Positions 1-64,000 of a stretch of 64,000 bases of DNA are shown here, one piece after another. The notes below the pieces were generated by a model. That model had not been told where the DNA came from. It did not search any database and saw nothing but the letters and a program-made list of their open reading frames with translations. The stretch's first letter is position 1, and every line of letters starts with the position of its first letter. Both the position numbers and the translations under genes were made by a program. Location: the IMG/VR virus record IMGVR_UViG_3300033233_000001, positions 62,001 through 126,000 of that record; one strand, given 5' to 3'.

Positions 1-333
1 GCGAAGGCGAAGTTGCCGCCACGTGCGTCTTGAGGTACCGTCTGCGCTGGATGCTCCGATCCATCCACTCGGAGACGCCAGACGCGCGAGCCGCGCCCAC
101 GCTTGCTGCGCCGCGGCCCCGAAGACGGGGCGCGCCGCGCCGGGGAGCATGACGCCGACGTCCGCCGGCAGCAGGCCAGTGGCGATCCAGTACTCGCCGG
201 TCGGCGTGCCGTAGACCGGCTCCGCCTCGTCGATCTCGCGCTCCTGGGCTTCGACGAGCACTTCCGAGCGGCCGTCGAAGATCCACAGGCCGCTGTCGCC
301 GCCCTGGTCCCAGGTGAGGTCGAAGATGCGCAT
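1..333 (-). CDS. hypothetical protein, partial (runs off window start)
   Basis: ATG at 333 overlaps the TGA of the upstream gene (TGATG); open frame MRIFDLTWDQGG... to position 1. Confidence 0.55.
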   Translation of the reverse strand, partial: MRIFDLTWDQGGDSGLWIFDGRSEVLVEAQEREIDEAEPVYGTPTGEYWIATGLLPADVGVMLPGAARPVFGAAAQQAWARLARLASPSGWIGASSADGTSRRTWRQLRLR

Positions 334-671
334 CAGAGGCACCAGAGCCCTTCGCCGCCGAAGTCGCCGTGGGTCTCGCCGTTCGGGAAGCGGACCTTGA
401 CGGCGCAGCCGCGCGGGTCGCCGTTGAAGTCGATCTGCGTCACGCCGTACTCCTTGAGCGCGGCCGACACGCGCGCTTCGAGACGCGAGTCGCGCTTCTC
501 TTCGCGCTCGGTGAGGCTGCGGTTGCAACCGGTCTCTGCCAGCGTGTGCAGGCTGTGCGCGTCGCGCAAGATCGCGATCGCTTCGCGCGCGATGATGTGC
601 GCGGGCTTGGTCTTCGGCGCGTACCGCGCGAGGACCGCAACGAAACAGGCCGTGTCTTCGAGGTTGCTCAT
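333..671 (-). CDS. phage-type hypothetical protein (C-terminal NGDPRG motif)
   Basis: 112 aa ORF with purine-rich RBS, leader hairpin and TTGACA promoter upstream. Confidence 0.75.
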   Translation of the reverse strand: MSNLEDTACFVAVLARYAPKTKPAHIIAREAIAILRDAHSLHTLAETGCNRSLTEREEKRDSRLEARVSAALKEYGVTQIDFNGDPRGCAVKVRFPNGETHGDFGGEGLWCL

Positions 672-690
672 GATCTTCTTCTTCCTCTCG

Positions 691-748
691 TCCGGCGTGT
701 CTGCCGGCTCACGTCCATCTATCTAGCAATCGCCCCGTGCGCTGTCAA
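691..748 (-). promoter_or_regulatory. sigma70-like promoter (TTGACA 743-748) plus leader hairpin CCGGC-AGACAC-GCCGG
   Basis: TTGACA, TAGAT -10-like box, hairpin shared with seven other leaders. Confidence 0.7.
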
Positions 749-978
749 GCGTCTGTCGCAACGTTTCGCAGCAGGGTCAGACCCGGCGAGTGAGCGCTTC
801 TTGTCGGTCATCGTCTCCTCCTTCTCGTGCGTCGCGCGCTGCTCTCGGTACCGGCTTCTCCCCCGGCCTAGAATGGGGGCGTCTTTGACCGGTCGGTTGG
901 CTTCTGGCCGTCGCCTCTGCCGCTTGGCCCTTTGCATGACCGAGCCCGCTCCGAGAGCAGCGCGCGACGCGCGCGCGT

Positions 979-1398
979 TCAGCCGTAAACGAGTTCTCCC
1001 AGAAGCGAAAGCTGCACCAGCACATCTCCAGTGATCGCGTCGTACTGGTCGGCGACGAAAGCCGCGAAGTGCTTCGGGTGCTTCGCGGCCATCAGGTCGA
1101 GACCGCGCTGGATGACCTTGCCGTTGAGCACGAGCGGCTCGTAGTCCTTGTCGCCCTCGTCCGTGCCCGTGTCGTCGTCGTCGACGCGGCAGACGACCGC
1201 GCCGCCCTGTACCGGGTAGTCGCAGTACTCGTGGATCATGCCGTCGCCGAGCAGCGGCTTCACCGCGCCGCGCGGCTTGCGGTACGTCATGATCCGGCAC
1301 CAGCTGCCGCAGCCGTAGCTGCCGCCCTCGAATGCCGAGCAGAGCAGGCCGGCGACCTTCTCCGCTGTGATCTCCGTCGTGACCGTGAACGCGCGCAT
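979..1398 (-). CDS. phage hypothetical protein (C-terminal DAITGDVLVQLSLLGELVYG)
   Basis: 139 aa ORF with RBS and promoter; C-terminal motif resembles a recurrent phage family. Confidence 0.75.
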   Translation of the reverse strand: MRAFTVTTEITAEKVAGLLCSAFEGGSYGCGSWCRIMTYRKPRGAVKPLLGDGMIHEYCDYPVQGGAVVCRVDDDDTGTDEGDKDYEPLVLNGKVIQRGLDLMAAKHPKHFAAFVADQYDAITGDVLVQLSLLGELVYG

Positions 1399-1417
1399 GG
1401 GTCTGTCTCTCTTTCAG

Positions 1418-1473
1418 GTCGCCGTGTTGGGCGACTCACAAGCGTACTCCAGCAATGCTCGCAGCGGTGTCAA
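1418..1473 (-). promoter_or_regulatory. promoter (TTGACA 1468-1473) plus leader hairpin GTCGCC-CAACAC-GGCGAC
   Basis: perfect 6-bp stem with NNACAY loop directly before the RBS. Confidence 0.7.
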
Positions 1474-1477
1474 GCGC

Positions 1478-1771
1478 CTACAAGCCGATTGCCGCGATTG
1501 CGGTCGCGAGGTCCGCCCCGCGCCCGATGTACGTGAGCGGTGTCGGCGTGTAGCCGTGGTCGCAGCGCGATGCGTGTTCTGGCAGGAAGACGCCGGGGTA
1601 CAGCGTCGCGTCGGTGACGGCCACCGTGAAGCGCCCGCCGCGAGCGTAGGCTCGCACCTGACCGCCGCGAGCGCGGACGTCGCGCAGAAGCTCTAGGCCG
1701 TTCTCGACGGCGTGACGGCTCATGGTCAGACGCATCGATCCTCCATCGTGGGCGGCAGCGCGCGGTGGCAC
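1478..1771 (-). CDS. hypothetical protein (start uncertain)
   Basis: in a contiguous minus-strand gene run. Confidence 0.5.
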   Translation of the reverse strand: MPPRAAAHDGGSMRLTMSRHAVENGLELLRDVRARGGQVRAYARGGRFTVAVTDATLYPGVFLPEHASRCDHGYTPTPLTYIGRGADLATAIAAIGL

Positions 1772-2097
1772 GCGCGGTACGTAGCCTCGAACGCCTCAAG
1801 CTCCGACCAGTCCTTGCGCCGGAGGTTGAGCACGGCCTTGACGTGGACGTGTGCCGCGTCGCGCGTTCGGAATGACGCTTCGTTGTAGAGGTACGCGGTC
1901 CCGCCGACGCCGATGAAGAGGTCGCACGGGTTGTACGAAGCTCCGTCCAACGGCAACCACAGCCAGACGGTCGTGCCCTGCGGGTTCGAGATCTTGTAGC
2001 CTCGTCGAATGAGCCGCTGTGCGATCCAGCGGTCCGACGCCGAAAGCTCGCGCAGTGCGTCTCGTCGACGCCAGGCTTCTGCGGCCGCAGGCGTCAT
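1726..2097 (-). CDS. hypothetical protein
   Basis: ATGA overlap with upstream gene; protein-like composition. Confidence 0.6.
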   Translation of the reverse strand: MTPAAAEAWRRRDALRELSASDRWIAQRLIRRGYKISNPQGTTVWLWLPLDGASYNPCDLFIGVGGTAYLYNEASFRTRDAAHVHVKAVLNLRRKDWSELEAFEATYRACHRALPPTMEDRCV

Positions 2098-2516
2098 GCG
2101 CTCGCGCGCTCCTGTTCGTAGCTGCCGAAGCTCGGGTAGACCTCTACGCCGCGCTCGTTGAGAGCGGCGCGGATGCGGTACGTCGCCAGCTGGAAGTCAC
2201 GCGCCGTGTGCCCGTCGGGGCGCAGCGTCGGCGTGTAGCCCGTGTGCGGCCGACAGCCGGAGAGCAGGTCGTCGAGACTGCGCGCTGCCGTGACCATCGC
2301 GACGTCGGCGTCGATGCCGACGCGCACGCCGAAGCGCCCGTCTGCGAGCACGACGATCGCGCCGCGCCGAAGCAGCTTCTTGGCGTACGTCCACCAGCCC
2401 TGGCAGATCGGCTCGTACGAGGGCAGCGCGTAGATCCAGCCGCCGTGCCAGCCGCGCGCCGTGCCGGTCTTCTTGGCGTATGCCTTGGCCGCTGCCTCGA
2501 TGGTCGAGTAGCTCAT
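2094..2516 (-). CDS. hypothetical protein (MSYSTIEAAAK...)
   Basis: ATG 2516 overlaps the stop of 2513-2722. Confidence 0.65.
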   Translation of the reverse strand: MSYSTIEAAAKAYAKKTGTARGWHGGWIYALPSYEPICQGWWTYAKKLLRRGAIVVLADGRFGVRVGIDADVAMVTAARSLDDLLSGCRPHTGYTPTLRPDGHTARDFQLATYRIRAALNERGVEVYPSFGSYEQERASA

Positions 2517-2722
2517 GACTCGATCTCCTCCTTCTCGTCGTCGTCGTCGCACTTCTCCTCGGCGTCGCACTCTTCGCAGGCTTCGCGGGCCTGCTCCGGG
2601 TGTTCCGGGCAGATCTCGTGGACGTAGACGTGCTCCTCGCCGTCCTTCCGGTAGATGGCCGCGCGCGAGTCGGCGGCCTCGCGCTCGAAGAACCCGTCTT
2701 CGAAGATGCCGTACTCGCTCAT
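2513..2722 (-). CDS. small acidic Cys/His-containing hypothetical protein
   Basis: RBS, leader hairpin and promoter upstream. Confidence 0.65.
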   Translation of the reverse strand: MSEYGIFEDGFFEREAADSRAAIYRKDGEEHVYVHEICPEHPEQAREACEECDAEEKCDDDDEKEEIES

Positions 2723-2742
2723 GGTCTCTCTCTTCCTTCCGG

Positions 2743-2799
2743 GCCAGCATGTCTGCCGGCTCACACAAGACATTCTAACCGGGCATCAACCGATGTCAA
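2743..2799 (-). promoter_or_regulatory. promoter TTGACA-N16-TAGAAT plus leader hairpin GCCGGC-AGACAT-GCTGGC
   Basis: near-consensus -35/-10 boxes. Confidence 0.8.
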
Positions 2800-2866
2800 G
2801 CGTCGCCAGAAAAGAAAGTTGTTTGCTCGACGAAAGGCGCGTAGAGAGAGGTACAAACCAGCCGCA

Positions 2867-3046
2867 AAATGACCATACATGACCATCGCGATTGCCGGCT
2901 CTGTACGCCCCGCCACGCGGCCAGTTTTCGAGCCCTCTCAGCGTAGCATCGACGTCGCCGGAGTCGAACGCTCGCGACTGGCACGGAGATTGGCGATGGC
3001 CGAAAATGTCAACGGTTTCGGGCTGTCCTACATGCTACTACTGGAA
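2867..3046. repeat. ~180-bp non-coding element, copy 1 (copy 2 at 39065-39244)
   Basis: collinear shared blocks AAATGACCATA..TGACCATCGCGATTGCCGGC, AGTCGAACGCTCGCGACTGGCACG (24/24), GTTTCGG, TACTACT. Confidence 0.85.
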
Positions 3047-3158
3047 AATCCTGTTCGGCCGCACGGCTCGTGCGTTGTGGCTGGACAGGGCGACAGAGGT
3101 GGCGGTCGGCGGTGATAGCTGGCATAGAGAGTGTCCGGCGGATTCTTTTGCGCGACGA

Positions 3159-3213
3159 TTGACGACGCTGCGACAGATGTTAGAATGTGGTCGAAGCTGG
3201 CAGACACGCTGGC
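3159..3213 (+). promoter_or_regulatory. promoter TTGACG-N16-TAGAAT plus leader hairpin GCTGGC-AGACAC-GCTGGC
   Basis: -35 3159-3164, -10 3181-3186, hairpin 3196-3213, GGAGG RBS. Confidence 0.8.
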
Positions 3214-3230
3214 CCGGAGGAGAGACGAAC

Positions 3231-3437
3231 ATGACGACGAAGACGCTCACCGTGCCCGGCCACTTCCCCGCGCCCAAGGCGCGCCGCTTTGCCGGATGCG
3301 ACGTGAAGGTCGAGTTTTGTCTCCCGGCGCCGGGCGTCGGGAAGTTGAAGACGATCGACGTGGTGTTGTCGCGAGACCATGCGAAGGCGCTCGTCGCTTC
3401 GCTCACGGCGTTGCTGTCAGAGATGGGGCAGTCGTGA
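3231..3437 (+). CDS. hypothetical protein (MTTKTLTVPG...)
   Basis: GGAGG RBS; first gene of the plus-strand unit. Confidence 0.65.
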   Translation: MTTKTLTVPGHFPAPKARRFAGCDVKVEFCLPAPGVGKLKTIDVVLSRDHAKALVASLTALLSEMGQS

Positions 3438-3775
3438 ACGCCGTGGACGGCTGGAGGGTTGCGGTGAGAACGCAGGGCGGTGCGGTGACCGCGTGGCAGC
3501 AGTGCTACCGCTCCGCTCCGGAGTTCAACAACCGCGAGTGGTACAGGATCGAGGGCATGTCGCCGGCCGGCGACTGGACTGCGTCGCTGTACGACTCGGG
3601 TCAGCACGGCTACAACTACCCGGCCGCGGCATTGCCGGTCGTTCGCGCTGCCATCCGTCGCGCCGTGGCCAAGCTGGTCAAGGCCGAGGAAACGTGCGGC
3701 GGCGCGTACTATCGCCACCTTCAGGACACCATCCGGCCGTACGTGAGCACGCCGCCCTACGCGAGCGCGCGATGA
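3434..3775 (+). CDS. hypothetical protein
   Basis: GTGA overlap with previous gene. Confidence 0.6.
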   Translation: MNAVDGWRVAVRTQGGAVTAWQQCYRSAPEFNNREWYRIEGMSPAGDWTASLYDSGQHGYNYPAAALPVVRAAIRRAVAKLVKAEETCGGAYYRHLQDTIRPYVSTPPYASAR

Positions 3776-4047
3776 CTGCGACGAAGCGAGCGGACACCAC
3801 GTTGATCGCGGTCACGAAGCGCACTATCAGCTTCGAGGGCAGCATCGAGTACATCGCGGCCGACGTGAAGCACTCGGGCAGGGCCTACGCGATCAAGGCG
3901 ATGCGGATCGACGGGCGCCCCGACCTCGGCGTCTACGAAGCGCGGCGTGTCTTCACGCTCTCGAACGGCAGCGCACAGGAGTCGCCCCATCGTTCGCCAT
4001 CGCGCATCAACCGTGCGATCGAGGACGGGCTGCGAGGCGTGCTGTGA
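3772..4047 (+). CDS. hypothetical protein
   Basis: ATGA overlap with previous gene. Confidence 0.6.
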   Translation: MTATKRADTTLIAVTKRTISFEGSIEYIAADVKHSGRAYAIKAMRIDGRPDLGVYEARRVFTLSNGSAQESPHRSPSRINRAIEDGLRGVL

Positions 4048-4105
4048 GCGTTCTCCGGCTGGACGACGAGCGTCTGACGCTGCTGCGCTTTGTTGCGATA
4101 GACGC

Positions 4106-4163
4106 TTGACAGCGCCTGTGCTTGGGCTAGATTCACGTCACATGAGCCGCCGAACATGGTGGC
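4106..4163 (+). promoter_or_regulatory. promoter TTGACA-N16-TAGATT plus leader hairpin GCCGCC-GAACAT-GGTGGC
   Basis: -35 4106-4111, -10 4128-4133, hairpin 4146-4163. Confidence 0.75.
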
Positions 4164-4175
4164 CGGGAGCAGACG

Positions 4176-4475
4176 GTGATGCGTGTGTACCATGCGAAGT
4201 TGAGCGAGAGCGGTCGGATGTACGACCCGGCTTTCGACGGCGAGCGACCGTTCAATGCCGAGGGCTACGACCTCGTGGCGACCGTCGAAGGGTTCGGCCT
4301 CGACGAGGCGTTCTCGCGGACGAACACGATCGACTTCCCCTGGTGGGAGAACGCGTGCGTCGTCAAGACCGTGGACGGCGGCGTGCGCTCGACGTCGGTG
4401 GGCGACGTGATCGTCGATGCCGATGGCGTCGCGTGGCGCGTCGAGGCGACGGGCTTTCGGCAGGTGGCGTCGTGA
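4176..4475 (+). CDS. YodL-like domain protein
   Basis: LDEAF..TN...RSTSVGDVIV...GF pattern typical of YodL-like domains. Confidence 0.6.
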   Translation: MMRVYHAKLSESGRMYDPAFDGERPFNAEGYDLVATVEGFGLDEAFSRTNTIDFPWWENACVVKTVDGGVRSTSVGDVIVDADGVAWRVEATGFRQVAS

Positions 4476-4622
4476 GCCGCGGGCGCGCCCACGCCGAGGT
4501 GATCGCGAAGCCGCGAGTGCCTCGCGGCTCGTAAAATGCGCGCTTCTCGACGCGGAACCGCGGTAAGGGTCGTGACCCGCGCATAGGGCGACGGGCGCGC
4601 TGGAACGAAGAGGACGGACAAG

Positions 4623-5732
4623 ATGGCGATGAAGATCGACGTGACGAAGACGATTCTCCGGGCTCGCTCGCTCGGAGAGCAGGTGAGCGAGGCGCGCACG
4701 GTGCTGATCGGCCTTCGGGCCCAGCGGGCGGCGCGCGACGCGGAGGTCGCGAAGCTCGACAAGAGCATCAGCGAAGCGGAGGGTCAGCGCGCAACGCTCA
4801 TCGCGCTCATCGCGCGGATCGACGAGGCCATCGAGGCGCTGTCGTCGTCGCTCGGCGATCACGAGCCGTTCGCGGAGATCGGCATCAAGCCGCCGGACAT
4901 CAAGCCGCCGGACATCAAGCGGACGCGCGGTGCACAGCCGTCGCCATCGAGCGTGAGCTTCCGTCAGAAGCTGGTGGAGTCGTTCGTCGACGGTGCCCGG
5001 GACGTGTCCGCTCTTCGCCGGCTGTTTCCGGACGTGTCCGCGAACGCTGTCGCCGCAGGCGTGAGCGAACTCGTGCGCATCGGCAAGCTCGTGCGCACCG
5101 GTACGGTCAAGAAGTACGTGTACGCGCTGCCGGCCGGCGCGTCGAAGGCGGCCGGCGCGTCGGTGGCTGCACCGAGGGCCAAGGCCACGGTGCCCAACAG
5201 CGCGACCGTGCGGGGCGGCGTACTGGCAGCGTGTCTGGACGGCCCCAAGCGGATGAGCGACTTCCGCAAGGCGCTGCCGAACGCGAACGAGAACACGATC
5301 CACTCGGCCGCGAACTACCTCGTGATGAACGGGACGCTCGTGCGTGCCGGCGAGTCGATGCACTACGTGTACGCGATGCCGAGCCACGCGAAGATCGCCG
5401 CCGGCATGATCGCCGAAGCGAAGGCGAACGAGGCTGCGAACGGCGTGCCGGTGCCGGCGCCTACGCCGCCGTCCGGCAAGTCGGCGAAGCGCGCGGTCAA
5501 GCGCGGTCCTGGCCCGTGGAAGGGCGCGAAGCAGGCTCCGCGGGGCTCTCGCGTCGCGGCCGTGCTCGAAGTCTGCAAGGGCGGTCCGATGGCATTCGGC
5601 GAGATCGCGCGACTTCTGCCGGACGTGAACCGGATGGTGCTGTCGACGACGGTCGGAACACTCAAGAAGACCGGTCGTCTTCGGCAGACCGGCGTGCGCG
5701 GCAGCCACATGTACACGACGGCCGCGCGGTGA
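4623..5732 (+). CDS. coiled-coil plus three repeated winged-helix-like DNA-binding modules
   Basis: N-terminal heptads; repeats GKLVRTG..YVYALP / GTLVRAG..YVYAMP / GRLRQTG..HMYT. Confidence 0.7.
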   Translation: MAMKIDVTKTILRARSLGEQVSEARTVLIGLRAQRAARDAEVAKLDKSISEAEGQRATLIALIARIDEAIEALSSSLGDHEPFAEIGIKPPDIKPPDIKRTRGAQPSPSSVSFRQKLVESFVDGARDVSALRRLFPDVSANAVAAGVSELVRIGKLVRTGTVKKYVYALPAGASKAAGASVAAPRAKATVPNSATVRGGVLAACLDGPKRMSDFRKALPNANENTIHSAANYLVMNGTLVRAGESMHYVYAMPSHAKIAAGMIAEAKANEAANGVPVPAPTPPSGKSAKRAVKRGPGPWKGAKQAPRGSRVAAVLEVCKGGPMAFGEIARLLPDVNRMVLSTTVGTLKKTGRLRQTGVRGSHMYTTAAR

Positions 5733-5773
5733 CCGACTCCGCTCCGAGGGAGTGCTCGCCTGGATACTGAGCG

Positions 5774-6001
5774 ATGGACGTCCGACTCGAACTGAAACAG
5801 AGCCTCGTCCTCACCAAGGATGAGTGGCGGCTCATCTCTAAGGCGCTGCGCGGCGCGCTCAAGCCGGGTCCCGAGCAGGAAGAGGCGTTCGAGCTTCAGA
5901 AGAAGATGCACCGACTGAAGCACGAGTGGCTGAAGCAGACCATCGCGGAGTCGCAAAAGGTCATCGACAACATCGACAAGGCAGAGACGGAGGACGTGTG
6001 A
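5774..6001 (+). CDS. hypothetical protein
   Basis: 75 aa helical ORF. Confidence 0.65.
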   Translation: MDVRLELKQSLVLTKDEWRLISKALRGALKPGPEQEEAFELQKKMHRLKHEWLKQTIAESQKVIDNIDKAETEDV

Positions 6002-6408
6002 GCTACTTCGACGACGCACCGCTGAACGAACAGGCCGAGGCGTTCTTGCCGATCGCCAAGCTCATCATCGAGCAGTGCGATTTTCACGCGGGCGCCGTGC
6101 GCTTCGATGTACTGCGCAACGGCCGCGAGCGTGGATACGTACTCACGCGTACCGACGACGAGAAGAACGGCCTGCGCGTCTTCTTCGCCGAGTGCAGAGG
6201 CTCGGACCAGTTCTTTCTCTGGTCGTGGCCGACGACGAATCCGGCGCTGGCTCCGACGATCGCAGAATGCAGTACGCACAGCTACGAGGAGCGCGTCGAG
6301 GTTCCGTGGCTGCGCTTCGATCTCGCGTGGGCTCAGCTGAAGAAGCTCGTCGATCGCCCGAGCCGGCGTGCGCAGATACCGCACCGCGTCGAGGGGTTCG
6401 GCGCGTGA
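5998..6408 (+). CDS. hypothetical protein
   Basis: GGAGG RBS, GTGA overlap. Confidence 0.65.
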   Translation: MSYFDDAPLNEQAEAFLPIAKLIIEQCDFHAGAVRFDVLRNGRERGYVLTRTDDEKNGLRVFFAECRGSDQFFLWSWPTTNPALAPTIAECSTHSYEERVEVPWLRFDLAWAQLKKLVDRPSRRAQIPHRVEGFGA

Positions 6409-6920
6409 GCAAGCACCGGCACCGCTTCAGCGTCAACAGCTACCGGCCGCGAGGCTTGTCGATCTTGGATGTCGAAGAGGGGTGTGCGTGCGGCGAAACG
6501 CGCACACGCAAGCCGACGGCGGACGAGAACGCCGGGCATCGCGCGAACGAGAAGGACGAGGTCGAGCTTCACCGGCTCAGCCGCGCTTTCGAGAAGGCTC
6601 TCGGTGACGAGTACGGCTACGAGGCGATGCTCATCGCCCGGCGCTGGGCGAAGAAGCATCCGGCTCGGATCTTCGTTGCGCGCATCGACGACGGCCACTT
6701 CTGCGGCTCGAACATCGTGTTCCTGACGAACGAGACAGAACAGCAGTACTGGGGTGCGAGTGCCTGGGTCATTCCGCAGTGCACGGGCGAGAAGCCGATG
6801 CGGTTCTTTCTTTATCCGGGCGACAGCGACAGCTTGCTCGAAGCTCTCACGGCGGTGCGCAAGCGTGAGCGCGTGAAGCGCGATGGGCGCAGTCTGCTCA
6901 ACCCGATGACCGCACGCTGA
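6405..6920 (+). CDS. hypothetical protein
   Basis: GTGA overlap; protein-like composition. Confidence 0.6.
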   Translation: MSKHRHRFSVNSYRPRGLSILDVEEGCACGETRTRKPTADENAGHRANEKDEVELHRLSRAFEKALGDEYGYEAMLIARRWAKKHPARIFVARIDDGHFCGSNIVFLTNETEQQYWGASAWVIPQCTGEKPMRFFLYPGDSDSLLEALTAVRKRERVKRDGRSLLNPMTAR

Positions 6921-6921
6921 G

Positions 6922-7155
6922 ATGCCGTACCGAACGCCAGCCTCGCCGAAGCCGCCGCGGGCCGCGGAAGCTCGCTGCTGCGGCCGCTGCTGGCCGATGA
7001 CCGGCGGCTGTCTGCATCGCTGCTACTTCGAGGTGCCGGGACCGCTCGGGCTCGGCAAGCGCAAGCTCAGCGCGGGCTGTTCGTTCGATCTGCCAGGCGG
7101 TACGCCTCCGCTCGTCTATCGAGATGGCGTGTGGACGCGCGAGGAGAAGTCGTGA
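6922..7155 (+). CDS. small Cys-rich hypothetical protein
   Basis: adjacent in operon. Confidence 0.45.
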   Translation: MPYRTPASPKPPRAAEARCCGRCWPMTGGCLHRCYFEVPGPLGLGKRKLSAGCSFDLPGGTPPLVYRDGVWTREEKS

Positions 7156-7418
7156 AGCCCGCCGACCTCAAGCGGCTATCGCCGCAGTCCGAGATGTGCG
7201 AGCCGTGTGGCGAGTGCCGACGCTGCCAGGAACGGCACGTCTGGAAAGACGAGGCACGTCGGCTCCGCGCACAGCAGAAGCGCCTCGCGCAGGCCGCGAT
7301 CGACTTCATCGAGGCCGCGGGCGCGACGGAGACGCCGGGGCTGTTGGAGCGACGCTTGCGAACGCTCGCGGAGAAGGCAGGCGCGCAGTCGTCAGTTGCG
7401 CATCGCGACGGCAAGTAG
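7131..7418 (+). CDS. small CxxC-CxxC hypothetical protein (likely start GTG ~7152)
   Basis: CEPCGECRRC motif; GAGGAG RBS. Confidence 0.5.
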   Translation: MDARGEVVKPADLKRLSPQSEMCEPCGECRRCQERHVWKDEARRLRAQQKRLAQAAIDFIEAAGATETPGLLERRLRTLAEKAGAQSSVAHRDGK

Positions 7419-7763
7419 CCCGAGGCCGACGACAGCGACCGCGCCGCCGATCGCCCAGGGCGTCCAGTCCATTGCGGGCATGACGACGCTCGTGATCGGC
7501 GTGGGGCCGCCGTAGGTCGGGGCCGGCGCGCCCTTGCCACCGCCGCCGTAGGTCGGGGGCGGCGGCGCGTAGCCGCCGCCAGTGGGCTTGGCACCGCCTG
7601 TCGGCGCGGGCGGCCGTGTGGTCGTGCTCGTCGTCGTCGTTGCTCGACTGGCCAGGTACGCCGCAACCTGGGCGTCGGTGGCGGTTGGATGTGCCTGTCG
7701 GTACTCGACCTCTTCGAGCGAGAAGGTCGTTTCCTGTCCGAAGCCTTCGCCGTGGTAGCTCAT
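7392..7763 (-). CDS. Pro/Gly/Thr-rich protein with C-terminal TM helix (putative virion membrane protein)
   Basis: MSY start, GFGQ motif, PTYGG repeats, WAIGGAVAVVGLGLLAVAM TM. Confidence 0.7.
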   Translation of the reverse strand: MSYHGEGFGQETTFSLEEVEYRQAHPTATDAQVAAYLASRATTTTSTTTRPPAPTGGAKPTGGGYAPPPPTYGGGGKGAPAPTYGGPTPITSVVMPAMDWTPWAIGGAVAVVGLGLLAVAMRN

Positions 7764-7773
7764 CGTCGGCTCC

Positions 7774-8055
7774 TCAGTTCGGTCGGTGTCGTCGACGGCG
7801 ACCCCGGTTGCGGCGCGGTCCAGCGACTGCCTGATGGGCGAACCAGCCGACGCCGAGGCCGACGAAGCCGGCGGTCGCGACGCTGAGTCCGACGCCGACG
7901 CCGGTCAGATCGAGCCCGAGCGCCTGCCCGAGCCCGGCCATCGAGATGATCGGCGCTGCGGTTGCGCAGCCCGTGCACGCGCATCCGCCACCGCAGCCGA
8001 GACCCATCAGCGGGTACCTGTTCGAGCGCATGCCCGAGATCCTCTGGTAGCTCAT
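7774..8055 (-). CDS. small membrane protein with GLG motifs, Cys cluster and Arg-rich tail
   Basis: MSYQ...LMGLGCGGGCACTGC...MAGLGQ...TM...RRNRGRRRR. Confidence 0.65.
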   Translation of the reverse strand: MSYQRISGMRSNRYPLMGLGCGGGCACTGCATAAPIISMAGLGQALGLDLTGVGVGLSVATAGFVGLGVGWFAHQAVAGPRRNRGRRRRHRPN

Positions 8056-8119
8056 GCCGGAGAGGATAGCGCAAGAGACGGTGCGCGCGCCAGCGGCACG
8101 CGGTACTCTAGGATCGGAA

Positions 8120-8830
8120 ATGCGCGACGCGCTCGTCAAGGTTGGCCTCGGCCTCGCGACCGCCGCGTACGTTCGCGACGCCGTCACCCGTCCCTACGAG
8201 ATGGCTGGCATCGCGCGGCGCCTCGCCCGCACGAGCGGCAAGCCCATGGTGAACCTCGGGGCCGGCGTGAGCGGCCGCTCGGTACGCGCGTCCCTGATGG
8301 GCCCGCGCTTCTGGGGCGACGCGAACCTCGACGACTGCGCGCCGGTGTGCTCGCCGGGCCCGAACATCGTCAGCTACTCCGACTACTACACGCTCCCCTG
8401 GTCGGACAGGTACTTCGGCGCGCTCTTCGCGTGCGATGTGCTCGAACACCTAGAGCATCCGGACGTGGCTCTCGTCGAGTGGCAGCGCGTCGCCGACTAC
8501 GTCGTCGTCTGCGTGCCGGCGCTCTGGCGGCCGGACAAGTGGCTCGCCCGCTGGTACGTCGAGCCCGACCTGACGCGTGCGTGGCCGATCTGGGCTCGCA
8601 GATCTCGCACGGCGATCTTGCCAGTGTCGGACACTCGTGCGTATAGTCCCGGCCGATGTCCGACAAGAATCCTGCCCCGTTCTCCGGCTCCGCCGGCCAT
8701 GCCGTCCCCGCCGCCCTCGCCGGCATCCCAGCCGCTTCCGCCAGCCCGCCAAGCGGACGATGGTACCGAGTCATTGCCTGTCATCTCGACGCTGGCGGTA
8801 CTTTCGGGATCCGACTCCGGGAATACCTGA
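8120..8830 (+). CDS. class I SAM-dependent methyltransferase-like protein with N-terminal hydrophobic segment
   Basis: VNLGAG motif I-like; LPWSDRYF..DVLEHLEHP. Confidence 0.65.
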   Translation: MRDALVKVGLGLATAAYVRDAVTRPYEMAGIARRLARTSGKPMVNLGAGVSGRSVRASLMGPRFWGDANLDDCAPVCSPGPNIVSYSDYYTLPWSDRYFGALFACDVLEHLEHPDVALVEWQRVADYVVVCVPALWRPDKWLARWYVEPDLTRAWPIWARRSRTAILPVSDTRAYSPGRCPTRILPRSPAPPAMPSPPPSPASQPLPPARQADDGTESLPVISTLAVLSGSDSGNT

Positions 8831-9225
8831 GCCGCGCGGTCTACGACCGGTCGACGACGTTCCGCTTCCTCGCGGCCGAGGCGAAGAAGCTCGCGGACTC
8901 GGAAGCGGTGGGCGTCATCGACGAGCAGGGTGCGCTCGTCCATCTGCTCGCTGGCAAGACCGGCCGTTTCGCGTCCGCCGACCTGAAGAAGCTCGTGATC
9001 GCCAAGCTCGCCGCTGACGGCGGCCGCGAGCCCGACGAGAAGCCGCCGGCCGAGAAGAAGAAGCGCACGAGCCGCAAGCCAAGCGTGAAGCGTACGTCGA
9101 GAAAGAAGAAGGACCCGACGGGCGCCGCCGCGGGAAAGCGCACGAGCAAGAAGCGCACGAGCCGAAGAAAGAAGCCGAAGGCGCCGGAAGCGGCTTCGTC
9201 ACGTTCGTCGATCTGGAACGCCTGA
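8656..9225 (+). CDS. hypothetical protein with basic C-terminal tail (4x KRTS[RK])
   Basis: TATAGT box 8 nt upstream of ATG; histone-H1-like tail. Confidence 0.6.
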   Translation: MSDKNPAPFSGSAGHAVPAALAGIPAASASPPSGRWYRVIACHLDAGGTFGIRLREYLSRAVYDRSTTFRFLAAEAKKLADSEAVGVIDEQGALVHLLAGKTGRFASADLKKLVIAKLAADGGREPDEKPPAEKKKRTSRKPSVKRTSRKKKDPTGAAAGKRTSKKRTSRRKKPKAPEAASSRSSIWNA

Positions 9226-9244
9226 AAACCTGAGGAGAACAAGA

Positions 9245-9538
9245 ATGAGCCAGAAGATCCGCCCGCTGAACGATCGAGTCGTCGTACGTCGCGAAAAGCC
9301 GCAGGAGAAGAGTGCCGGCGGCATTTTCATCCCCGACTCGGCGAAGGAAAAGCCGCTGGAGGTCATCGTCGTGGCCGTCGGTCCCGGCCGTTTCGTCGAA
9401 GGGCACGGGCGCGTCGAGCCCAGCGTGAAGACCGGCGACCGCGTGCTCATCGGCAAGTACACCGGCGTCGAGGCCCTGATCGACGGGGTCGAGCACCTGG
9501 TCGTCCGTGAGGACGACATCGTCGGCGTGCTCGGGTAG
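9245..9538 (+). CDS. groES: co-chaperonin GroES (Cpn10)
   Basis: IRPLNDRVVV, GGIFIPDSAKEKP, VAVGPG, VKTGDRVL..KYTG; GAGGAG RBS. Confidence 0.97.
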   Translation: MSQKIRPLNDRVVVRREKPQEKSAGGIFIPDSAKEKPLEVIVVAVGPGRFVEGHGRVEPSVKTGDRVLIGKYTGVEALIDGVEHLVVREDDIVGVLG

Positions 9539-9780
9539 ACCACGCGCATCGGCATCGGGATCCCAGAGGATCGACACGTCAGACCGATCTGACGATCAGC
9601 CTGCCGCGTCCGGGCGCCTCGTGGGCGACGCACCAGACTGGATTCCCGACCGAAGTCGGCCCACGAACCTTCGCGAGCGTGCGGAGCATCCTCGCGTTCG
9701 TGCCCGTCGAGGGGCACACGGCATCGTAGCACGCGAGCGAGCGTCTTGCCTTTCGGGTTCCAGTGCGCGAAACTCCGGCA

Positions 9781-10383
9781 ATGCCGACGCTACAACTTCC
9801 GGCGTACACGCCGGCCCTCTACCTGCCGGGCTCCTACGGCCGGTACTGGACGTACAACCCGTTCGCCCCGTACAACACGACGACCCCGATCCCAGGGGCC
9901 GGCTACAGGCCTGCGCGACTCCGTTGGGGCGAGCAGGAACTCAACTTGGACGGCGCACGGCCTGGCAAGCGCTACGTCTACGGGAACTACGCTCGTGGCG
10001 GCGGCGTGCCGCTGCTCGGACTCGGCGGCTACCTCGGGCAGACGCCGTCGACGGTTCCGGCAGTCGCTCAAGTGACGCCGGAAGAGTCGGAGTCTGCGTT
10101 TGCGAAGTTCGCGACGATCGCTCGCCGCATCTGGGGCGAGCCCGCGCCGATCGTCCACTACTCGCCGCGGTCGGCAACGGCCGGCGGCTCGACGACGTTG
10201 CAGTTCGGTCAAGGCGTGCCGGCGATCAACTACGGCGCGCTCGTCGACTACGCGAAGATCACGGCGGTCGGTACCTTCATTGGGGTCCCGGTTGCGGCCG
10301 CGCTCGGTGCATGGGTGATGCACCGTTCGATGGCCAAGAAGACGGCGACGGCGAACCGTAGTCGACGCCGGAGGCGCCGGTGA
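9781..10383 (+). CDS. membrane protein with GLG motif and Arg-rich C-terminus (putative structural)
   Basis: LLGLGGYLGQ; C-terminal TM; ANRSRRRRRR. Confidence 0.7.
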   Translation: MPTLQLPAYTPALYLPGSYGRYWTYNPFAPYNTTTPIPGAGYRPARLRWGEQELNLDGARPGKRYVYGNYARGGGVPLLGLGGYLGQTPSTVPAVAQVTPEESESAFAKFATIARRIWGEPAPIVHYSPRSATAGGSTTLQFGQGVPAINYGALVDYAKITAVGTFIGVPVAAALGAWVMHRSMAKKTATANRSRRRRRR

Positions 10384-10790
10384 GCGCAGCGACCACGCTT
10401 GCGATGCGGCCGATGACTCGACGGGCGTCGCTCGCTCGACGACGCGCACTCAACCTCGGCAACTACGACGGCGGTGACGGGCTCGGGCAGGTCACGGGCC
10501 AGGACATCGGCAACGCCGCGACGCTGATCGCGGGACTCATCTCAAATCCCGATGCGACGCTTGCTGCGCGCGGTCCGGGTATCGTCAACGCGCTCGATCG
10601 GCACATCGTCGGTCCCGCGATGCGCACGACGATCCGACGCTACATTGTTCCGTACTTCGGGCCGCCGCTGCTCGTGCTCTATGTCCTCTCTGGGCTCAGC
10701 ATGTGGGCGAGTTACTCGGTGCTCCAAGAGTTCAGGGCTGGGAAGCTCAAGGCGAACCGCGGCCGACGGCGGAAGAGGCGAAGTCGATGA
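10380..10790 (+). CDS. membrane protein with GLGQ motif and Arg-rich C-terminus (putative structural)
   Basis: GDGLGQ; TM; ANRGRRRKRRSR. Confidence 0.7.
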   Translation: MSAATTLAMRPMTRRASLARRRALNLGNYDGGDGLGQVTGQDIGNAATLIAGLISNPDATLAARGPGIVNALDRHIVGPAMRTTIRRYIVPYFGPPLLVLYVLSGLSMWASYSVLQEFRAGKLKANRGRRRKRRSR

Positions 10791-11398
10791 GGCAGATCTC
10801 GAAGGACGGCGGCATCTTCGGTGGCCGCATGGGCGAGCGCGAGTGGAACGCGGGCCGCGCGCTGGAGCGCCGCGCCTCGATGGGCGAGGGCCGCTTCACG
10901 TCCGGCTCGGTCGACACCGAAGACCTCGCGCCGAAGACCTGGATTCTCTGGAAGCACGCAAGCAAGGGCTTGGAGATCTGCACTGTCGAGTGCGAGATTC
11001 ACCGCCAGCCGCGCGCGTCCGACCCGGGCGAAGCGGTCGCGATGCTCGTTGGGCAGTGCCCGGTATGCTATCGCGAGCACAAGAACCCGGACGGATCTCC
11101 GCAGGTCAACTACTTTCACGTGCGTGAAGACAACAAGGGAATGAGCCTTGATTGGGTCTCGTACGGCAAGCTGCCGCCGAGTCACCACCTCGCGGTCAAC
11201 TGGAAATGGCATGCTGAGCACAAGCTCGGCCGAGCCCCGATGTCGGACGACAAGATCGCGATGGTGTCGAGTCCAGAGCGCTGGATTTGCGACTACTGTC
11301 ATTCGTGGTGCGTGAAGGTTACCGATTCGATCGCCATCACGGATACGACCGGCGCGACGGTCCTGGTCATGGATATGAAGGCAGCGGCGCCGAAGTGA
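10787..11398 (+). CDS. Zn-binding hypothetical protein
   Basis: CPVC and CDYC pairs; ATGA overlap. Confidence 0.65.
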   Translation: MRQISKDGGIFGGRMGEREWNAGRALERRASMGEGRFTSGSVDTEDLAPKTWILWKHASKGLEICTVECEIHRQPRASDPGEAVAMLVGQCPVCYREHKNPDGSPQVNYFHVREDNKGMSLDWVSYGKLPPSHHLAVNWKWHAEHKLGRAPMSDDKIAMVSSPERWICDYCHSWCVKVTDSIAITDTTGATVLVMDMKAAAPK

Positions 11399-11823
11399 GC
11401 TATCGGGCTCCACTTCCGCCAGTCCGGCCGGGGCCAATCCCGCAGGTGCATCCGAGCCAGCAGATACCTCCGACGGAGCGGTTCTATCCGCTCTCGCTCG
11501 CACAGACGCCGTCGACACTCGCACAGCCTGCGAGCGGCTGGGACACGCGCACGCTGATGCTGCTTCTCGCGGCTGCTGCTGTCGGCATCTGGCTCTGGCA
11601 GCGGTTCTTCGCCAAGAAGAAGAAGGTCGCGCGCAACGAGGCTCTGTACCTCACGACCGAGGGGCCGCTGCGAGGCCTCGATCGGGCACGTAAGCGCATG
11701 GCCACGAGCGCCAAGCTCCTGATGTCTGAGGGGCACGAGGGCGCCGCGAAAGACCTCGAAGAGATCGGCGCGATGCTCGCGGAGTTCACGCGTCGGACGC
11801 GAGAGCAGACGCTGGAGGACTGA
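11395..11823 (+). CDS. single-TM hypothetical protein (MSYRAP...)
   Basis: GTGA overlap; TM followed by KKKK. Confidence 0.65.
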   Translation: MSYRAPLPPVRPGPIPQVHPSQQIPPTERFYPLSLAQTPSTLAQPASGWDTRTLMLLLAAAAVGIWLWQRFFAKKKKVARNEALYLTTEGPLRGLDRARKRMATSAKLLMSEGHEGAAKDLEEIGAMLAEFTRRTREQTLED

Positions 11824-11825
11824 CG

Positions 11826-12146
11826 ATGGACATCGCGGCGCTCGACCAGGCGATGATGGAGGCGGCCGGCGCCGCCGAAGACCCTAGCGACCCTGAGCGG
11901 TCCGCTCGCGTCGCAGCAGCCGAGGCGCTAGCGATTGAGTACGTGAGGCAGTGGTTTTCGGATCTGAAATGGGCCGGACGACAGCTTGAGTCGGATCCGG
12001 TCGTGACCTGCGTCGATGTTGGCCCCAGCGATGTCATCGTCGCGATCGACGCGAAGCGGCTTCCGGATGGGTTCGAGAGCCGCGCCTCCACGCAGCACTT
12101 CGTCATATGCGTGCGCGGCGACAAGATTCTCTGGCGTCACTCCTAG
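11826..12146 (+). CDS. hypothetical protein
   Basis: GGAGG RBS. Confidence 0.65.
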   Translation: MDIAALDQAMMEAAGAAEDPSDPERSARVAAAEALAIEYVRQWFSDLKWAGRQLESDPVVTCVDVGPSDVIVAIDAKRLPDGFESRASTQHFVICVRGDKILWRHS

Positions 12147-12149
12147 CCG

Positions 12150-12779
12150 ATGCCGCGTCTTCCTCCGGTCTGGAAGCCGCACCAGGCGGTCGTTCTCGGC
12201 ATCGACGTCGCGGCCACAAGCGGCTGGGCCATCTGGAAGCCCGGCACGCTGCTGGTCGGCACCGTGCACGACCGAATCGGTGCCGAGGCCGTTCGGTGCA
12301 GTGTCGTCGAGAGCGCGATCGAAGAAGCGCAGGCGTGCGGGCTTGGGCTCATCGTGGTCGCCGAGAAGTGGACCGCCGGTAGCGCGGTACGCGACGGCCG
12401 CATGAACGCCTCGACGCTGCTCGGTCTCGGCGGCGCGTGGCGTGACTGGCAGCGCGTGCTCGTCGAGTACAGGGTGCCTCGAAAGCGCATCCTGCGCGTA
12501 AACGTGAAGACGTGGCAGGGCGCGATGCTCAAGGGCCTCGGCGCGCGCCGGTCGGAGCAGCTGAAAGCGGCCGCGAGGCTCGTCGTGTCTTCGCGGTTCC
12601 CGGCGCTCGGCAAGGTCGATCTCACGTCCGACGCGTACGACGCTGGCTGCATCGCGCTCTGGGCAAGCCAGAGCGGCGAGGTCGGCGCGGCGCTCGCGGC
12701 GAGTCGCGCATGGCCCGGAAGGATTCGGATCCGAAATCCGCTGTCAGAAGATCTTGCTCCTGTCGGACAGTTACGATAG
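12150..12779 (+). CDS. RuvC-like Holliday junction resolvase (phage type)
   Basis: VLGIDVAATSGWAI, central E, W-x-x-x-M/L helix, C-terminal DAYDA. Confidence 0.75.
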   Translation: MPRLPPVWKPHQAVVLGIDVAATSGWAIWKPGTLLVGTVHDRIGAEAVRCSVVESAIEEAQACGLGLIVVAEKWTAGSAVRDGRMNASTLLGLGGAWRDWQRVLVEYRVPRKRILRVNVKTWQGAMLKGLGARRSEQLKAAARLVVSSRFPALGKVDLTSDAYDAGCIALWASQSGEVGAALAASRAWPGRIRIRNPLSEDLAPVGQLR

Positions 12780-12791
12780 GGTCCGATCCCG

Positions 12792-14231
12792 ATGTCAGAC
12801 ACCACGCCGAGTCCAGCGCCTGTGCCGGATGTTCCGCTCCCGCTGTCCGAGAAGAAGGAGGAGGCGGCGGAGATCGCGATCGCCAAGAACGTCTACCAGC
12901 CGGCGAGTCCGGAGTTCAAGGCCGTACACGAGGCTCTGAACGAGCAGATGACGGGCGACGTCGCCTCTCGTGTCGGTTACCAGTACGTGGCCGAGCCAGC
13001 CGAGGGCCACGACGTCGTTGGCCTCTGGCATACGTACCCGTGTGGCACGCGCAGCGGCTACGCGGCGCACGCGGTCGCGCTGCACTCGGCGCTGGAAGCG
13101 CTCGGCATCCCGACGATGCTCGCACCGCATCCGTCGATGGAGATCGACATCACGAAGTTTCCGGATGACCGGGAAGAGATGCAGATGCGGTGGATCAAGA
13201 CCGCGGTCGGCATTCCGAAGGCGTTCATCGCGAGCTTTCCGCCCGACCTCAACGCCGCGCGCGCGCTGAATCTCGGCGTACCGAGTTTCGTCCCCTACGT
13301 CGCTTTCGAGGCGCTGCCGATGAGCGAGTACGCCACGCGCCTGTGCGCGTCGCCCGCGATGACGCAGATCTGGTGCGTCAGTGACTTCACGCGGCGCTGC
13401 TACGCGGCATCCGGCGTCGATCCTGCCAAGCTCCGCGTCGTCCGACCCGCCGTCTGCGATGGCCCATGGGCCGCGATGGCGCAGCAGCGGCCCTCGCGCT
13501 CCGACGGCCCGTTCGTCTTCGGCGTGAACGGCACTTGGCACGAGCGAAAGGGCTTCCATAACCTCGTACGCGCGTACTTTTCGGCGTTCAGCCGGAAGGA
13601 CGACGTGGTGCTTGCGATCCGCACGAGCTACTTCGGCGAGGGCCGAAATCAGCCGCTGCTCATGGACTTCGAGCGTCAGGTGCTCGGTCAGATCGGAACG
13701 CTCAAGCTCGACTTCCAGAAGCCCGACTGGGAGTCGCCGCGGATCAAACTCTTGAGCGGCACGGGCATCACTGACGCGGCCCTCGCCGAGTGGCTTGGCA
13801 AACTCGACTGCTACGTCAATCCCAGTTTCGGCGAGGGCCTCGGTATCCCGGTCATCTGGGCAGCTGCGCAGGGCGTGCCGATCGTGACCAGCGACTTCGG
13901 CGCGGTCGGCGATCTCGCGCGCGAGTGTTCCGGCATGGCCGACGTCGGCATGTCGTTCCGCACGTTCCCGAGCAAACTCGTGCCGGTCCCGCGCGAGATG
14001 CTCAAGCACAGCGCGCTTCTCAGTCGACAGTCCCAGTGGGGAGGCTACGAGGTGCCGGCGCTTGCCGAGCAGATGCGCGCGGCGTTCGACGCGGGACGCA
14101 TCCGTAGCGTTGAGACAGCTGCCGAGGTCAGGCGGCAGTTCTCGTTCGAGGCGACGCGTCCGGCGCTGCTCTCGGCTGTACGCTCGCTCGCCGACGCCGA
14201 AACGCTAGCCGGCTGGGGGGTCTCGTCGTGA
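12792..14231 (+). CDS. glycosyltransferase family 4 (GT-B)
   Basis: SGY, ERKG, DCYVNPSFGEGLGIP. Confidence 0.9.
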   Translation: MSDTTPSPAPVPDVPLPLSEKKEEAAEIAIAKNVYQPASPEFKAVHEALNEQMTGDVASRVGYQYVAEPAEGHDVVGLWHTYPCGTRSGYAAHAVALHSALEALGIPTMLAPHPSMEIDITKFPDDREEMQMRWIKTAVGIPKAFIASFPPDLNAARALNLGVPSFVPYVAFEALPMSEYATRLCASPAMTQIWCVSDFTRRCYAASGVDPAKLRVVRPAVCDGPWAAMAQQRPSRSDGPFVFGVNGTWHERKGFHNLVRAYFSAFSRKDDVVLAIRTSYFGEGRNQPLLMDFERQVLGQIGTLKLDFQKPDWESPRIKLLSGTGITDAALAEWLGKLDCYVNPSFGEGLGIPVIWAAAQGVPIVTSDFGAVGDLARECSGMADVGMSFRTFPSKLVPVPREMLKHSALLSRQSQWGGYEVPALAEQMRAAFDAGRIRSVETAAEVRRQFSFEATRPALLSAVRSLADAETLAGWGVSS

Positions 14232-15319
14232 TCGATGTCGTCGGGTACTTCGGGTCGCGTCTGAGCTACGCGACGGTCGGGACGCAGCTGTGTCGCGCGC
14301 TTGAACGCGCCGGCCGGCTCGGTTCGGTGACGAATCTCGACGCGAAGTGGCTTCCGGACTTGGCTGACCTGGAAGCAGCGTCCACACGGAAGCAGAGTCA
14401 GCATGTTGTGCTCGTCGCCGATGCGCGCGAGTGGCTCTTCGAGGCGTACTCATCGAGGTATGGCTCGAAGCGGATCGCCATCTTTTCGTCGCCGAACACG
14501 GACAGCCTCGACAAGGAGCGCTCGCTCGTCGCGGGGCGCGTTGGTCTCGTGCTCGTGCCGTCTCGGTGGTGCGAGGGCACGGTGCAGCGCGCGGCGAAGA
14601 AGCATGGCATCGACGCACCGGCATGGGTGCTGCGCGTGCCACTCGGTGTCGAGCCGTGCTGGATGAGGGTGTCCGAGAACAGGCGGCCAGGAGAGCGCGT
14701 ACGCTTTCTGCATCTCGCGACCGATTTTGCTTGGCCAGGTCGGAAGGGCACCGAAGAGCTTCTGCTTGCTTGGGGCCGCGTACGGAACGCACTCGCCGGA
14801 CGTGCGGAGCTTCTGGTGCACGTCCCGATGGAGATCTACGAGGGGGTTCACTATGCGGTGGCCGACCTGGACCTGCGTGACGTGACCGTTGAGATAGGAC
14901 AGGATGGCGGCAGCACCGAGGGCGACCTCGCAAAGCTCTACGAACAGGCCGACGTGCTAGTGCAGCCGTCGCGCTGCGAGGGTTTCGGCATGATGATGCT
15001 CGCCGCGTGCGTCTCGCAGACGCCGCTAGTCGCGACATACGCGACTGGCCAGACAGATTTCCTGTCGGAGATGTACGGCTGGCTTGGCGTAGCAACGAGT
15101 GATCGACTTGCCCCGATGCCGTTCGAGGAAGGCGATGCGCCGGTGGTAGAGCCGGACACGTTGGCGCCGCTGTTAATCGCGGCATCGTGTGCCCCGGTTC
15201 TCTCGTGGCTTCAGGAGAGAGCAAAGCGCAACGAGGAGCGCTCGATGCAGTGGTGCTGGGAGTTTGCGATGGGCGACTGGCTTGATGGTCTCGAACGATG
15301 GCGGAAGGAAACGGCATGA
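14228..15319 (+). CDS. glycosyltransferase family 4 (GT-B)
   Basis: GRKG, ADVLVQPSRCEGFG. Confidence 0.9.
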   Translation: MIDVVGYFGSRLSYATVGTQLCRALERAGRLGSVTNLDAKWLPDLADLEAASTRKQSQHVVLVADAREWLFEAYSSRYGSKRIAIFSSPNTDSLDKERSLVAGRVGLVLVPSRWCEGTVQRAAKKHGIDAPAWVLRVPLGVEPCWMRVSENRRPGERVRFLHLATDFAWPGRKGTEELLLAWGRVRNALAGRAELLVHVPMEIYEGVHYAVADLDLRDVTVEIGQDGGSTEGDLAKLYEQADVLVQPSRCEGFGMMMLAACVSQTPLVATYATGQTDFLSEMYGWLGVATSDRLAPMPFEEGDAPVVEPDTLAPLLIAASCAPVLSWLQERAKRNEERSMQWCWEFAMGDWLDGLERWRKETA

Positions 15320-15606
15320 GCGGCAGCACTATGGGACCCTATCTTCGTCGTATCGGCAGTGGCCCGGTCGAGGTGATGCTCCGCGTGCAGGACTTCACGA
15401 TGCGTGCGGACCCGGCGAAGGGCATTGGTGGCGCCGGCCAGGAACTCGTCGCGTTCGTCGCGAATGACTTTCGCGAGGCCGGTGAGGATGTCTGGGAGTT
15501 CGATGTCGTGGAAGAAACGGCGGACGGTAAGCGCCGGCAGCTGCGTATCGGCGTGCTCGGCAATGACATCGTCATCGTACGCTCAGAAAGTCGCGTGGCA
15601 TCGTGA
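15316..15606 (+). CDS. hypothetical protein
   Basis: ATGA overlap. Confidence 0.6.
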   Translation: MSGSTMGPYLRRIGSGPVEVMLRVQDFTMRADPAKGIGGAGQELVAFVANDFREAGEDVWEFDVVEETADGKRRQLRIGVLGNDIVIVRSESRVAS

Positions 15607-15812
15607 GCGATCTCGACGAAAAGGCCACCGACGTCCGTGTTACGTTTCGGACGCACAGGTCGCGGGTCGAGAAGCTGCACCGCGTAGCCGAGGCGCACGA
15701 CTTGAAGGTCGGCATTCGGTACAGCATCGGCGCTGCGATCAACTACGTTGTCGACCAACATCGCGACGAGCGGCCGAAGAAGAAAGCCACACGAAAGGCG
15801 AAGAAGTCATGA
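15603..15812 (+). CDS. small basic protein, possibly ribbon-helix-helix DNA binder
   Basis: VRVTFR strand followed by two helices. Confidence 0.5.
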   Translation: MSDLDEKATDVRVTFRTHRSRVEKLHRVAEAHDLKVGIRYSIGAAINYVVDQHRDERPKKKATRKAKKS

Positions 15813-16393
15813 TCGACGAGAAGGACATCAAGATCTACGACGACGTACCACGGACTGCGATGGTCGTGCGCGGCAAGGAAGAAGCGAAGGCTGCCCTCGT
15901 CCGCTTGCGCGGGGATCAGGTCCCGAACGAGTGCCTCTTTTGCTGCATCATGTGCGGCTGGGAGAAGACGGTCCGCTTCGATGAGGACGAGCTTGCCGCC
16001 ATGGACGGCAACGTCGAGAACTACAGCGGTCCGTGCCCGGGCTTCGCAAAGGACGCGAACGGCGAGTCGGTCTACGAGAAGGACGACGCGGGCGAGTTCC
16101 TGCTCGATGCGATGGGGGCCAAGATTCCCATTCCCTGCCAGCAGATGACGCTGCTGCCGAAGCGTAACATGGGCGCTGGCGAGTTCACGCCGGGAGAGCA
16201 GGTCGCGAAGCGCCAGAAGATGCGCGAGCTTCGCGAGGCCGCCGAGGTCAACGCCGACGTGCTGGTCGACAAGGTCATCCAGGCCGTGGCTAGCGGCGGA
16301 GCGGCCGTCGCTCCACCGCAGTCCGAGATCGTGCAGCCAGCCTCGCCGGCCGAGCCGGCCGTACCGACCGAAGCGCCGAAGCCAAGCGAGTAG
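15809..16393 (+). CDS. Zn-binding hypothetical protein
   Basis: CIMCG, CP..C; ATGA overlap. Confidence 0.65.
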   Translation: MIDEKDIKIYDDVPRTAMVVRGKEEAKAALVRLRGDQVPNECLFCCIMCGWEKTVRFDEDELAAMDGNVENYSGPCPGFAKDANGESVYEKDDAGEFLLDAMGAKIPIPCQQMTLLPKRNMGAGEFTPGEQVAKRQKMRELREAAEVNADVLVDKVIQAVASGGAAVAPPQSEIVQPASPAEPAVPTEAPKPSE

Positions 16394-16396
16394 CCA

Positions 16397-17068
16397 GTGC
16401 GGCACGCGGTCGTCCTGTCGAGCTTCAACCGCCCGACGATGGTCACCAAGGCCATCCGGTCGGTGCGGGTACAGTCTCGTCCGTTCCAGTTGATCGTTAC
16501 CGACGACGGCTCGAACGAGGAGACGCGACGCGCTGTCGTCGCGGCGTTCGCTGGTGACAAGCAGTGCCGTGTCATCTACTCGGGCCGTCCGCGCGAAGGC
16601 GAGCTAGCGGACCCGGCGATCCGCGCGGTGATGTGCATCAACGACGCGATCGGCCTCATCGATGCCGATCTCGTCCACTACCTTCCGGACGACGACTGGT
16701 TCGCCGCAGGACGCTTTGCCGCTTTCGAGCGCTTCTTTGAGGCCCATCCGATGGCGGACGTCGCGTACGGGCGCCTGAAGTACGTCGAGAACGACAAGGT
16801 GACCGGCGAGCTATACCTCGGGCGCGTGCTGGTCGATCCGATCTGTCGCGTCGACCACGGCCAGTTTTGCCATCGCTTCTCGTGCTTTCGCAACGCGCCG
16901 GAGTGGCCAGCGACTGCCGGCGACTACGCGTTCGACGCGGCGTACTTCCGCAAGCTCATCGCCGCTGGCTACTCGTTCTATCCGATCGAAGAGGTCGTGA
17001 ACTACAAGCGACGTCACGAGAAGAATCTACAGAACACCGGCACTTCCAGCATCAACGAGCGTGAGTGA
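16397..17068 (+). CDS. glycosyltransferase family 2
   Basis: SFNRP, IVTDDGS, YLPDDD. Confidence 0.9.
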   Translation: MRHAVVLSSFNRPTMVTKAIRSVRVQSRPFQLIVTDDGSNEETRRAVVAAFAGDKQCRVIYSGRPREGELADPAIRAVMCINDAIGLIDADLVHYLPDDDWFAAGRFAAFERFFEAHPMADVAYGRLKYVENDKVTGELYLGRVLVDPICRVDHGQFCHRFSCFRNAPEWPATAGDYAFDAAYFRKLIAAGYSFYPIEEVVNYKRRHEKNLQNTGTSSINERE

Positions 17069-17742
17069 TGCGACTTACTCTTGGCTGCCCGACGCTGCGT
17101 CGCTACGATCTGCTTGCCGGGATGATCCGGTCGGCTGTCGCAGGGTCGCGTACGCCAGACCGTTACTACATCATCGACAACGGCGGCGGTTTGATGGCGA
17201 ACGGGACGCCAGATTTCGTGCAGCCGGAGATGGTGATCGGCGTGCCGAGTGAAAACCTCGGCTGTGCGGGCTCGTGGAACAAGATGGGGCACGTCATGCT
17301 GCTGACCGATGACGACGCCCTGCTCATTGCCGCCGATGACATCCTCTTCGAGTGCGACACGATCGGAGAAATGCTGCACGCCATGGAGACCGAGGACGTC
17401 GACTTCGTGACCGCGAAGCCGGGCGGGTTCTCCTGCTTCATGGTCCGCAAGCGGCTCTTCGACAAGGTAGGCTACTTCGACGAGCAGTTCTGGCCAGCGT
17501 ACTTCGAGGACAACGACTTCCATCGCAGGATGCAGCTGTCTGGCATCTGCAAGGAGGCCGAGGTCGACGCGCAGTACGAACACGTCAACAAGGGGAGCCA
17601 GACCGTGGCTTCGTTCAATCGCGCGGAGAAGCACGAGCATAATCAGCGCTTCGAGAAGAACCGAGACCGGTACGTCGCAAAGTGGGGCGGTCTTCCGCAC
17701 GAAGAGAAGTTCGACGAGCCGTACAACGGACTGGCCGAGTGA
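17065..17742 (+). CDS. glycosyltransferase family 2
   Basis: IIDNG, NLGCAGSWN, DD, VGYFDEQF.PAYFEDNDF. Confidence 0.9.
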   Translation: MMRLTLGCPTLRRYDLLAGMIRSAVAGSRTPDRYYIIDNGGGLMANGTPDFVQPEMVIGVPSENLGCAGSWNKMGHVMLLTDDDALLIAADDILFECDTIGEMLHAMETEDVDFVTAKPGGFSCFMVRKRLFDKVGYFDEQFWPAYFEDNDFHRRMQLSGICKEAEVDAQYEHVNKGSQTVASFNRAEKHEHNQRFEKNRDRYVAKWGGLPHEEKFDEPYNGLAE

Positions 17743-18896
17743 CCAAGAAGATCCAGCTGTTTGCGCCGCGGTACCATGTCGAGGAGACGCTGGCGGCAAT
17801 CCGCGAGTGCTTGGAAGTCGGCTGGACGGGTCTGGGCTTCAAGACTGACGAGTTCGAGCGCGCCTGGTGCGAATACACGCGACTGCCGCACGCGCACTTC
17901 GTAAACTCAGCGACCGCCGCGCTGCATATGGCGGTCGAGGGTCTGAAAGAGGCTGATGGCTGGAAGGACGGCGACGAGGTCGTTACTACGCCGATCTCTT
18001 TCGTCTCCACCAACCACGCGATCCTCTACGCGTCGCTGAAGCCGGTGTTTGCCGACGTCGACAAGTACACGTTGAACCTGTCTCCGGAGGGCGTACGCGC
18101 CGCGATTACGGACAGGACGCGGGCGGTCATGTTCGTCGGGATGGGCGGGAACGCAGCGTACTTGGACGAGATCAGCACTCTGTGCAAGGAGCGCAACCTG
18201 CGACTGATCCTCGATGCGGCACACATGGCTGGCACGAGAGACCGAGGGCGGCATATCGGTCACGAGGCTGACGTCGCGTGTTTCAGCTTTCAGGCCGTGA
18301 AGAACCTGCCGACGGCCGACAGCGGAATGGTGTGCTTCGCCGACGCGACGCTCGACGCTTGGGCCAGGAAGTGGTCGTGGCTCGGCATCAACAAGAACAC
18401 CTACCAACGGACGGGTCAGCAGGGTAGCTATCGATGGGACTACGACGTCGAGCACGTGGGCCACAAGTACAACGGCAATAGCGTGATGGCGGCGATGGGT
18501 CTGGTGGCGCTAAAGTATCTCGACCGGGACAATGCGTATCGTCGGCAGCTGGCTGATTGGTACGACGGGCTGATGCCGCTGCGGATTCTCGACGACAACG
18601 TGCCCGCCGTCAGCCTCGTTGCGCATTGCGACGGCTCGTCGCGACATCTCTACCAGGCGATGGCCCACGACCGCGACGCGCTGATGGTGTTCCTGAACGC
18701 GAGCGACATCTATCCGGGCGTGCACTACAAGGACAATCGCAAGTACGGCATGTACGCGGACGCGGTCGATCGGTGTCCGAACGCGAGTGAGGTAAGCCGC
18801 AGCGTTGTGTCGCTGCCAATGCACCTCGACCTGTCGCGCGCGGACGTGGAACGGGTCGCGGAAGCGATCAGCGAGTTTTACGCGAGGCCGGCGTGA
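17739..18896 (+). CDS. DegT/DnrJ/EryC1/StrS PLP-dependent sugar aminotransferase
   Basis: NSATAALH, DAAH, FSFQAVKNLPTADSG. Confidence 0.95.
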   Translation: MTKKIQLFAPRYHVEETLAAIRECLEVGWTGLGFKTDEFERAWCEYTRLPHAHFVNSATAALHMAVEGLKEADGWKDGDEVVTTPISFVSTNHAILYASLKPVFADVDKYTLNLSPEGVRAAITDRTRAVMFVGMGGNAAYLDEISTLCKERNLRLILDAAHMAGTRDRGRHIGHEADVACFSFQAVKNLPTADSGMVCFADATLDAWARKWSWLGINKNTYQRTGQQGSYRWDYDVEHVGHKYNGNSVMAAMGLVALKYLDRDNAYRRQLADWYDGLMPLRILDDNVPAVSLVAHCDGSSRHLYQAMAHDRDALMVFLNASDIYPGVHYKDNRKYGMYADAVDRCPNASEVSRSVVSLPMHLDLSRADVERVAEAISEFYARPA

Positions 18897-20089
18897 AGCT
18901 CCGCGAGCAATTCTCTGGCGAGGGGCTCTGGTTCGACCTGGTTGGTCCGCAGTGGCTGAACCTGTCGCTGTCATGGCGCAGCGAGACGCGTATCCGCGAG
19001 CAGTTTCACGACAGCCGGGCGATCGCGTACCAAGACCATCTCCGCTGGTACGAAAGCGTTTATGCAGACGATGTCGCGCACCAGGCGATGTGGATGTTCG
19101 GCGACGCGGAGCACGGCGTCATCGGACAGGCTTCGCTGTACGAGGCCCATCGGACGCCGGGGACGATCACGTTCGGACGTTTCTACGTCGGACGTGAAGA
19201 TCTGCTCGCGCGTGGCTACGGCACGCGAGCGATGCGCGCGGCGTGCGCGCGTGCGTTCGCTCTTGGATTTCAGCGTGTCACTCTCGATGTGAAGCCGCAG
19301 AACCTGGCGGCAATTCGACTGTACCGGAAGTGCGGGTTCGCGGTCGTCGGGACGTTGGTCGACTCGGACTCGGTGCACATGGCACTATCAGCGCCAGGTA
19401 GCCTCACTCACTCGGTTGTAGTCGGGAGCTACAATCGGCCACGGTACGTCGCGCAGACACTGAGGTCTATCGCTACGCAGTCACGGCCGAACTGGGAGTG
19501 CATCGTCAGCGACGACGCGTCCGACGAAAAGACGTTGGAAGTGATCCGAGCGTTCACTGACAAGGACCCGCGGTGGCGGTTGCTGGTGGCTACGGATCGG
19601 CCACCACGTGGAACGCGGGTGAACGCGAACGTCCGAGCGGTCGAGCGGATCAACGACGCGCTCGCGCTCGTCACGGGCGATGTGATTCACTATATCCCGG
19701 ACGACGACATGTTCGCAGCAGACCGCTTCACGCATTTCGATGGCGTGTTCGGCGATGTTGGCAAGACGATGGCGTACGGCCGACTACGCTACATCGTCGA
19801 GGAAGACATCACGGACAACTACCTGTTTCCCGGTGGGCCGGTAACCGAGGTCTACGGGCGACTCGATCAGTCACAGGTAGCGCACCGTCGGACGGCTTTC
19901 GAGAAGGTGCCGAAATGGCCAACAGAGCCTGACTTCATTGGGTACGCCGCGGACGGTCGCTTCTATCAACAGCTGGTGGCCGCGGGCCTTGGTCCCGTCT
20001 GGCCGGTCGACGCGCTCGTGTCTTACAAGCGGAGTCACGAGTTCAACCTGCAAAAAACGCAGTCCGCGTCCGATGAGCGACGGGAGTAG
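18893..20089 (+). CDS. GNAT N-acetyltransferase (PseH-like) fused to GT2 glycosyltransferase
   Basis: RGYG, NLAAIRLYRKCGF; then SYNRP, DDAS, YIPDDD. Confidence 0.85.
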   Translation: MKLREQFSGEGLWFDLVGPQWLNLSLSWRSETRIREQFHDSRAIAYQDHLRWYESVYADDVAHQAMWMFGDAEHGVIGQASLYEAHRTPGTITFGRFYVGREDLLARGYGTRAMRAACARAFALGFQRVTLDVKPQNLAAIRLYRKCGFAVVGTLVDSDSVHMALSAPGSLTHSVVVGSYNRPRYVAQTLRSIATQSRPNWECIVSDDASDEKTLEVIRAFTDKDPRWRLLVATDRPPRGTRVNANVRAVERINDALALVTGDVIHYIPDDDMFAADRFTHFDGVFGDVGKTMAYGRLRYIVEEDITDNYLFPGGPVTEVYGRLDQSQVAHRRTAFEKVPKWPTEPDFIGYAADGRFYQQLVAAGLGPVWPVDALVSYKRSHEFNLQKTQSASDERRE

Positions 20090-20094
20090 CCGGC

Positions 20095-21189
20095 ATGGGA
20101 ACCGGGTCAAAGATCTGTGTCGTAACGCCTAGCTGTCGGCCGGAGAACTTGCCGTTGGTGGATATGAGCATCAGGCGCGCGCGCCGCCTTACCACCGTGG
20201 AATGGTTCGTGGTGTTGGACGAAACCAAAGGCGTCATCGCTGTACCGCCCGATCTGACGATCGATCACGTGGTCCGCACGGCGAGTGCTGCTGACGTTAC
20301 GGCGTGGCGTGGCAATCATCTGCGTAATCTGGCTATCAACGCCATCGAGACGCCGGAGTCCTGGGTGGTCATGGTGGACGATGACAACTTGCTGTCGCCG
20401 TCGCTGGTGGACGCGCTCATCAAGGAACCGGCGGACACAGACTGGATCATTCCTAGTCGAGTCATGCCCGATGGGACGGTCGTCGCCGCGTCCGCGCCGA
20501 AGGTAGAGTCTATCGACGCCGCACAGATCGCGGTGCGTCGTCGTGCGCTCGGTAGCCTGCGATTCGGTACGCGCTACGAAGCGGACGGGGACTTGGCCGT
20601 CAAGCTGTACGAGTGGTGCCCGGCTGTGGAATGTCGTGTGGACGTCGAGGTTACCTACAACGCGCTGGAAGCAGCGCCGGGGAGGTGGAAAACGATTGCT
20701 GGGTGGCTCAACGTTCCCACCATGTATGAGCGCGTGCTGCGAGAGGTGCCTGCGATGGGCCGAGTGGCTGAGGTGGGCATCTATGCAGGCAGATCGTCGT
20801 TGTTCATGTTCGAGCACATGAAAGAGTGGAAGAAGCCGGTTGAGTATCACGTGATCGACATCTGGGACGACAAGTTCGTTCGCCAGGGCTGGGAGATCGT
20901 CTCGCGGTGGTATAAGCCGTTCTTTACGGAGTGGTGGCTGCCGTCCGTACAGGCGGCAAGGCACTTCGCAGACGCGTCGTTGGATGCGGTCATCCTGGAT
21001 GCGGATCATACGTACGAAGCTGTGCGCGACGATCTGGCAGCATGGGTGCCAAAGGTGAAGCCTGGTGGAATCGTGGTCGGTGACGACTACAGGCACCCGG
21101 TGTACCCTGGCGTCGCAATGGCAGTTGACGAGGCGCTTGGTCCTGTCGAGTTCATCGCGCCCATGGGATTTTTCTGGCGGAAGCCGTGA
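20095..21189 (+). CDS. GT2-like domain fused to class I methyltransferase (Methyltransf_24-like)
   Basis: VTPSCRPENL, DDDN; EVGIYAGRS, LDADHTYE, KPGGIVVGDDY. Confidence 0.85.
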   Translation: MGTGSKICVVTPSCRPENLPLVDMSIRRARRLTTVEWFVVLDETKGVIAVPPDLTIDHVVRTASAADVTAWRGNHLRNLAINAIETPESWVVMVDDDNLLSPSLVDALIKEPADTDWIIPSRVMPDGTVVAASAPKVESIDAAQIAVRRRALGSLRFGTRYEADGDLAVKLYEWCPAVECRVDVEVTYNALEAAPGRWKTIAGWLNVPTMYERVLREVPAMGRVAEVGIYAGRSSLFMFEHMKEWKKPVEYHVIDIWDDKFVRQGWEIVSRWYKPFFTEWWLPSVQAARHFADASLDAVILDADHTYEAVRDDLAAWVPKVKPGGIVVGDDYRHPVYPGVAMAVDEALGPVEFIAPMGFFWRKP

Positions 21190-21208
21190 TCTGAGACGGA
21201 GGCGTGCC

Positions 21209-21823
21209 GTGGCGGGAGTAACGATCATCGGGTGTTCGCGAAGCGGAACGACGTATACTGCACTTGTCCTGCGGTGTTTTGGTGCCGATGTTGGCCATGA
21301 GCGGCTGGGGCGTGATGGGATCTGCTCATGGATGGTGTCTGTAGACCTCGAAGTACGAAGCCCGTGGGGTGATGGGACGCGGCGCCGCGACATCCCCCGC
21401 GACAACCATGTCATTCATGTAGTGCGGCATCCGCTCGACGTTATCGCTTCGATGAACACCCGTCCGGACTCGGTGCCGTCCGGGGCCTCGGCTCAGCATC
21501 TGCGCGCTGGTCTGTTGAAGATCGGCGCGACGGACCCGGGAACGACGATGTCGCTACGAGCCAGAATGATCATCTGGCACGAGTGGACGCGCCACTGCCG
21601 CCGCGAATCAGAGCAGACTATTCGCGTATCTGAGATGCCGACGCGTGTGCCTGAACTGGTGCGACGGATCGGGATCGAGCCCAAGCTGCTGGGATCCCTC
21701 CCGTCGACGACGACGAACGCGCGGCCACATGCGCGTCTCGCATGGGCCGATCTGGACAGAGAAGACGCGACGATCTGCGAGCAGATTCGCGCGGCGGCCG
21801 GCGAGTATGGGTTTGTGCCATGA
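21209..21823 (+). CDS. sulfotransferase-like protein
   Basis: IGCSRSGTTY (PAPS-binding loop), HVVRHPLDVIAS; GGAGG RBS. Confidence 0.75.
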   Translation: MAGVTIIGCSRSGTTYTALVLRCFGADVGHERLGRDGICSWMVSVDLEVRSPWGDGTRRRDIPRDNHVIHVVRHPLDVIASMNTRPDSVPSGASAQHLRAGLLKIGATDPGTTMSLRARMIIWHEWTRHCRRESEQTIRVSEMPTRVPELVRRIGIEPKLLGSLPSTTTNARPHARLAWADLDREDATICEQIRAAAGEYGFVP

Positions 21824-22635
21824 AACGATTAGTTATCTATGCGCACTACGACCGCGAGTCGAAGGTCAAAGGCTACGTCAAGTTCATGCTTATGGCGCTA
21901 CGTCCGCTTGCCGAGAAGCTGGTCTTTGTGTCGACGTCGGTGTTGACCGAGGCGCAGATCAACGATGTAAGGCCGCTCGTTGATCAAGTACGTCGGATTC
22001 CAAACATCGGGTACGATGTGGAGATGTACCGTAGTACATTGAAGGAAGTGCCGGCGGCCGACTACGACGAGTTAGTGTTGGTGAACTCAAGCACCCTCGG
22101 CCCGGTAGGCAATCTTGGCGCGCTGGTGGAGCGAATGAGTGCAGATCCGTGTGACTTTTGGGGCATGACGGACGGCACGGAGATGGGCTACAATCTACAA
22201 GGCTACTGGCTCGTTTACAAGCAGCGTGTGTGTTGCTCTCCGGCATTTGCGGAGTTTTGGGACAAGGCGGTCCCACTTCAGGACAAGCAGCAGATCATTC
22301 AGCGCTACGAGCACGGCCTGACGGCACACATGTGTGCGGCGGGATTCAAGGCCGGATGCGTGGTCTCGTGTCATACGTTGGGGTTGGCAGGGTCCAACGT
22401 GACCTATTGGGCGCCAGATCGACTGTTGCGCTTGGGCGTGCCGCTCGTGAAAATCGGAATGCTTCGCGAGCGTGACGTGGCCGTAACGTTGCGAGTGAGA
22501 AAGCAGATGGCAGACGCGGGATATGACACGAAGCTGGTCGACGAGGCGGTCCCGACACTGGGTGCGGCGGCAGCAGCGCCGGTGCAGGGACCGCGCGGCG
22601 GAACGGCGCGTCATCCGAGGAGGGGGCGCCGCTAG
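21820..22635 (+). CDS. rhamnan synthesis protein F (RgpF)-like
   Basis: IYAHYD, NIGYD, LVNSS.LGP, DFWGMT, IQRYEHGL. Confidence 0.8.
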   Translation: MKRLVIYAHYDRESKVKGYVKFMLMALRPLAEKLVFVSTSVLTEAQINDVRPLVDQVRRIPNIGYDVEMYRSTLKEVPAADYDELVLVNSSTLGPVGNLGALVERMSADPCDFWGMTDGTEMGYNLQGYWLVYKQRVCCSPAFAEFWDKAVPLQDKQQIIQRYEHGLTAHMCAAGFKAGCVVSCHTLGLAGSNVTYWAPDRLLRLGVPLVKIGMLRERDVAVTLRVRKQMADAGYDTKLVDEAVPTLGAAAAAPVQGPRGGTARHPRRGRR

Positions 22636-22648
22636 GCGCTCGTTGCGG

Positions 22649-23275
22649 ATGATGGACGTGTTCCGTGGTCGTGTGCAAGTAGGTGGCGAGTGGATCGCTT
22701 ACGGGAAATCGCCTGAATGTCATCCGGGTGATATTCCGCATCAGAAGGACCGGCAGACGCTTCATGCGTACGAGCAGGTCTTCTCTGGCTGGTCGCCGAG
22801 AGCGGTGCTGGAGGTTGGCGTCTGCGACGGAGGTAGTCTGCTGATCTGGCGAGCACTATGGCCGGCCGCGCGCGTCGTGGGCGTTGACTGTCGAGTGCCG
22901 CCAGACCGCGCTATGGCGGCGTTTGTAGGTCTGCACGTGGAGTTTATCCACCGTGAGATGCCGGCACAGCTGGACCTGCCTGCTGCTGGGTTCGATCTGG
23001 TGATTGACGACGGCGCGCACGGCTATACGTCGGTAGCGTCGAACTTCGAGATCTGCTGGCCACTGGTCGCACCTGGCGGTCGGTATGTCGTCGAAGACTG
23101 GCATTTGCCCGAGTTCGATCCTGGTAGGATCGGTGGTCTGCTCGCAGAGACAGTGATCGGCGCGGACGATGGCGCGCACTTCTGCGACGGCGACTTTCCA
23201 CCGAACTCGGCGCTGCGGGTGGAGGTCTATCGCCGAATGATCGTGGTCTACAAGCGGGGCGGCGACGAAGACTAG
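22649..23275 (+). CDS. class I SAM-dependent methyltransferase
   Basis: VLEVGVCDGGSL, FDLVIDDGAH, PGGRYVVED. Confidence 0.85.
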   Translation: MMDVFRGRVQVGGEWIAYGKSPECHPGDIPHQKDRQTLHAYEQVFSGWSPRAVLEVGVCDGGSLLIWRALWPAARVVGVDCRVPPDRAMAAFVGLHVEFIHREMPAQLDLPAAGFDLVIDDGAHGYTSVASNFEICWPLVAPGGRYVVEDWHLPEFDPGRIGGLLAETVIGADDGAHFCDGDFPPNSALRVEVYRRMIVVYKRGGDED

Positions 23276-24246
23276 GTCGCCGGCAGCCGCGGTGGCTCCA
23301 TGATCTTCCCGGTCATGAACCCGAGACCTGCGCCGAGTCCGGCTGCCAGCCACTTGTTGCGGACGAGATTGCCGCTCAGGCCGGCGGCGGCGCCAAGCGT
23401 CGTGAGCAAGATCGTCGCCAGCTGCGACTGCGTGATCGTGATCCCGGCCATGCCGCTGATGGCACGCGTGCTTCCTACGATCTGAGTCGAGCCGTCCGGA
23501 CCGACGATCAGGGTACGCGTGCCGAGCGAGCCGCCGGAGATGGTTAGCGTGCACGGCTGTCCAGTTCGCTGGGCGTTTCCGAGCGCCAGACCGATGCCGG
23601 TCGAGTAGTCGACGTTGCTGGCGATGACCTGGCCGCCACAGGTAACCGTGCCAGTGCCGAGGCTGGTCGACCGCGCCATGAGGCTGGCGCGGTCGACAGA
23701 AGCCGGCAGGACGCCGCTGGGGGTCGTCGCAGCCGGTACGGGCGTAGCTGGCGCCTGGGAGGGCGCGCGCCCGAGCAGCCGGTCGAGCCAGGTACAGCCG
23801 AGGCCGTCGCCGGTGTCGCCCATCGCAGCGGCGCGTATGCGCTCACGCGTCGGCGGCGCGATGCCGCCGCCCAGCCACTTCGGCGACGGACGGCCGATGC
23901 TGCGTGCGTACGCGTCGGCCGCTGCACGCGTTGCCGGCCAGCTGTCGACGACGCAGCCGCCCCACGACGTGTTCGTCGCCGGGTCGTAACCGAAGCTCCC
24001 GCCGAGGCCCATGATGCCGCGGTAGGGATCGAGCCCGTACCTCATGATGTCCGGCTCGCCCGTCACCCACGAGCCGTGCTCGATGTACGGCGCGATCGGA
24101 AGGCCTGCCTCCTGAAGCCGCTGGAAGTTCGGCGGCGCGGTCACGCCAGGCGGGAGTGCCGCGAAACTCAGCTGCCCAGGGACTCCTTTCGCTTGGCCGA
24201 GGCCAGCGAGCGGACGGCGACGTGGACGCGGTGCTCGGTACGACAT
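23272..24246 (-). CDS. multi-GLG-motif protein with C-terminal TM segments (putative structural)
   Basis: MSYRAP start, LAGLGQ, IMGLGG, GDGLGC; TAGGAT 7 nt upstream of ATG. Confidence 0.7.
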   Translation of the reverse strand: MSYRAPRPRRRPLAGLGQAKGVPGQLSFAALPPGVTAPPNFQRLQEAGLPIAPYIEHGSWVTGEPDIMRYGLDPYRGIMGLGGSFGYDPATNTSWGGCVVDSWPATRAAADAYARSIGRPSPKWLGGGIAPPTRERIRAAAMGDTGDGLGCTWLDRLLGRAPSQAPATPVPAATTPSGVLPASVDRASLMARSTSLGTGTVTCGGQVIASNVDYSTGIGLALGNAQRTGQPCTLTISGGSLGTRTLIVGPDGSTQIVGSTRAISGMAGITITQSQLATILLTTLGAAAGLSGNLVRNKWLAAGLGAGLGFMTGKIMEPPRLPAT

Positions 24247-24295
24247 GTCTGGGATCCTACATCGGCGCGGACCGTTGTGGTAGTGTCCGACCGCG

Positions 24296-25078
24296 ATGAC
24301 GAACGCAGCTGGGCCCGAAGAGATCGAGGATGACGACGGCGAGGACGAGCATCTCGTCGAGATGCTCCGTAAGCCGCACAAGAAACTGTCGCAGGTGCTG
24401 CTGAAGTACCGCGAGTCGTTCTGGACGATGGGGCTGTCGAACCTGCGGACGCAGGTGCTCGGGCGCGGCCGATTCGGCGTCGCCTACAAGATCGACATCG
24501 GCGGCGCACCGTCGGTCTTGAAGGTAACGCGCGACCCGTACGAGACGATCAGCAGCTTCCTGCTCCAGAACAAGAAGACTTCTCGCGTCGTGCCGATCTT
24601 CAAGGTCTGGCAGTGTGCCAAGAGCGTGACGCGTTCGAAGGACGGTCTGCTCTGGTGCGTCGTGCACCGGCAGCTACTGAACCCGGTAAACAAGCGCGAC
24701 GCGAAAATCTTGGAGTTCCTCTACTCGCTCTACTGCGACGACGACGTCGATCTCTGGCTCCCGAAGCTCGGGCCGAGTGGACGCGCGATGCGGGCGAAGT
24801 GGAAGGACTTCATCGACGACCAGTACCAGGGCCAGCAGCGTGATCGCGTCCTAACCGTCCTGAACGACGTCTCGGTCGGCGCCGCCGAGCTACGCAAGCT
24901 CGGGTACGTCTGGGCCGACTGCCACTCGGATAACATGATGAGAGACGAGAGCGGCGTGCTGCGCATCTCTGATGTTGGATGGGGCATTCCTCAGCGCGAT
25001 GGCAGGACGGTGCCACCCGACTTCACAGTCGAGGCCGCGCGCGAATATGTCAGGGCGCTAGAGGGCGCGGCCAGCTAG
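24296..25078 (+). CDS. protein kinase-like fold enzyme
   Basis: LGRGRFGVAY, VLK, DCHSDN (catalytic loop), ISDVG (DFG-equivalent). Confidence 0.85.
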   Translation: MTNAAGPEEIEDDDGEDEHLVEMLRKPHKKLSQVLLKYRESFWTMGLSNLRTQVLGRGRFGVAYKIDIGGAPSVLKVTRDPYETISSFLLQNKKTSRVVPIFKVWQCAKSVTRSKDGLLWCVVHRQLLNPVNKRDAKILEFLYSLYCDDDVDLWLPKLGPSGRAMRAKWKDFIDDQYQGQQRDRVLTVLNDVSVGAAELRKLGYVWADCHSDNMMRDESGVLRISDVGWGIPQRDGRTVPPDFTVEAAREYVRALEGAAS

Positions 25079-25085
25079 TACGGGA

Positions 25086-25286
25086 CTAGTACGGGATTGA
25101 GGCTATCGCTGCTGCCACGCCGTCGCCTGTCAGGACTGCGCTGCCGTCCTGGTAGGTGACCAGACCGCGCCGCACGAGTCCCGCGAGCGTGCCGCGTGAT
25201 GGGTACCAGCGCCGGCCTGTGTGCCGGTTGTGCTGGCGCTCGCCGTAGAGATGCAGCAGCGCGCGTCGCTGGGCTTTGCTTCTCAT
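25086..25286 (-). CDS. small basic winged-helix-like protein
   Basis: AQRRAL...TLAGLVRRGLV...LT..G pattern; directly downstream of the CRISPR array. Confidence 0.5.
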   Translation of the reverse strand: MRSKAQRRALLHLYGERQHNRHTGRRWYPSRGTLAGLVRRGLVTYQDGSAVLTGDGVAAAIASIPY

Positions 25287-25308
25287 CGCGCGCGGATCGA
25301 GCCGATCT

Positions 25309-25643
25309 GTCACCGGTTTCAGGGCACCGGGCAGCCATTACGATCGAGCGGACCTCGCGATGGGTGACCTCGTCACCGTAGTCGTCACCGGTTTCAGGGC
25401 ACCGGGCAGCCATTGCGATGCGTCCAAGGGGCAGTACGGTGCTCTGCTGGCATTCGCGTCACCGGTTTCAGGGCACCGGGCAGCCATTGCGATCGCGACG
25501 TGGCCGCGGCCTTCTTGCGCTGCAGCGTGGACGTCACCGGTTTCAGGGCACCGGGCAGCCATTGCGATCGACTTCCAGAGCGTCTGCGATCAGCAGGAGT
25601 CTCTCTCGTCACCGGTTTCAGGGCACCGGGCAGCCATTGCGAT
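25309..25643 (-). CRISPR. CRISPR mini-array: 5 repeats of 36 bp (plus strand GTCACCGGTTTCAGGGCACCGGGCAGCCATTGCGAT), 4 spacers of 38-39 bp; no cas genes in window
   Basis: repeats at 25309, 25384, 25458, 25533, 25608; repeat at 25309 has one mismatch (leader-distal); internal CCGGT/ACCGG hairpin. Confidence 0.97.
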
Positions 25644-25840
25644 AGACTCTGAAAAACTCCAATCATGCCGCAGCATTCGGTGCCGTCTTGCGAGCGGGTC
25701 CGTTTTGGTCTCTCGTCGACTCTAGCAGCAGGCCCGTGTTCGTCCAGCCAGTATCCGACATCTGCTTGTTTTGCCTCGTCTTTTTGTTCGTTGCGAGCGG
25801 GTCCGGTACTTTTGCGAGCATCGGGGCCGCTCGCGAGGCG
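25644..25840 (-). promoter_or_regulatory. CRISPR leader
   Basis: T-rich tract; 15-bp direct repeat TTGCGAGCGGGTCCG at 25688 and 25791, further TTGCGAGC and inverted GCCGCTCGC. Confidence 0.75.
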
Positions 25841-25841
25841 C

Positions 25842-28800
25842 TCAGATCAGCGCCAGCTGGTTGTCTTCGCTGGCCGGCAGAGCAGGAGAGGTCGGTGCGC
25901 CCGTGCTCTGCGGCACGAAGCGGAGGTATGGCGACGGCGTGACCGGTTCGCCGCTGATATCGTCTCCGTGCGTGTACGTGCTGATCCAGCACTCATCGCG
26001 TGCGCGCGTCACCGCCACGTAGAAGCATCGAAGTTCTTCGCGCTCGGTCCCCCATGGGACGGGCCAGTTGGCCGCGACCATGCCGGGAATGAACGTGACT
26101 GGGTACTCAAGGCCTTTGCTGTTGCACCCGTCGAATCCGTTCTGGAGGAAGCGGCCATGGCCCGGAACCTCGATGCACATCGCATCACCGACGTAACGCT
26201 CGATCTTTTCGATTTGATCGTGATGAAATGCTAGGTCTTCTGACAGCCCAAACTTTCGCGCAACGTGCCTAGAGACGTAACCACGGCTCACGGCATTTGC
26301 ACGGTCGAACTTGGTTGTGGCCGTCCGTGGCAACGCGCGCGCAAGTGTCTTACTCATTGGAATCAGCGTGTTGGTTTCTGGACTGACCGCGGCGTTTGAT
26401 TGGCGATTCTTCCGCGCAGAGACGAACCCGATTCGAGACGCAAAGACAGCTGCTTGTTGACCGTATGCGTCCACGCGCCACGCATCATGCAGCCGGCCGG
26501 CCGTTTTCATCCGCACCTTGAAGCGAGACGTGATGATTCCATGTCGCAGTAGCAGCTGCTGCACTCCGAAGCCGATGTCGCGGTACTTGGTCGTAAAGGC
26601 AATGTGGTCCATGCGACCATCGTCCTTGATATTGACCGTTGCATCCTCGAACAGGCCTCGCAAGAACGCGACCTGTGTCTGTCGTGACGTTTGCCAGATC
26701 GTCTCTGGGATGGCTTTCTTGTGCGGGCTTAGCCCACCAACGGAGCGAAGCCAGTCAGCGATCATTACAGAACACACTTCGGCGTTGTACCATCCTGTTC
26801 GTTTGCCTGGCACGTACCACTTTGTTGCGTGCACTCTTGGACCAAAGATGCGACAACACAAGTCGCCGAACCGATCGATGACATCGAGGTCAGCCTTTGT
26901 GGTGCGAAATCCACTACGAAAAACCGTACCGTCGGCTACCATGAGACCCAGGAACTCGGCCACTTCTTCCGTTAGATGTTTTGGAATCGTGTGACGAACG
27001 GTGCGGATGTCGAGGCCGCCTGGTGCTAGCGGCATGCGCGGGGCGCGGCCGCGTTGTCTTCGCTCTGTTCCTAGTTTTAGACGTAGAAAGTCGCCCACTC
27101 GCAACGTGGCGGCCGGCACTGGTACGTACGATGAGCCGTCCCAGGACATCAGGCCGTGGTCGCTGGTGACAGAGATCTCGTATCCGTAACGCGTCGTCAT
27201 GCGAAGCATCTTGCACTTTGCGTAACGCACCGGTGCTTGGTACTGTCGCATTCCAGCCGTGGTCGCGACGGTTCCGGTGTCATGCGCTAGGGAGATAGGT
27301 GTCGTGCCGCGGTCTGTGTCAACGAGCGTCTCCGGGCTAACGCACTTATGAATGGTAATCACCGACACGGCGTTACGGCTCTGCGCGGCCGCGCGCTGCT
27401 GTGCGCGCATCTCGTCGACGATCGTGAGCATGACCTCGACGGTGTCGAAACCCTCGGCGAACGACCGGATGCGCGCCATCGTGTTGGTGAAGCTGCTCGA
27501 TTCGTCTCCCTCTGCCTGCTCTCGCCTGTGCCACTGCACGTACTGCGTGCGGTCGATGATGCGTTCGAGCAGTTGTGCCGGCGTCGCGCCCCGTAGCATC
27601 GAGCCGCGCCACTCCTTGATCTGCTCGACGAACTGGAACGCCGCGTCTCTCGCGCGTCCGTGGTAAGCATCGCAGCGCTCGATGCGCTCGGCCCAGTCGC
27701 CGTCGCTCTTGTCGACGCGCGCGACCGAGTCGACGAACGCTCTGCCGAGGTAGCGACTCGGATTCGTGAGTGCTTGGTAGAGGTCGTCTTCTTCCGCCTT
27801 ACCGAGGATGAGTCGAAAGTACGCGAGCATGGCCTTCGCCTCCTTGAGGCCGAAGAAGCTCGTGCCGGAGACCATGCGGAGCGGGACCTTCTGCCGGAAG
27901 AACTCTAGCTCGATATCCTTCGACTGCGCGTTGAGGCGAATGAGAATGGCCATGTCTCGCCACTCACGGCCGCGGCGTTTCTGCTCGGCGCAGAGGTTGG
28001 CGATCGCAGCGGCCTCGACCGCCGAAGTCGAGGACGTAAGTCTGCCGACGAAGCCTCGGATCTCACGCGTCGGTTTGAGATGCATCGGGAGCTTGTCGTT
28101 CGGGGCCATAGCGTCGAGTACGCGGTTGCCGCAGTCGAGGATGTCGCTGCCGGAGCGGAAGTTCTCTTCCATGTAGACGGCGCCGCAGCCCCAGCGTTCG
28201 GCAAACGATAGTAGATGTTCCGGGCGAGCCTGTCTGAACGAATAGAGCGCCTGCCCGGCGTCGCCGACCACTACGAGGTTGCGATGCCCAGAGGCTAGTA
28301 GCTCGATCAGCTGCCACTGTGCTTCGCACAAGTCCTGCGCCTCATCGACGATGATGTAGTCGTAACGCTGCTGCCAGATCTGCCGGATGTCCTCGTCGTG
28401 CTCGACGATGCGCGCTGCTTCCCAAAGGATGTCGTCGAAGGTCGCGAACGGGAAGCCGTTGGCGCCCTCGACGCGGCCGGCGCGCCGTGCGTTATCGGCA
28501 GCGTAGAAGAGGCGGATCAGATCTTCGATGCCGTGCCTCGGGTCACGCTTCTTCTCGATGATGATGTCAGCCGCCGCGAGCAGGTCGGTGTGGACCTTGC
28601 TGAGATCGAAGTCGCCGCTCAGCGGCGAGAACGGCAGCGGCGGGACGGGCAGATAGTCGTTCCGGACCTTCGAGGAGAACGCCTTCACGAGGTCGACGTC
28701 GGGCTTCTGGATGCCGAGGCTCGCTGCGGCCTCGCGAATCGCCTTGTTCCACAGCGCCTCGACGTTGCCATAGTTGGCTGACCTGTTCGACTCCTCGCTT

Positions 28801-29129
28801 CGGTACACGAGGAGCGCTAGGCTGTGGAGCGTGCGGGCTGGGTCGTCTTCGAGACCGACGCCAGGAAGCCGCTTCTTGAGCTTCTTGTTCAGGTCTTCGG
28901 CGGCCGAGACGTTGAAGGCGACGATGCAGATGCGCGAGAGTCGCGCGCCGTGGTACTCGACGAGGTGAGCGACGCGCTCAACCATGCAGGTCGTCTTACC
29001 GCTCCCAGCCACGCTGCCTGCTAGGAGCGGGCCGTCCTTGTGCTGGACGATCGCGCGTTGGGCGGGCGTGAGCAGGTCGACGAGCTTCGGCGGCTCGACC
29101 TTCGGCGCCTTCTTCTTCCTCGCGGCCAA
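25842..29129 (-). CDS. uvrD: UvrD/PcrA/Rep SF1 helicase containing an intein
   Basis: AGSGKT, VDEAQD, VGDAGQALYSFR, ENFRS, TIHK/SKGLEY, YVAVTRA; likely TTG start at 29129. Confidence 0.92.
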   Translation of the reverse strand: MAARKKKAPKVEPPKLVDLLTPAQRAIVQHKDGPLLAGSVAGSGKTTCMVERVAHLVEYHGARLSRICIVAFNVSAAEDLNKKLKKRLPGVGLEDDPARTLHSLALLVYRSEESNRSANYGNVEALWNKAIREAAASLGIQKPDVDLVKAFSSKVRNDYLPVPPLPFSPLSGDFDLSKVHTDLLAAADIIIEKKRDPRHGIEDLIRLFYAADNARRAGRVEGANGFPFATFDDILWEAARIVEHDEDIRQIWQQRYDYIIVDEAQDLCEAQWQLIELLASGHRNLVVVGDAGQALYSFRQARPEHLLSFAERWGCGAVYMEENFRSGSDILDCGNRVLDAMAPNDKLPMHLKPTREIRGFVGRLTSSTSAVEAAAIANLCAEQKRRGREWRDMAILIRLNAQSKDIELEFFRQKVPLRMVSGTSFFGLKEAKAMLAYFRLILGKAEEDDLYQALTNPSRYLGRAFVDSVARVDKSDGDWAERIERCDAYHGRARDAAFQFVEQIKEWRGSMLRGATPAQLLERIIDRTQYVQWHRREQAEGDESSSFTNTMARIRSFAEGFDTVEVMLTIVDEMRAQQRAAAQSRNAVSVITIHKCVSPETLVDTDRGTTPISLAHDTGTVATTAGMRQYQAPVRYAKCKMLRMTTRYGYEISVTSDHGLMSWDGSSYVPVPAATLRVGDFLRLKLGTERRQRGRAPRMPLAPGGLDIRTVRHTIPKHLTEEVAEFLGLMVADGTVFRSGFRTTKADLDVIDRFGDLCCRIFGPRVHATKWYVPGKRTGWYNAEVCSVMIADWLRSVGGLSPHKKAIPETIWQTSRQTQVAFLRGLFEDATVNIKDDGRMDHIAFTTKYRDIGFGVQQLLLRHGIITSRFKVRMKTAGRLHDAWRVDAYGQQAAVFASRIGFVSARKNRQSNAAVSPETNTLIPMSKTLARALPRTATTKFDRANAVSRGYVSRHVARKFGLSEDLAFHHDQIEKIERYVGDAMCIEVPGHGRFLQNGFDGCNSKGLEYPVTFIPGMVAANWPVPWGTEREELRCFYVAVTRARDECWISTYTHGDDISGEPVTPSPYLRFVPQSTGAPTSPALPASEDNQLALI
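26121..27344 (-). mobile_element. intein (408 aa) with LAGLIDADG homing endonuclease in UvrD
   Basis: TIHK|CVSPET... TSDHGL ... FLGLMVADG, FLRGLFED ... FDGCN|SKGLE; lower GC. Confidence 0.92.
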
Positions 29130-29140
29130 CTGGCAGCCGG

Positions 29141-29824
29141 CTACTTCTTCGGCTCGGCTCGCGGAACGGCCTGTACGACCGCCTCGATGTCCGGCTCGCC
29201 AGTTGCGCATGCGTCGAGCACGGCGCGCGCGACGCGCATTCCGTACGGGTCGGGACCCCAGATGATGCGGATCACAGGCTCCTCGGTATCGTCGGCGCGG
29301 GCCACGACCGGAAGCGTGTCGTACATCGGCTTGTCGTGACCGTGGATGGCGACGAGCGCGGCCCAGAGCCAGCGAGGAACCTCGACTGCTCGGATCGGGG
29401 GAAGGGGCGGTGCCGGTTCGCCGAGACGGCTGTGCGCTGCTGGTCGCATGGCATCGCTCATATGGCCGTGAAGGAAGTAGGAGTCGAGCACCGTGAGGGC
29501 GTCCTTCCTGACTTGTGGTAGCGGCGCGGGCGTGGCTGGCGCTTTGGCCGTGAGCCCGACAGCTACCGGGTCGAGCTTGATGTGCGTGCAGAGCGATCGG
29601 AGCACGTCTTCATCGATGCGCAGCGACACGGCGTCCGTATCCGTACGCCTGTCGACGGTCACGCGCTCGACGCGGCCACGCCATCGCAAGATCGCGTCGC
29701 GCGTCGCGCTGCTCTGGATGTCGAGATGTCCGAAGTTGACCGCCGACAGCATCATGCCAGCGTCGGCCATCGCGCGCTGAAGGCGCGTCAGTGCGTTACT
29801 GTGTTCGACTAGAATGATATCCAT
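29141..29824 (-). CDS. hypothetical protein (MDIILVEH...)
   Basis: TGATG overlap with the ParB-like gene. Confidence 0.65.
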   Translation of the reverse strand: MDIILVEHSNALTRLQRAMADAGMMLSAVNFGHLDIQSSATRDAILRWRGRVERVTVDRRTDTDAVSLRIDEDVLRSLCTHIKLDPVAVGLTAKAPATPAPLPQVRKDALTVLDSYFLHGHMSDAMRPAAHSRLGEPAPPLPPIRAVEVPRWLWAALVAIHGHDKPMYDTLPVVARADDTEEPVIRIIWGPDPYGMRVARAVLDACATGEPDIEAVVQAVPRAEPKK

Positions 29825-30744
29825 CAATCCTCGTCCTTGCTCAGGAAGCCGATTTCTTTGAGCGCGCTCCGCAGGCCCTTCACGCGGCGGTCCTGGTTCG
29901 GCTCTCCGCAGATCCACTTGAGCAGCGCCTGCTCGCTCGGTTCGAGCGCGTCCATGAACGCCTCGTGCTCGACGAGCTTGCGGATCGTAGCGGCGCCCAC
30001 GCGGCGGCGGATCGCGTGGCCGTTGCTGCTGCCGCGCTTGCGGCGCGCGCGCGCCTCCTTCGCGTCGCTGGCGGAGATCGTGACGCCGAGGCGCTCGCAC
30101 TCGGCGAGGATCTTGTCCTGCTCCTCCTCCGAGAGGTCCGAGTACTGGATGGCAGTACTGGGGCTCCAGATGCCGCGGCGGACGGCGTCCTGCGCCTTCT
30201 TGCCGAGCGTGAGCACCTGAAGCCACTGCGTGACCGCCTGCTCGGACACGCCGTTGTCGATGGCGATGTCCTTGAGCGACAGACCTCGGTCCTTCGAGCG
30301 CGCGGCGCTTTCGGCCTTGACCATGTAGTCGCTGTTCTTGTGGAGGTTCGCGGCCACGCCGAGGCGGATCTGCTTGACGGCGTCGCCGGCTTGCTGCTTC
30401 GGGATGAACGGGACCCGAATCAGCCGCTCTTCCAGCTGCTTGCCGGAGTACTCCGCGCGCAGGCGCTCGTTCGCCGCGCGTGCCCACTTCGTGCGCTGGC
30501 GTCCGTCGATCACGACCGCGCGCGCCGCGCCGCCCGGCAGGGTCTCCTTGCGGATGAGACCAGGCTTGAGCACGCCGTGCGTCATCACGTTCGCGATGTC
30601 GGCCTCGGTAACCGGGATGTGAATGCGCTCGTCGTAGAGCGGATGCTCTGGCCCGTCCTTCGTGTCGAGCCCGATGATCACGACATCTTCAGCATGAAGA
30701 TAGAATCCGTTGACCCGCGGCCCATCGAACAGCTGTCCACTCAT
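29824..30744 (-). CDS. ParB/Srx N-terminal domain protein with HTH
   Basis: HPLYDER, GVLKP, VIDGRQR, HTH (LSLKDIA..GVSEQAV). Confidence 0.8.
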   Translation of the reverse strand: MSGQLFDGPRVNGFYLHAEDVVIIGLDTKDGPEHPLYDERIHIPVTEADIANVMTHGVLKPGLIRKETLPGGAARAVVIDGRQRTKWARAANERLRAEYSGKQLEERLIRVPFIPKQQAGDAVKQIRLGVAANLHKNSDYMVKAESAARSKDRGLSLKDIAIDNGVSEQAVTQWLQVLTLGKKAQDAVRRGIWSPSTAIQYSDLSEEEQDKILAECERLGVTISASDAKEARARRKRGSSNGHAIRRRVGAATIRKLVEHEAFMDALEPSEQALLKWICGEPNQDRRVKGLRSALKEIGFLSKDED

Positions 30745-30808
30745 CGCGCATGCCTCCCGGCGCGCATGTCCGCGCGCACGTCTGTTGTCTGCCCGTCTCT
30801 GCCCGTCT

Positions 30809-31123
30809 CTACTGGCCGGCGTGCTCGGCTTCGCCCGCCTCGTCGCCCACCTTCCCGAACTTGATCACGACCTGGGAACTGATCGTCAGCGAGATCTCGT
30901 CGCCGCGCAGCAGCTTGATGCCCTTCAGCCGCTGGTCCGTCTGATCGATCCCCTTGTCCTGAAGCAGCTTCCGTGCTTCCGACGCCCCCTTGCAGACGAA
31001 GACCTCGTACGTCTGCGTGCCGGCGACCGGCAGGAGCAGCCAGAGCGGCCGCGCCTCGCGGGTCTTCCTCTTCTTCTTGCCGTCCCCGTTCGTCGTCCCC
31101 GTCGTCTCGTTCTCGGTGCCCAT
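30809..31123 (-). CDS. hypothetical protein
   Basis: GGAGG RBS before MGTENE. Confidence 0.65.
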   Translation of the reverse strand: MGTENETTGTTNGDGKKKRKTREARPLWLLLPVAGTQTYEVFVCKGASEARKLLQDKGIDQTDQRLKGIKLLRGDEISLTISSQVVIKFGKVGDEAGEAEHAGQ

Positions 31124-31290
31124 GTCGAACCTCCAGTGGAGGCCGACACTAACCGAACGTTCACTGTCAGACAACTGCTTCCGACACACACGCGTCGATT
31201 TTCGTTGCGCCGTCTGAGGCGTCCTCGCCGGGCACGAGACCAGCCTCGCGGAAGGTCCCGTCGACGACGCCTCGGACGGCCCGACGCGAC

Positions 31291-31554
31291 TTAGACCACG
31301 GCGCCCTGCGCCTTGAGGAATGCGTCGACCTGGGCGGGCCGGATGCGCCAGCTGCCGCCGAGCTTGAACGCCAGTAGCGTGCCGCTGCTGATCCAGCGCT
31401 TCACCGTCTCGGGGTGCACGCCGCAGTGCTTGGCGGCTTCCACGACCGTCAGGCAACTGGCGGCGTCGGAAAGCCTCTCGCCGGCCTCGCGCTTCGCGCG
31501 CTCATCGGGAGAGAGCCTGGCGCGCTTCGCCGCGCCGTTCTTCGGCTTGGTCAT
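31291..31554 (-). CDS. excisionase-like helix-turn-helix protein
   Basis: LTVVEAAKHCGVHPETVKRWISSGTLLAFKLGGSWRI. Confidence 0.85.
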   Translation of the reverse strand: MTKPKNGAAKRARLSPDERAKREAGERLSDAASCLTVVEAAKHCGVHPETVKRWISSGTLLAFKLGGSWRIRPAQVDAFLKAQGAVV

Positions 31555-32462
31555 CACCGCGCGCGCGCGGCAGCGATCGTCCGCGTCTCCTTCGGGATCG
31601 AGTCCTCGACGACCTCGGCGGCGCTGGTCTCCGCGATCGCGCCGCCCTGGGCCTCGGCCATGCGCTCGCCGACGACCGCCATCTGACCGACGAGGCGCCG
31701 GAAGCTCTTCATGTGCGGCTTCGCGAGCGCCTCCATGGACGCAGCCATCTGAAGCTCCGCAGCGGCCTTCACGAACGGCGACTGCGGGATCAGCGACGTG
31801 TGTACTGTCATCGACTGCATGCCGAACGCCATCGTCATCTTGACGAACTCGCGGCCCGTCTCGTCCGAGAGTAACGCGAGCAGCATCGGGTTGTCCTTCG
31901 CGAACTCGCGCCAGACGTCGACGAGAAGGTCGCCGACTTCGTCGACCGCTGCGAGCTTCAGCCCGAGCCCGAGCGCGCCCCCCACGTCCTTGGCCTGACC
32001 GATCGCCCTCTCCTTGAGGCCCGGCTTCTCCGTCTTCTCCACTGCTCCGTTCGTCGTCATCTCTTTCTCCTCTTGCGTTGCTGGAACCTGCGCTGCTTCT
32101 TCTGCGCGCCGCGGTGGATTCGCCACTGCGATAGGAACCCACTGCCGCGACGACGAGGACCACTGCATGTCGTACTTGTCGTAGTACGCAGTAGAGCCCG
32201 GTCCGTCGACGCCGGCTTGCATGCACTTTGGGCACATGAAGACGTGTGCGATGCCATCCGGCACGTTGTCGCCCGACACGAGTCGGACCGACCAGCCTGT
32301 GGGCTGCCATCCAGTCGGGCGCTGTTCGGTCGCCCGTGGAAACTTTTTGGCGGCCTGCTCTTCCACCGAGCCGCACGCTGCGCAGAAGCAGTGGTTCGCC
32401 TCGCCACGAGTGATCGGCATGAACGGCTGCTTCATCGGTGCGATTCCGTTGGCCGTGGTCAT
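31554..32462 (-). CDS. hypothetical protein (N-terminal CxxC pairs; internal RBS suggests a second start at MTTNGAV)
   Basis: CAACG, CPKC; helical C-terminal half. Confidence 0.6.
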   Translation of the reverse strand: MTTANGIAPMKQPFMPITRGEANHCFCAACGSVEEQAAKKFPRATEQRPTGWQPTGWSVRLVSGDNVPDGIAHVFMCPKCMQAGVDGPGSTAYYDKYDMQWSSSSRQWVPIAVANPPRRAEEAAQVPATQEEKEMTTNGAVEKTEKPGLKERAIGQAKDVGGALGLGLKLAAVDEVGDLLVDVWREFAKDNPMLLALLSDETGREFVKMTMAFGMQSMTVHTSLIPQSPFVKAAAELQMAASMEALAKPHMKSFRRLVGQMAVVGERMAEAQGGAIAETSAAEVVEDSIPKETRTIAAARAR

Positions 32463-32528
32463 CTCGGGACCCGTTCTAGCAGGACCACGGCAAAGCGCAA
32501 CAACAAAACGCAGCATCGTCTGCCAGCG

Positions 32529-32759
32529 CTACTTCTTGGCCGTCTTGGCGCGCTCCTCGGTCGAGAGAACGATGTCGTGCCGGCACGTCTTGCAGTACAC
32601 GCAGCGTTCGACGAGGCCGTTCGGGTTCCAAACGACCGTGACGTCGTCGCTGTCGTAGTGGACGACGTGGTCCTTGTGCGTGACCGTCAGCCGGCGGACG
32701 CCGCGCCGCTCCTCCGGCGATGGCGGCGTCGCGCGGAACTCGTAGTCGTAGAACCCCAT
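32529..32759 (-). CDS. small hypothetical protein
   Basis: GGAGG RBS; CKTC. Confidence 0.6.
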   Translation of the reverse strand: MGFYDYEFRATPPSPEERRGVRRLTVTHKDHVVHYDSDDVTVVWNPNGLVERCVYCKTCRHDIVLSTEERAKTAKK

Positions 32760-33368
32760 TTAGAGTCCTCCTCGCAGCAGGCGTAGGCGCTCAGGAACTT
32801 GGCCTTTCGGCGTCATGGTCGCCTCATCGAGGGTCCAGCCTCGCAGTTGCCGTTGTCTCACGGCTTCGCGGGTGACGCCGAGCGCGCGCGCCGCGCCTGC
32901 GCGCGTCGTCACCGTCCCGTCGACCGCGCGGGCACCGATGGCGGTACCGCGTGCGACGCGCATCTCCCCGTCGAGCATCCAGGCGCTGTTGCCCGGTCCG
33001 TGCGGCTTGCTGAAGTTGCGCACGCCGAGGTGGTGCTGCGGCGATGGCCGCGGGCCGAGCGCGTCGAGCATGCGTCGAGCGCCGTCCTGGCCGCTCCAGA
33101 GCTTGATGGAGCCATGTCGCCGTGAGCGCGCGAGTATCTTGCGCTCGTCGGCGGTGAACGCGCCCCAGTCGCCACGTAGGCATTCGAGGCAGCGCCGCCC
33201 CTTACGCCAGCGCGCGGTGTTGAGCGCGAAGACGGTCTTGTTCGGGATCACACGTCCGCAGCAAACGGCGCGAACGGTCACCGGGTCGTGGAACCTCTTG
33301 CGCTCGTCGACGATGACCTCGAACGGACCGAAGCGGCTGCCGACGAGGTTGCTGATGGGCTGGCTCAC
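32760..33368 (-). CDS. degenerate HNH homing-endonuclease-like protein
   Basis: LVGSRFG N-terminus; DALGPRPSPQHHL...PGNSAW resembles phage HNH motif but lacks the canonical DRID. Confidence 0.55.
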   Translation of the reverse strand: MSQPISNLVGSRFGPFEVIVDERKRFHDPVTVRAVCCGRVIPNKTVFALNTARWRKGRRCLECLRGDWGAFTADERKILARSRRHGSIKLWSGQDGARRMLDALGPRPSPQHHLGVRNFSKPHGPGNSAWMLDGEMRVARGTAIGARAVDGTVTTRAGAARALGVTREAVRQRQLRGWTLDEATMTPKGQVPERLRLLRGGL

Positions 33369-33543
33369 GTGTGTTCTTTCTGTGGCGGCGGAGGAGGGGC
33401 CGTCGGCGTGTGAATCGTCGTCTCGACTTCCAGTAGGATTCCTGTGCGGTCGTCGACGGGCTCATCGGGCTCGAAGCCAGCTGGGCCGACCCAGCCGATG
33501 ACGGCCGGCTGTCGATAGTCGACGGGGACTAGCAGGTGGCGCC

Positions 33544-33897
33544 TCATCTCGTTCGCAGTCCGAGCGCGATCTCGAAAAGCCGCTCGGCGATGCGCTCGCG
33601 CTCGCATTCCGTGTCGCGCTCGGTGAGGCGGATGTCCTTGTAGTACGTCGGCGTGTTTCGCGCGCGCTCGCTCATGTCGGCTTGGAGATCGAGCCACCTG
33701 GCCTCGATGCGCTTCGCTGTCTTCGATAGCGGAGGCCCCTCGTAGATGGCGGCGTAGTCGCCGGCCGCCGCGCGCTCTTTTTTGTACGCGTCACGCGCCT
33801 CGAACTCGGCGGCGACCTCGGGCGGGCACTTGAGCCGCGGGTGAGTCCACCACGACTTGGGCCACCACCACCACGGAGTCATCGCGGACGGAGTCAT
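33544..33897 (-). CDS. hypothetical protein
   Basis: contiguous minus-strand run. Confidence 0.5.
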   Translation of the reverse strand: MTPSAMTPWWWWPKSWWTHPRLKCPPEVAAEFEARDAYKKERAAAGDYAAIYEGPPLSKTAKRIEARWLDLQADMSERARNTPTYYKDIRLTERDTECERERIAERLFEIALGLRTR

Positions 33898-34123
33898 CGC
33901 GATCGCCTTCGCCTCTGCGTTCGCCTCTTCGGCCGTGAACTGGCACGTCCAGCGAAGTCGCAGAGACCGCGCAGCGAGTCGCGCTCGGCCTCGGTGTAGA
34001 CCAAGGAGCGCGTGAGTTCACGGACTTCCGCGCGCAGCGCATTGCGTTGGCGCTGGCTCTTGGCGAGGGCGTTCTCCAAGATCCGGACGCGCTCCAGCGG
34101 ACCGACGTTCAGCGGGGTCCGTT

Positions 34124-34753
34124 TCATCGCGGCACCTTCGCTAGTGCGGCGCGAAATGCCGCTTTCCGATCCGTGTAGACCCATGCTTTGATCTTCGGGC
34201 TGTTGTCCAGCACGTCATCGAGTGCCCGCGCAGCTTCTGCGACCTCTCTGAGAGCCATGCCCTCTGCACGCTCGGGCAGAGACCGGAGCGCGTGCTGTGC
34301 CTGCATGAGCGAGCGAAGCGCCTCGCGGCGCTCCCTACGCACGACTTCACCTGCCGCGCACTCGTCGCGCCACAGACGTTCGTAGTAGCTCTCCATCGCA
34401 TCGGGCACGCGCGTCTGCGGCAGCGCCGCGCAGACCGTGTCGTACCCAGCGGCCTCGATGGCTTTCTTCGCGTCGGCGAGCCCCAGGCCCGAGCGCTCAC
34501 GCAGGTGTTTGATCGCGTCGATCTTGCCAGTCCACAGCAGGTCTCCCTGGCTGTTGTGGCGTCGAGCGGCTTCGCGTCCGACCTCGACCGACTCCTTCAC
34601 GAAGTCAGCGAGCACCGCCTTCTCGTCGACCGCTTGCGTGATCTCTCGAAGAATCGTCAGCGCTTGCTCGCAAGTGAAGCGCATTCCGCATGCGAACGGA
34701 AGGTCGATCTGGATCATGTCGCCGACACGCGTTGCTCTGATGTCGTCCGTCAT
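34124..34753 (-). CDS. hypothetical protein with ribosomal L7/L12 C-terminal-like motif
   Basis: KIDAIKHLRERSGLGLADAKKAIE. Confidence 0.65.
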   Translation of the reverse strand: MTDDIRATRVGDMIQIDLPFACGMRFTCEQALTILREITQAVDEKAVLADFVKESVEVGREAARRHNSQGDLLWTGKIDAIKHLRERSGLGLADAKKAIEAAGYDTVCAALPQTRVPDAMESYYERLWRDECAAGEVVRRERREALRSLMQAQHALRSLPERAEGMALREVAEAARALDDVLDNSPKIKAWVYTDRKAAFRAALAKVPR

Positions 34754-35154
34754 CGCCGTGCTCCTCGTGCGTTGAACTCTTGCTCTTGCTTCTGCTCTTC
34801 GATCTCGACGAGAGCCTCGCCAAGGCGCTCGACGACTGTCTGGGCCTCGTGCTCGGCCTCGCGGGCCAGGAAGTCCTGGATGCCGTCGTAGGCGTTTCCA
34901 GTAGACAGGACCGGCCCCGGCTCGATGGCGCCGAAGATGCCGACGCTGTGGTCGTTGTAGTGGATCACGCCCTGCACGACCCAGTGCCCAGCGGGCTCGT
35001 CGCGGTAGAGCACGTGCAGCCGGCCCTGGATGGCCGGGCAGTCGTTGCCGGCTGCGTCGGACCACGTGATCTCGTCGAAGCGCTTGTGCGGCATGGCGGC
35101 CATCACCATGGCGAACGTCGGCTCGGCTCCGGAGGTGTACGCGCGCGCGGTCAT
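34750..35154 (-). CDS. hypothetical protein
   Basis: ATGA overlap; AGGAG RBS. Confidence 0.55.
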   Translation of the reverse strand: MTARAYTSGAEPTFAMVMAAMPHKRFDEITWSDAAGNDCPAIQGRLHVLYRDEPAGHWVVQGVIHYNDHSVGIFGAIEPGPVLSTGNAYDGIQDFLAREAEHEAQTVVERLGEALVEIEEQKQEQEFNARGARR

Positions 35155-35480
35155 CGTCGCTCCTGCATGTCTTCGTCGCGCCGCTCGGCCTCTGCGTGGC
35201 TGATGTCGGCTGCGACCTGGCCGAGATCGTCGTGGTATTTGTTGAGCCACGCGGCGCACTCGCCGTACAGGAGCGCTTGTGGCGCGTAGATTGGCATCCC
35301 CCAGGCCGACCAGACGCACGGGAAGACTTCGGCGAGGGCCGGATCGATCGTGCGCTCCGCGAAGCCCTCGTAGTCGTACTCGGTGTGCACGGTCAGGATG
35401 ATGAGCGCGCGCGTTCCGTCGCTCGCGCGGAACTCGTAGCCGCCGTCGCGCTGGCCGATCTCGGTCGTGTGGATGCTCAC
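35151..35480 (-). CDS. hypothetical protein
   Basis: overlapping start/stop chain. Confidence 0.6.
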   Translation of the reverse strand: MSIHTTEIGQRDGGYEFRASDGTRALIILTVHTEYDYEGFAERTIDPALAEVFPCVWSAWGMPIYAPQALLYGECAAWLNKYHDDLGQVAADISHAEAERRDEDMQERR

Positions 35481-35716
35481 GACCGTGCCCGCCAGCTGGC
35501 GATCGCGTTGTTGATGGCGTCGGCCGGGCTGTCGCCGCCGCCGCCGGCCTGGTGGAGACGATCGGTGTGGTCAGTCGGACCGACGACCGCGACCCACGGA
35601 AAGGTACCGCCACGAACGCGGGCGAGTCGTACGAGGCGCAGCCCCAGAGCGTCCAGTACGCCGACCATGTCACCGAACGTGGTGTCCATATCGAGCTTGC
35701 CGCTGTAGTCGGTCAC
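35477..35716 (-). CDS. hypothetical protein
   Basis: overlapping start/stop chain. Confidence 0.55.
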   Translation of the reverse strand: MTDYSGKLDMDTTFGDMVGVLDALGLRLVRLARVRGGTFPWVAVVGPTDHTDRLHQAGGGGDSPADAINNAIASWRARS

Positions 35717-35894
35717 TGCCGCTCTCCGAACGCTTCGACCGCGCCGCCGTGCCGGTCGGCGGCTACCTGTGCGCGGGCTCGCGTCTTGTAGACGCGCGCG
35801 CAGTACCCGCCGGGACCGACCATCGACGCCGGCTTGTACTCGCCGATGGTGGTCAGGATCATCACCGGGTTCTGGTGCGATCGGACGATGTAGC

Positions 35895-36563
35895 TCACGA
35901 CCGCTCTCCGAGCGCGCGCAGCGCGGTCAGGTCGCGCTGGAACGCGTAGAGCAGGCGTCCGCGGCGCTCCTCGCACCAGGCGGTGACGACGCGCTGAACG
36001 TGCGCACGGCCGTCCTCGGCCGTGCAGTCGTCGAAGATCTCGTCCCAGGGATCCAGCGGCATCGTGTCCGGGTGCTCGCTGCTCTCGGCCGCGCCGAGCA
36101 CGACCGTGCGTGCGAAGCATTCGCGCGGGTCCGGGTCGTGCGTCTGTGCTGGCCACTCGGACCACTCGGAAACGCCGACCATCTTCTCGGCCCAGTACAC
36201 GGCGGTGTAGTGCATTGGCCCCTCCGGGCCAGCGAGGTGCCAGCGCATGAACGGCGCGAGCTTCGGGAACGCCGCGACGATCTGCTCGACGCACTGATCG
36301 CATGAGGACAGCCAGTACCTCCGGCCGCCAACCGTGATGAACGGTTCGCCGGGGGAGCGACCCGGCGCATAGACCTCGCCGCAGATCGTGAGGTACGGCA
36401 GCACGTTGCCGCCGCGCGCGTACGCGACCTCGGCGACGACGTACGCGTCCTGCCCCGGCAGCTTCGTCGGTCCGAGCTTGAACGAGAATTCGCCGATCGC
36501 CGCGTTGTCCGCCGCGATCTTGTTCGCGAGCTTCGTGCTGATCGTCTGCGCCAGGTCCGTCAT
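35895..36563 (-). CDS. phage hypothetical protein (MTDLAQT...; RWHL..PEGPMHY)
   Basis: GAGGAG RBS, leader hairpin and promoter upstream. Confidence 0.7.
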   Translation of the reverse strand: MTDLAQTISTKLANKIAADNAAIGEFSFKLGPTKLPGQDAYVVAEVAYARGGNVLPYLTICGEVYAPGRSPGEPFITVGGRRYWLSSCDQCVEQIVAAFPKLAPFMRWHLAGPEGPMHYTAVYWAEKMVGVSEWSEWPAQTHDPDPRECFARTVVLGAAESSEHPDTMPLDPWDEIFDDCTAEDGRAHVQRVVTAWCEERRGRLLYAFQRDLTALRALGERS

Positions 36564-36576
36564 GTCTCTCTCCTCT

Positions 36577-36638
36577 GGCCCGGCCATGTGCGGCGGGCTC
36601 TTGTCCGACCATGATAGCGACATCGCAACGCCTGTCAA
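36577..36638 (-). promoter_or_regulatory. promoter TTGACA-N16-TATCAT plus leader hairpin with GCACAT loop
   Basis: -35 36633-36638, -10 36611-36616. Confidence 0.75.
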
Positions 36639-37198
36639 GTACGCGGTCGAAGAAGGTCGCCGAGGCCCTTTGCCCAGCGGCGAATCTCAGGCCGCTTCAT
36701 GGCGGCGCAGATCAACGCGGCGACCGTGTCCACGTTGCCGAGATCGCGCAGGTTGGCGCCGCCGATCGCGAACTCGGCGATATCGGACGGTTCGATCGTC
36801 ATGCCGATGCGTTTGGCCGCGACGATCTCGACCGCGATGGTGTCGATCTCGTGCTGGTTCGCTGCGTTCGTTGTGGCCTGCCATTCGGCCGGCTCATCTG
36901 CATCGGCCTTGGTGTGCTCCGGGAACACCGGAACTGCTTGGCCGACCACCGTCGTCAGTGGTCGGCGCAGCGCGGCGCGCACGCCGCGCCTGAGCACGAC
37001 GACGTGGGCGATCTCGTGGAGCACGGGTTCGATGTAGCCGCGTGGATCGTCCGAGCCGTACACGCCGTATTCCAGCGACTCGCCTTCGGGCCTGACTTCG
37101 GGCCTGACGACGGCACGGAACAGGGACTCGACTCGACGATCTAGTGCCGTACGTGGCCGCGGCGTGATCCAATCGATGTCCGGATCTTCGTAGGCCAC
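36635..37198 (-). CDS. HExxH-motif protein (possible metallopeptidase)
   Basis: VLHEIAH...HE; probable native GTG start at 37198. Confidence 0.55.
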   Translation of the reverse strand: MAYEDPDIDWITPRPRTALDRRVESLFRAVVRPEVRPEGESLEYGVYGSDDPRGYIEPVLHEIAHVVVLRRGVRAALRRPLTTVVGQAVPVFPEHTKADADEPAEWQATTNAANQHEIDTIAVEIVAAKRIGMTIEPSDIAEFAIGGANLRDLGNVDTVAALICAAMKRPEIRRWAKGLGDLLRPRT

Positions 37199-37199
37199 G

Positions 37200-37462
37200 T
37201 CAGTCGTCGCCTTCGAGTAGCCTGTCCGTGCTCGTGCAGTCGACTGAGAGGATGTCGGCGACCGACTCTCCGGTCTCCGCGCCCCATTGCTCGCGTCGCG
37301 CGAGGCGAGCAGCTGGCCACTCATGTTGTAGTCGCGTCCGCAGTCGCAGGTGTTCGTGAAGCCGCGCAGTGCGACATGCTGGCCGCAGTGACAACGACCG
37401 AGCGCTGGCTCGACATAGCCGTTCGCGAGGCGCTTGCGGGGCCGGATGATCTCGATGGTCAT
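37200..37462 (-). pseudogene. small Zn-ribbon protein gene frameshifted by a 5-bp duplication
   Basis: CHCG..NTCDCGRDYNMSGQLLASR continues as EQWGAETGE in another frame; TCGCG TCGCG at 37291-37300. Confidence 0.65.
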
Positions 37463-37996
37463 GGGGTGGGAAGGTACCCGCTCTCTTCGAGATCGTTGAT
37501 GATCTGCACCTGAAGGAGAGCGTTCTCTTCGCGCGACTTCGAGTTCATGAGCTTCGCGACCTTGCGAGCGAAGGCGCGGAGCGCCTCGACCTCGCCCTTC
37601 AGGCTCGCGTTCTCGGCGGCGAGAAGGACGTTCTCTTCCTTGTGCCTGACGGCGGCGAATTGGGCCATGACTACAAATCGTCCCTTCTGTGGTTCCTGCT
37701 CCTGTTCCTGCGCGCGTCGATCGCCGCCCGGAGCGCCTGTCGTGCCTCGTTCACCGTCGCGACCTGTCTCGTCCCGCGCATCTCGATGAGCAGCGCCTCG
37801 GCGGCGGTCTCCACTGCTTCGAGCAGCGTCTTCGGGTGCCGCTCGAAAGCGCGCTCTCGCCGCTCCATGCGGAGCTTCGGGTTGTGCCTCCGGCACCAGT
37901 GACGGCCGTCGCTGGTGATGGTCGTCGCGACCTGTCCGCAAGGGCGGTTGTGGAACCCGGTGCCGACGGACCCGCAGCAACGCTCGTCCGCGTCGC

Positions 37997-38923
37997 TCAC
38001 GACGCCATCTCCGCGGCGAGCGCCATCCAGGCCGCCCGGAGCGCGATCGACACGCGATCGACGGTCGGCGGCTCCGTGGCGGTCACGACGATCGTGGTGT
38101 GCTTGCGTACGCCGTCGAAGTCGGTGCGGCGAACCACGTAGCCGGTCGGGCTCAGCTGGCACGAGATGCTCGGGTTGTACTGCGTCTTCTGGCGCAGCGT
38201 GATGCCGAGTGGCGCGTGCTCGACACGGCACGACCGGTCGGCGAGGAACGGTGCGCGCACGGCGTCGACGATCTTCCGGCACTCGGCGAGCGCAGCCTCG
38301 CGTGCCGGGCGCTCCGCCTCGGACTGGGCGCGCCGGGCGGCCTCGGCCTCGTCCTTGACGCGCTGGCGTGCTGGAGCCGTGAGTACCCAGTCGATGTGCT
38401 CCGCCGAGCCGCCTGCGTCGCGTACGAGGTCGACGACCTGGGAGATGCTCACGCCGCCGTTGCGCACGAGGTCGAACGCGTAGAACGTCAGCGTCGTGCC
38501 CTTCCGACGCGCGAGCCGGCAGCCCTCGACGATGCACTCTTCGAGCGTCGCGCCGCGGTCAGTGATCGCGAACTTGCCGGCGCCGAGGTTCGACAGAAGG
38601 TGACTGCCCATGCACCAGCCGTAGATGTTCGTCGAGAGCGTGTACGGCCGCTCGCCGACGGAGCCGCCGCGGACCTGGTAATCGCAGAGCACGCGATCGG
38701 CGCTGCGGAAGTCGCCGATGGCGCGGTACTTCGCGCGCTCGATCTCGCACCGCGCGTAGTAGGCGCGGACTTCGCTGTCGTCGCCGAGGCGGATCACGAC
38801 GGGTCGCTCGCCGTTGCCGTGGTCAGCAAAACCGACGCCGCAGAGGCCGGCGGTGACCATGCTGCGGATCGCAGCGACGATGTTCTCCCAAGATCCGGTG
38901 ACGGGCGCGACGGTCTCGAACAT
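37997..38923 (-). CDS. hypothetical protein (MFETVAP...)
   Basis: GAGGAGG RBS, hairpin and promoter upstream. Confidence 0.7.
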   Translation of the reverse strand: MFETVAPVTGSWENIVAAIRSMVTAGLCGVGFADHGNGERPVVIRLGDDSEVRAYYARCEIERAKYRAIGDFRSADRVLCDYQVRGGSVGERPYTLSTNIYGWCMGSHLLSNLGAGKFAITDRGATLEECIVEGCRLARRKGTTLTFYAFDLVRNGGVSISQVVDLVRDAGGSAEHIDWVLTAPARQRVKDEAEAARRAQSEAERPAREAALAECRKIVDAVRAPFLADRSCRVEHAPLGITLRQKTQYNPSISCQLSPTGYVVRRTDFDGVRKHTTIVVTATEPPTVDRVSIALRAAWMALAAEMAS

Positions 38924-38940
38924 GGCGGGCTCCTCCTCGG

Positions 38941-38996
38941 GCCGGCGTGTTTGCCGACTCCACAACAGACTTTAGCGATGCCGCGCGCGCTGTCAA
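38941..38996 (-). promoter_or_regulatory. promoter TTGACA-N16-TAAAGT plus leader hairpin GTCGGC-AAACAC-GCCGGC
   Basis: -35 38991-38996, -10 38969-38974. Confidence 0.8.
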
Positions 38997-39064
38997 GGGA
39001 CGGCCACCACAAATCGCAGCGTCGTCGGACAGGCGCGGCCGCAGAGAGGCATGAGCGCGCCTAG

Positions 39065-39244
39065 AAATGACCATATGTGACCATCGCGATTGCCGGCGCT
39101 GTGCGCCACGCTGGCAGGCGCGGTTTTCGGGTGACGTGCTCGTAGGTCCGAAGCGGCTTCAGTCGAACGCTCGCGACTGGCACGACTTCTGGCGACTGGA
39201 GAAAACGCAATAGTTTCGGCATGTCGCACCTCGTACTACTAGAA
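39065..39244. repeat. ~180-bp non-coding element, copy 2
   Basis: collinear with 2867-3046. Confidence 0.85.
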
Positions 39245-39339
39245 TTTGTGGACACATCGCTCCTCTCGCGTCTGTCAGACACTGTGCCAGCCGGCTGGCA
39301 CGCCTAGTGGCGACGAGCGGCCTGGTGTACGCTCCGGCG

Positions 39340-42036
39340 ATGGCACACGGAGAGAACGAGGGCGAAGGCGGCGGCGGCGGGTGGGAGCATGCGGTTAGCA
39401 CTAGGCTGCTGGCCAGTCACTGCGTGTTCTGTCATCGACCGCTAAGAGATCCGGAAAGCGTCGAGAGGGGCATTGGCCCAGAGTGTGCCGGCAAGCACTG
39501 GGCACCTGCGGTCATGCCTACGAGCCTTGATGTGGCCACGGCAGAGAAGGCCATGCGAATGGCGCCCGAGGTGCTCCGCGCGGCCTGGGAGCGCGTAGGC
39601 GGCAGCGTAGACGACGAGGGTGCGGACTGGCGGCAGAGCGCAGAGATCCGTCGGCAGATGCTCTCGCTCGGCCTGCACTACGGCGCGCTCGCCGTCTCGT
39701 TCGGCGCGTCCGAAGCCAGCGTTGTGGCGCTCAAGGTCGACAGCGCCAAGCAGTGCATCGCTGCCGTCCAGCAGTTTGCGCTCGCGGCCGGCTACACGGC
39801 GTGTGCGACGCGCCTCGTCGACAAGTACATGGCCCAGCTGGAAGAGGCCGCGACGAGCAAGGGCAAAGCCCTCGAAAAGATGATCGTGTTCCGGCGTGCC
39901 GCGCGCGAAGGATTCCTCGGCGTTCACACGCCCTTCAACGGAGCCGTCCAATGGCGCTCGTGGTGCGCAGCGAACCGCTCGATCTTCGTGCATCAGGAAT
40001 ACCGGCAAGAGGGCGAGGCGAAGTTGTACTTCCGGTACTTCGAGGAGAAGAAGCTCGGGTTCGTCGCCAACGCGCTCTCGGGCATCTTCGGCGATTGCCT
40101 TGTGCTCGATCCTGACGGCGGCTTCGTTGCGCTACCCAGCATGCACATCGAGCCCGAGGAGAAGGTCGCGGTCGCCGCGCCCACGCCGCCGGCCTCGAAG
40201 ATGGAAGCGACCGACGAGGTGGAGACCTACGCTGTGCCCGAAACGATCAAGCTCGGCGACCTCTTCAAGATGCCCGACGGCCGAGAACTTCCGATCCAGT
40301 ACATCGACCCCAAGCGCGGCTTCGTCGGCGTCGGCATGAGCGGCAAGGGCAAGTACGCGTTCTTCTCGTTCGAGGAGGTCAAGCAGATCTCCGGCAAGGA
40401 GGTCGCGAAAGACCTGTATACCGAGGTCGTGCGTCTCGCCGCTCAGGCGAAGGAGGTGCCGCCTCCGCCATTGCCGGCGCGCGCGACCAAGCGTGACCTA
40501 CCCGAGGGTCTGATGGAGCACCAGGTCACGGGCGTGCAGTTCATCGACGAGCACCACGGAAGGGCTTTGATCGCCGACGAAATGGGCCTCGGCAAGTCCG
40601 CAGAAGCCGCAGTCGCAACCGATCCTCCGGCGGTCGTTGTTTGCCCTGCGTCGCTCAAGGTGAACTGGCTTCGCGAGCTTGCGCGCTGGCGTCCGGATCT
40701 GACAACCAGTATCATCAGTGGCGGAAGCGACCCCGACCCGGTCCAGAAGAAGGCGGATGTCGTCATCATCAACTACGAGATCGTCGAGAAGCACCTCGAA
40801 TGGCTGAGGAAGCGCGGCAACGTCACGATTATCGCGGACGAGGCGCACTACCTCAAGAATCTCGACGTGCGCCGGAACAAGGAGACGGGGCTCTTCGAGC
40901 CGCTGACGAAGGTGAAGCGCACGGCGAGTTTCTACGAACTTCAGCGTGACGTGCCGAGACTCATCCTGATGACCGGGACCCCGATCTTGAACCGCGTTAA
41001 GGAACTGTTTCCGCACCTGCACATGGTGGACCCCAGTACATGGGACAGCGGATACAAGTTCTGCGTGCGTTACTGCGGCGGTCACTACGAGCGGTTCGGC
41101 CGGCGTGAGATCTTCATGTGCACGGGCCGTACGAACAGCGAGGAACTGCATCAGCGCGTGAATAACGTCTACATGCTTCGTCGCACCGCTGACGTGCTGA
41201 ACCTGCCGGAGAAGCGGCGCGGCAGCATGAGCGTGTCGCTCGACGCGAAGGCCACGCAGAAGTACGAGCGCCAGGTTCGTGAGTTCCTTGCGTGGGTCGA
41301 GGACAACGGCGGCCCCGAAGCGGTCATGCGCGCGATGCGCGCCGAAGTTCTTGTCCAGATGAACAAGCTCAGGGAGACCGCTGCGGAGGGCAAGGCGCCG
41401 GCTGCGGTTGAGTGGATCGAGAATCACTGGACTAGCACAGGGCGACCGCTGGTCGTGATGGGGACCCACCGCATCGCATTCGAGCACATGATGAAGGGCG
41501 TCGACGAGCTAAACGAGACACACGCGAAGCAGGTCGCTGCCGGCGAGACGCCGGACATGCAGGCGCCGCTTCGGTACAGCAAGGTCGTGGGCGGCATGGG
41601 CGAGCGCGAGCGCCAAGCGGCGATCGACGACTTTCAGGCCGGCAACATCGACCTGATCTTCTACTCAATCGCGTTGGCGACGGGCACGACGCTCACGCGC
41701 GCGCAGGACATGCTCTTCATCGAGCGCGCATGGCGGCCTGGCGATCTGGCTCAGGCCGAGGCGCGCATCTACCGCAAGGGTCAGAAGAACCAGTGCATGA
41801 TCACCTACCTCGATGCCGAGGGCACGATCGACGGTAAGATCGCAATGCTCCTCAAGGACAAGATCGGCTCGGCGAGCGCAGTCATCGAGGGCGTGAACCT
41901 CAACGATGAGCAGGCCTCCGAGATGGTCTTCGGTGAACTCTTCAACATCGGCGGCGTGAAGAAGAACACCGGCGGGGAGCCAGAGGACACGCTGGAGCAG
42001 ATCGCAGACAGCTGGTTCAGTCCGCTGCCGGTATGA
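39340..42036 (+). CDS. SNF2-family (SMARCAL1/HARP-like) helicase with N-terminal Zn finger
   Basis: CVFCHRPLRDPESVERGIGPEC; ADEMGLGKS, DEAH, MTGTP, QAEARIYRKGQ. Confidence 0.9.
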   Translation: MAHGENEGEGGGGGWEHAVSTRLLASHCVFCHRPLRDPESVERGIGPECAGKHWAPAVMPTSLDVATAEKAMRMAPEVLRAAWERVGGSVDDEGADWRQSAEIRRQMLSLGLHYGALAVSFGASEASVVALKVDSAKQCIAAVQQFALAAGYTACATRLVDKYMAQLEEAATSKGKALEKMIVFRRAAREGFLGVHTPFNGAVQWRSWCAANRSIFVHQEYRQEGEAKLYFRYFEEKKLGFVANALSGIFGDCLVLDPDGGFVALPSMHIEPEEKVAVAAPTPPASKMEATDEVETYAVPETIKLGDLFKMPDGRELPIQYIDPKRGFVGVGMSGKGKYAFFSFEEVKQISGKEVAKDLYTEVVRLAAQAKEVPPPPLPARATKRDLPEGLMEHQVTGVQFIDEHHGRALIADEMGLGKSAEAAVATDPPAVVVCPASLKVNWLRELARWRPDLTTSIISGGSDPDPVQKKADVVIINYEIVEKHLEWLRKRGNVTIIADEAHYLKNLDVRRNKETGLFEPLTKVKRTASFYELQRDVPRLILMTGTPILNRVKELFPHLHMVDPSTWDSGYKFCVRYCGGHYERFGRREIFMCTGRTNSEELHQRVNNVYMLRRTADVLNLPEKRRGSMSVSLDAKATQKYERQVREFLAWVEDNGGPEAVMRAMRAEVLVQMNKLRETAAEGKAPAAVEWIENHWTSTGRPLVVMGTHRIAFEHMMKGVDELNETHAKQVAAGETPDMQAPLRYSKVVGGMGERERQAAIDDFQAGNIDLIFYSIALATGTTLTRAQDMLFIERAWRPGDLAQAEARIYRKGQKNQCMITYLDAEGTIDGKIAMLLKDKIGSASAVIEGVNLNDEQASEMVFGELFNIGGVKKNTGGEPEDTLEQIADSWFSPLPV

Positions 42037-42305
42037 CGACCCGGCCCGCAATCGGAGCCCCGCCGACCGACTACGCGATCTACGCGCTCGTCCGCGGCGA
42101 GCCGCGTGCGCTACAGCGTGTCGCCGGCCTGACGCTCGTGCGCGCGTGTCTCATCGCGCCGGGTCTCTATGTGGCTGGCATCCGTGGACGGAAGCTGGTG
42201 ACGCAGTCGCTGGCGGCAAGCGTCGGCGTGAGCGCACTGTTGACTGCGTGGTACGCGCTGCGAGCGCGCGACGCGGTTACTGTTCCGGGGCCGGCGGCGG
42301 GATAG
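42033..42305 (+). CDS. small membrane protein
   Basis: two hydrophobic segments; ATGA overlap. Confidence 0.6.
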   Translation: MTTRPAIGAPPTDYAIYALVRGEPRALQRVAGLTLVRACLIAPGLYVAGIRGRKLVTQSLAASVGVSALLTAWYALRARDAVTVPGPAAG

Positions 42306-42894
42306 GCCGCAAGATCGCGCGCAGTCCGGGCGGCTGCCTCTGGATGTACGCAGCGAGCCTAGACAGGAACACCGGATGGTCGGGCGGCGTGTGCCGCGGG
42401 CTTGGAGCCTCGCGATCGCCGACCCACTCGTGAAGGCCGTTCTTGTTCCATTCGCGCACGGCGTCCTCGATGGCGCCGGAGGCGTTCTTTGCGCATAGCT
42501 TTCCATCGTGGCCGCGGTAGACGCGACAGACGAGCGACATGTCCTCGTCGTCGAGCAGTCGTAGCTCGACGTGACCGTCCTCCGGCGTGATGCCGCGCTC
42601 GATAGCCCACACGCGCCAGGCGCCGAGGATCGCAGTCAAGCGTCCGGCGTCCTCCTCACGTGCTGGCCACTCGCCGGTGAGAACGTGCAGCGCCTGGATA
42701 GAGAGCCATGGCGCGACGCCGTGGCCCTGCTTGCCGGGCTCGGTAATCGCGTACACGAGCGTCGGGATGAGCGCTGGTCCTCGTGCGATTACGGCCTTGA
42801 ACTCCGGGTCGGCGAAGTGACGTGAGTGGCCCGAGAAGTGCGCGTAGCGGTCGTCGACCTTGCGGAGTAGTTCGAGCGCGCCGTGATCGATCAT
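42277..42894 (-). CDS. hypothetical protein
   Basis: 205 aa; ATGA overlap. Confidence 0.6.
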   Translation of the reverse strand: MIDHGALELLRKVDDRYAHFSGHSRHFADPEFKAVIARGPALIPTLVYAITEPGKQGHGVAPWLSIQALHVLTGEWPAREEDAGRLTAILGAWRVWAIERGITPEDGHVELRLLDDEDMSLVCRVYRGHDGKLCAKNASGAIEDAVREWNKNGLHEWVGDREAPSPRHTPPDHPVFLSRLAAYIQRQPPGLRAILRPIPPPAPEQ

Positions 42895-43310
42895 CGCTGC
42901 CTCTTGGCGTCTTCGAGTTCCTGCCGTGCTGTGTCGACGCGCGTGCGCGCGTGCTCGATCGTCGTCGTCGGAAGCTGGACGCCGGCATGCTGGCGTTCGA
43001 GGAGTTTGGCGAGGATGTGTTCGGCCTCGTGGAGTCTGAGGGCTGCCGCGTGCGCCGGGGATCGTGCCTGCCGTTGTTCTGGAACTCGGTATCCGCCATC
43101 AGTCACGAGCGTTGCGGCCGTCAGGTGCCACCCGCGGCACTGACTGCATCCGTACGCGCGAAGGCCATGCTCTTTTGCGCGTCGAAGAGCGTCGTGCTCG
43201 TCGGAGAACCGGACTTTGCTCGCGCATCCGTGCCACGAGGCGCCGCCGGAACTGTTGCCAGATCCTCGTCGCGCACGACCTGCGCGGCATCGCGTGATGT
43301 GGTCTCGCAT
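42891..43310 (-). CDS. hypothetical protein with Zn-ribbon motif
   Basis: RAYGCSQCRGWHLT. Confidence 0.6.
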   Translation of the reverse strand: MRDHITRCRAGRARRGSGNSSGGASWHGCASKVRFSDEHDALRRAKEHGLRAYGCSQCRGWHLTAATLVTDGGYRVPEQRQARSPAHAAALRLHEAEHILAKLLERQHAGVQLPTTTIEHARTRVDTARQELEDAKRQR

Positions 43311-43723
43311 TGGACCCTCGTGGCGAGCGTGTGGCTAGCGTCCTTTTCTAGTGGATTCGACCAGCGCTTGCAAGCGTTGGTCGAGATCGGCTGCTGCGGT
43401 CGCGTTTGTCTGGAGAACAGCCGGAGCGAGCGTCGGCGCGACCTTCTTGGCCGTCGACCGCGTCGTCGGCGCTGGCACCGGCTCGACGTAGATGCCCTCG
43501 TCCCGCTCGACCGCGCGGAGGCACACCGGGCACTCCGGCCGCCGTCGCTCGTAGCCGCGCGTGAAAGGAGCCCAGAGCGCGCAGATGGTCCAGGCTCCGC
43601 CGAGATGGACGGCGGGCGGCGACGCCTGTTCCTGAGTCGCGTGCCAGTCGTCTTCGAGGCGGACGCACTGGTAATCGACCGGCATACCGGGGACGCGCTG
43701 CGGCGCGACCGACTGACGACGCG

Positions 43724-44089
43724 TCACGCTCCGTCGTCCACCGCGACCGCTTCGGCTCGCGGCCCAGAGCCGTACCTGTGGTAGCGCTCGCCGTCCCGGT
43801 AGTGTCGAAGCGCCTGCTCCTCTTCCTTGGTGGGCGGCCGGTAGCGCGCGGGCTTGATGATGTGCTCGTGCCCGAGGTTGCAGGTCTCGGTCACCTCGAC
43901 TTCGATCACCAGCGACGAGAAGTCGAGGATGATGCCGTCCGACTCGCAGTTGGTGTCGTCTACCGAGTTGCACCAGGCCGGCTCTTCGTTGCAGATGCTA
44001 CAGCGCTCGTCACTATTCCCGTAGCTCTCTGGCCGGTCGAACTGGTGGCCGTTCGTGCAGAGGAACTGGTTGCGGCCTTCGTAGGACAT
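43724..44089 (-). CDS. Cys-rich hypothetical protein (MSYEG..Q.LC.NGH)
   Basis: AAGGAG RBS; CSIC. Confidence 0.65.
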   Translation of the reverse strand: MSYEGRNQFLCTNGHQFDRPESYGNSDERCSICNEEPAWCNSVDDTNCESDGIILDFSSLVIEVEVTETCNLGHEHIIKPARYRPPTKEEEQALRHYRDGERYHRYGSGPRAEAVAVDDGA

Positions 44090-44106
44090 CGGTGTTCTCC
44101 TTAGGG

Positions 44107-44508
44107 TTAGCTCCACGTCACGCGGACTCGCCACAGGTCCCAAGTGTCCATGCCATCCTTCTCGGCCCAGCACTCGTACACGGCGTGCAGACCGTCGATC
44201 TCGTTGATCACTTCGGCGGTGGTTTCGCTTATCGGATGGTTGTCGCCGTCAAGATCGCCGTCAAGATCGATGTGATCTTGGCCGCGTGAGATCGCCTCCT
44301 CGATCTTGGCGAAGAACCACGGGGCGATGATCTTCTCACGTTCGCAGCGTAGCACGTTTGCCCGCCGCGCCTCGGCTTGCCGCCGTAGATGCTGCACCTC
44401 TTCTTCGCGTCGCCGAAGCTCTTCGCGACTCGGCTTCGCATTTCGCCTGGCGGTTCCAGACGCGATTGCAGCTTTGACTCGGGGATCGATCGGCATCACA
44501 CGCTCCAC
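44107..44508 (-). CDS. hypothetical protein
   Basis: contiguous run. Confidence 0.55.
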   Translation of the reverse strand: MERVMPIDPRVKAAIASGTARRNAKPSREELRRREEEVQHLRRQAEARRANVLRCEREKIIAPWFFAKIEEAISRGQDHIDLDGDLDGDNHPISETTAEVINEIDGLHAVYECWAEKDGMDTWDLWRVRVTWS

Positions 44509-44786
44509 TCGTCGAGCTTGCGCATCTCGTCGCGACTGAAGAAGATCGCGGTGCCGGCGATGACTTCCGGCCGGCGCTTGAGCACGGTGAGCGCGGAGGC
44601 GGCCTCGTTGATCGGCTGCTCCTTGAGCTTGCCTTCCTCGTCGACCATGAGCGCGCTGCCGTCGGTGAACGTGAAGAACTCGATGTAGCCGCCGCCGATC
44701 ATCGCACGCAGGCCTTCGAGGGAGCAGTCTCCGGCGGTAAGCGTGAACACGTCGGTCGGGCCGTTGGTTGGGATCTTGGTTGCCAT
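44496..44786 (-). CDS. DUF3846-like protein
   Basis: LEGLRAMIGGGYIE..MVDEEGKLK..PINEAAS..IAG. Confidence 0.75.
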   Translation of the reverse strand: MATKIPTNGPTDVFTLTAGDCSLEGLRAMIGGGYIEFFTFTDGSALMVDEEGKLKEQPINEAASALTVLKRRPEVIAGTAIFFSRDEMRKLDEWSV

Positions 44787-44789
44787 CGG

Positions 44790-45149
44790 CTACTCCTTCT
44801 CTTCGACCCGCCGCAGCAGCGTCTTCGTCTCGTCGGCGATCTCGATCGTCCTCGTCAGCGCCGAGCGCATCGCATCGTGCTCGGAAACGACGAGTTTGAC
44901 CTCCTCGAACACGTCGCGCGGCTCTGCCTTGCCGACGACGTAGGCGATCGCGGCGAACGCCCCGAGACGTTCCCTGAGGCCCGTGAACGCCTTGTCGAGT
45001 CGCTCAACGTTGCGCGTCAGGGTGGAGACGCTCTCGCTCATGTCGGGTCCAGAGATGCCGCGCTCCGCGTACACCTTGATGGTTTCGGCGCTCGACATGA
45101 GCGCCTGCATCGCCTGCCGAGCGTCGTCGTGCCAGTCGGGAACGCTCAC
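44790..45149 (-). CDS. hypothetical protein
   Basis: GTGA overlap; helical. Confidence 0.55.
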   Translation of the reverse strand: MSVPDWHDDARQAMQALMSSAETIKVYAERGISGPDMSESVSTLTRNVERLDKAFTGLRERLGAFAAIAYVVGKAEPRDVFEEVKLVVSEHDAMRSALTRTIEIADETKTLLRRVEEKE

Positions 45150-45475
45150 GGCGACACCTTCGTAGTCCCGCCACATCGAGTGCACGTCTCCCAACCGCGT
45201 CCCCATCCCACGAAGATGCAGCCAGTGACGCACGCGGGGCACTCGATCATGGACGGCGGCACCGTCGGAACCGGCACCGTCGGAACCGGCCCGACGCGTC
45301 GGAGGATCTCGTCGACAGCAGCGGTTTCGATCAGCGTCAGGCGCTGGCCCTCGTAGCCGTGACGCTTCGTCTCGTCGACGACCTCCTGCGCGAAGCGCTG
45401 CGCCCACTCCCGGGTGTCGGGTGTCACGGTCTGGACCTCCTCTGCGAACGCTGGACCCTGTCCCGGTTTGCTCAC
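45146..45475 (-). CDS. hypothetical protein with CxxC..CxxCxG finger
   Basis: CPACVTG...CTRCGGT. Confidence 0.6.
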   Translation of the reverse strand: MSKPGQGPAFAEEVQTVTPDTREWAQRFAQEVVDETKRHGYEGQRLTLIETAAVDEILRRVGPVPTVPVPTVPPSMIECPACVTGCIFVGWGRGWETCTRCGGTTKVSP

Positions 45476-45833
45476 GGCTTCCGCGCCTTCCGCCGCTTCT
45501 TGTTCGCGGCCCTCCGCTTTCGGTCGTTCACGGCGCTCCTCGCGTGCGCCGCCTCCGCGACCTTGCGTAGAGCACGTACCTCGGCGACGGCGGCGTTCGC
45601 TACGGCATTTCCGGCTGACCGCGATATCGAGGTCACGCGGTCAAGCGCTTCGCGGGCCTCGTCGCGCTCGCGCTCGACCTCGCGCAGCGCACGCACCTCG
45701 GCACAGAGGACCGCGATGTCGGCTTTCGCGTCCATGTGGTCCACGAGCAGCCGCTTCATTCCGAGTTCGCCGTTGTCGTAGGCAACCGGCCTGCGCCAAC
45801 GCGTCTCGGTTGCATCGAGATTGCAGCGCACGG

Positions 45834-46184
45834 CTACTTCTTGCCCTTCTTCGGGCTCTTCGGCTGCGCAGCGGCCTCCGACGGCAGCATGACCTTCGTG
45901 ACGACCTTGGCCTTCTCGGTCGCCTTGGCCTGCGCTTCCTTGTCCGCGGCCGCCGCCAGGCGTTCGCGCTGGGCCTCTCCCGGCCGGCCATCGAGCAGCT
46001 TGAGCTTCTCGGAGGCGCTCAGCGCCGCCCAGGCGGCCTGCCGCTCGGTTGCCTCGCGGCGGAGACGGTCCTTGCGCTCGGCGAGCGACTCCTGCTTGAC
46101 GCTCGTGCTGAGCCAGGGGCGCGGCGAGTTCTGTTTGCGCTCGCGGGAGCCTTCGTAGGGGTTCGGACGATGGGGACGGGGCAT
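45834..46184 (-). CDS. basic hypothetical protein
   Basis: GAGGAGG RBS. Confidence 0.65.
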   Translation of the reverse strand: MPRPHRPNPYEGSRERKQNSPRPWLSTSVKQESLAERKDRLRREATERQAAWAALSASEKLKLLDGRPGEAQRERLAAAADKEAQAKATEKAKVVTKVMLPSEAAAQPKSPKKGKK

Positions 46185-46448
46185 GGGACCTCCTCGCGAC
46201 CTGCCGGGCCGCGGTTCTCGGGTTCGTGGTTGGTGGTTCTAGGTCATGTCGACCCGAAGCGAACGAGCAGGCGCTGGCGTTCAATAGACACTGCCGGCGT
46301 CTCACGCATCGCGGTAGCACCACCGAAGTGATTGACCGCGCCGCCGCAGCTACGTGCTGCTCACTCGCTTCGAGTCGACATGTTCACTGCGAGACGGTAG
46401 CACCGCGTGAAGCTGAGTCAACAACAAAACGCAGCACGGTCGGACAGG

Positions 46449-46850
46449 CTATTTCGTCGGCTCACGAATGAGATCGAAGGAGCCGCCGCTGCGCTCGGTC
46501 CACGCGTACAACCAGAACTTCGCGAGGTCCGTCGGGCTGCCGTCGAAGGCTGCTTCGCAGTGCCCGAGCGTCTTGAGCGCGCTGGGGACGGTGATGTCGG
46601 CGTTGCGCATGGCCCAGAAATCCTTGGTGTCCGGATCCCACTCGTCGGGATGGCACAAGGCCTCGATGCTGAAGATGTCTTTCTTGAGGAAGCCGTGGCT
46701 CTTCATGACGGGCGTCAGAGCGCGCAGGAGGTGGCTCCACTTCACCGCGACCTCTCGCTTGCCTCGCTTCCCCTTCATCGGCGCGCGCACGATGATCATC
46801 GGGCCCGGCGAGTACACGTGGAGATACGCGAACAGTGGCTTGTCGGTCAT
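46449..46850 (-). CDS. hypothetical protein
   Basis: TGATG overlap. Confidence 0.6.
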   Translation of the reverse strand: MTDKPLFAYLHVYSPGPMIIVRAPMKGKRGKREVAVKWSHLLRALTPVMKSHGFLKKDIFSIEALCHPDEWDPDTKDFWAMRNADITVPSALKTLGHCEAAFDGSPTDLAKFWLYAWTERSGGSFDLIREPTK

Positions 46851-47191
46851 CAGTCGAGCTTCGGGTGTCGGACGTTCGTCGAGAAAATGCCGGGCCTGCA
46901 TACGCAAGCGCGGGCGCCGTGGTCATGGAAGCCATGAGCAAGCGTTTCGAGTGCACGCAGGGCAGCGGTCCGTCCATGAAGATCTTTCGCTGGCACGCCG
47001 ACGACGTCGACACGCGGAGTGCGCACGCTCTGCCGGCCGTAGTAGATCACGATCTGTCTCGGAGGCACGGTCGCACGAAGCTCGACGCCAGCTTGGCGGC
47101 AGAGGCTAGCGAGGGACATGCGTCGACCATCGACGCACGGCGGCTCCGCGCGAAAAAGCGGTCGTTCGATCAGTGGACGAAGCGGGATCAT
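46850..47191 (-). CDS. hypothetical protein
   Basis: ATGA overlap. Confidence 0.55.
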   Translation of the reverse strand: MIPLRPLIERPLFRAEPPCVDGRRMSLASLCRQAGVELRATVPPRQIVIYYGRQSVRTPRVDVVGVPAKDLHGRTAALRALETLAHGFHDHGARACVCRPGIFSTNVRHPKLD

Positions 47192-47889
47192 GGCCGCAGA
47201 GCTTTCCTGGCGCGTTCGACGAATACGCCGGCTTGTTGCTTCAACAGACTCGCGGTACGGAGATTCCCACCGGCAAGATCTGCGAAGGCAGCGGACCGAA
47301 GCACCCGATCCAGCAGTCCGATGTCTTGTTGCGTCCCTTGGATCACGACGTAGTGCGGTCTGGTGTTCTTGAGCAGCACCAGGAGCTTCGCGATGTCTCT
47401 CTGGTCTTTGAGACCGTGCTTCGATTCGCCGCGGTCTGCAAAGGCATCGAGCTTCAGGAGTAGTAGATGCTCCAGGCAGGCCACCCGCTTGCCCTGAATG
47501 TCGACTGCTCCCATGGCGAGATCTTCGTAGGCGATGCGCAGCCGATTCTTGCGCTCGACGTAGATGTCGACGTCAATGCCGCCGATGATCACCTGACTCT
47601 TCGATAGGGCGGCGTTGGTGGTTGCGTCATGCTCGTTGCGGATGGCGCTCCACGACGGCAGGTCGACGTACATATCAGCGTCGTGAGTGAATTCGACGGT
47701 GAAAATCGGTCCGGCAGCTGCTGCATGCAGAAAAACGGCAACGCCGCCGATGAGGATCGTTCCCTCCGGGTGTTCCTGCGTCAGTGTCTCGACCGCGGTC
47801 CAGACCTTCGCCCATGCCCGATCGGCAGCGGTTCGGCTCGTGCGCTTGCCTGGTCGGCGGCTCGTCCGCTTGCTGCCGCGCTTGGCCAC
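47188..47889 (-). CDS. nucleotidyltransferase (pol-beta superfamily, AbiEii-like) with N-terminal KRTS tail
   Basis: ILIGGVAV..H, T.DAD, VDI, LLLKL..R..K..D. Confidence 0.7.
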   Translation of the reverse strand: MAKRGSKRTSRRPGKRTSRTAADRAWAKVWTAVETLTQEHPEGTILIGGVAVFLHAAAAGPIFTVEFTHDADMYVDLPSWSAIRNEHDATTNAALSKSQVIIGGIDVDIYVERKNRLRIAYEDLAMGAVDIQGKRVACLEHLLLLKLDAFADRGESKHGLKDQRDIAKLLVLLKNTRPHYVVIQGTQQDIGLLDRVLRSAAFADLAGGNLRTASLLKQQAGVFVERARKALRP

Positions 47890-47894
47890 GGCGC

Positions 47895-48833
47895 CTAGTT
47901 GTGACGCCAGTACGTCAAGCCGTTCTGCGTGTCGTTCAGATTGCCGTCGTACGACGACAGGAAGTGCCCGGCGCCATCAGCGCCCACGGCCTCTTCGGCT
48001 GCGGCCTTGACGTCGATACCAGCGATCTTGATCGCCTGCTTCGCGGCGTCTTCCTTGCCGTAGATGTTTTCGAGGTACTCCATCGGGTCGCTCAGTTCGG
48101 CCTTGGTCTGTGCCTCTGCGACGTTCTCGATGTCCTCGTCACTCGGGTCTGACGTCTCGACCTCGTAGTCGTAGTCGTACTTCTCGGCCCCGGGGTGCGC
48201 CGCGTTCTGCTCATCGACCCAGGCGCCGCCGGCTTCTTCCGCATCGCCCTCGTCATCGTACACGCCGAGCGTCTTCTCGTTGTTGTCCGGGTCGGTGGTC
48301 TTCACCGTGTACTTCGGACTGATGCCGTGGCCCTCGGCCTCGTGCCAGAAGTTCTTCGTGTCGCGCTCCGCGTCTTCGCGCAGACGCTCCTCATTCGAAT
48401 TCAGCACGTCACTCCAGAGGTCACGACTGAGGCGCTCCTTGTCGATGTGCGACTCGATGAAGCTGGGCTCGAAGTTCTCCGGCTCGTTCTCCAGCTGCTC
48501 GGTGACGTACGCGAGGGCAAGCTCCTCGGCCGCGACGTCGTTCTCCACGACGTACCACTCCTTGCCGGTCTTGCCGCCTGCGATCTCGACGAGATAGACC
48601 TTGCTGTTGCCGACCCCGGTCGGCGCGCTCGACTCCTTGATCTTCAGATCATCGGCGGGAATGTCGAGCGCGCGCGACATCTCGACGAGCACTTGGTCCT
48701 CGTCGTCGAAGTCGATGGTCGTTCGTGCCGGTGCGGCGGCGATCGGCGGACGAGCCGCGACGGGCTTGCGCGACGTCCTCTTCTTCGACGTGCGCTTCTT
48801 GGGCTTCTTGGAACGACGTTTCGCTGTGGCCAT
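47895..48833 (-). CDS. highly acidic protein with basic N-terminal KRTS tail
   Basis: GGAGG RBS; MATAKRRSKKPKKRTSKKRTSRK then D/E-rich body ending GAGHFLSSYDG. Confidence 0.75.
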   Translation of the reverse strand: MATAKRRSKKPKKRTSKKRTSRKPVAARPPIAAAPARTTIDFDDEDQVLVEMSRALDIPADDLKIKESSAPTGVGNSKVYLVEIAGGKTGKEWYVVENDVAAEELALAYVTEQLENEPENFEPSFIESHIDKERLSRDLWSDVLNSNEERLREDAERDTKNFWHEAEGHGISPKYTVKTTDPDNNEKTLGVYDDEGDAEEAGGAWVDEQNAAHPGAEKYDYDYEVETSDPSDEDIENVAEAQTKAELSDPMEYLENIYGKEDAAKQAIKIAGIDVKAAAEEAVGADGAGHFLSSYDGNLNDTQNGLTYWRHN

Positions 48834-48865
48834 GACGGCCTCCTTCCGGTAGGGATGCGCGCATT

Positions 48866-49477
48866 CTAGCGCGCCACACGCCCATCCGTCCAGACCTGCC
48901 GGAGCGGAAAGCGCCGCAGGTGGTCCTCGGCCTCTGCGAGCGTGCAGCCGAGTCTGCCGGCAAGCGCCTTGGCCTGGCCCTGGCGCTCGCTGCCGCCGGT
49001 CTCGGCACGCGCGTGCTGTACCTGTTCCCAGAGCCGGAGGTGGAGCGGAGCGAGCGCGTTCCGCACGAGCTTTCTCGCGCTCGGACGGTTCACGCGGAAG
49101 TGGCCGGGCCGTACCTCTTCGAGAATCGCGCGCGTAAGCAGCAGCTGCATGGCCGGGTCGGCCTTGAGCCCGTCGCCGATGCCAACGCCATCGACGGTCA
49201 GCGCCTGACGCAAGATCGTGAAGCCGCTGTCGAGGTGCACACGCAGGAAGCCGTGGACCGCTGCTGCGTCTGGTCCGCCCGCGCCGCGCGTGATGACGCG
49301 CAGGAACGCCTCGGCGACTTCGGCGAGCGCTCGGCTCGGGCCGCTCGCTGTGTCGGCGACCTCGCTGACCTCTGCGAGGTCGCCAAGCGCTTCCGTCAGG
49401 TCGTCGGCCGGATCGTGCGCTTGAAGCCGCATGGCGATGGCGACGAGGCGTTCGGCGAGCGCGTCGTCGTCGGTCAT
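48866..49477 (-). CDS. hypothetical protein
   Basis: ATGA overlap. Confidence 0.55.
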   Translation of the reverse strand: MTDDDALAERLVAIAMRLQAHDPADDLTEALGDLAEVSEVADTASGPSRALAEVAEAFLRVITRGAGGPDAAAVHGFLRVHLDSGFTILRQALTVDGVGIGDGLKADPAMQLLLTRAILEEVRPGHFRVNRPSARKLVRNALAPLHLRLWEQVQHARAETGGSERQGQAKALAGRLGCTLAEAEDHLRRFPLRQVWTDGRVAR

Positions 49478-49972
49478 CGCGGCCGGTACCCGTGGTAGAC
49501 AGGCTCGTAGCGAACGTCGACGTTGATGCGCTGCCACTCCTCGTGCCCGGCGTGCCGGACCTCGCACTCGACGCCGCCCATGGGCGGCCCGCCGCTCCAG
49601 TGAGATCGAGTACGCCAGTACTCGCACGCGTCCTCGGCCGCGCGCTCCATGCTGTCGGCGTCGATGTCGACGGTGTAGTCGTCATCGTACTCGTAGAGGC
49701 GGACGACGTACTTGTTCTCGCCGTGGCCTCGGTGCGGATAGCCCATTAATCCTCCGTACGAATCCCGTCGTTGAGCACGTCGTCCACGATCGACGGCGCG
49801 TTGCGCTCGTACCACATCAGGCAGCCCTTCCAAAGCGAATGCGTCTCTCGAAGCCGTGCGTAGGCCTCCGTGCGCCGACCGCTCGCTTCGAGGCGTGCGG
49901 CGCCGAGCAGTGCTTGGCGCAGCCGCTTGATGTGCGCGTCGATCTCCGTCGGTCCGGGCTTTTTCCTGCCGC

Positions 49973-50317
49973 TCACGGCACTCGTCGCCACGGACTCGCG
50001 CCGTACCAGTCGCTTCTCTCGAATGTCCCCGGCTCGAACGAGCCGAGGCGGAGAACGATCTGCAAGGCGATCTCTGTCTCGCGATGCAGTTGGAACGCGC
50101 GAGCTTTCATGGCGTCGGCGTCTTGCGTCATCGGCCATTGGAGAAGCTCGATGACGTCGTCTTCGACGTCGCTGTTGCCGTAGGGTCGCTTGGGGTCGAT
50201 CTTCGGCGCTCCGGTCTCGCAGTCCTGCCAGCCTACGTAGAAGTGCCGAAGCAGGCGCACATGTTCCGACGTGAGCGTGAACCGCAGAAGCTGCTCGTAG
50301 TGTCGATCGCGACTCAT
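49973..50317 (-). CDS. phage hypothetical protein (IDPKRPYGNSD family)
   Basis: motif APKIDPKRPYGNSDVEDD..LH.ET..ALQI. Confidence 0.65.
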   Translation of the reverse strand: MSRDRHYEQLLRFTLTSEHVRLLRHFYVGWQDCETGAPKIDPKRPYGNSDVEDDVIELLQWPMTQDADAMKARAFQLHRETEIALQIVLRLGSFEPGTFERSDWYGASPWRRVP

Positions 50318-50325
50318 GGCACGTC

Positions 50326-51174
50326 TCAGATGACGTTCGGCGGCTGAGCGCCGCGGTACGCGATGGTCGTGATCTCCTCGTCGGCGCGCCAGGCGTTCCA
50401 GGCCACGAGGCACTTGGCGAAGACTGCGCGACGTTCCTGCTCGGTCGGTGAGTGCTGATCGGCGAGGAATCGGATGAGCGTGTTCGCCGTCACGCAGTAC
50501 TTCTGGTCGACCGTCGGCACCTGAGAGAAGACAGCCCCGAAGAACGACTCGGCTGCGGCGCGGTCGATGCGCGCGCAGCGAAGGAAGGCCGCAAGCGCCG
50601 GCACCTTCACCTTTTTGAAGCGTACGCAGAACGGAGCGACAGCCATGACGACCTTGTCCGCCTCGATGAGCACGGGGATCTCCGAGCGCGTGAGAACCGC
50701 CGACGCTCGACCGTTCCCGCTCTCCACCGAGAACGCGCGAAGTACGTTCGCTGGCACGTCGAGTCCGACGAGTCGGCCCACGTCGACGACGGTGCGCTGG
50801 GCTCCGATGTCGATGGAGGCACGGACCTTCTTCTCGGCCTTGCCCTCGTTGACGAGGAACACCGCGAACTCGATCTTACCCTTCGGCCACTGCGAGAGCG
50901 ACATGAGACGATGCTGCCCGTCGATCACGCTGCCCTTCTCGGTGATGACGATGGGGGCGATCGGATAGAACCGCCCGCCCTCCATGTCGCGGAGGTAGCG
51001 GGCTACGACGCGGCTACGAAGGCCGCGCTGCCGCTCGTCGTTGGCCTCCATGAGCACCTTCGCGTCGTCGCTCGTGAGCGTCGCGCAGAACAGGATGCCG
51101 TGGGCGAAGGGGACCTCGTGACCCTTGCGACGACGGCGGAGGAGATTGACGGCATCGACTGTGGAGTTGGCCAT
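50326..51174 (-). CDS. ParB-like / DGQHR-motif protein
   Basis: QR.L....V..Y..DM..G.F, VIDGQHRL, IDIG..RT. Confidence 0.75.
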   Translation of the reverse strand: MANSTVDAVNLLRRRRKGHEVPFAHGILFCATLTSDDAKVLMEANDERQRGLRSRVVARYLRDMEGGRFYPIAPIVITEKGSVIDGQHRLMSLSQWPKGKIEFAVFLVNEGKAEKKVRASIDIGAQRTVVDVGRLVGLDVPANVLRAFSVESGNGRASAVLTRSEIPVLIEADKVVMAVAPFCVRFKKVKVPALAAFLRCARIDRAAAESFFGAVFSQVPTVDQKYCVTANTLIRFLADQHSPTEQERRAVFAKCLVAWNAWRADEEITTIAYRGAQPPNVI

Positions 51175-51237
51175 GTGTGTTGCGACTTGTAGCGCGGCTC
51201 GGCGTATGTCGCAAGCACGAAAAGCGCGTCACCACTG

Positions 51238-51618
51238 TCAGACGTCGGACACCGCGTCGAGCGTGGCAATTTCGCGCTCGCTCAGGCCCGCGTAGTAGCG
51301 GTCCCGCTCGTAGGTCTTGCTCTTGCGCGCGCTCTCCCACGCGATGCTCAGGAGCAGGCTCGCATGGTCTTCGGCCGCGTGCGTGTGCAGCAGCGCCTCG
51401 TTGATGCCGCGGTCCCGGTCGTCCTCGTCGCATGGGTCGTCGAGCAGCTTGCCCGACGTGTCGAAGGCCTCGCCGAGCGCGTCGAGCCAGTACTCGTAGA
51501 CGTTCGGGCCGATGGTCAGGGATAGGTGAGCGCCGCTTGTGCGGCCGGCGCCCTTAGCCGTGGTTCGCTTTCGCATTTCACGGGAAGAGACGCGGGTCGG
51601 CCGAAACGCTGACAGCAA
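51238..51618 (-). CDS. hypothetical protein (start uncertain)
   Basis: contiguous run. Confidence 0.5.
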   Translation of the reverse strand: MLSAFRPTRVSSREMRKRTTAKGAGRTSGAHLSLTIGPNVYEYWLDALGEAFDTSGKLLDDPCDEDDRDRGINEALLHTHAAEDHASLLLSIAWESARKSKTYERDRYYAGLSEREIATLDAVSDV

Positions 51619-51831
51619 TCAGCGCGGCTTGAGCACCGGTACGCGGACGGCGGCCGCGAACGCGTTGACCTCGACGCTCGTGCCTGGGTACCAGCCGAGC
51701 GCGCGATCGATGTCGTCCTCCATCGGATGCTCGCCGTGGACGATGGGCTCGTCGATCGGTTCGGCGTCCGGCCACACGTATCCGTCGGCCCACACGTACC
51801 TGATCACGTCACGCTTCGGTCGGCTGGTCAC
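51619..51831 (-). CDS. small hypothetical protein, probably leaderless
   Basis: TTGCGA-N17-TACGAT-N6-GTG. Confidence 0.55.
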   Translation of the reverse strand: MTSRPKRDVIRYVWADGYVWPDAEPIDEPIVHGEHPMEDDIDRALGWYPGTSVEVNAFAAAVRVPVLKPR

Positions 51832-51855
51832 GGGCAAATCGTACGCCCGGCGCGC

Positions 51856-51875
51856 GTGTGTCGCAAGCCCTTGAC
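51856..51875. promoter_or_regulatory. bidirectional promoter box GTGTGTCGCAAGCCCTTGAC
   Basis: identical 20-mer at 57938; TTGAC -35 on plus and TTGCGA -35 on minus. Confidence 0.75.
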
Positions 51876-51905
51876 CGTCGCGCTGGCCTCGGGCACCGTC
51901 TGCCC

Positions 51906-54569
51906 GTGGGCGCGACCTTCGACTTCCTCCGCCGAGACGCGGCGGCCGGCTGCTATCACGTCGAGAATCCTCTCGGACTCGACGTGCGCCTCTTCGCGAA
52001 CGCCGAGGTCCACTTCGAGAAGTCGGCGTTCCAGCAACTGTTCGACTTCCTCGACGTCTCGCGTGCGGTGAGCGATCTGCGCGAGGCCGAAGCCGCTGGA
52101 CGCGTTTCGTTCTTCGGGGACGCCCCGGCCGGCATCGACAAGGTCGTGCTCACGCCGGACTTCCACAAGGGCTCGCTGGTCCCCGTCGGCACGGTCGCGC
52201 GTGCCCAGCATTTCTGCATCCCCCAAGCGATCGGGAACGACATCTGCTGCGGCATGCGGTTGCTCGTGACTGACCTGCCGGCCGAGGCGCTCGACCCGTA
52301 CTGGCCGGAGATCCAGAAGCGGCTTCGGGCGATCTTCTTCGCGGGCGAGCGAAACATCCCGATGTCGCCGCGGCAGCGCGAGGCGGTCCTGCGCGATGGT
52401 CTGCCGGGACTGCTGCGCACGGCGGGGGACAACGAGAAGACGGGCATCTGGACGCGCTTCGATCCTGTTGCCGAGAGGGAGAATCTTTCGCGCGCGCATG
52501 ACGAGGGGCACTTCGAGACGCGGCGCCTGTTTGGGTTCGAGAGCTTCATCGAGGCCAGTGGGCGCGTCGATGGGCGCGACCCGCAGATCGGCTGCGTCGG
52601 CGGAGGCAACCACTTCGTCGAGCTTCAGCGGATCGACGCTCTCTTCGACGGGCACGCTGCGCGCGCGTGGGGCATGTCGAAGGGGTGCTTGGCCATCATG
52701 GTGCATTCGGGGTCGGTCGGGCTCGGGCACGCGATCGGCGGGCACTTCATGGGCCGTGCGCACGAGATCTTCCCGACGATCGTGAAGGCTCCGGCTGGCG
52801 GCTTCTATCCGCTGCCGACGAGCGGGCCGCGAGCGGAAGAGGGTCTGTTCTATCTCGACGGCATGGGCAACGCGGCGAACTTCGCGTTCGCGAACCGGCT
52901 GTTCCTCGGCCTCATGGCGGTGCGCGCGATCGAAGAAGCATCCGGACGTACGCTATCGACCAAGCTCGTCTACGACGCGCCGCACAACCTCGTGTTCCGT
53001 ACCGGCGACTCGATGCTGCACCGCAAGGGCGCGACGCCTGCGTACGGGCCGAGCGGCGACGACTACCATGGACGGCCATGTCTAATCCCAGGCTGTTTCG
53101 CTGCGGGCACGCGGATCCTGATGGCCAACGGCCACTACGAGAGCATCGAGAACATTCATCCTGGGGACCGAGTGATTGACGGTGCCGGTAACCCGGCAGC
53201 AGTCCGAAATATTCTACGACGCGGCCGTCGAGACGTATGGCGATACAGAAACAACAACTGGTTCGCCGACACAGTCGCCACGCCGGATCACCTACATTTC
53301 GTTGGCGACTTCTCTTCGACGCCTAATGCGCAGTCAGTCGCAGGACGTTTTAAGCCTGATGGTCGCCGGTCATACTCGTTCACCAGAACAGCAGTATTGG
53401 ACCGGCGGACTAAGAGCGGGGAGAGCAAGTACGCATGGCGGCGTCTCGACGAGTTACCGAAGCGCTGTTACAGCTACGTGCTTCTCATGCCTCGACGCAT
53501 CAACTTCGTCGGCATGAAGCGGACATTCGTTGAATACCGCGAAGGATGGGCGTTGACGCCTAGCTACGATTTGGGATACGTGCTCGGTCTATTCGTGGCA
53601 GACGGCACGACGTACTACAAGCCGGCCGACGGAGGCCAAGTCACCTGGGCGCTTGCCCTGGACCAAGATGAGATGGCTGCAAAACTATCGGCTGCGCTGA
53701 TGTCGATCTTTGCAGTTAAGACGAAACTGTATCGAACGAAAAACGTGCTGCTCGTCGTCGTGCATAATGTTCGTCTTGCGCGGTTGTTCTTGGATTTCGG
53801 CAAGAAGCGCACGAAGGCTCTTCCGGGCCACTTTTGGTGCAAACAGAGGGCGTACACGCGCGGAGTCTACGACGGCCTTTACGATGGCGACGGGCACTTC
53901 AACGCAGGATCGAAGAAAATCACGAATACGTCGGTCGCGTGTATTGAGCAGTTCATGATCATTCATCATCTGCTTTTCGGATATCTGCCGTCGATTAGCG
54001 TGCGCCCGCCGTCTGCCGGCGGCCTTGCGGAGCGCGGGTGTGACGTAAAGCGCTGCGGTCCATCTTACCGGGCGACCTCTCTCGGCAAACCTCCTTTGTC
54101 TAGGCTGTATCAGCTGATCGAGATGAGGCGTGTAGACAGGAAAAAGCGCAGCGCGTTGGTGTACGATCTCGAACTCGATGGGCCCGAGCCGAGTTTCATC
54201 GCGAACAACGCGATCGTGCACAACTCGATGGGAGCAGCCAGCTACGTACTTGCCGGACAGGGACGCGAGGATGCGTTGGAGAGCGCGTGCCACGGTGCGG
54301 GCCGAGCGCTGTCGCGCGGGAAGGCCACGCACGTCGACAGGGACGTGTACGAGCGGGAGATCGGCAAGCTCCGCGTGGTCGGGCCGATCGACCCGCGCTC
54401 GCCGCGGATCGCACGGCGACGTGACATCGTCGAGGCCTACGAGAAGCGGCTGATGGAAGAAGCTCCGTACGCGTACAAGGCGGTCGAGCCCGTCGTCGAT
54501 TCCGTCGAGGACGCGCAGATCGCACGCAAGGTCGCGCGGCTCATGCCGCTCTGCACGGTGAAGGGTTGA
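51906..54569 (+). CDS. rtcB: RtcB RNA ligase (3'-phosphate/5'-OH) containing an intein
   Basis: PDFHKG, DICCG, GGGNHF, HSGS, HN, HRKGA, IPG/SMG, CHGAGR, EEAPYAYK, terminal KG; likely GTG start 6 nt after the -10 box. Confidence 0.93.
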   Translation: MGATFDFLRRDAAAGCYHVENPLGLDVRLFANAEVHFEKSAFQQLFDFLDVSRAVSDLREAEAAGRVSFFGDAPAGIDKVVLTPDFHKGSLVPVGTVARAQHFCIPQAIGNDICCGMRLLVTDLPAEALDPYWPEIQKRLRAIFFAGERNIPMSPRQREAVLRDGLPGLLRTAGDNEKTGIWTRFDPVAERENLSRAHDEGHFETRRLFGFESFIEASGRVDGRDPQIGCVGGGNHFVELQRIDALFDGHAARAWGMSKGCLAIMVHSGSVGLGHAIGGHFMGRAHEIFPTIVKAPAGGFYPLPTSGPRAEEGLFYLDGMGNAANFAFANRLFLGLMAVRAIEEASGRTLSTKLVYDAPHNLVFRTGDSMLHRKGATPAYGPSGDDYHGRPCLIPGCFAAGTRILMANGHYESIENIHPGDRVIDGAGNPAAVRNILRRGRRDVWRYRNNNWFADTVATPDHLHFVGDFSSTPNAQSVAGRFKPDGRRSYSFTRTAVLDRRTKSGESKYAWRRLDELPKRCYSYVLLMPRRINFVGMKRTFVEYREGWALTPSYDLGYVLGLFVADGTTYYKPADGGQVTWALALDQDEMAAKLSAALMSIFAVKTKLYRTKNVLLVVVHNVRLARLFLDFGKKRTKALPGHFWCKQRAYTRGVYDGLYDGDGHFNAGSKKITNTSVACIEQFMIIHHLLFGYLPSISVRPPSAGGLAERGCDVKRCGPSYRATSLGKPPLSRLYQLIEMRRVDRKKRSALVYDLELDGPEPSFIANNAIVHNSMGAASYVLAGQGREDALESACHGAGRALSRGKATHVDRDVYEREIGKLRVVGPIDPRSPRIARRRDIVEAYEKRLMEEAPYAYKAVEPVVDSVEDAQIARKVARLMPLCTVKG
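53094..54224 (+). mobile_element. intein (377 aa) with LAGLIDADG endonuclease in RtcB
   Basis: LIPG|CFAAGT...TPDH...LGLFVADG, DGLYDGDG...IVHN|SMG. Confidence 0.95.
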
Positions 54570-54585
54570 CCTCGTACCTCGTGGC

Positions 54586-54629
54586 GTGTGTCGGAAGCTC
54601 TTGACTGTCGGACAGGACGTGCCCAGAGT
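54586..54629 (+). promoter_or_regulatory. promoter box variant GTGTGTCGGAAGCTCTTGAC, TTGACT-N17-CAGAGT
   Basis: 18/20 match to the boxes at 51856 and 57938. Confidence 0.65.
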
Positions 54630-54654
54630 CGTCGCGTAGAAAGAGAGGTCGAGC

Positions 54655-55569
54655 ATGGGGTACTCTGGCTGGGTTTCGAGTGTCTACGAGGACCGCAGCG
54701 CGTCGCGTCGTGGCATGTCGACGCACGAGGTGCGTGAGAAGGTCTTCTCGCAGGGTCTGCACGCGTCGCTGAACCCGCGCGGCGTCGCGGTTCGCGAGAG
54801 CCGTGACAGCGGCAACCATCCGGAGAGCAACGCGATCGGCGTGTTCTTCGACGTCACGGGCTCGATGGGCACGATCCCGGCGCACTTCGCGGCGCACAAG
54901 CTCGGGCACCTCATGGAGATGCTCTCGACGCGCGGCGTCATCCCGCATCCGCAGGTGCTCTTCGGCGCCATCGGCGACGCGCACCACGACCGCTCGCCGT
55001 TCCAGGTCGGGCAGTTCGAGTCGGGTATCGAGATGGACGACTGTCTGACGAAGGTCTTCATCGAGGGCGGCGGCGGCGGTGACGTCGAGGAATCGTACGG
55101 ACTCGCGCACTACTTCTTCTCGCGACACACCGCGATCGACTGCTTCGAGAAGCGGAGCAAGAAGGGCTACCTCTTCACGCTCGGTGACGAGAAGGCGCAC
55201 GACCGCATCACTCGCGCGGAGGCCAGTGGGATCTTCGGCGACAGCCTCCAGTCCGACGTGCACCTGCACGATGCGATCAACGCGGCCAAGGAGCGCTACA
55301 ACGTCTTTCACATCGTGGTCGGCGGGGGGTCAAGCCATGGCGACGACCCGAAGATCATGGCGTTCTGGAAGGAACTTCTCGGCCAGAACGTGCTGAAGCT
55401 CGACGATCCGGACAACGTCTGCGAGATGATCGCGGCGACGATCGGCATCACCGAGGGCAAGGCGATCGACGCGATCGAGTCCGTGCTGGTCGGCGGCGGA
55501 TCGAGCAAGCGCGCGGCGGAAGCCGTCACGAAGGCCGTCGGCCCGCTGTTCGCATCGCTCAGCGTCTGA
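54655..55569 (+). CDS. von Willebrand factor A (vWA) domain protein
   Basis: MIDAS DVTGSM, GAIGD, QVGQFES, EGGGGG..ESY, LFTLGDE. Confidence 0.85.
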   Translation: MGYSGWVSSVYEDRSASRRGMSTHEVREKVFSQGLHASLNPRGVAVRESRDSGNHPESNAIGVFFDVTGSMGTIPAHFAAHKLGHLMEMLSTRGVIPHPQVLFGAIGDAHHDRSPFQVGQFESGIEMDDCLTKVFIEGGGGGDVEESYGLAHYFFSRHTAIDCFEKRSKKGYLFTLGDEKAHDRITRAEASGIFGDSLQSDVHLHDAINAAKERYNVFHIVVGGGSSHGDDPKIMAFWKELLGQNVLKLDDPDNVCEMIAATIGITEGKAIDAIESVLVGGGSSKRAAEAVTKAVGPLFASLSV

Positions 55570-55580
55570 AGGGCGACCTC

Positions 55581-56942
55581 GTGTCGACCTCGATCGTCGT
55601 CGACCTCGGCTTCGGTGACGCCGGCAAGGGCGCCATGGTCGACGCGCTCGCGCGCCGCTGTAGTACGCCGCCGCTCGTGGTGCGCTACAACGGTGGCGCG
55701 CAGGCCGGGCACAACGTCCACACGGCGGACGGTCGGCACCACACGTTCTCGCAGTTCGGGTCGGGCACGTTCGTGCCGGGATCGCGGACGCTGCTCTCCG
55801 AGTACATGATCTTGCACCCGCCCGCGCTCATGGCCGAGCACGAGCATCTGGTCTCGCTCGGGGTGAAGGATGCGCTTCAGCGGCTCGTGATCGACGCTCG
55901 GGCTCTTGTCGTCACGCCGTACCAGCAGGCGATGAACAGGCTGCGAGAGCTTGCACGCGGCGAGCATCGACATGGCACGTGTGGTCTTGGCGTTGGCGAG
56001 ACGGTAGGCGACTCGCTTGAGCTTCCGACTGAGACGGTCGTGCGTGCTGCGGACCTTATGAACAGAGCGCAGCTGCGTCGGAAGCTATCTCTCATTCGTG
56101 GATGGAAACAAGACCAGCTGATGCCGCTCATGCCGACGCTCGTGAAGTCTGGAGCGGCGATCGACGACGCCGAGGTCGTGTTCGATGTGAACGCGATCGA
56201 TCGAATCGCTGACACGTATGCGGAGATCGGCCGGCAGCTTCGCATCATCGACGCGGGCGACGTCAACTTCCAGATCCGCGAGTCCGAGCACGTCATCTTC
56301 GAGGGCGCGCAGGGCGTGCTTCTAGACGAGTGGCACGGGTTCCATCCGCACACGACGTGGAGCACGACGACCACGAAGAACGCCGGCACGCTGATCGAGC
56401 GCGCTGGAAGATCCGGGAAGGTCAACGCCATCGGCGTCGTGCGCGCGTACGCGACGCGGCACGGGCAGGGGCCGTTCCCCACCGAGGACGCGGCGCTCAC
56501 GCAACAGCTTCGCGAGCCGCACAACAGCGACGCGTGCTGGCAAGGCCAGTTCCGCGTCGGCTGGTTCGACGTGCCGCTCACGCGCTACGCGCTGAGCGTG
56601 TGTCCGTACCCGGTCACCGAGCTTGCGGTGACTTGCCTCGATCGGCTCATGGACGCGTCCAGGTGGTCCGTCTGCGACGGGTACGAGGTTCCGTCGGAGG
56701 ACGAAGGCATGTTCCATATGTTCGGCGGCTTTGCGATGAGCCTGCGCGTCGGACCTCGACGCGACCTTGCGTACCAAGAGCGGCTAGCACAAGCCCTCGG
56801 CCGCTGCGTGCCGCGTCGGCCCATGTGGTGCGGACCGCGCGACCCGGCCGAGTACATGACGATGATGATGAGGAAGCATCTGGATCTGCCGGTCTCGGCC
56901 ATGTCGTTCGGCCCCACGGCGGACGACAAGCGGTGGGCGTGA
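55581..56942 (+). CDS. divergent adenylosuccinate synthetase (PurA)-like protein
   Basis: GFGDAGKG, RYNGGAQAGH, FEGAQG.LLD, YATRHGQGPFPTE, FRVGWFD. Confidence 0.88.
   Translation: MSTSIVVDLGFGDAGKGAMVDALARRCSTPPLVVRYNGGAQAGHNVHTADGRHHTFSQFGSGTFVPGSRTLLSEYMILHPPALMAEHEHLVSLGVKDALQRLVIDARALVVTPYQQAMNRLRELARGEHRHGTCGLGVGETVGDSLELPTETVVRAADLMNRAQLRRKLSLIRGWKQDQLMPLMPTLVKSGAAIDDAEVVFDVNAIDRIADTYAEIGRQLRIIDAGDVNFQIRESEHVIFEGAQGVLLDEWHGFHPHTTWSTTTTKNAGTLIERAGRSGKVNAIGVVRAYATRHGQGPFPTEDAALTQQLREPHNSDACWQGQFRVGWFDVPLTRYALSVCPYPVTELAVTCLDRLMDASRWSVCDGYEVPSEDEGMFHMFGGFAMSLRVGPRRDLAYQERLAQALGRCVPRRPMWCGPRDPAEYMTMMMRKHLDLPVSAMSFGPTADDKRWA

Positions 56943-64000: not shown

Follow-up and report, generated by a model that had tools for sequence, protein, structure and literature searches.

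A conserved KRTSR motif in terminal tails of unrelated phage proteins resembles a protein address label

Introduction

Several described systems come close to the KRTSR tags presented here. The capsid targeting sequence (CTS) of phage T4 is a single-copy peptide of about 10 residues, which is not polybasic and is removed by the prohead protease. It is common to diverse internal proteins and is portable to foreign cargo (PMC3012670). Like KRTSR, the CTS (IPI-III, Alt) is a short conserved peptide on unrelated accessory and counter-defence proteins of a large phage, but it is N-terminal only, whereas KRTSR tags are located at either terminus in several copies and have a strongly basic character; the analogy would be functional only. 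Encapsulin cargo-loading peptides, which load unrelated cargo into a shell of the HK97 fold, are also short and found at either terminus. They are, however, hydrophobic, Gly-rich and usually single-copy, and a shell gene was not identified in the present genome.

AT-hooks (RGRP core) and SPKK motifs, found in HMGA and in histone H1/H2B tails, bind the minor groove in a multivalent manner and are turned off by Ser/Thr phosphorylation. Their short invariant basic core, repeated two to four times in disordered tails with variable spacers, is similar to KRTSR; the core itself differs, since KRTSR includes neither GRP nor SPKK, and their carriers are eukaryotic chromatin proteins with known DNA binding. 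The consensus of basophilic Ser/Thr kinases (PKA/PKC/AGC type), [RK][RK]xS, has been derived from eukaryotic kinases. The form K-R-x-S-[RK] agrees with it, Ser being invariant and position -1 variable, and the genome that carries the motif also has a kinase-like gene and a phosphatase, but the resemblance of the phage kinase to ePKs is only remote (by language-model features it is T7 gp0.7-like). Classical nuclear localization signals (NLS) are likewise basic, portable and multi-copy labels on diverse cargo, whereas KRTSR is from a bacterial virus. Chimalliviruses are phages that sort proteins between compartments (PicA import pathway), and they have no conserved linear import signal (PMC11087766); neither a chimallin nor a PicA gene was recognised in the present genome.

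Sequence data

The DNA is from an uncultivated phage, the IMG/VR virus contig IMGVR_UViG_3300033233_000001 (297,749 bp, about 490 genes), and the window, the whole stretch of 64,000 nucleotides analysed, covers positions 62,001-126,000 of it; gene coordinates below are those of the window. The motif was searched for in 490 predicted proteins (89,255 aa) of the contig. Signs of a bacterial virus include Shine-Dalgarno motifs, toxin-antitoxin genes and a tRNA cluster, and genes for RNA biology (RtcB, Ro60/TROVE, RNA ligases and about 30 tRNAs) are plentiful. No capsid, portal, terminase or sheath gene was recognisable among the genes of the genome.

Enrichment and form of the motif

A first-pass annotation of the window had proposed that a KRTS[RK] tag is repeated on three unrelated proteins (8656-9225, 47188-47889 and 47895-48833), and had suggested a count of KRTS over the whole proteome against expectation. 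This count was 37 against 0.99 expected from composition, and was far above the results of shuffling within proteins (0.98, maximum 4) and in blocks of 20 aa (1.28, maximum 5). The remaining 23 permutations of K, R, T and S occurred 0-8 times each, the top ones being overlaps of tandem motifs. Most copies (30/37) are within 40 residues of a terminus, and, when only the 64 basic termini were considered, KRTS was found 27 times against 0.2 after shuffling and KRTSR 20 times against 0.0. All eight KRTS[RK] copies noticed in the first pass were found in place, as were the KRGS and KRRS variants. The three proteins and most other tagged ones proved mutually dissimilar by all-vs-all BLASTP, as had been claimed, but the number three was too small: KRTS is carried by 23 proteins, the majority of which are outside the window, at 194-250 kb of the genome.

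The consensus is K-R-[T>A,G,V,S,N]-S-[R>K], in which Ser is invariant and never replaced by Thr, Arg is fixed at -2, Lys exceeds Arg at -3 (110:10), and -1 is the most variable position. Two to four copies are included in each extension, often with a period of 7 residues (KRTSR-[KR]-P), and the extensions are strongly basic, at the extreme N- or C-terminus, and predicted to be disordered. Conservation of the residue order in this way is more in keeping with a specific reader than with binding to DNA by generic electrostatics, and the strict order, with Lys preferred at -3 and Ser never Thr, suggests that the reader may be a protein or an enzyme rather than DNA. Codons of the motif are mixed, serine being drawn from both of its codon boxes and arginine from all six of its codons; with such free synonymous variation, it is the peptide that is under selection rather than a repeat in the DNA.

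An artefact of GC-rich low complexity, of wrong-frame ORFs or of a translated DNA repeat or regulatory element was considered and is effectively refuted by shuffles, codons and orthologues. GC-rich genomes do give many Arg/Ser-rich wrong-frame ORFs, RR.SR strings are commoner in non-coding frames, and the Ser codons of the motif are skewed to AGC/AGT (70% vs 37%). KRTS, however, requires AAG, which is rare out of frame; the enrichment survives local shuffles with heterogeneous codons; orthologues sharing 46-70% protein identity keep the motif but have divergent spacers; and the carriers include the well-supported genes BrnT, Doc and a nucleotidyltransferase (pLDDT 95.8).

Tagged proteins in the window

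The protein of 189 aa at 8656..9225 (plus strand), just upstream of GroES, has a basic tail with KRTSR at residues 136, 145 and 166 (window positions 9061, 9088 and 9151) and KRTSK at residue 161 (starting at 9136). Residues 1-30 are disordered, about 33-122 form a small alpha/beta domain, and 123-189 are the disordered basic tail; the pLDDT of the AF2 model is 80-93 over 33-122 and below 50 in the tail. The tail closes with a conserved SSIWN[AP] tip, the motif copies being 20-50 residues from the end of the protein. No match was found in Pfam, PHROG or PDB, and no fold match was clear (best Z 4.8). The first-pass annotation had held that absence of the motif from homologues in related genomes would speak against a tag; all 11 homologues (identity 46-71%) retain 3-4 copies, nearly all exact KRTSR, the exceptions being one KLTSR copy and a few KRGSR or KRASK. 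Motif residues are among the invariant columns of the alignment, while spacers diverge.

The nucleotidyltransferase of 233 aa at 47188..47889 (minus strand) has an N-terminal tag of 20 residues, with KRGSK at residue 3 and KRTSR at residues 7 and 15. In the AF2 model (pLDDT 95.8) residues 1-20 are coil, and the best Foldseek matches are the MenT1 toxin 8an4 (E 2e-4, probability 1.0) and the JHP933 nucleotidyltransferase, so that the earlier label appears right at the level of the predicted fold, which is MenT/AbiEii-like. The protein itself has no Pfam match; weak AbiEii matches were found in 3/60 homologues. We obtained 233 representative homologues at E<=1e-3 and read the N-termini of 150 of them: among the matches listed, the KRTSR tag was in 0/150, and alignments begin at about residue 20 of the query.

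The neighbouring acidic protein of 312 aa at 47895..48833 (minus strand), a member of a widespread phage-only family, has an N-terminal tag of 25 residues, in which KRRSK, KRTSK and KRTSR are at residues 5, 13 and 18, respectively, and a body of net charge -42. A search for a known family or fold gave no match. Among its 180 homologues, the closest (52-59% identity) have 2-4 N-terminal copies of KR[TVAG]S[KR], and more than 100 members of 227-240 aa are without tag. In a tree built from bodies alone, the 10 multi-copy tagged members form one clade (SH-aLRT 99).

Tagged proteins across the genome and in relatives

The carriers are of many kinds. Three MenT/AbiEii-like nucleotidyltransferases, BrnT, Doc and two HicB-like proteins are included (family matches: BrnT 1e-27; Fic/Doc 3e-13; UPF0150/HicB-like; MenT-like fold), as well as a RecT-like fusion, the acidic phage protein, a 987-aa protein, membrane proteins and unknowns; KRTSR is also present at tail ends of proteins with a hydrophobic, membrane-like helix. 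In complete toxin-antitoxin pairs exactly one partner is tagged (3/3), as expected if there is one label per complex. HicB is paired with HicA, an mRNA interferase.

For five further proteins the tag is kept in orthologues on relative contigs. The same tags are found on several other high-GC viral contigs of IMG/VR, two contigs in the bin of a Phycisphaeraceae MAG bear them as well, and pentapeptide-repeat proteins are tagged in relatives. From sequence comparison we conclude that KRTSR is a short linear motif of disordered terminal tails, specific both to a clade and in its sequence and maintained by purifying selection at the level of the peptide, and that at least 23 unrelated proteins of the phage, and proteins of its relatives, bear it, the tags having been added to genes untagged elsewhere.

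Kinase-like gene

The first-pass annotation had also pointed to a kinase at 24296..25078 (plus strand, 260 aa), and this protein is indeed protein-kinase-like, although it has no match in Pfam. A phmmer search of PDB gives GRK1 and further AGC kinases at E 0.002, the matched region being the catalytic loop and a DFG-like ISDVG; ESM Atlas features give 0.95 to a cluster with the T7 kinase 0.7 domain in 44% of members, and the structure gives TM 0.66 to a cluster with Pkinase in 51% of members. Read directly, the sequence has a Gly-rich loop GRGRFG followed by VLKV. An orthologue of 76% identity is on a relative contig also bearing tagged orthologues, and the genome codes for a dual-specificity phosphatase (DSPc); an FHA or other phospho-reader domain was looked for in the genome and not found. 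The protein is a candidate writer for the motif serine. In sum, the portable tag on unrelated proteins proposed in the first pass has stood, being enriched, retained in homologues of related genomes and accompanied by a kinase-like gene, while its restriction to three proteins has given way to 23 carriers.

Possible function

KRTSR looks like a protein address label, undescribed so far in phages. We tentatively prefer the explanation that it is a portable label by which a common reader directs its carriers to phage DNA or the DNA-filled head, with Ser as a possible switch. A single reader would recognise KRTSR and gather the tagged proteins at one place, the likeliest destination being the phage's own nucleic acid, i.e., replicating and packaging DNA and thence the DNA-filled head, so that accessory proteins would accompany the genome, whether as internal proteins or as ejected ones. 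The cargo would be toxin-antitoxin-type enzymes, MenT-like nucleotidyltransferases, the acidic core protein and, in relatives, pentapeptide-repeat proteins, and binding would be multivalent, as it is for AT-hook or SPKK motifs. Since folded proteins passively riding DNA through the portal are physically unlikely in a tailed phage, virion loading would occur only at the procapsid stage. Proteins with a membrane-like helix and KRTSR ends fit a reader at the cytoplasmic face better than the capsid interior, unless they are ejection proteins. More speculatively, the invariant Ser in its basic -3/-2/+1 context could be a switch for release or engagement, written by the kinase-like protein and erased by the phage dual-specificity phosphatase.

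That the tags are mainly multisite substrates of a basophilic Ser kinase (24296-25078 or host), phosphorylation setting activity or timing with no addressing, appears somewhat unlikely. K-R-x-S-[RK] is a classic basophilic consensus, its Ser is invariant and -1 most variable, several copies are present as in multisite substrates, and the genome has both the kinase-like gene, whose nearest PDB matches are, weakly, AGC-family basophilic kinases (E 0.002), and the DSPc phosphatase. It is hard to explain, however, why about 23 unrelated proteins, including membrane proteins, toxins and antitoxins, should have an appended tail rather than internal sites; Thr at -1 and Lys at -3 are kept more strongly than kinase motifs usually need, and no phospho-reader domain was found in the genome. 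Increased affinity for RNA (tRNA, rRNA or mRNA) or the ribosome, like that of arginine-rich motifs, could guide translation-targeting enzymes to substrates, in agreement with the RNA-biology genes of this genome (RtcB, Ro60/TROVE, RNA ligases, about 30 tRNAs) and with carriers whose bacterial homologues act on translation or RNA (MenT-like enzymes, BrnT RNase, Doc, and HicB with HicA); MenT-like enzymes are tRNA nucleotidyltransferases (PMC10435456). We consider this unlikely, because it leaves unexplained the tags on antitoxins, the acidic core protein, the 987-aa protein, the RecT-like fusion, pentapeptide-repeat proteins and membrane-protein tails, and bacterial homologues of the same enzymes function without such tails.

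Two further explanations concern protein lifetime and location. The strictly extreme-terminal location at either end is degron-like, and the tags, if they serve as degrons or are recognised by a protease (ClpXP/Lon-type or from the phage), could set lifetime or be clipped in maturation; Flynn et al. are said to have described, in 2003, basic N- and C-terminal classes of ClpX recognition. One tagged partner per toxin-antitoxin pair would then govern the stability of the complex, and the excess of Asn at the junction (14/39 vs 2.3%) could be the sign of a processing site. A degron nevertheless does not need two to four copies, and in 8656-9225 the motif is 20-50 residues from the end, the real C-terminal tip being a different conserved motif, which makes this distinctly unlikely. 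Very doubtful is an NLS-like linear import or retention signal, with a dedicated receptor, for a compartment built by the phage (a factory that is nucleus-like or enclosed by a membrane). Portability, terminal location, multiple copies, basic charge and restriction to a lineage would all suit such a signal, as would the addition of the tags to genes acquired horizontally and the single label per complex, and about 15 proteins with Gly-rich helices and tails of Arg runs could form or line a membrane structure; but a chimallin-like or other shell gene was not recognised in the genome, and the sole known phage nucleus relies on surface patches without a conserved signal sequence (PMC11087766).

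A second class of terminal signal

Besides KRTSR there is a second signal class, to which three proteins near 8656-9225 belong; the approximately 15 proteins mentioned above, which are co-conserved, combine a hydrophobic helix rich in Gly with a tail of Arg runs. The protein of 93 aa at 7774..8055 (minus strand) begins with MSY, includes a Gly-rich hydrophobic helix, and has Asn plus an Arg run (RRNRGRRRRHRPN) at its C-terminus. Those of 200 aa at 9781..10383 and 136 aa at 10380..10790 (both plus strand) have a C-terminal hydrophobic helix followed by TATANRSRRRRRR and KANRGRRRKRRSR, respectively, and the latter finishes in a KRRSR variant. At the junction of tag and body, Asn is found in 14/39 basic C-terminal tails against a background of 2.3%.

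Occurrence of the KRTSR Motif

The pentapeptide KRTSR, with KRTS as its core, is a clade-specific and order-specific motif that occurs in multiple copies in disordered terminal tails, and it has been appended to unrelated proteins and then maintained. The first-pass annotation had reported eight KRTS[RK] copies in three proteins of the window, and all of them were found: in the C-terminal tail of a 189-aa protein (8656-9225, +), and at the N-termini of a nucleotidyltransferase (47188-47889, -) and of an acidic protein (47895-48833, -). The enrichment that was expected of a real signal is evident over the full proteome, where KRTS was counted 37 times in 23 proteins against 0.99 expected by composition. 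Shuffling within proteins gave 0.98 copies (maximum, 4) and shuffling within 20-residue blocks gave 1.28 (maximum, 5), and a compositional artefact was ruled out by these local shuffles. None of the remaining 23 orderings of K, R, T, and S is seen more than 8 times (range, 0-8), and the few that are frequent arise from overlap within the tandem motif. Since 64 strongly basic protein ends have 27 KRTS and 20 KRTSR copies against 0.2 and 0.0 expected, respectively, basic composition alone does not account for the motif.

Thirty of the 37 KRTS copies are located within 40 residues of a terminus, 12 of the 37 are near a C-terminus, and seven are more than 40 aa from either end. Three of these seven belong to an 817-aa ORF with PHROG 2319 (genome 221837-224290, -; coordinates marked as genome refer to the whole contig) and correspond to the tag at the N-terminus of a domain encoded by a separate gene in a relative. 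In this ORF, a RecT-like domain is apparently fused to the tagged C-terminal domain, and the related sequence L023 has the latter as its own gene, with the tag first.

Codons used for the motif include all six of Arg, four of Thr, and Ser codons of both boxes (AGC, AGT, TCG, TCA, and TCT). Because of this heterogeneity, with both Ser boxes and all six Arg codons in use, a DNA-level repeat or regulatory element was rejected. The motif Ser is AGC or AGT in 26 of the 37 copies, a mild excess over the 37% genome-wide use of these codons. A 740-aa ORF (genome 218134-220356) with 17 RRxSR strings was discounted, since a better gene model retains only its 3' 422 aa and the ORF is probably in the wrong frame or extended too far.

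Proteins Carrying the Tag

All-versus-all BLASTP of the tagged proteins detected no similarity except for a HicB-like pair and an N-terminus common to two membrane proteins, and paralogy of the carriers was rejected apart from these. The carriers include a BrnT RNase toxin with an N-terminal tag (Pfam, 1.4e-27), a Fic/Doc protein with a C-terminal tag (3.3e-13), two UPF0150/HicB-like proteins with N-terminal tags, three nucleotidyltransferase-like proteins, the RecT-like fusion, and a 987-aa protein without known function (genome 197891-200854). Further carriers are the acidic window protein, several small proteins without known function, and proteins with a C-terminal hydrophobic helix, whose tags are in cytoplasmic-looking tails. 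Exactly one partner is tagged in each of the three complete toxin-antitoxin pairs, i.e., BrnT with an HTH partner, HicB-like protein with HicA, and Doc with a MazE-type partner.

The label of nucleotidyltransferase given previously to 47188-47889 proved correct at the fold level. An AlphaFold2 model of this protein, built with 60 homologues, has a pLDDT of 95.8, and tag residues 1-20 are modeled as coil with the lowest pLDDT of the model. The best Foldseek match is MenT1 of M. tuberculosis (8an4; E 2e-4, probability 1.0, TM 0.43-0.55) and the next matches are other nucleotidyltransferases, the predicted fold being of the MenT/AbiEii type. The protein has no Pfam match, including AbiEii PF08843 (DUF1814); three of the 60 homologues match AbiEii, at 5e-4 or weaker, and no recognised antitoxin domain was found in the neighbours of the gene. 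For the domain of 8656-9225, no clear fold match was obtained, T4 Dmd and AcrIF9 being the best at Z 4.7-4.8, below search noise, and the fold of the acidic protein gave matches to uncharacterised viral clusters only.

The 8656-9225 gene is located directly upstream of GroES (9245-9538). Past the last KRTSR, the C-terminal tip SSIWN[AP] of its product (window 9205-9222) is kept in the closer homologues; this short motif, the second in the tail, can be compared with the tip of an SSB tail.

Conservation and Distribution

The possibility that homologues in related genomes are devoid of the motif was refuted, since all 11 homologues of the 8656-9225 protein (46-71% identity) carry three or four copies in the C-terminal tail. 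Nearly all of these copies are exact KRTSR, with one KLTSR and a few KRGSR/KRASK, and spacers between them vary in length and sequence. In the alignment covering this family (A3), K136-R140, K145/T147-R149, and K166/R167/S169/R170 are among the invariant columns, none of which falls in a spacer, and invariance of the motif columns is on a par with that of the globular-domain core. The tail (residues 123-189) is predicted to be disordered, with pLDDT <50. Judged from the alignment and the models, KRTSR has the hallmarks of a short linear motif maintained by purifying selection, with a conserved core within a predicted disordered region.

The acidic-protein family numbers at least 180; 2-4 copies of KR[TVAG]S[KR] are found at the N-terminus of the closest members, and in more than 100 others the sequence begins directly at the conserved domain. 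In a quick version of the maximum-likelihood tree of the protein bodies, from which four of 120 rows without the anchor motif were omitted, the ten multi-copy tagged members form one clade (SH-aLRT 99). For 47188-47889, 233 representatives match at E<=1e-3, and reading of the N-termini found the tag in none of the 150 matches listed. Some of the tag-bearing proteins were evidently acquired.

Within a 21-kb piece of a related contig, with 47% identity in the anchor protein, orthologues have an N-terminal KRTSR-type tag and retain a C-terminal RRTSRRTS end and Arg-run tails, and two other orthologues have lost or altered tags. A 106.8-kb relative (~64% median identity) has two orthologues still tagged and the kinase at 76% identity. 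When IMG/VR was searched with the back-translated tandem motif, further contigs of 65-67% G+C were found, in which a 1,236-aa protein, pentapeptide-repeat proteins, and small proteins have 2-3 terminal copies. The tandem-tag DNA pattern gave 74 loci in 185,579 species genomes, nearly all of which are out-of-frame or unrelated tandem repeats (five of these spurious loci are in one Polyangiaceae MAG). Genuine tags in these genomes were confined to two short contigs in the bin of a Phycisphaeraceae MAG, and the remainder of this 3.6-Mb MAG has no tags.

Across the clade, position 0 is Ser in 120 of 125 cases and never Thr, position -2 is Arg in 120 of ~129, and position -3 is Lys rather than Arg by 110:10, though Arg is twice as frequent as Lys in the genome; these counts contain overlapping windows and are qualitative only. 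Position +1 is Arg or Lys, and position -1 varies most (T, followed by A, G, V, S, and N). In the papers searched, KRTSR was not found in a phage context. This basic, multi-copy label at either terminus, present on ~5% of the proteome of a huge phage, is preserved throughout an entire uncultivated clade and was added to toxin-antitoxin genes of horizontal origin; it is a simple sequence marker for spotting the clade in metagenomes.

Kinase-Like Protein and Phosphatase

A candidate writer for the motif Ser is the 260-aa protein at 24296-25078 (+), which had been annotated as a kinase. We accept it as protein kinase-like from its GRK1 alignment and its place in the ESM Atlas; no Pfam match, including to the Pkinase model, and no PHROG match was found. 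In a phmmer search against PDB, the C-terminal half matches GRK1 and other AGC kinases (E 0.002) over their catalytic loop and DFG region, and a Gly-rich loop, a following, putatively ATP-binding Lys, a putative catalytic Asp/Asn loop, and a DFG-like Asp are visible by reading of the sequence. By ESM Atlas features, its neighbour is a viral cluster in which 44% of members have the T7 kinase 0.7 domain (0.95). The Atlas model has TM 0.5-0.66 to viral and bacterial Pkinase-bearing clusters, and Pkinase is found in 51% of members of the cluster with TM 0.66.

A dual-specificity protein phosphatase with a Cys-x5-Arg loop (genome 13906-14421, -; Pfam DSPc 6e-9, above the cut-off) is a possible eraser for the kinase-like protein. 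No FHA domain was found as a phospho-reader. Complex prediction of the kinase with ATP/Mg and tail residues 128-175 of the 8656-9225 protein gave a score of 0.00, which carries no verdict.

Second Class of Terminal Signals

Approximately 15 proteins have a Gly-rich hydrophobic helix and a short spacer followed by [TS]-[AP]-N-[RK]-x-RRRR at the extreme C-terminus. Their genes are found in the window at 7774-8055 (-), 9781-10383 (+), and 10380-10790 (+), and in the genome at 207-247 kb and 288655-291357 (-). The helix and Arg-run pattern is also present in relatives (L023, L033, and L091), and KRTSR has been incorporated in some tails. The topology is puzzling, as the proteins lack a signal peptide and have N-terminal domains of up to 860 aa.

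An MSY N-terminus, often MSYR...G[LM]G[Q], begins 21 genes genome-wide against ~3 expected, e.g., window 7774-8055 (-) and 23272-24246 (-) and genes at genome 227-247 kb, as well as in L023, L033, and L091. Many of these proteins are those with the helix and Arg-run C-terminus, and the conserved start may be an N-terminal recognition or processing motif. Junctions between tag and body are marked by Asn genome-wide: of 39 basic C-tails, 14 have it directly in front of the basic run (background, 2.3%), and N-terminal tags frequently terminate in ...RRN[GP]. Sortase/exosortase C-terminal signals combine a signature motif, a transmembrane helix, and a basic cluster at the extreme C-terminus, and are paired with a cognate sorting enzyme. 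In the ~15 proteins, a helix and an Arg cluster are present, no conserved signature was seen upstream of the helix, and the tail is longer and has a conserved Asn.

Possible Functions of the Tag

In phage biology, targeting peptides that can be moved between proteins are both rare and valuable, and the main example, the capsid targeting sequence of T4, became a tool for packaging foreign proteins. T4-type sequences are located only at the N-terminus, immediately upstream of the prohead-protease cleavage site, whereas KRTS is also found near C-termini (12 of 37) and at seven internal positions; no protease or cleavage consensus was identified for the KRTSR tags. The tails are polybasic and multivalent like AT-hook/SPKK tails, but K-R-T-S-R has neither the AT-hook core GRP nor the SPKK core S/T-P-K/R-K/R, Pro being present at +3 in some copies only. 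KRTSR differs in every descriptive feature from known cargo-targeting peptides, its nearest known kinds, and there is a small chance that this labelling is categorically new.

An order-specific motif that has been appended to unrelated proteins and maintained defines a portable tag, for which we infer a common reader. The tag delimits a concrete set of proteins handled alike by the phage and offers a five-residue handle for finding the reader, be it DNA, a receptor, a kinase, or a protease. We rank first that the reader would bring the carriers to phage nucleic acid or to the DNA-filled head. The cargo, comprising toxin-antitoxin enzymes, nucleotidyltransferases, and pentapeptide-repeat proteins, resembles the T4 internal proteins, which are diverse and defence-related and have only the capsid targeting sequence in common (PMC3012670), and would fit head loading; one tag per complex is also consistent with such addressing. 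Strict residue order, however, suggests a protein rather than DNA as reader, and the motif also terminates proteins with a membrane-like helix. Folded proteins are physically unlikely to ride DNA through the portal, and virion loading would therefore need a procapsid stage. Another point against this addressing is that no virion genes are recognisable: Pfam and PHROGs, used on ~60 large proteins singly and on a 149-protein batch, and six-frame searches for Terminase_6N/6C, TerL_ATPase, Phage_capsid, and Phage_sheath_1 revealed no capsid, portal, terminase, or tail-sheath genes across the 298-kb contig, which is rated 90% complete. The only virion hint is a 366-aa membrane-class protein (genome 237002-238102) with a 20-bit match to a head-maturation-protease PHROG. 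If the tag loads proteins into virions or a compartment, it would represent a novel sorting system that might also serve as an engineering tag.

Phospho-regulation of the tags, ranked second, is the main alternative as a stand-alone function and is compatible with addressing to nucleic acid or the head. KRTSR has the basic residues at -3 and -2 and the acceptor Ser of a basophilic kinase substrate, and, if the tag is a phospho-switch, the phage would encode a kinase-phosphatase-substrate network directed at its own proteins. Ranked third, and less probable, are targeting to RNA or the ribosome, a role as degron or processing site, and an import signal for a compartment. The import signal is the most novel option, as no linear signal is present in the only phage nucleus known (PMC11087766). 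We consider it very unlikely that this clade of huge high-GC phages has a linear protein-sorting code, in which KRTSR repeats on soluble cargo would be one part and the ~15 co-conserved proteins with an MSY..GLGQ N-terminus, a Gly-zipper helix, and a tail of Asn and an Arg run would be the other. Reading of the code by a dedicated receptor would bring proteins into, or keep them in, a phage-built compartment or a factory lined by membrane, with gating by the phage kinase and phosphatase. If true, such a code would amount to an NLS-like system of a bacterial virus, a feature absent from the known phage nucleus.

Phage Genome

The contig is a linear IMG/VR virus record of 297,749 bp with 65% G+C and CheckV completeness of ~90%, and was obtained from one sediment metagenome; the phage is uncultivated. 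The window corresponds to bases 62,001-126,000 of this contig. A codon-usage model trained on the contig predicted 490 genes covering 90% of the sequence, and Shine-Dalgarno-like motifs precede genes. At genome 181.4-187.9 kb (L013:1414-7859), just upstream of the tag-rich block, 28 tRNA genes are clustered, five of them for tRNA-Arg and two for tRNA-Lys. Inteins with a LAGLIDADG domain split a UvrD-type helicase (window 25842-29129, -) and an RtcB RNA ligase (window 51906-54569, +), and other genes encode NAMPT, an IS605-type transposase, HNH endonucleases, and several toxin-antitoxin modules. With these features, the contig is that of a huge bacteriophage.

Cultured relatives were not found by 4-kb megablast against phages, nor by tblastn with a 440-aa protein (genome 6375-7697) and the tagged 987-aa protein. 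The sole link to cultured phages is the RecT-like domain, with ~27% identity to jumbo phages such as Tunturi_5 and RsoM2USA. Two short contigs of the clade, L085 and L091 (JBEIUO010000030 and JBEIUO010000178), are binned in a Phycisphaeraceae (Planctomycetota) MAG, and this bin is a weak hint of the host.

A Ro60/TROVE protein is encoded at genome 174275-175999 (-). The RtcB of the related sequence L021 is 510 aa and intein-free. An adenylosuccinate-synthetase-like gene (window 55581-56942, +) matches a PHROG annotated as a PurZ-type enzyme (2e-83), which raises the question of 2-aminoadenine DNA. ARAGORN detected a tRNA with a CUA anticodon (window 58861-58935, +), which would read TAG, and TAG is the stop codon of 107 of the 490 predicted genes.

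Follow-up and report, generated by a model that had tools for sequence, protein, structure and literature searches.

CRISPR arrays are made of near-identical direct repeats of 23-47 nt, regularly spaced and separated by unique spacers of similar length. Virus arrays without an effector are known and, to our knowledge, the documented cases copy class 1 or type II host systems. Described viral mini-arrays carry one or two spacers, repeats identical to those of a host array and spacers matching related viruses, and viral repeat units inhibiting Cas proteins have likewise been documented (PMC11656645). Type V-M (formerly V-U1) systems, enriched on plasmids and found in some prophages as well (PMC11656645), typically lack adaptation genes and work without a tracrRNA (PMC11013384). 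Their effector, Cas12m, works with a 36-nt scaffold derived from the repeat, reads the last two bases of this scaffold, processes its own pre-crRNA and binds DNA without cleavage (PMC10442227, PMC11013384, PMC11656645); through binding of phage DNA it protects cells from phages (PMC11013384).

The stretch of DNA analysed here, hereafter the window, comprises 64,000 nucleotides, bases 62,001-126,000 of one 297,749-bp contig (IMGVR_UViG_3300033233_000001). Positions are those of the window unless given as genome positions. The feature under study is confirmed as a genuine CRISPR mini-array on a phage, and is compared below with the systems above and with two further CRISPR-like loci of the same genome.

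The array and its place in the phage genome

By repeat finding and exact or near-exact scanning, a 36-nt repeat, GTCACCGGTTTCAGGGCACCGGGCAGCCATTGCGAT on the plus strand, occurs five times in the window at spacings of 75, 74, 75 and 75 nt. The copies enclose four spacers of 38-39 nt, all unique, as is general for CRISPR arrays. Four of the five copies are identical and the left-most, ATTACGAT, carries one change. Folded, the repeat has a stem of 5 bp, a loop of 8 nt and a tail of 4 nt. The array and its neighbours, all on the minus strand, are as follows.

25086..25280, minus: 64-aa ORF downstream of the array (ORF call)
25309..25344, minus: repeat 5, terminal and degenerate (one mismatch), distal end of the array (repeat scan)
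25345..25383, minus: spacer 4, 39 nt, no target found
25384..25419, minus: repeat 4, identical to repeat 1 (repeat scan)
25420..25457, minus: spacer 3, 38 nt, no target found
25458..25493, minus: repeat 3, identical to repeat 1 (repeat scan)
25494..25532, minus: spacer 2, 39 nt
25533..25568, minus: repeat 2, identical to repeat 1 (repeat scan)
25569..25607, minus: spacer 1, leader-proximal, 39 nt, no target found
25608..25643, minus: repeat 1, leader-proximal, ATCGCAATGGCTGCCCGGTGCCCTGAAACCGGTGAC as read on the transcribed strand (repeat scan)
25644..25841, minus: leader, ~198 nt, non-coding, from the uvrD stop codon to repeat 1
25688..25702, minus: leader box 2 (CGGACCCGCTCGCAA), with CTCGC core
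25793..25835, minus: leader block 1, 43 nt, CGCGAG-hairpin-CTCGC element
25842..29129, minus: UvrD-type helicase with intein, the co-oriented array lying directly downstream (Pfam)

The rescan recovered everything that the first-pass annotation had listed for the array itself, namely five repeats, four unique spacers, a degenerate distal repeat and a leader of ~200 bp with a duplicated sequence; the duplicated element is the 15-mer TTGCGAGCGGGTCCG, at 25688-25702 and 25791-25805. The array is read on the minus strand because the degenerate repeat sits at the end far from the leader, because homologous arrays elsewhere read in that orientation, and because the leader matches loci in which gene, leader and array are co-oriented. 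Spacer 1 is presumed, from its leader-proximal place, to be the newest. The repeat had been given as 36 bp, possibly 37. Of these the shorter value stands, since five of the six spacers of this array and of a second copy (below) start with G and one with A, and since the homologous Cas12m-associated repeats are 36 nt long and end in GAC.

The helicase is a protein of 1095 aa matching Pfam UvrD-helicase at 8.4e-42 together with intein/LAGLIDADG models. The position between uvrD and a small gene is as annotated; the description of that gene as wHTH-like is unsupported, the 64-aa ORF (25086-25280) having no Pfam match and no detectable counterpart in a related phage. LAGLIDADG homing-endonuclease inteins interrupt UvrD (window 25842-29129), RtcB (window 51858-54569) and a ResIII-type helicase (genome 275662-279630).

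The whole replicon, metagenome contig Ga0334722_10000009, has 297,749 bp at 65% G+C, with a CheckV completeness of 90%. Its last 126 nt (297624-297749) equal positions 11-136, the first 10 nt misfit, and the record is listed as linear. Given this 126-nt overlap of its ends, the contig is probably a complete assembly, either circular or circularly permuted. The sole sequencing run containing the contig is a DNA sediment metagenome, in which the unitigs break at the repeats. The contig is an IMG/VR virus record, and its gene content, with inteins in several replication and repair genes, RtcB, Ro60/TROVE, NAMPT, adenylosuccinate synthetase and many ORFs without a family match, fits a huge phage. 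No near-identical DNA is present in GenBank phages or plasmids. A tRNA with anticodon CTA, of the amber-suppressor type, lies at window 58861-58935 (tRNA-Pyl by ARAGORN; Rfam tRNA, 63 bits), and a release-factor (RF-1) gene lies near the Cas12f-like locus of a related phage contig (L034); stop-codon reassignment is possible in this phage group. ARAGORN also places a tRNA-Ala (CGC) at window 23598-23674, without an Rfam call at the gathering score; the related phage has a counterpart of this stretch that is 82% conserved (L029 11976-12047).

One related phage fragment was found, of 106,780 bp, with a UvrD 77% identical and synteny around uvrD. The distance from uvrD to the next gene is 380 bp in the relative vs 795 bp in the phage with the array, and leader, array and repeat are all absent throughout the relative's 106,780-bp fragment. 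A syntenic relative without the array at this site is consistent with insertion of the array unit after uvrD, as the first-pass annotation had proposed; loss of the unit in the relative, rather than insertion in the array-bearing phage, is possible.

The identical repeat recurs three times at genome 131193-131376, outside the window and 44 kb from the first array. This second array is in the opposite orientation and holds two spacers, differing from those of the first. Its leader is identical to the first at 195 of 200 positions (97.5%), and the copied segment begins within the last ~27 nt of the uvrD coding sequence. The uvrD 3' end is native at the first site, as the UvrD of the related phage ends alike. 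Because the leader segment of the second array carries this 3' end, the array together with the leader and these 27 nt was copied later from the first locus to the site 44 kb off. All seven non-terminal repeats of the two arrays are identical while the leaders differ at 5/200 positions, which fits either constraint on the repeat or array turnover after duplication. None of the genes adjoining either array is CRISPR-related. At 3-5 kb from the second array come a tyrosine integrase (window 63847-64000, the gene running to genome 126908), a gene for endonuclease VII and a short TnpB-like ORF, which together may form a small mobile island. The short TnpB-like ORF, at genome 127215-127916, is a 233-aa open frame with a TNB domain only, and is probably a fragment.

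Effector searches and the other type V loci of the genome

Six-frame searches of the whole genome with Cas1, Cas2, Cas4, RAMP and Cas6 models gave 0 matches at E <= 1. PADLOC, run on 384 predicted proteins in three batches with key cas families also searched singly, returned no class 1 or adaptation family among the families listed. Among the families listed, every cas label (Cas12f, V-U and a 'Csx1' model that is mislabelled) fell on a TnpB-like protein, apart from generic DEDDh and PrimPol models that carry a CRISPR-associated label. The same model and PADLOC searches (among the families listed) bear out the first-pass annotation in that the 64-kb window holds no cas genes. No cas12m was found beside the array or elsewhere on the replicon by tblastn with a Cas12m-like protein, and the matches of the Cas12u1 model are confined to the C-terminal 384-530 region of the phage's TnpB-like genes. 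Six TnpB/Cas12f-like genes are present in the genome, with 25-36% mutual identity where BLASTP aligns, and downstream of none of the six does the repeat of the orphan array serve as a guide-RNA 3' end.

The replicon does carry CRISPR effectors. A periodic-repeat scan of the genome gave two further CRISPR-like loci, one built around a Cas12f-like gene with its tracrRNA and array, the other around a TnpB beside a mini-array, neither being cognate to the orphan repeat. The earlier description of the array as Cas-less therefore holds in that no cognate effector, adaptation or class 1 gene was found genome-wide, and has to be qualified in that these two loci are present. A cognate cas operon elsewhere on the replicon was looked for as well, and none was found on the probably complete 298-kb genome. 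The Cas12f-like locus, outside the window, consists of the following.

genome 169725-170028: array of the Cas12f-like locus
genome 170091-170126: anti-repeat of the Cas12f-like locus
genome 170288-171805, minus: Cas12f-like effector, 505 aa

The gene is followed by ~260 nt and then by an array of four good copies and one decayed copy of CTCGACAGGCGAGATCGAAGGGTCAAGCAGGTCGGG. The anti-repeat pairs with the repeat of its own locus at -50.5 kcal/mol, with 0/300 shuffles as good (z -5.65), and this strong pairing marks a tracrRNA arrangement. The 505-aa protein itself gives a PADLOC V-U3 match at 1.5e-26, and its family profile matches AsCas12f structures at E ~1e-40 over nearly the full length. 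The family is rare, with 39 homologues. Where the downstream sequence sufficed, two homologue loci had repeats: a 392-kb phage with a 5-repeat array and a tracr-like region, and a 5.8-kb contig with irregular repeat copies and an anti-repeat. The tracr-like region is conserved across the examined loci of the family.

In all 36 aligned family members (36/36) the first RuvC Asp is replaced by His (MALHRG vs MGIDLG in AsCas12f), the RuvC Glu and second Asp being retained in nearly all, for a His-Glu-Asp set. The phage's four full-length TnpB-like proteins retain the first RuvC Asp. The same Asp-to-His change deprives Cas12m2 of one Mg ion and of DNA cleavage (PMC10442227), and the 505-aa protein may be a DNA binder or silencer rather than a cutter. 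A gene of ~200 aa (genome 171802-172422, minus) overlaps the start of the Cas12f-like gene, likewise in every examined homologous locus (L034, L035, L037, L039-L041). It has no real family match, only a sub-threshold DivIC match here and weak coiled-coil-type matches in homologues, and its product may be a conserved partner protein. Farther upstream, ~2.5 kb from the Cas12f-like locus, lies the gene for a Ro60/TROVE protein with a vWA domain (genome 174275-175999), as in the related contig L034.

The leader of the orphan array resembles this locus. With 93% identity, the 43 nt of leader block 1 match the 5' stem-loop of the tracrRNA region that follows the 505-aa gene. In six aligned leader-repeat junctions, from the phage's three arrays and three Cas12f-like loci of other elements, a CTCGC core ~52 nt upstream of the first repeat is invariant. 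These alignments show the leader to be a recombinant, made in part of tracrRNA/leader sequence from the Cas12f-like locus of the phage itself. It lacks the anti-repeat and most of the tracr scaffold. An ungapped pairing scan found no anti-repeat for the orphan repeat anywhere in the genome, and duplexes of the orphan repeat are no better than shuffles, at z +0.96 with its own leader and z +0.89 with the tracr region of the Cas12f-like locus. The nearby anti-repeat expected of a type V-F array was thus lacking at the orphan array and present at the Cas12f-like locus, which served as control (z -5.65). The finding of no anti-repeat genome-wide and of 0 matches for Cas1, Cas2 and Cas4 agrees with type V-M, where tracrRNA and adaptation genes are wanting. 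It had been supposed that the leader may allow acquisition of new spacers; this has no support, as Cas1, Cas2 and Cas4 genes are missing and the leader is homologous to the phage's own Cas12f-like tracrRNA/leader region, not to a host leader.

The remaining locus (genome 48435-50511, outside the window) holds a typical TnpB at 48.6-50.3 kb, of 429 aa per database, with hundreds of homologues that are ~46-58% identical and annotated as transposases. It is flanked by a third 36-nt repeat family, GTAGAAACGGATGCTCCGATCCATCCCTTCGGAGAC, with one full and one partial copy upstream and three copies downstream, the latter beginning 28 nt past the TnpB stop codon. Solitary copies of the same repeat lie at window 41-76 and genome 204952-204987. 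The arrangement looks like a TnpB guide-RNA 3' end that has begun forming a mini-array.

Relatives of the repeat and targets of the spacers

Exact searches of viral, genome and metagenome collections with the full repeat, its 5' 18-mer, its 3' 20-mer and its 3' 28-mer returned only the phage's own contig. The repeat is absent from 185,579 reference genomes and from other metagenome contigs, no exact or degenerate match being a true array, and Rfam CRISPR-DR families give no match to it even at E <= 10. The search of bacterial genomes for a host prediction therefore yielded none, and the supposition that the array points to the host is not supported. Loci of Planctomycetaceae and Acidobacteriota MAGs returned by a degenerate three-block search of reference genomes were rejected as CRISPR, their repeats being palindromic or tandem and their 'spacers' repeated or self-complementary. 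Two Planctomycetaceae MAG contigs (L043:5322-5654, L046:4310-4528) show 72-74-nt periodic repeats with a unit start, TCGCAACGGCTG, like that of the orphan repeat; these too are not CRISPR arrays, as the 'spacers' are palindromic, mutually complementary or identical.

A degenerate IMG/VR search with the 5' block of the repeat found one other element, the viral contig IMGVR_UViG_3300044796_000261 of 59,962 bp, which is circular since the arrays at its two ends have a spacer in common. Its repeat, GTCGCAATGGCTGCGAGGAGCCTTGGATGCCTCGAC, is identical to the orphan repeat at 25/36 positions (shuffles 9.6 +/- 2.6), and its array starts 19 nt past the stop codon of a 567-aa protein matching PADLOC Cas12u1 (V-U1) at 5.7e-55 and PDB Cas12m 23vw at 1.1e-31. 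Three further homologues of the 567-aa protein (72%, 62% and 51% identical) have repeats starting within ~25 nt of the stop codon, leaving no room for a tracrRNA. Arrays are clear at the 72% and 51% loci, and the 62% locus shows two repeat-like copies before the contig ends. The orphan repeat is 24/36 identical to the repeat of the 72% locus, aligns roughly with that of the 62% locus and is 17/36 identical to that of the 51% locus. By hand alignment it is 12/36 identical to the repeat of the Cas12f-like locus and 20/36 to that of the TnpB locus.

Conserved across the five aligned repeats are the 5' block, the 3' AC and a portion of the loop, with A6, G9-C11, G20-C22, A27 and A35-C36 invariant. 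The 5-bp stem covaries over the five sequences, 92% of cells being paired and 4/5 pairs changed on both sides, a score that no shuffle attains. The two unpaired cells both belong to the orphan repeat, which has 3/5 pairs in the register of the four Cas12m-associated repeats (columns 14-18 with 32-36) and forms an alternative 5-bp stem there, slipped by one base and with a bulge. With such a slip, Cas12m might not accept the orphan repeat. Matches of 25/36, 24/36 and 17/36 to three Cas12m-adjacent repeats, the 36-nt length, the conserved 5' block and the 3' GAC place the orphan repeat in the family of 36-nt repeats that lie directly downstream of cas12m in other mobile elements. The putative link to Cas12m derives from the similarity of the repeat to those of a few loci, and the exact repeat is seen beside no cognate effector.

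The spacers matched GenBank phages, the phage's own genome and the related phage at chance level only, in line with the first-pass annotation, which had seen no spacer match in the window. In IMG/VR, searched with 24-mers of two spacers, and in the full contig no target was found, and cross-targeting with the 60-kb Cas12m element is at chance level. Two candidates were set aside: the match of spacer 2 to the related phage is due to chance, 20/22 extending to only 25/39, and a 16/17 match between genome 34638-34654 and the 5' end of spacer A2sp1 is no better than the background seen with the other spacers. Spacers matching related viruses, a mark of mini-arrays that co-opt a host system, were not seen against GenBank phages, the one related phage and the 60-kb element.

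Explanations for the array and comparison with known systems

The reading preferred here, at a probability of roughly one half, is that of an orphan, tracr-independent, type V-M-like (Cas12m-type) mini-array of a ~298-kb huge phage that needs Cas12m in trans. Minus-strand transcription of the array would start in the leader or run on from uvrD, and the pre-crRNA would be cut and loaded by a Cas12m that a plasmid or prophage of the same cell, or the host itself, provides in trans. This effector would then bind PAM-adjacent DNA without cutting it, and the phage guides would silence transcription or replication of competing mobile elements matching the six spacers; alternatively the guides could merely occupy the resident Cas12m, keeping it off the phage. 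The absence of an anti-repeat fits a tracr-less Cas12m. Against a Cas12m assignment, the leader resembles Cas12f-like loci, whereas Cas12m loci have almost no leader. The repeat, moreover, turned up at no other place in the viral, genome and metagenome collections, and the spacer searches described above gave no protospacer for any spacer.

The shared leader could instead mean that the arrays are satellites of the phage's Cas12f-like system, their crRNAs being used in trans by the 505-aa effector and its tracrRNA. The 43-nt block (93%) and the -52 CTCGC box in common with the effector-array interval, the retention of the box in aligned homologous loci of other elements, similar spacer lengths and a repeat 5' end resembling that of the family member L041, GTCGCAACGGCT, favour such satellites. 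They appear unlikely, however, since the orphan repeat is only 12/36 identical to the effector-adjacent repeat, the tracrRNA pairs strongly with its own repeat (-50.5 kcal/mol, z -5.65) and with the orphan one no better than with shuffles (z +0.9), and the orphan leader is without an anti-repeat and most of the tracr scaffold. A Racr-like RNA decoy, in which abundant repeat RNA soaks up plasmid or host Cas12m otherwise silencing the phage, would agree with the missing effector, with a repeat near to, yet not canonical for, the Cas12m repeat stem, with the protection of cells by Cas12m through DNA binding (PMC11013384) and with documented viral Cas-inhibiting repeat units (PMC11656645). Known Racrs, though, are mostly single repeat units, there is no known Cas12m partner, and the two arrays, with six different canonical-length spacers and a distal repeat in decay, have the look of a working system, so that a decoy seems doubtful.

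Equally the arrays could be decaying, disused relics of a lost phage-borne type V locus, as no effector, tracr, targets or adaptation genes were found, the leader is a patchwork and the canonical stem register is broken. This is improbable given that 7/7 non-terminal repeats are identical though the leaders differ at 5/200 positions, and given that the different spacers of the two arrays indicate a unit propagated and changed after duplication. The first-pass annotation had seen a resemblance to type I-G (I-U), in which case the array would carry repeats of a host system, co-opt its Cascade-like machinery and gain spacers through the leader by host Cas1-Cas2. The general precedent of viral mini-arrays copying host repeats (PMC11656645) and the difference in spacer content between the two arrays are all that can be said for it. 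RAMP and Cas6 models gave 0 matches, no class 1 family is among the PADLOC families listed, the repeat occurs in no reference genome or metagenome contig and has no Rfam CRISPR-DR match, the related repeats found all adjoin Cas12m (type V-M), and the leader is homologous to phage type V loci; a host I-G origin is highly improbable.

An extended form of the Cas12m-type reading is put forward tentatively. The phage would keep guide-only V-M arrays, with a leader recombined from its own Cas12f-like tracrRNA locus, and would hijack the nuclease-dead Cas12m of a resident plasmid or prophage, while itself carrying a His-for-Asp Cas12f-like silencer and a TnpB with an array-forming guide-RNA end. If so, plasmid silencing machinery would be redirected against the phage's competitors in a three-way conflict of phage, plasmid and host. 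The simpler Cas12m-type orphan array would, if true, extend guide piracy to a DNA-binding, non-cutting and mostly plasmid-borne effector, and link phage and plasmid conflicts. The locus also shows shuffling of leaders and arrays among different type V systems inside one genome. In this one phage three stages from TnpB to CRISPR are found together, namely a TnpB whose guide-RNA end is repeated, a Cas12f-like protein that has a tracrRNA, and an orphan array free of tracr, and the genome can serve as a compact test bed for the origin of new type V systems.

Among known systems, viral mini-arrays such as those of Saccharolobus portogloboviruses (PMC11656645) are likewise short, effector-less and on a virus genome, with a presumed use in inter-element competition via another replicon's effector. 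Unlike those described, the orphan arrays have 4 + 2 spacers, no known host array and no match to the one related phage or to the database viruses searched. Racr, solitary phage repeat units (PMC11656645), are similar in being repeat-bearing RNA of a phage without a matching Cas protein. The orphan arrays differ as full arrays with diverse spacers, yet the same genome has solitary copies of another repeat family (GTAGAAACGGATGCTCCGATCCATCCCTTCGGAGAC). With type V-F Cas12f and its tracrRNA (AsCas12f, PDB 7WJU/8J12) the leader blocks are held in common through the phage's Cas12f-like tracrRNA/leader region; the orphan arrays depart from it in having no anti-repeat and a different repeat, and the phage's Cas12f-like protein in having His for the first RuvC Asp. 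From the type V-M Cas12m systems of plasmids and prophages (PMC11013384, PMC10442227, PMC11656645) the orphan array is set apart by the lack of cas12m on the phage, by a ~200-nt leader from a Cas12f-like locus in place of the ~20-nt gap and by a stem slipped one base. It is like them in its 36-nt repeat with conserved 5' block, internal stem-loop and 3' ...GAC, in having neither tracrRNA/anti-repeat nor adaptation genes, in spacers of 35-39 nt and in a repeat 25/36 and 24/36 identical to those ~20 nt downstream of Cas12m-like genes. What is unusual here is the combination of a virus-borne, effector-less array, probably of Cas12m type, with a recombinant leader and two other type V-derived systems on the same genome.
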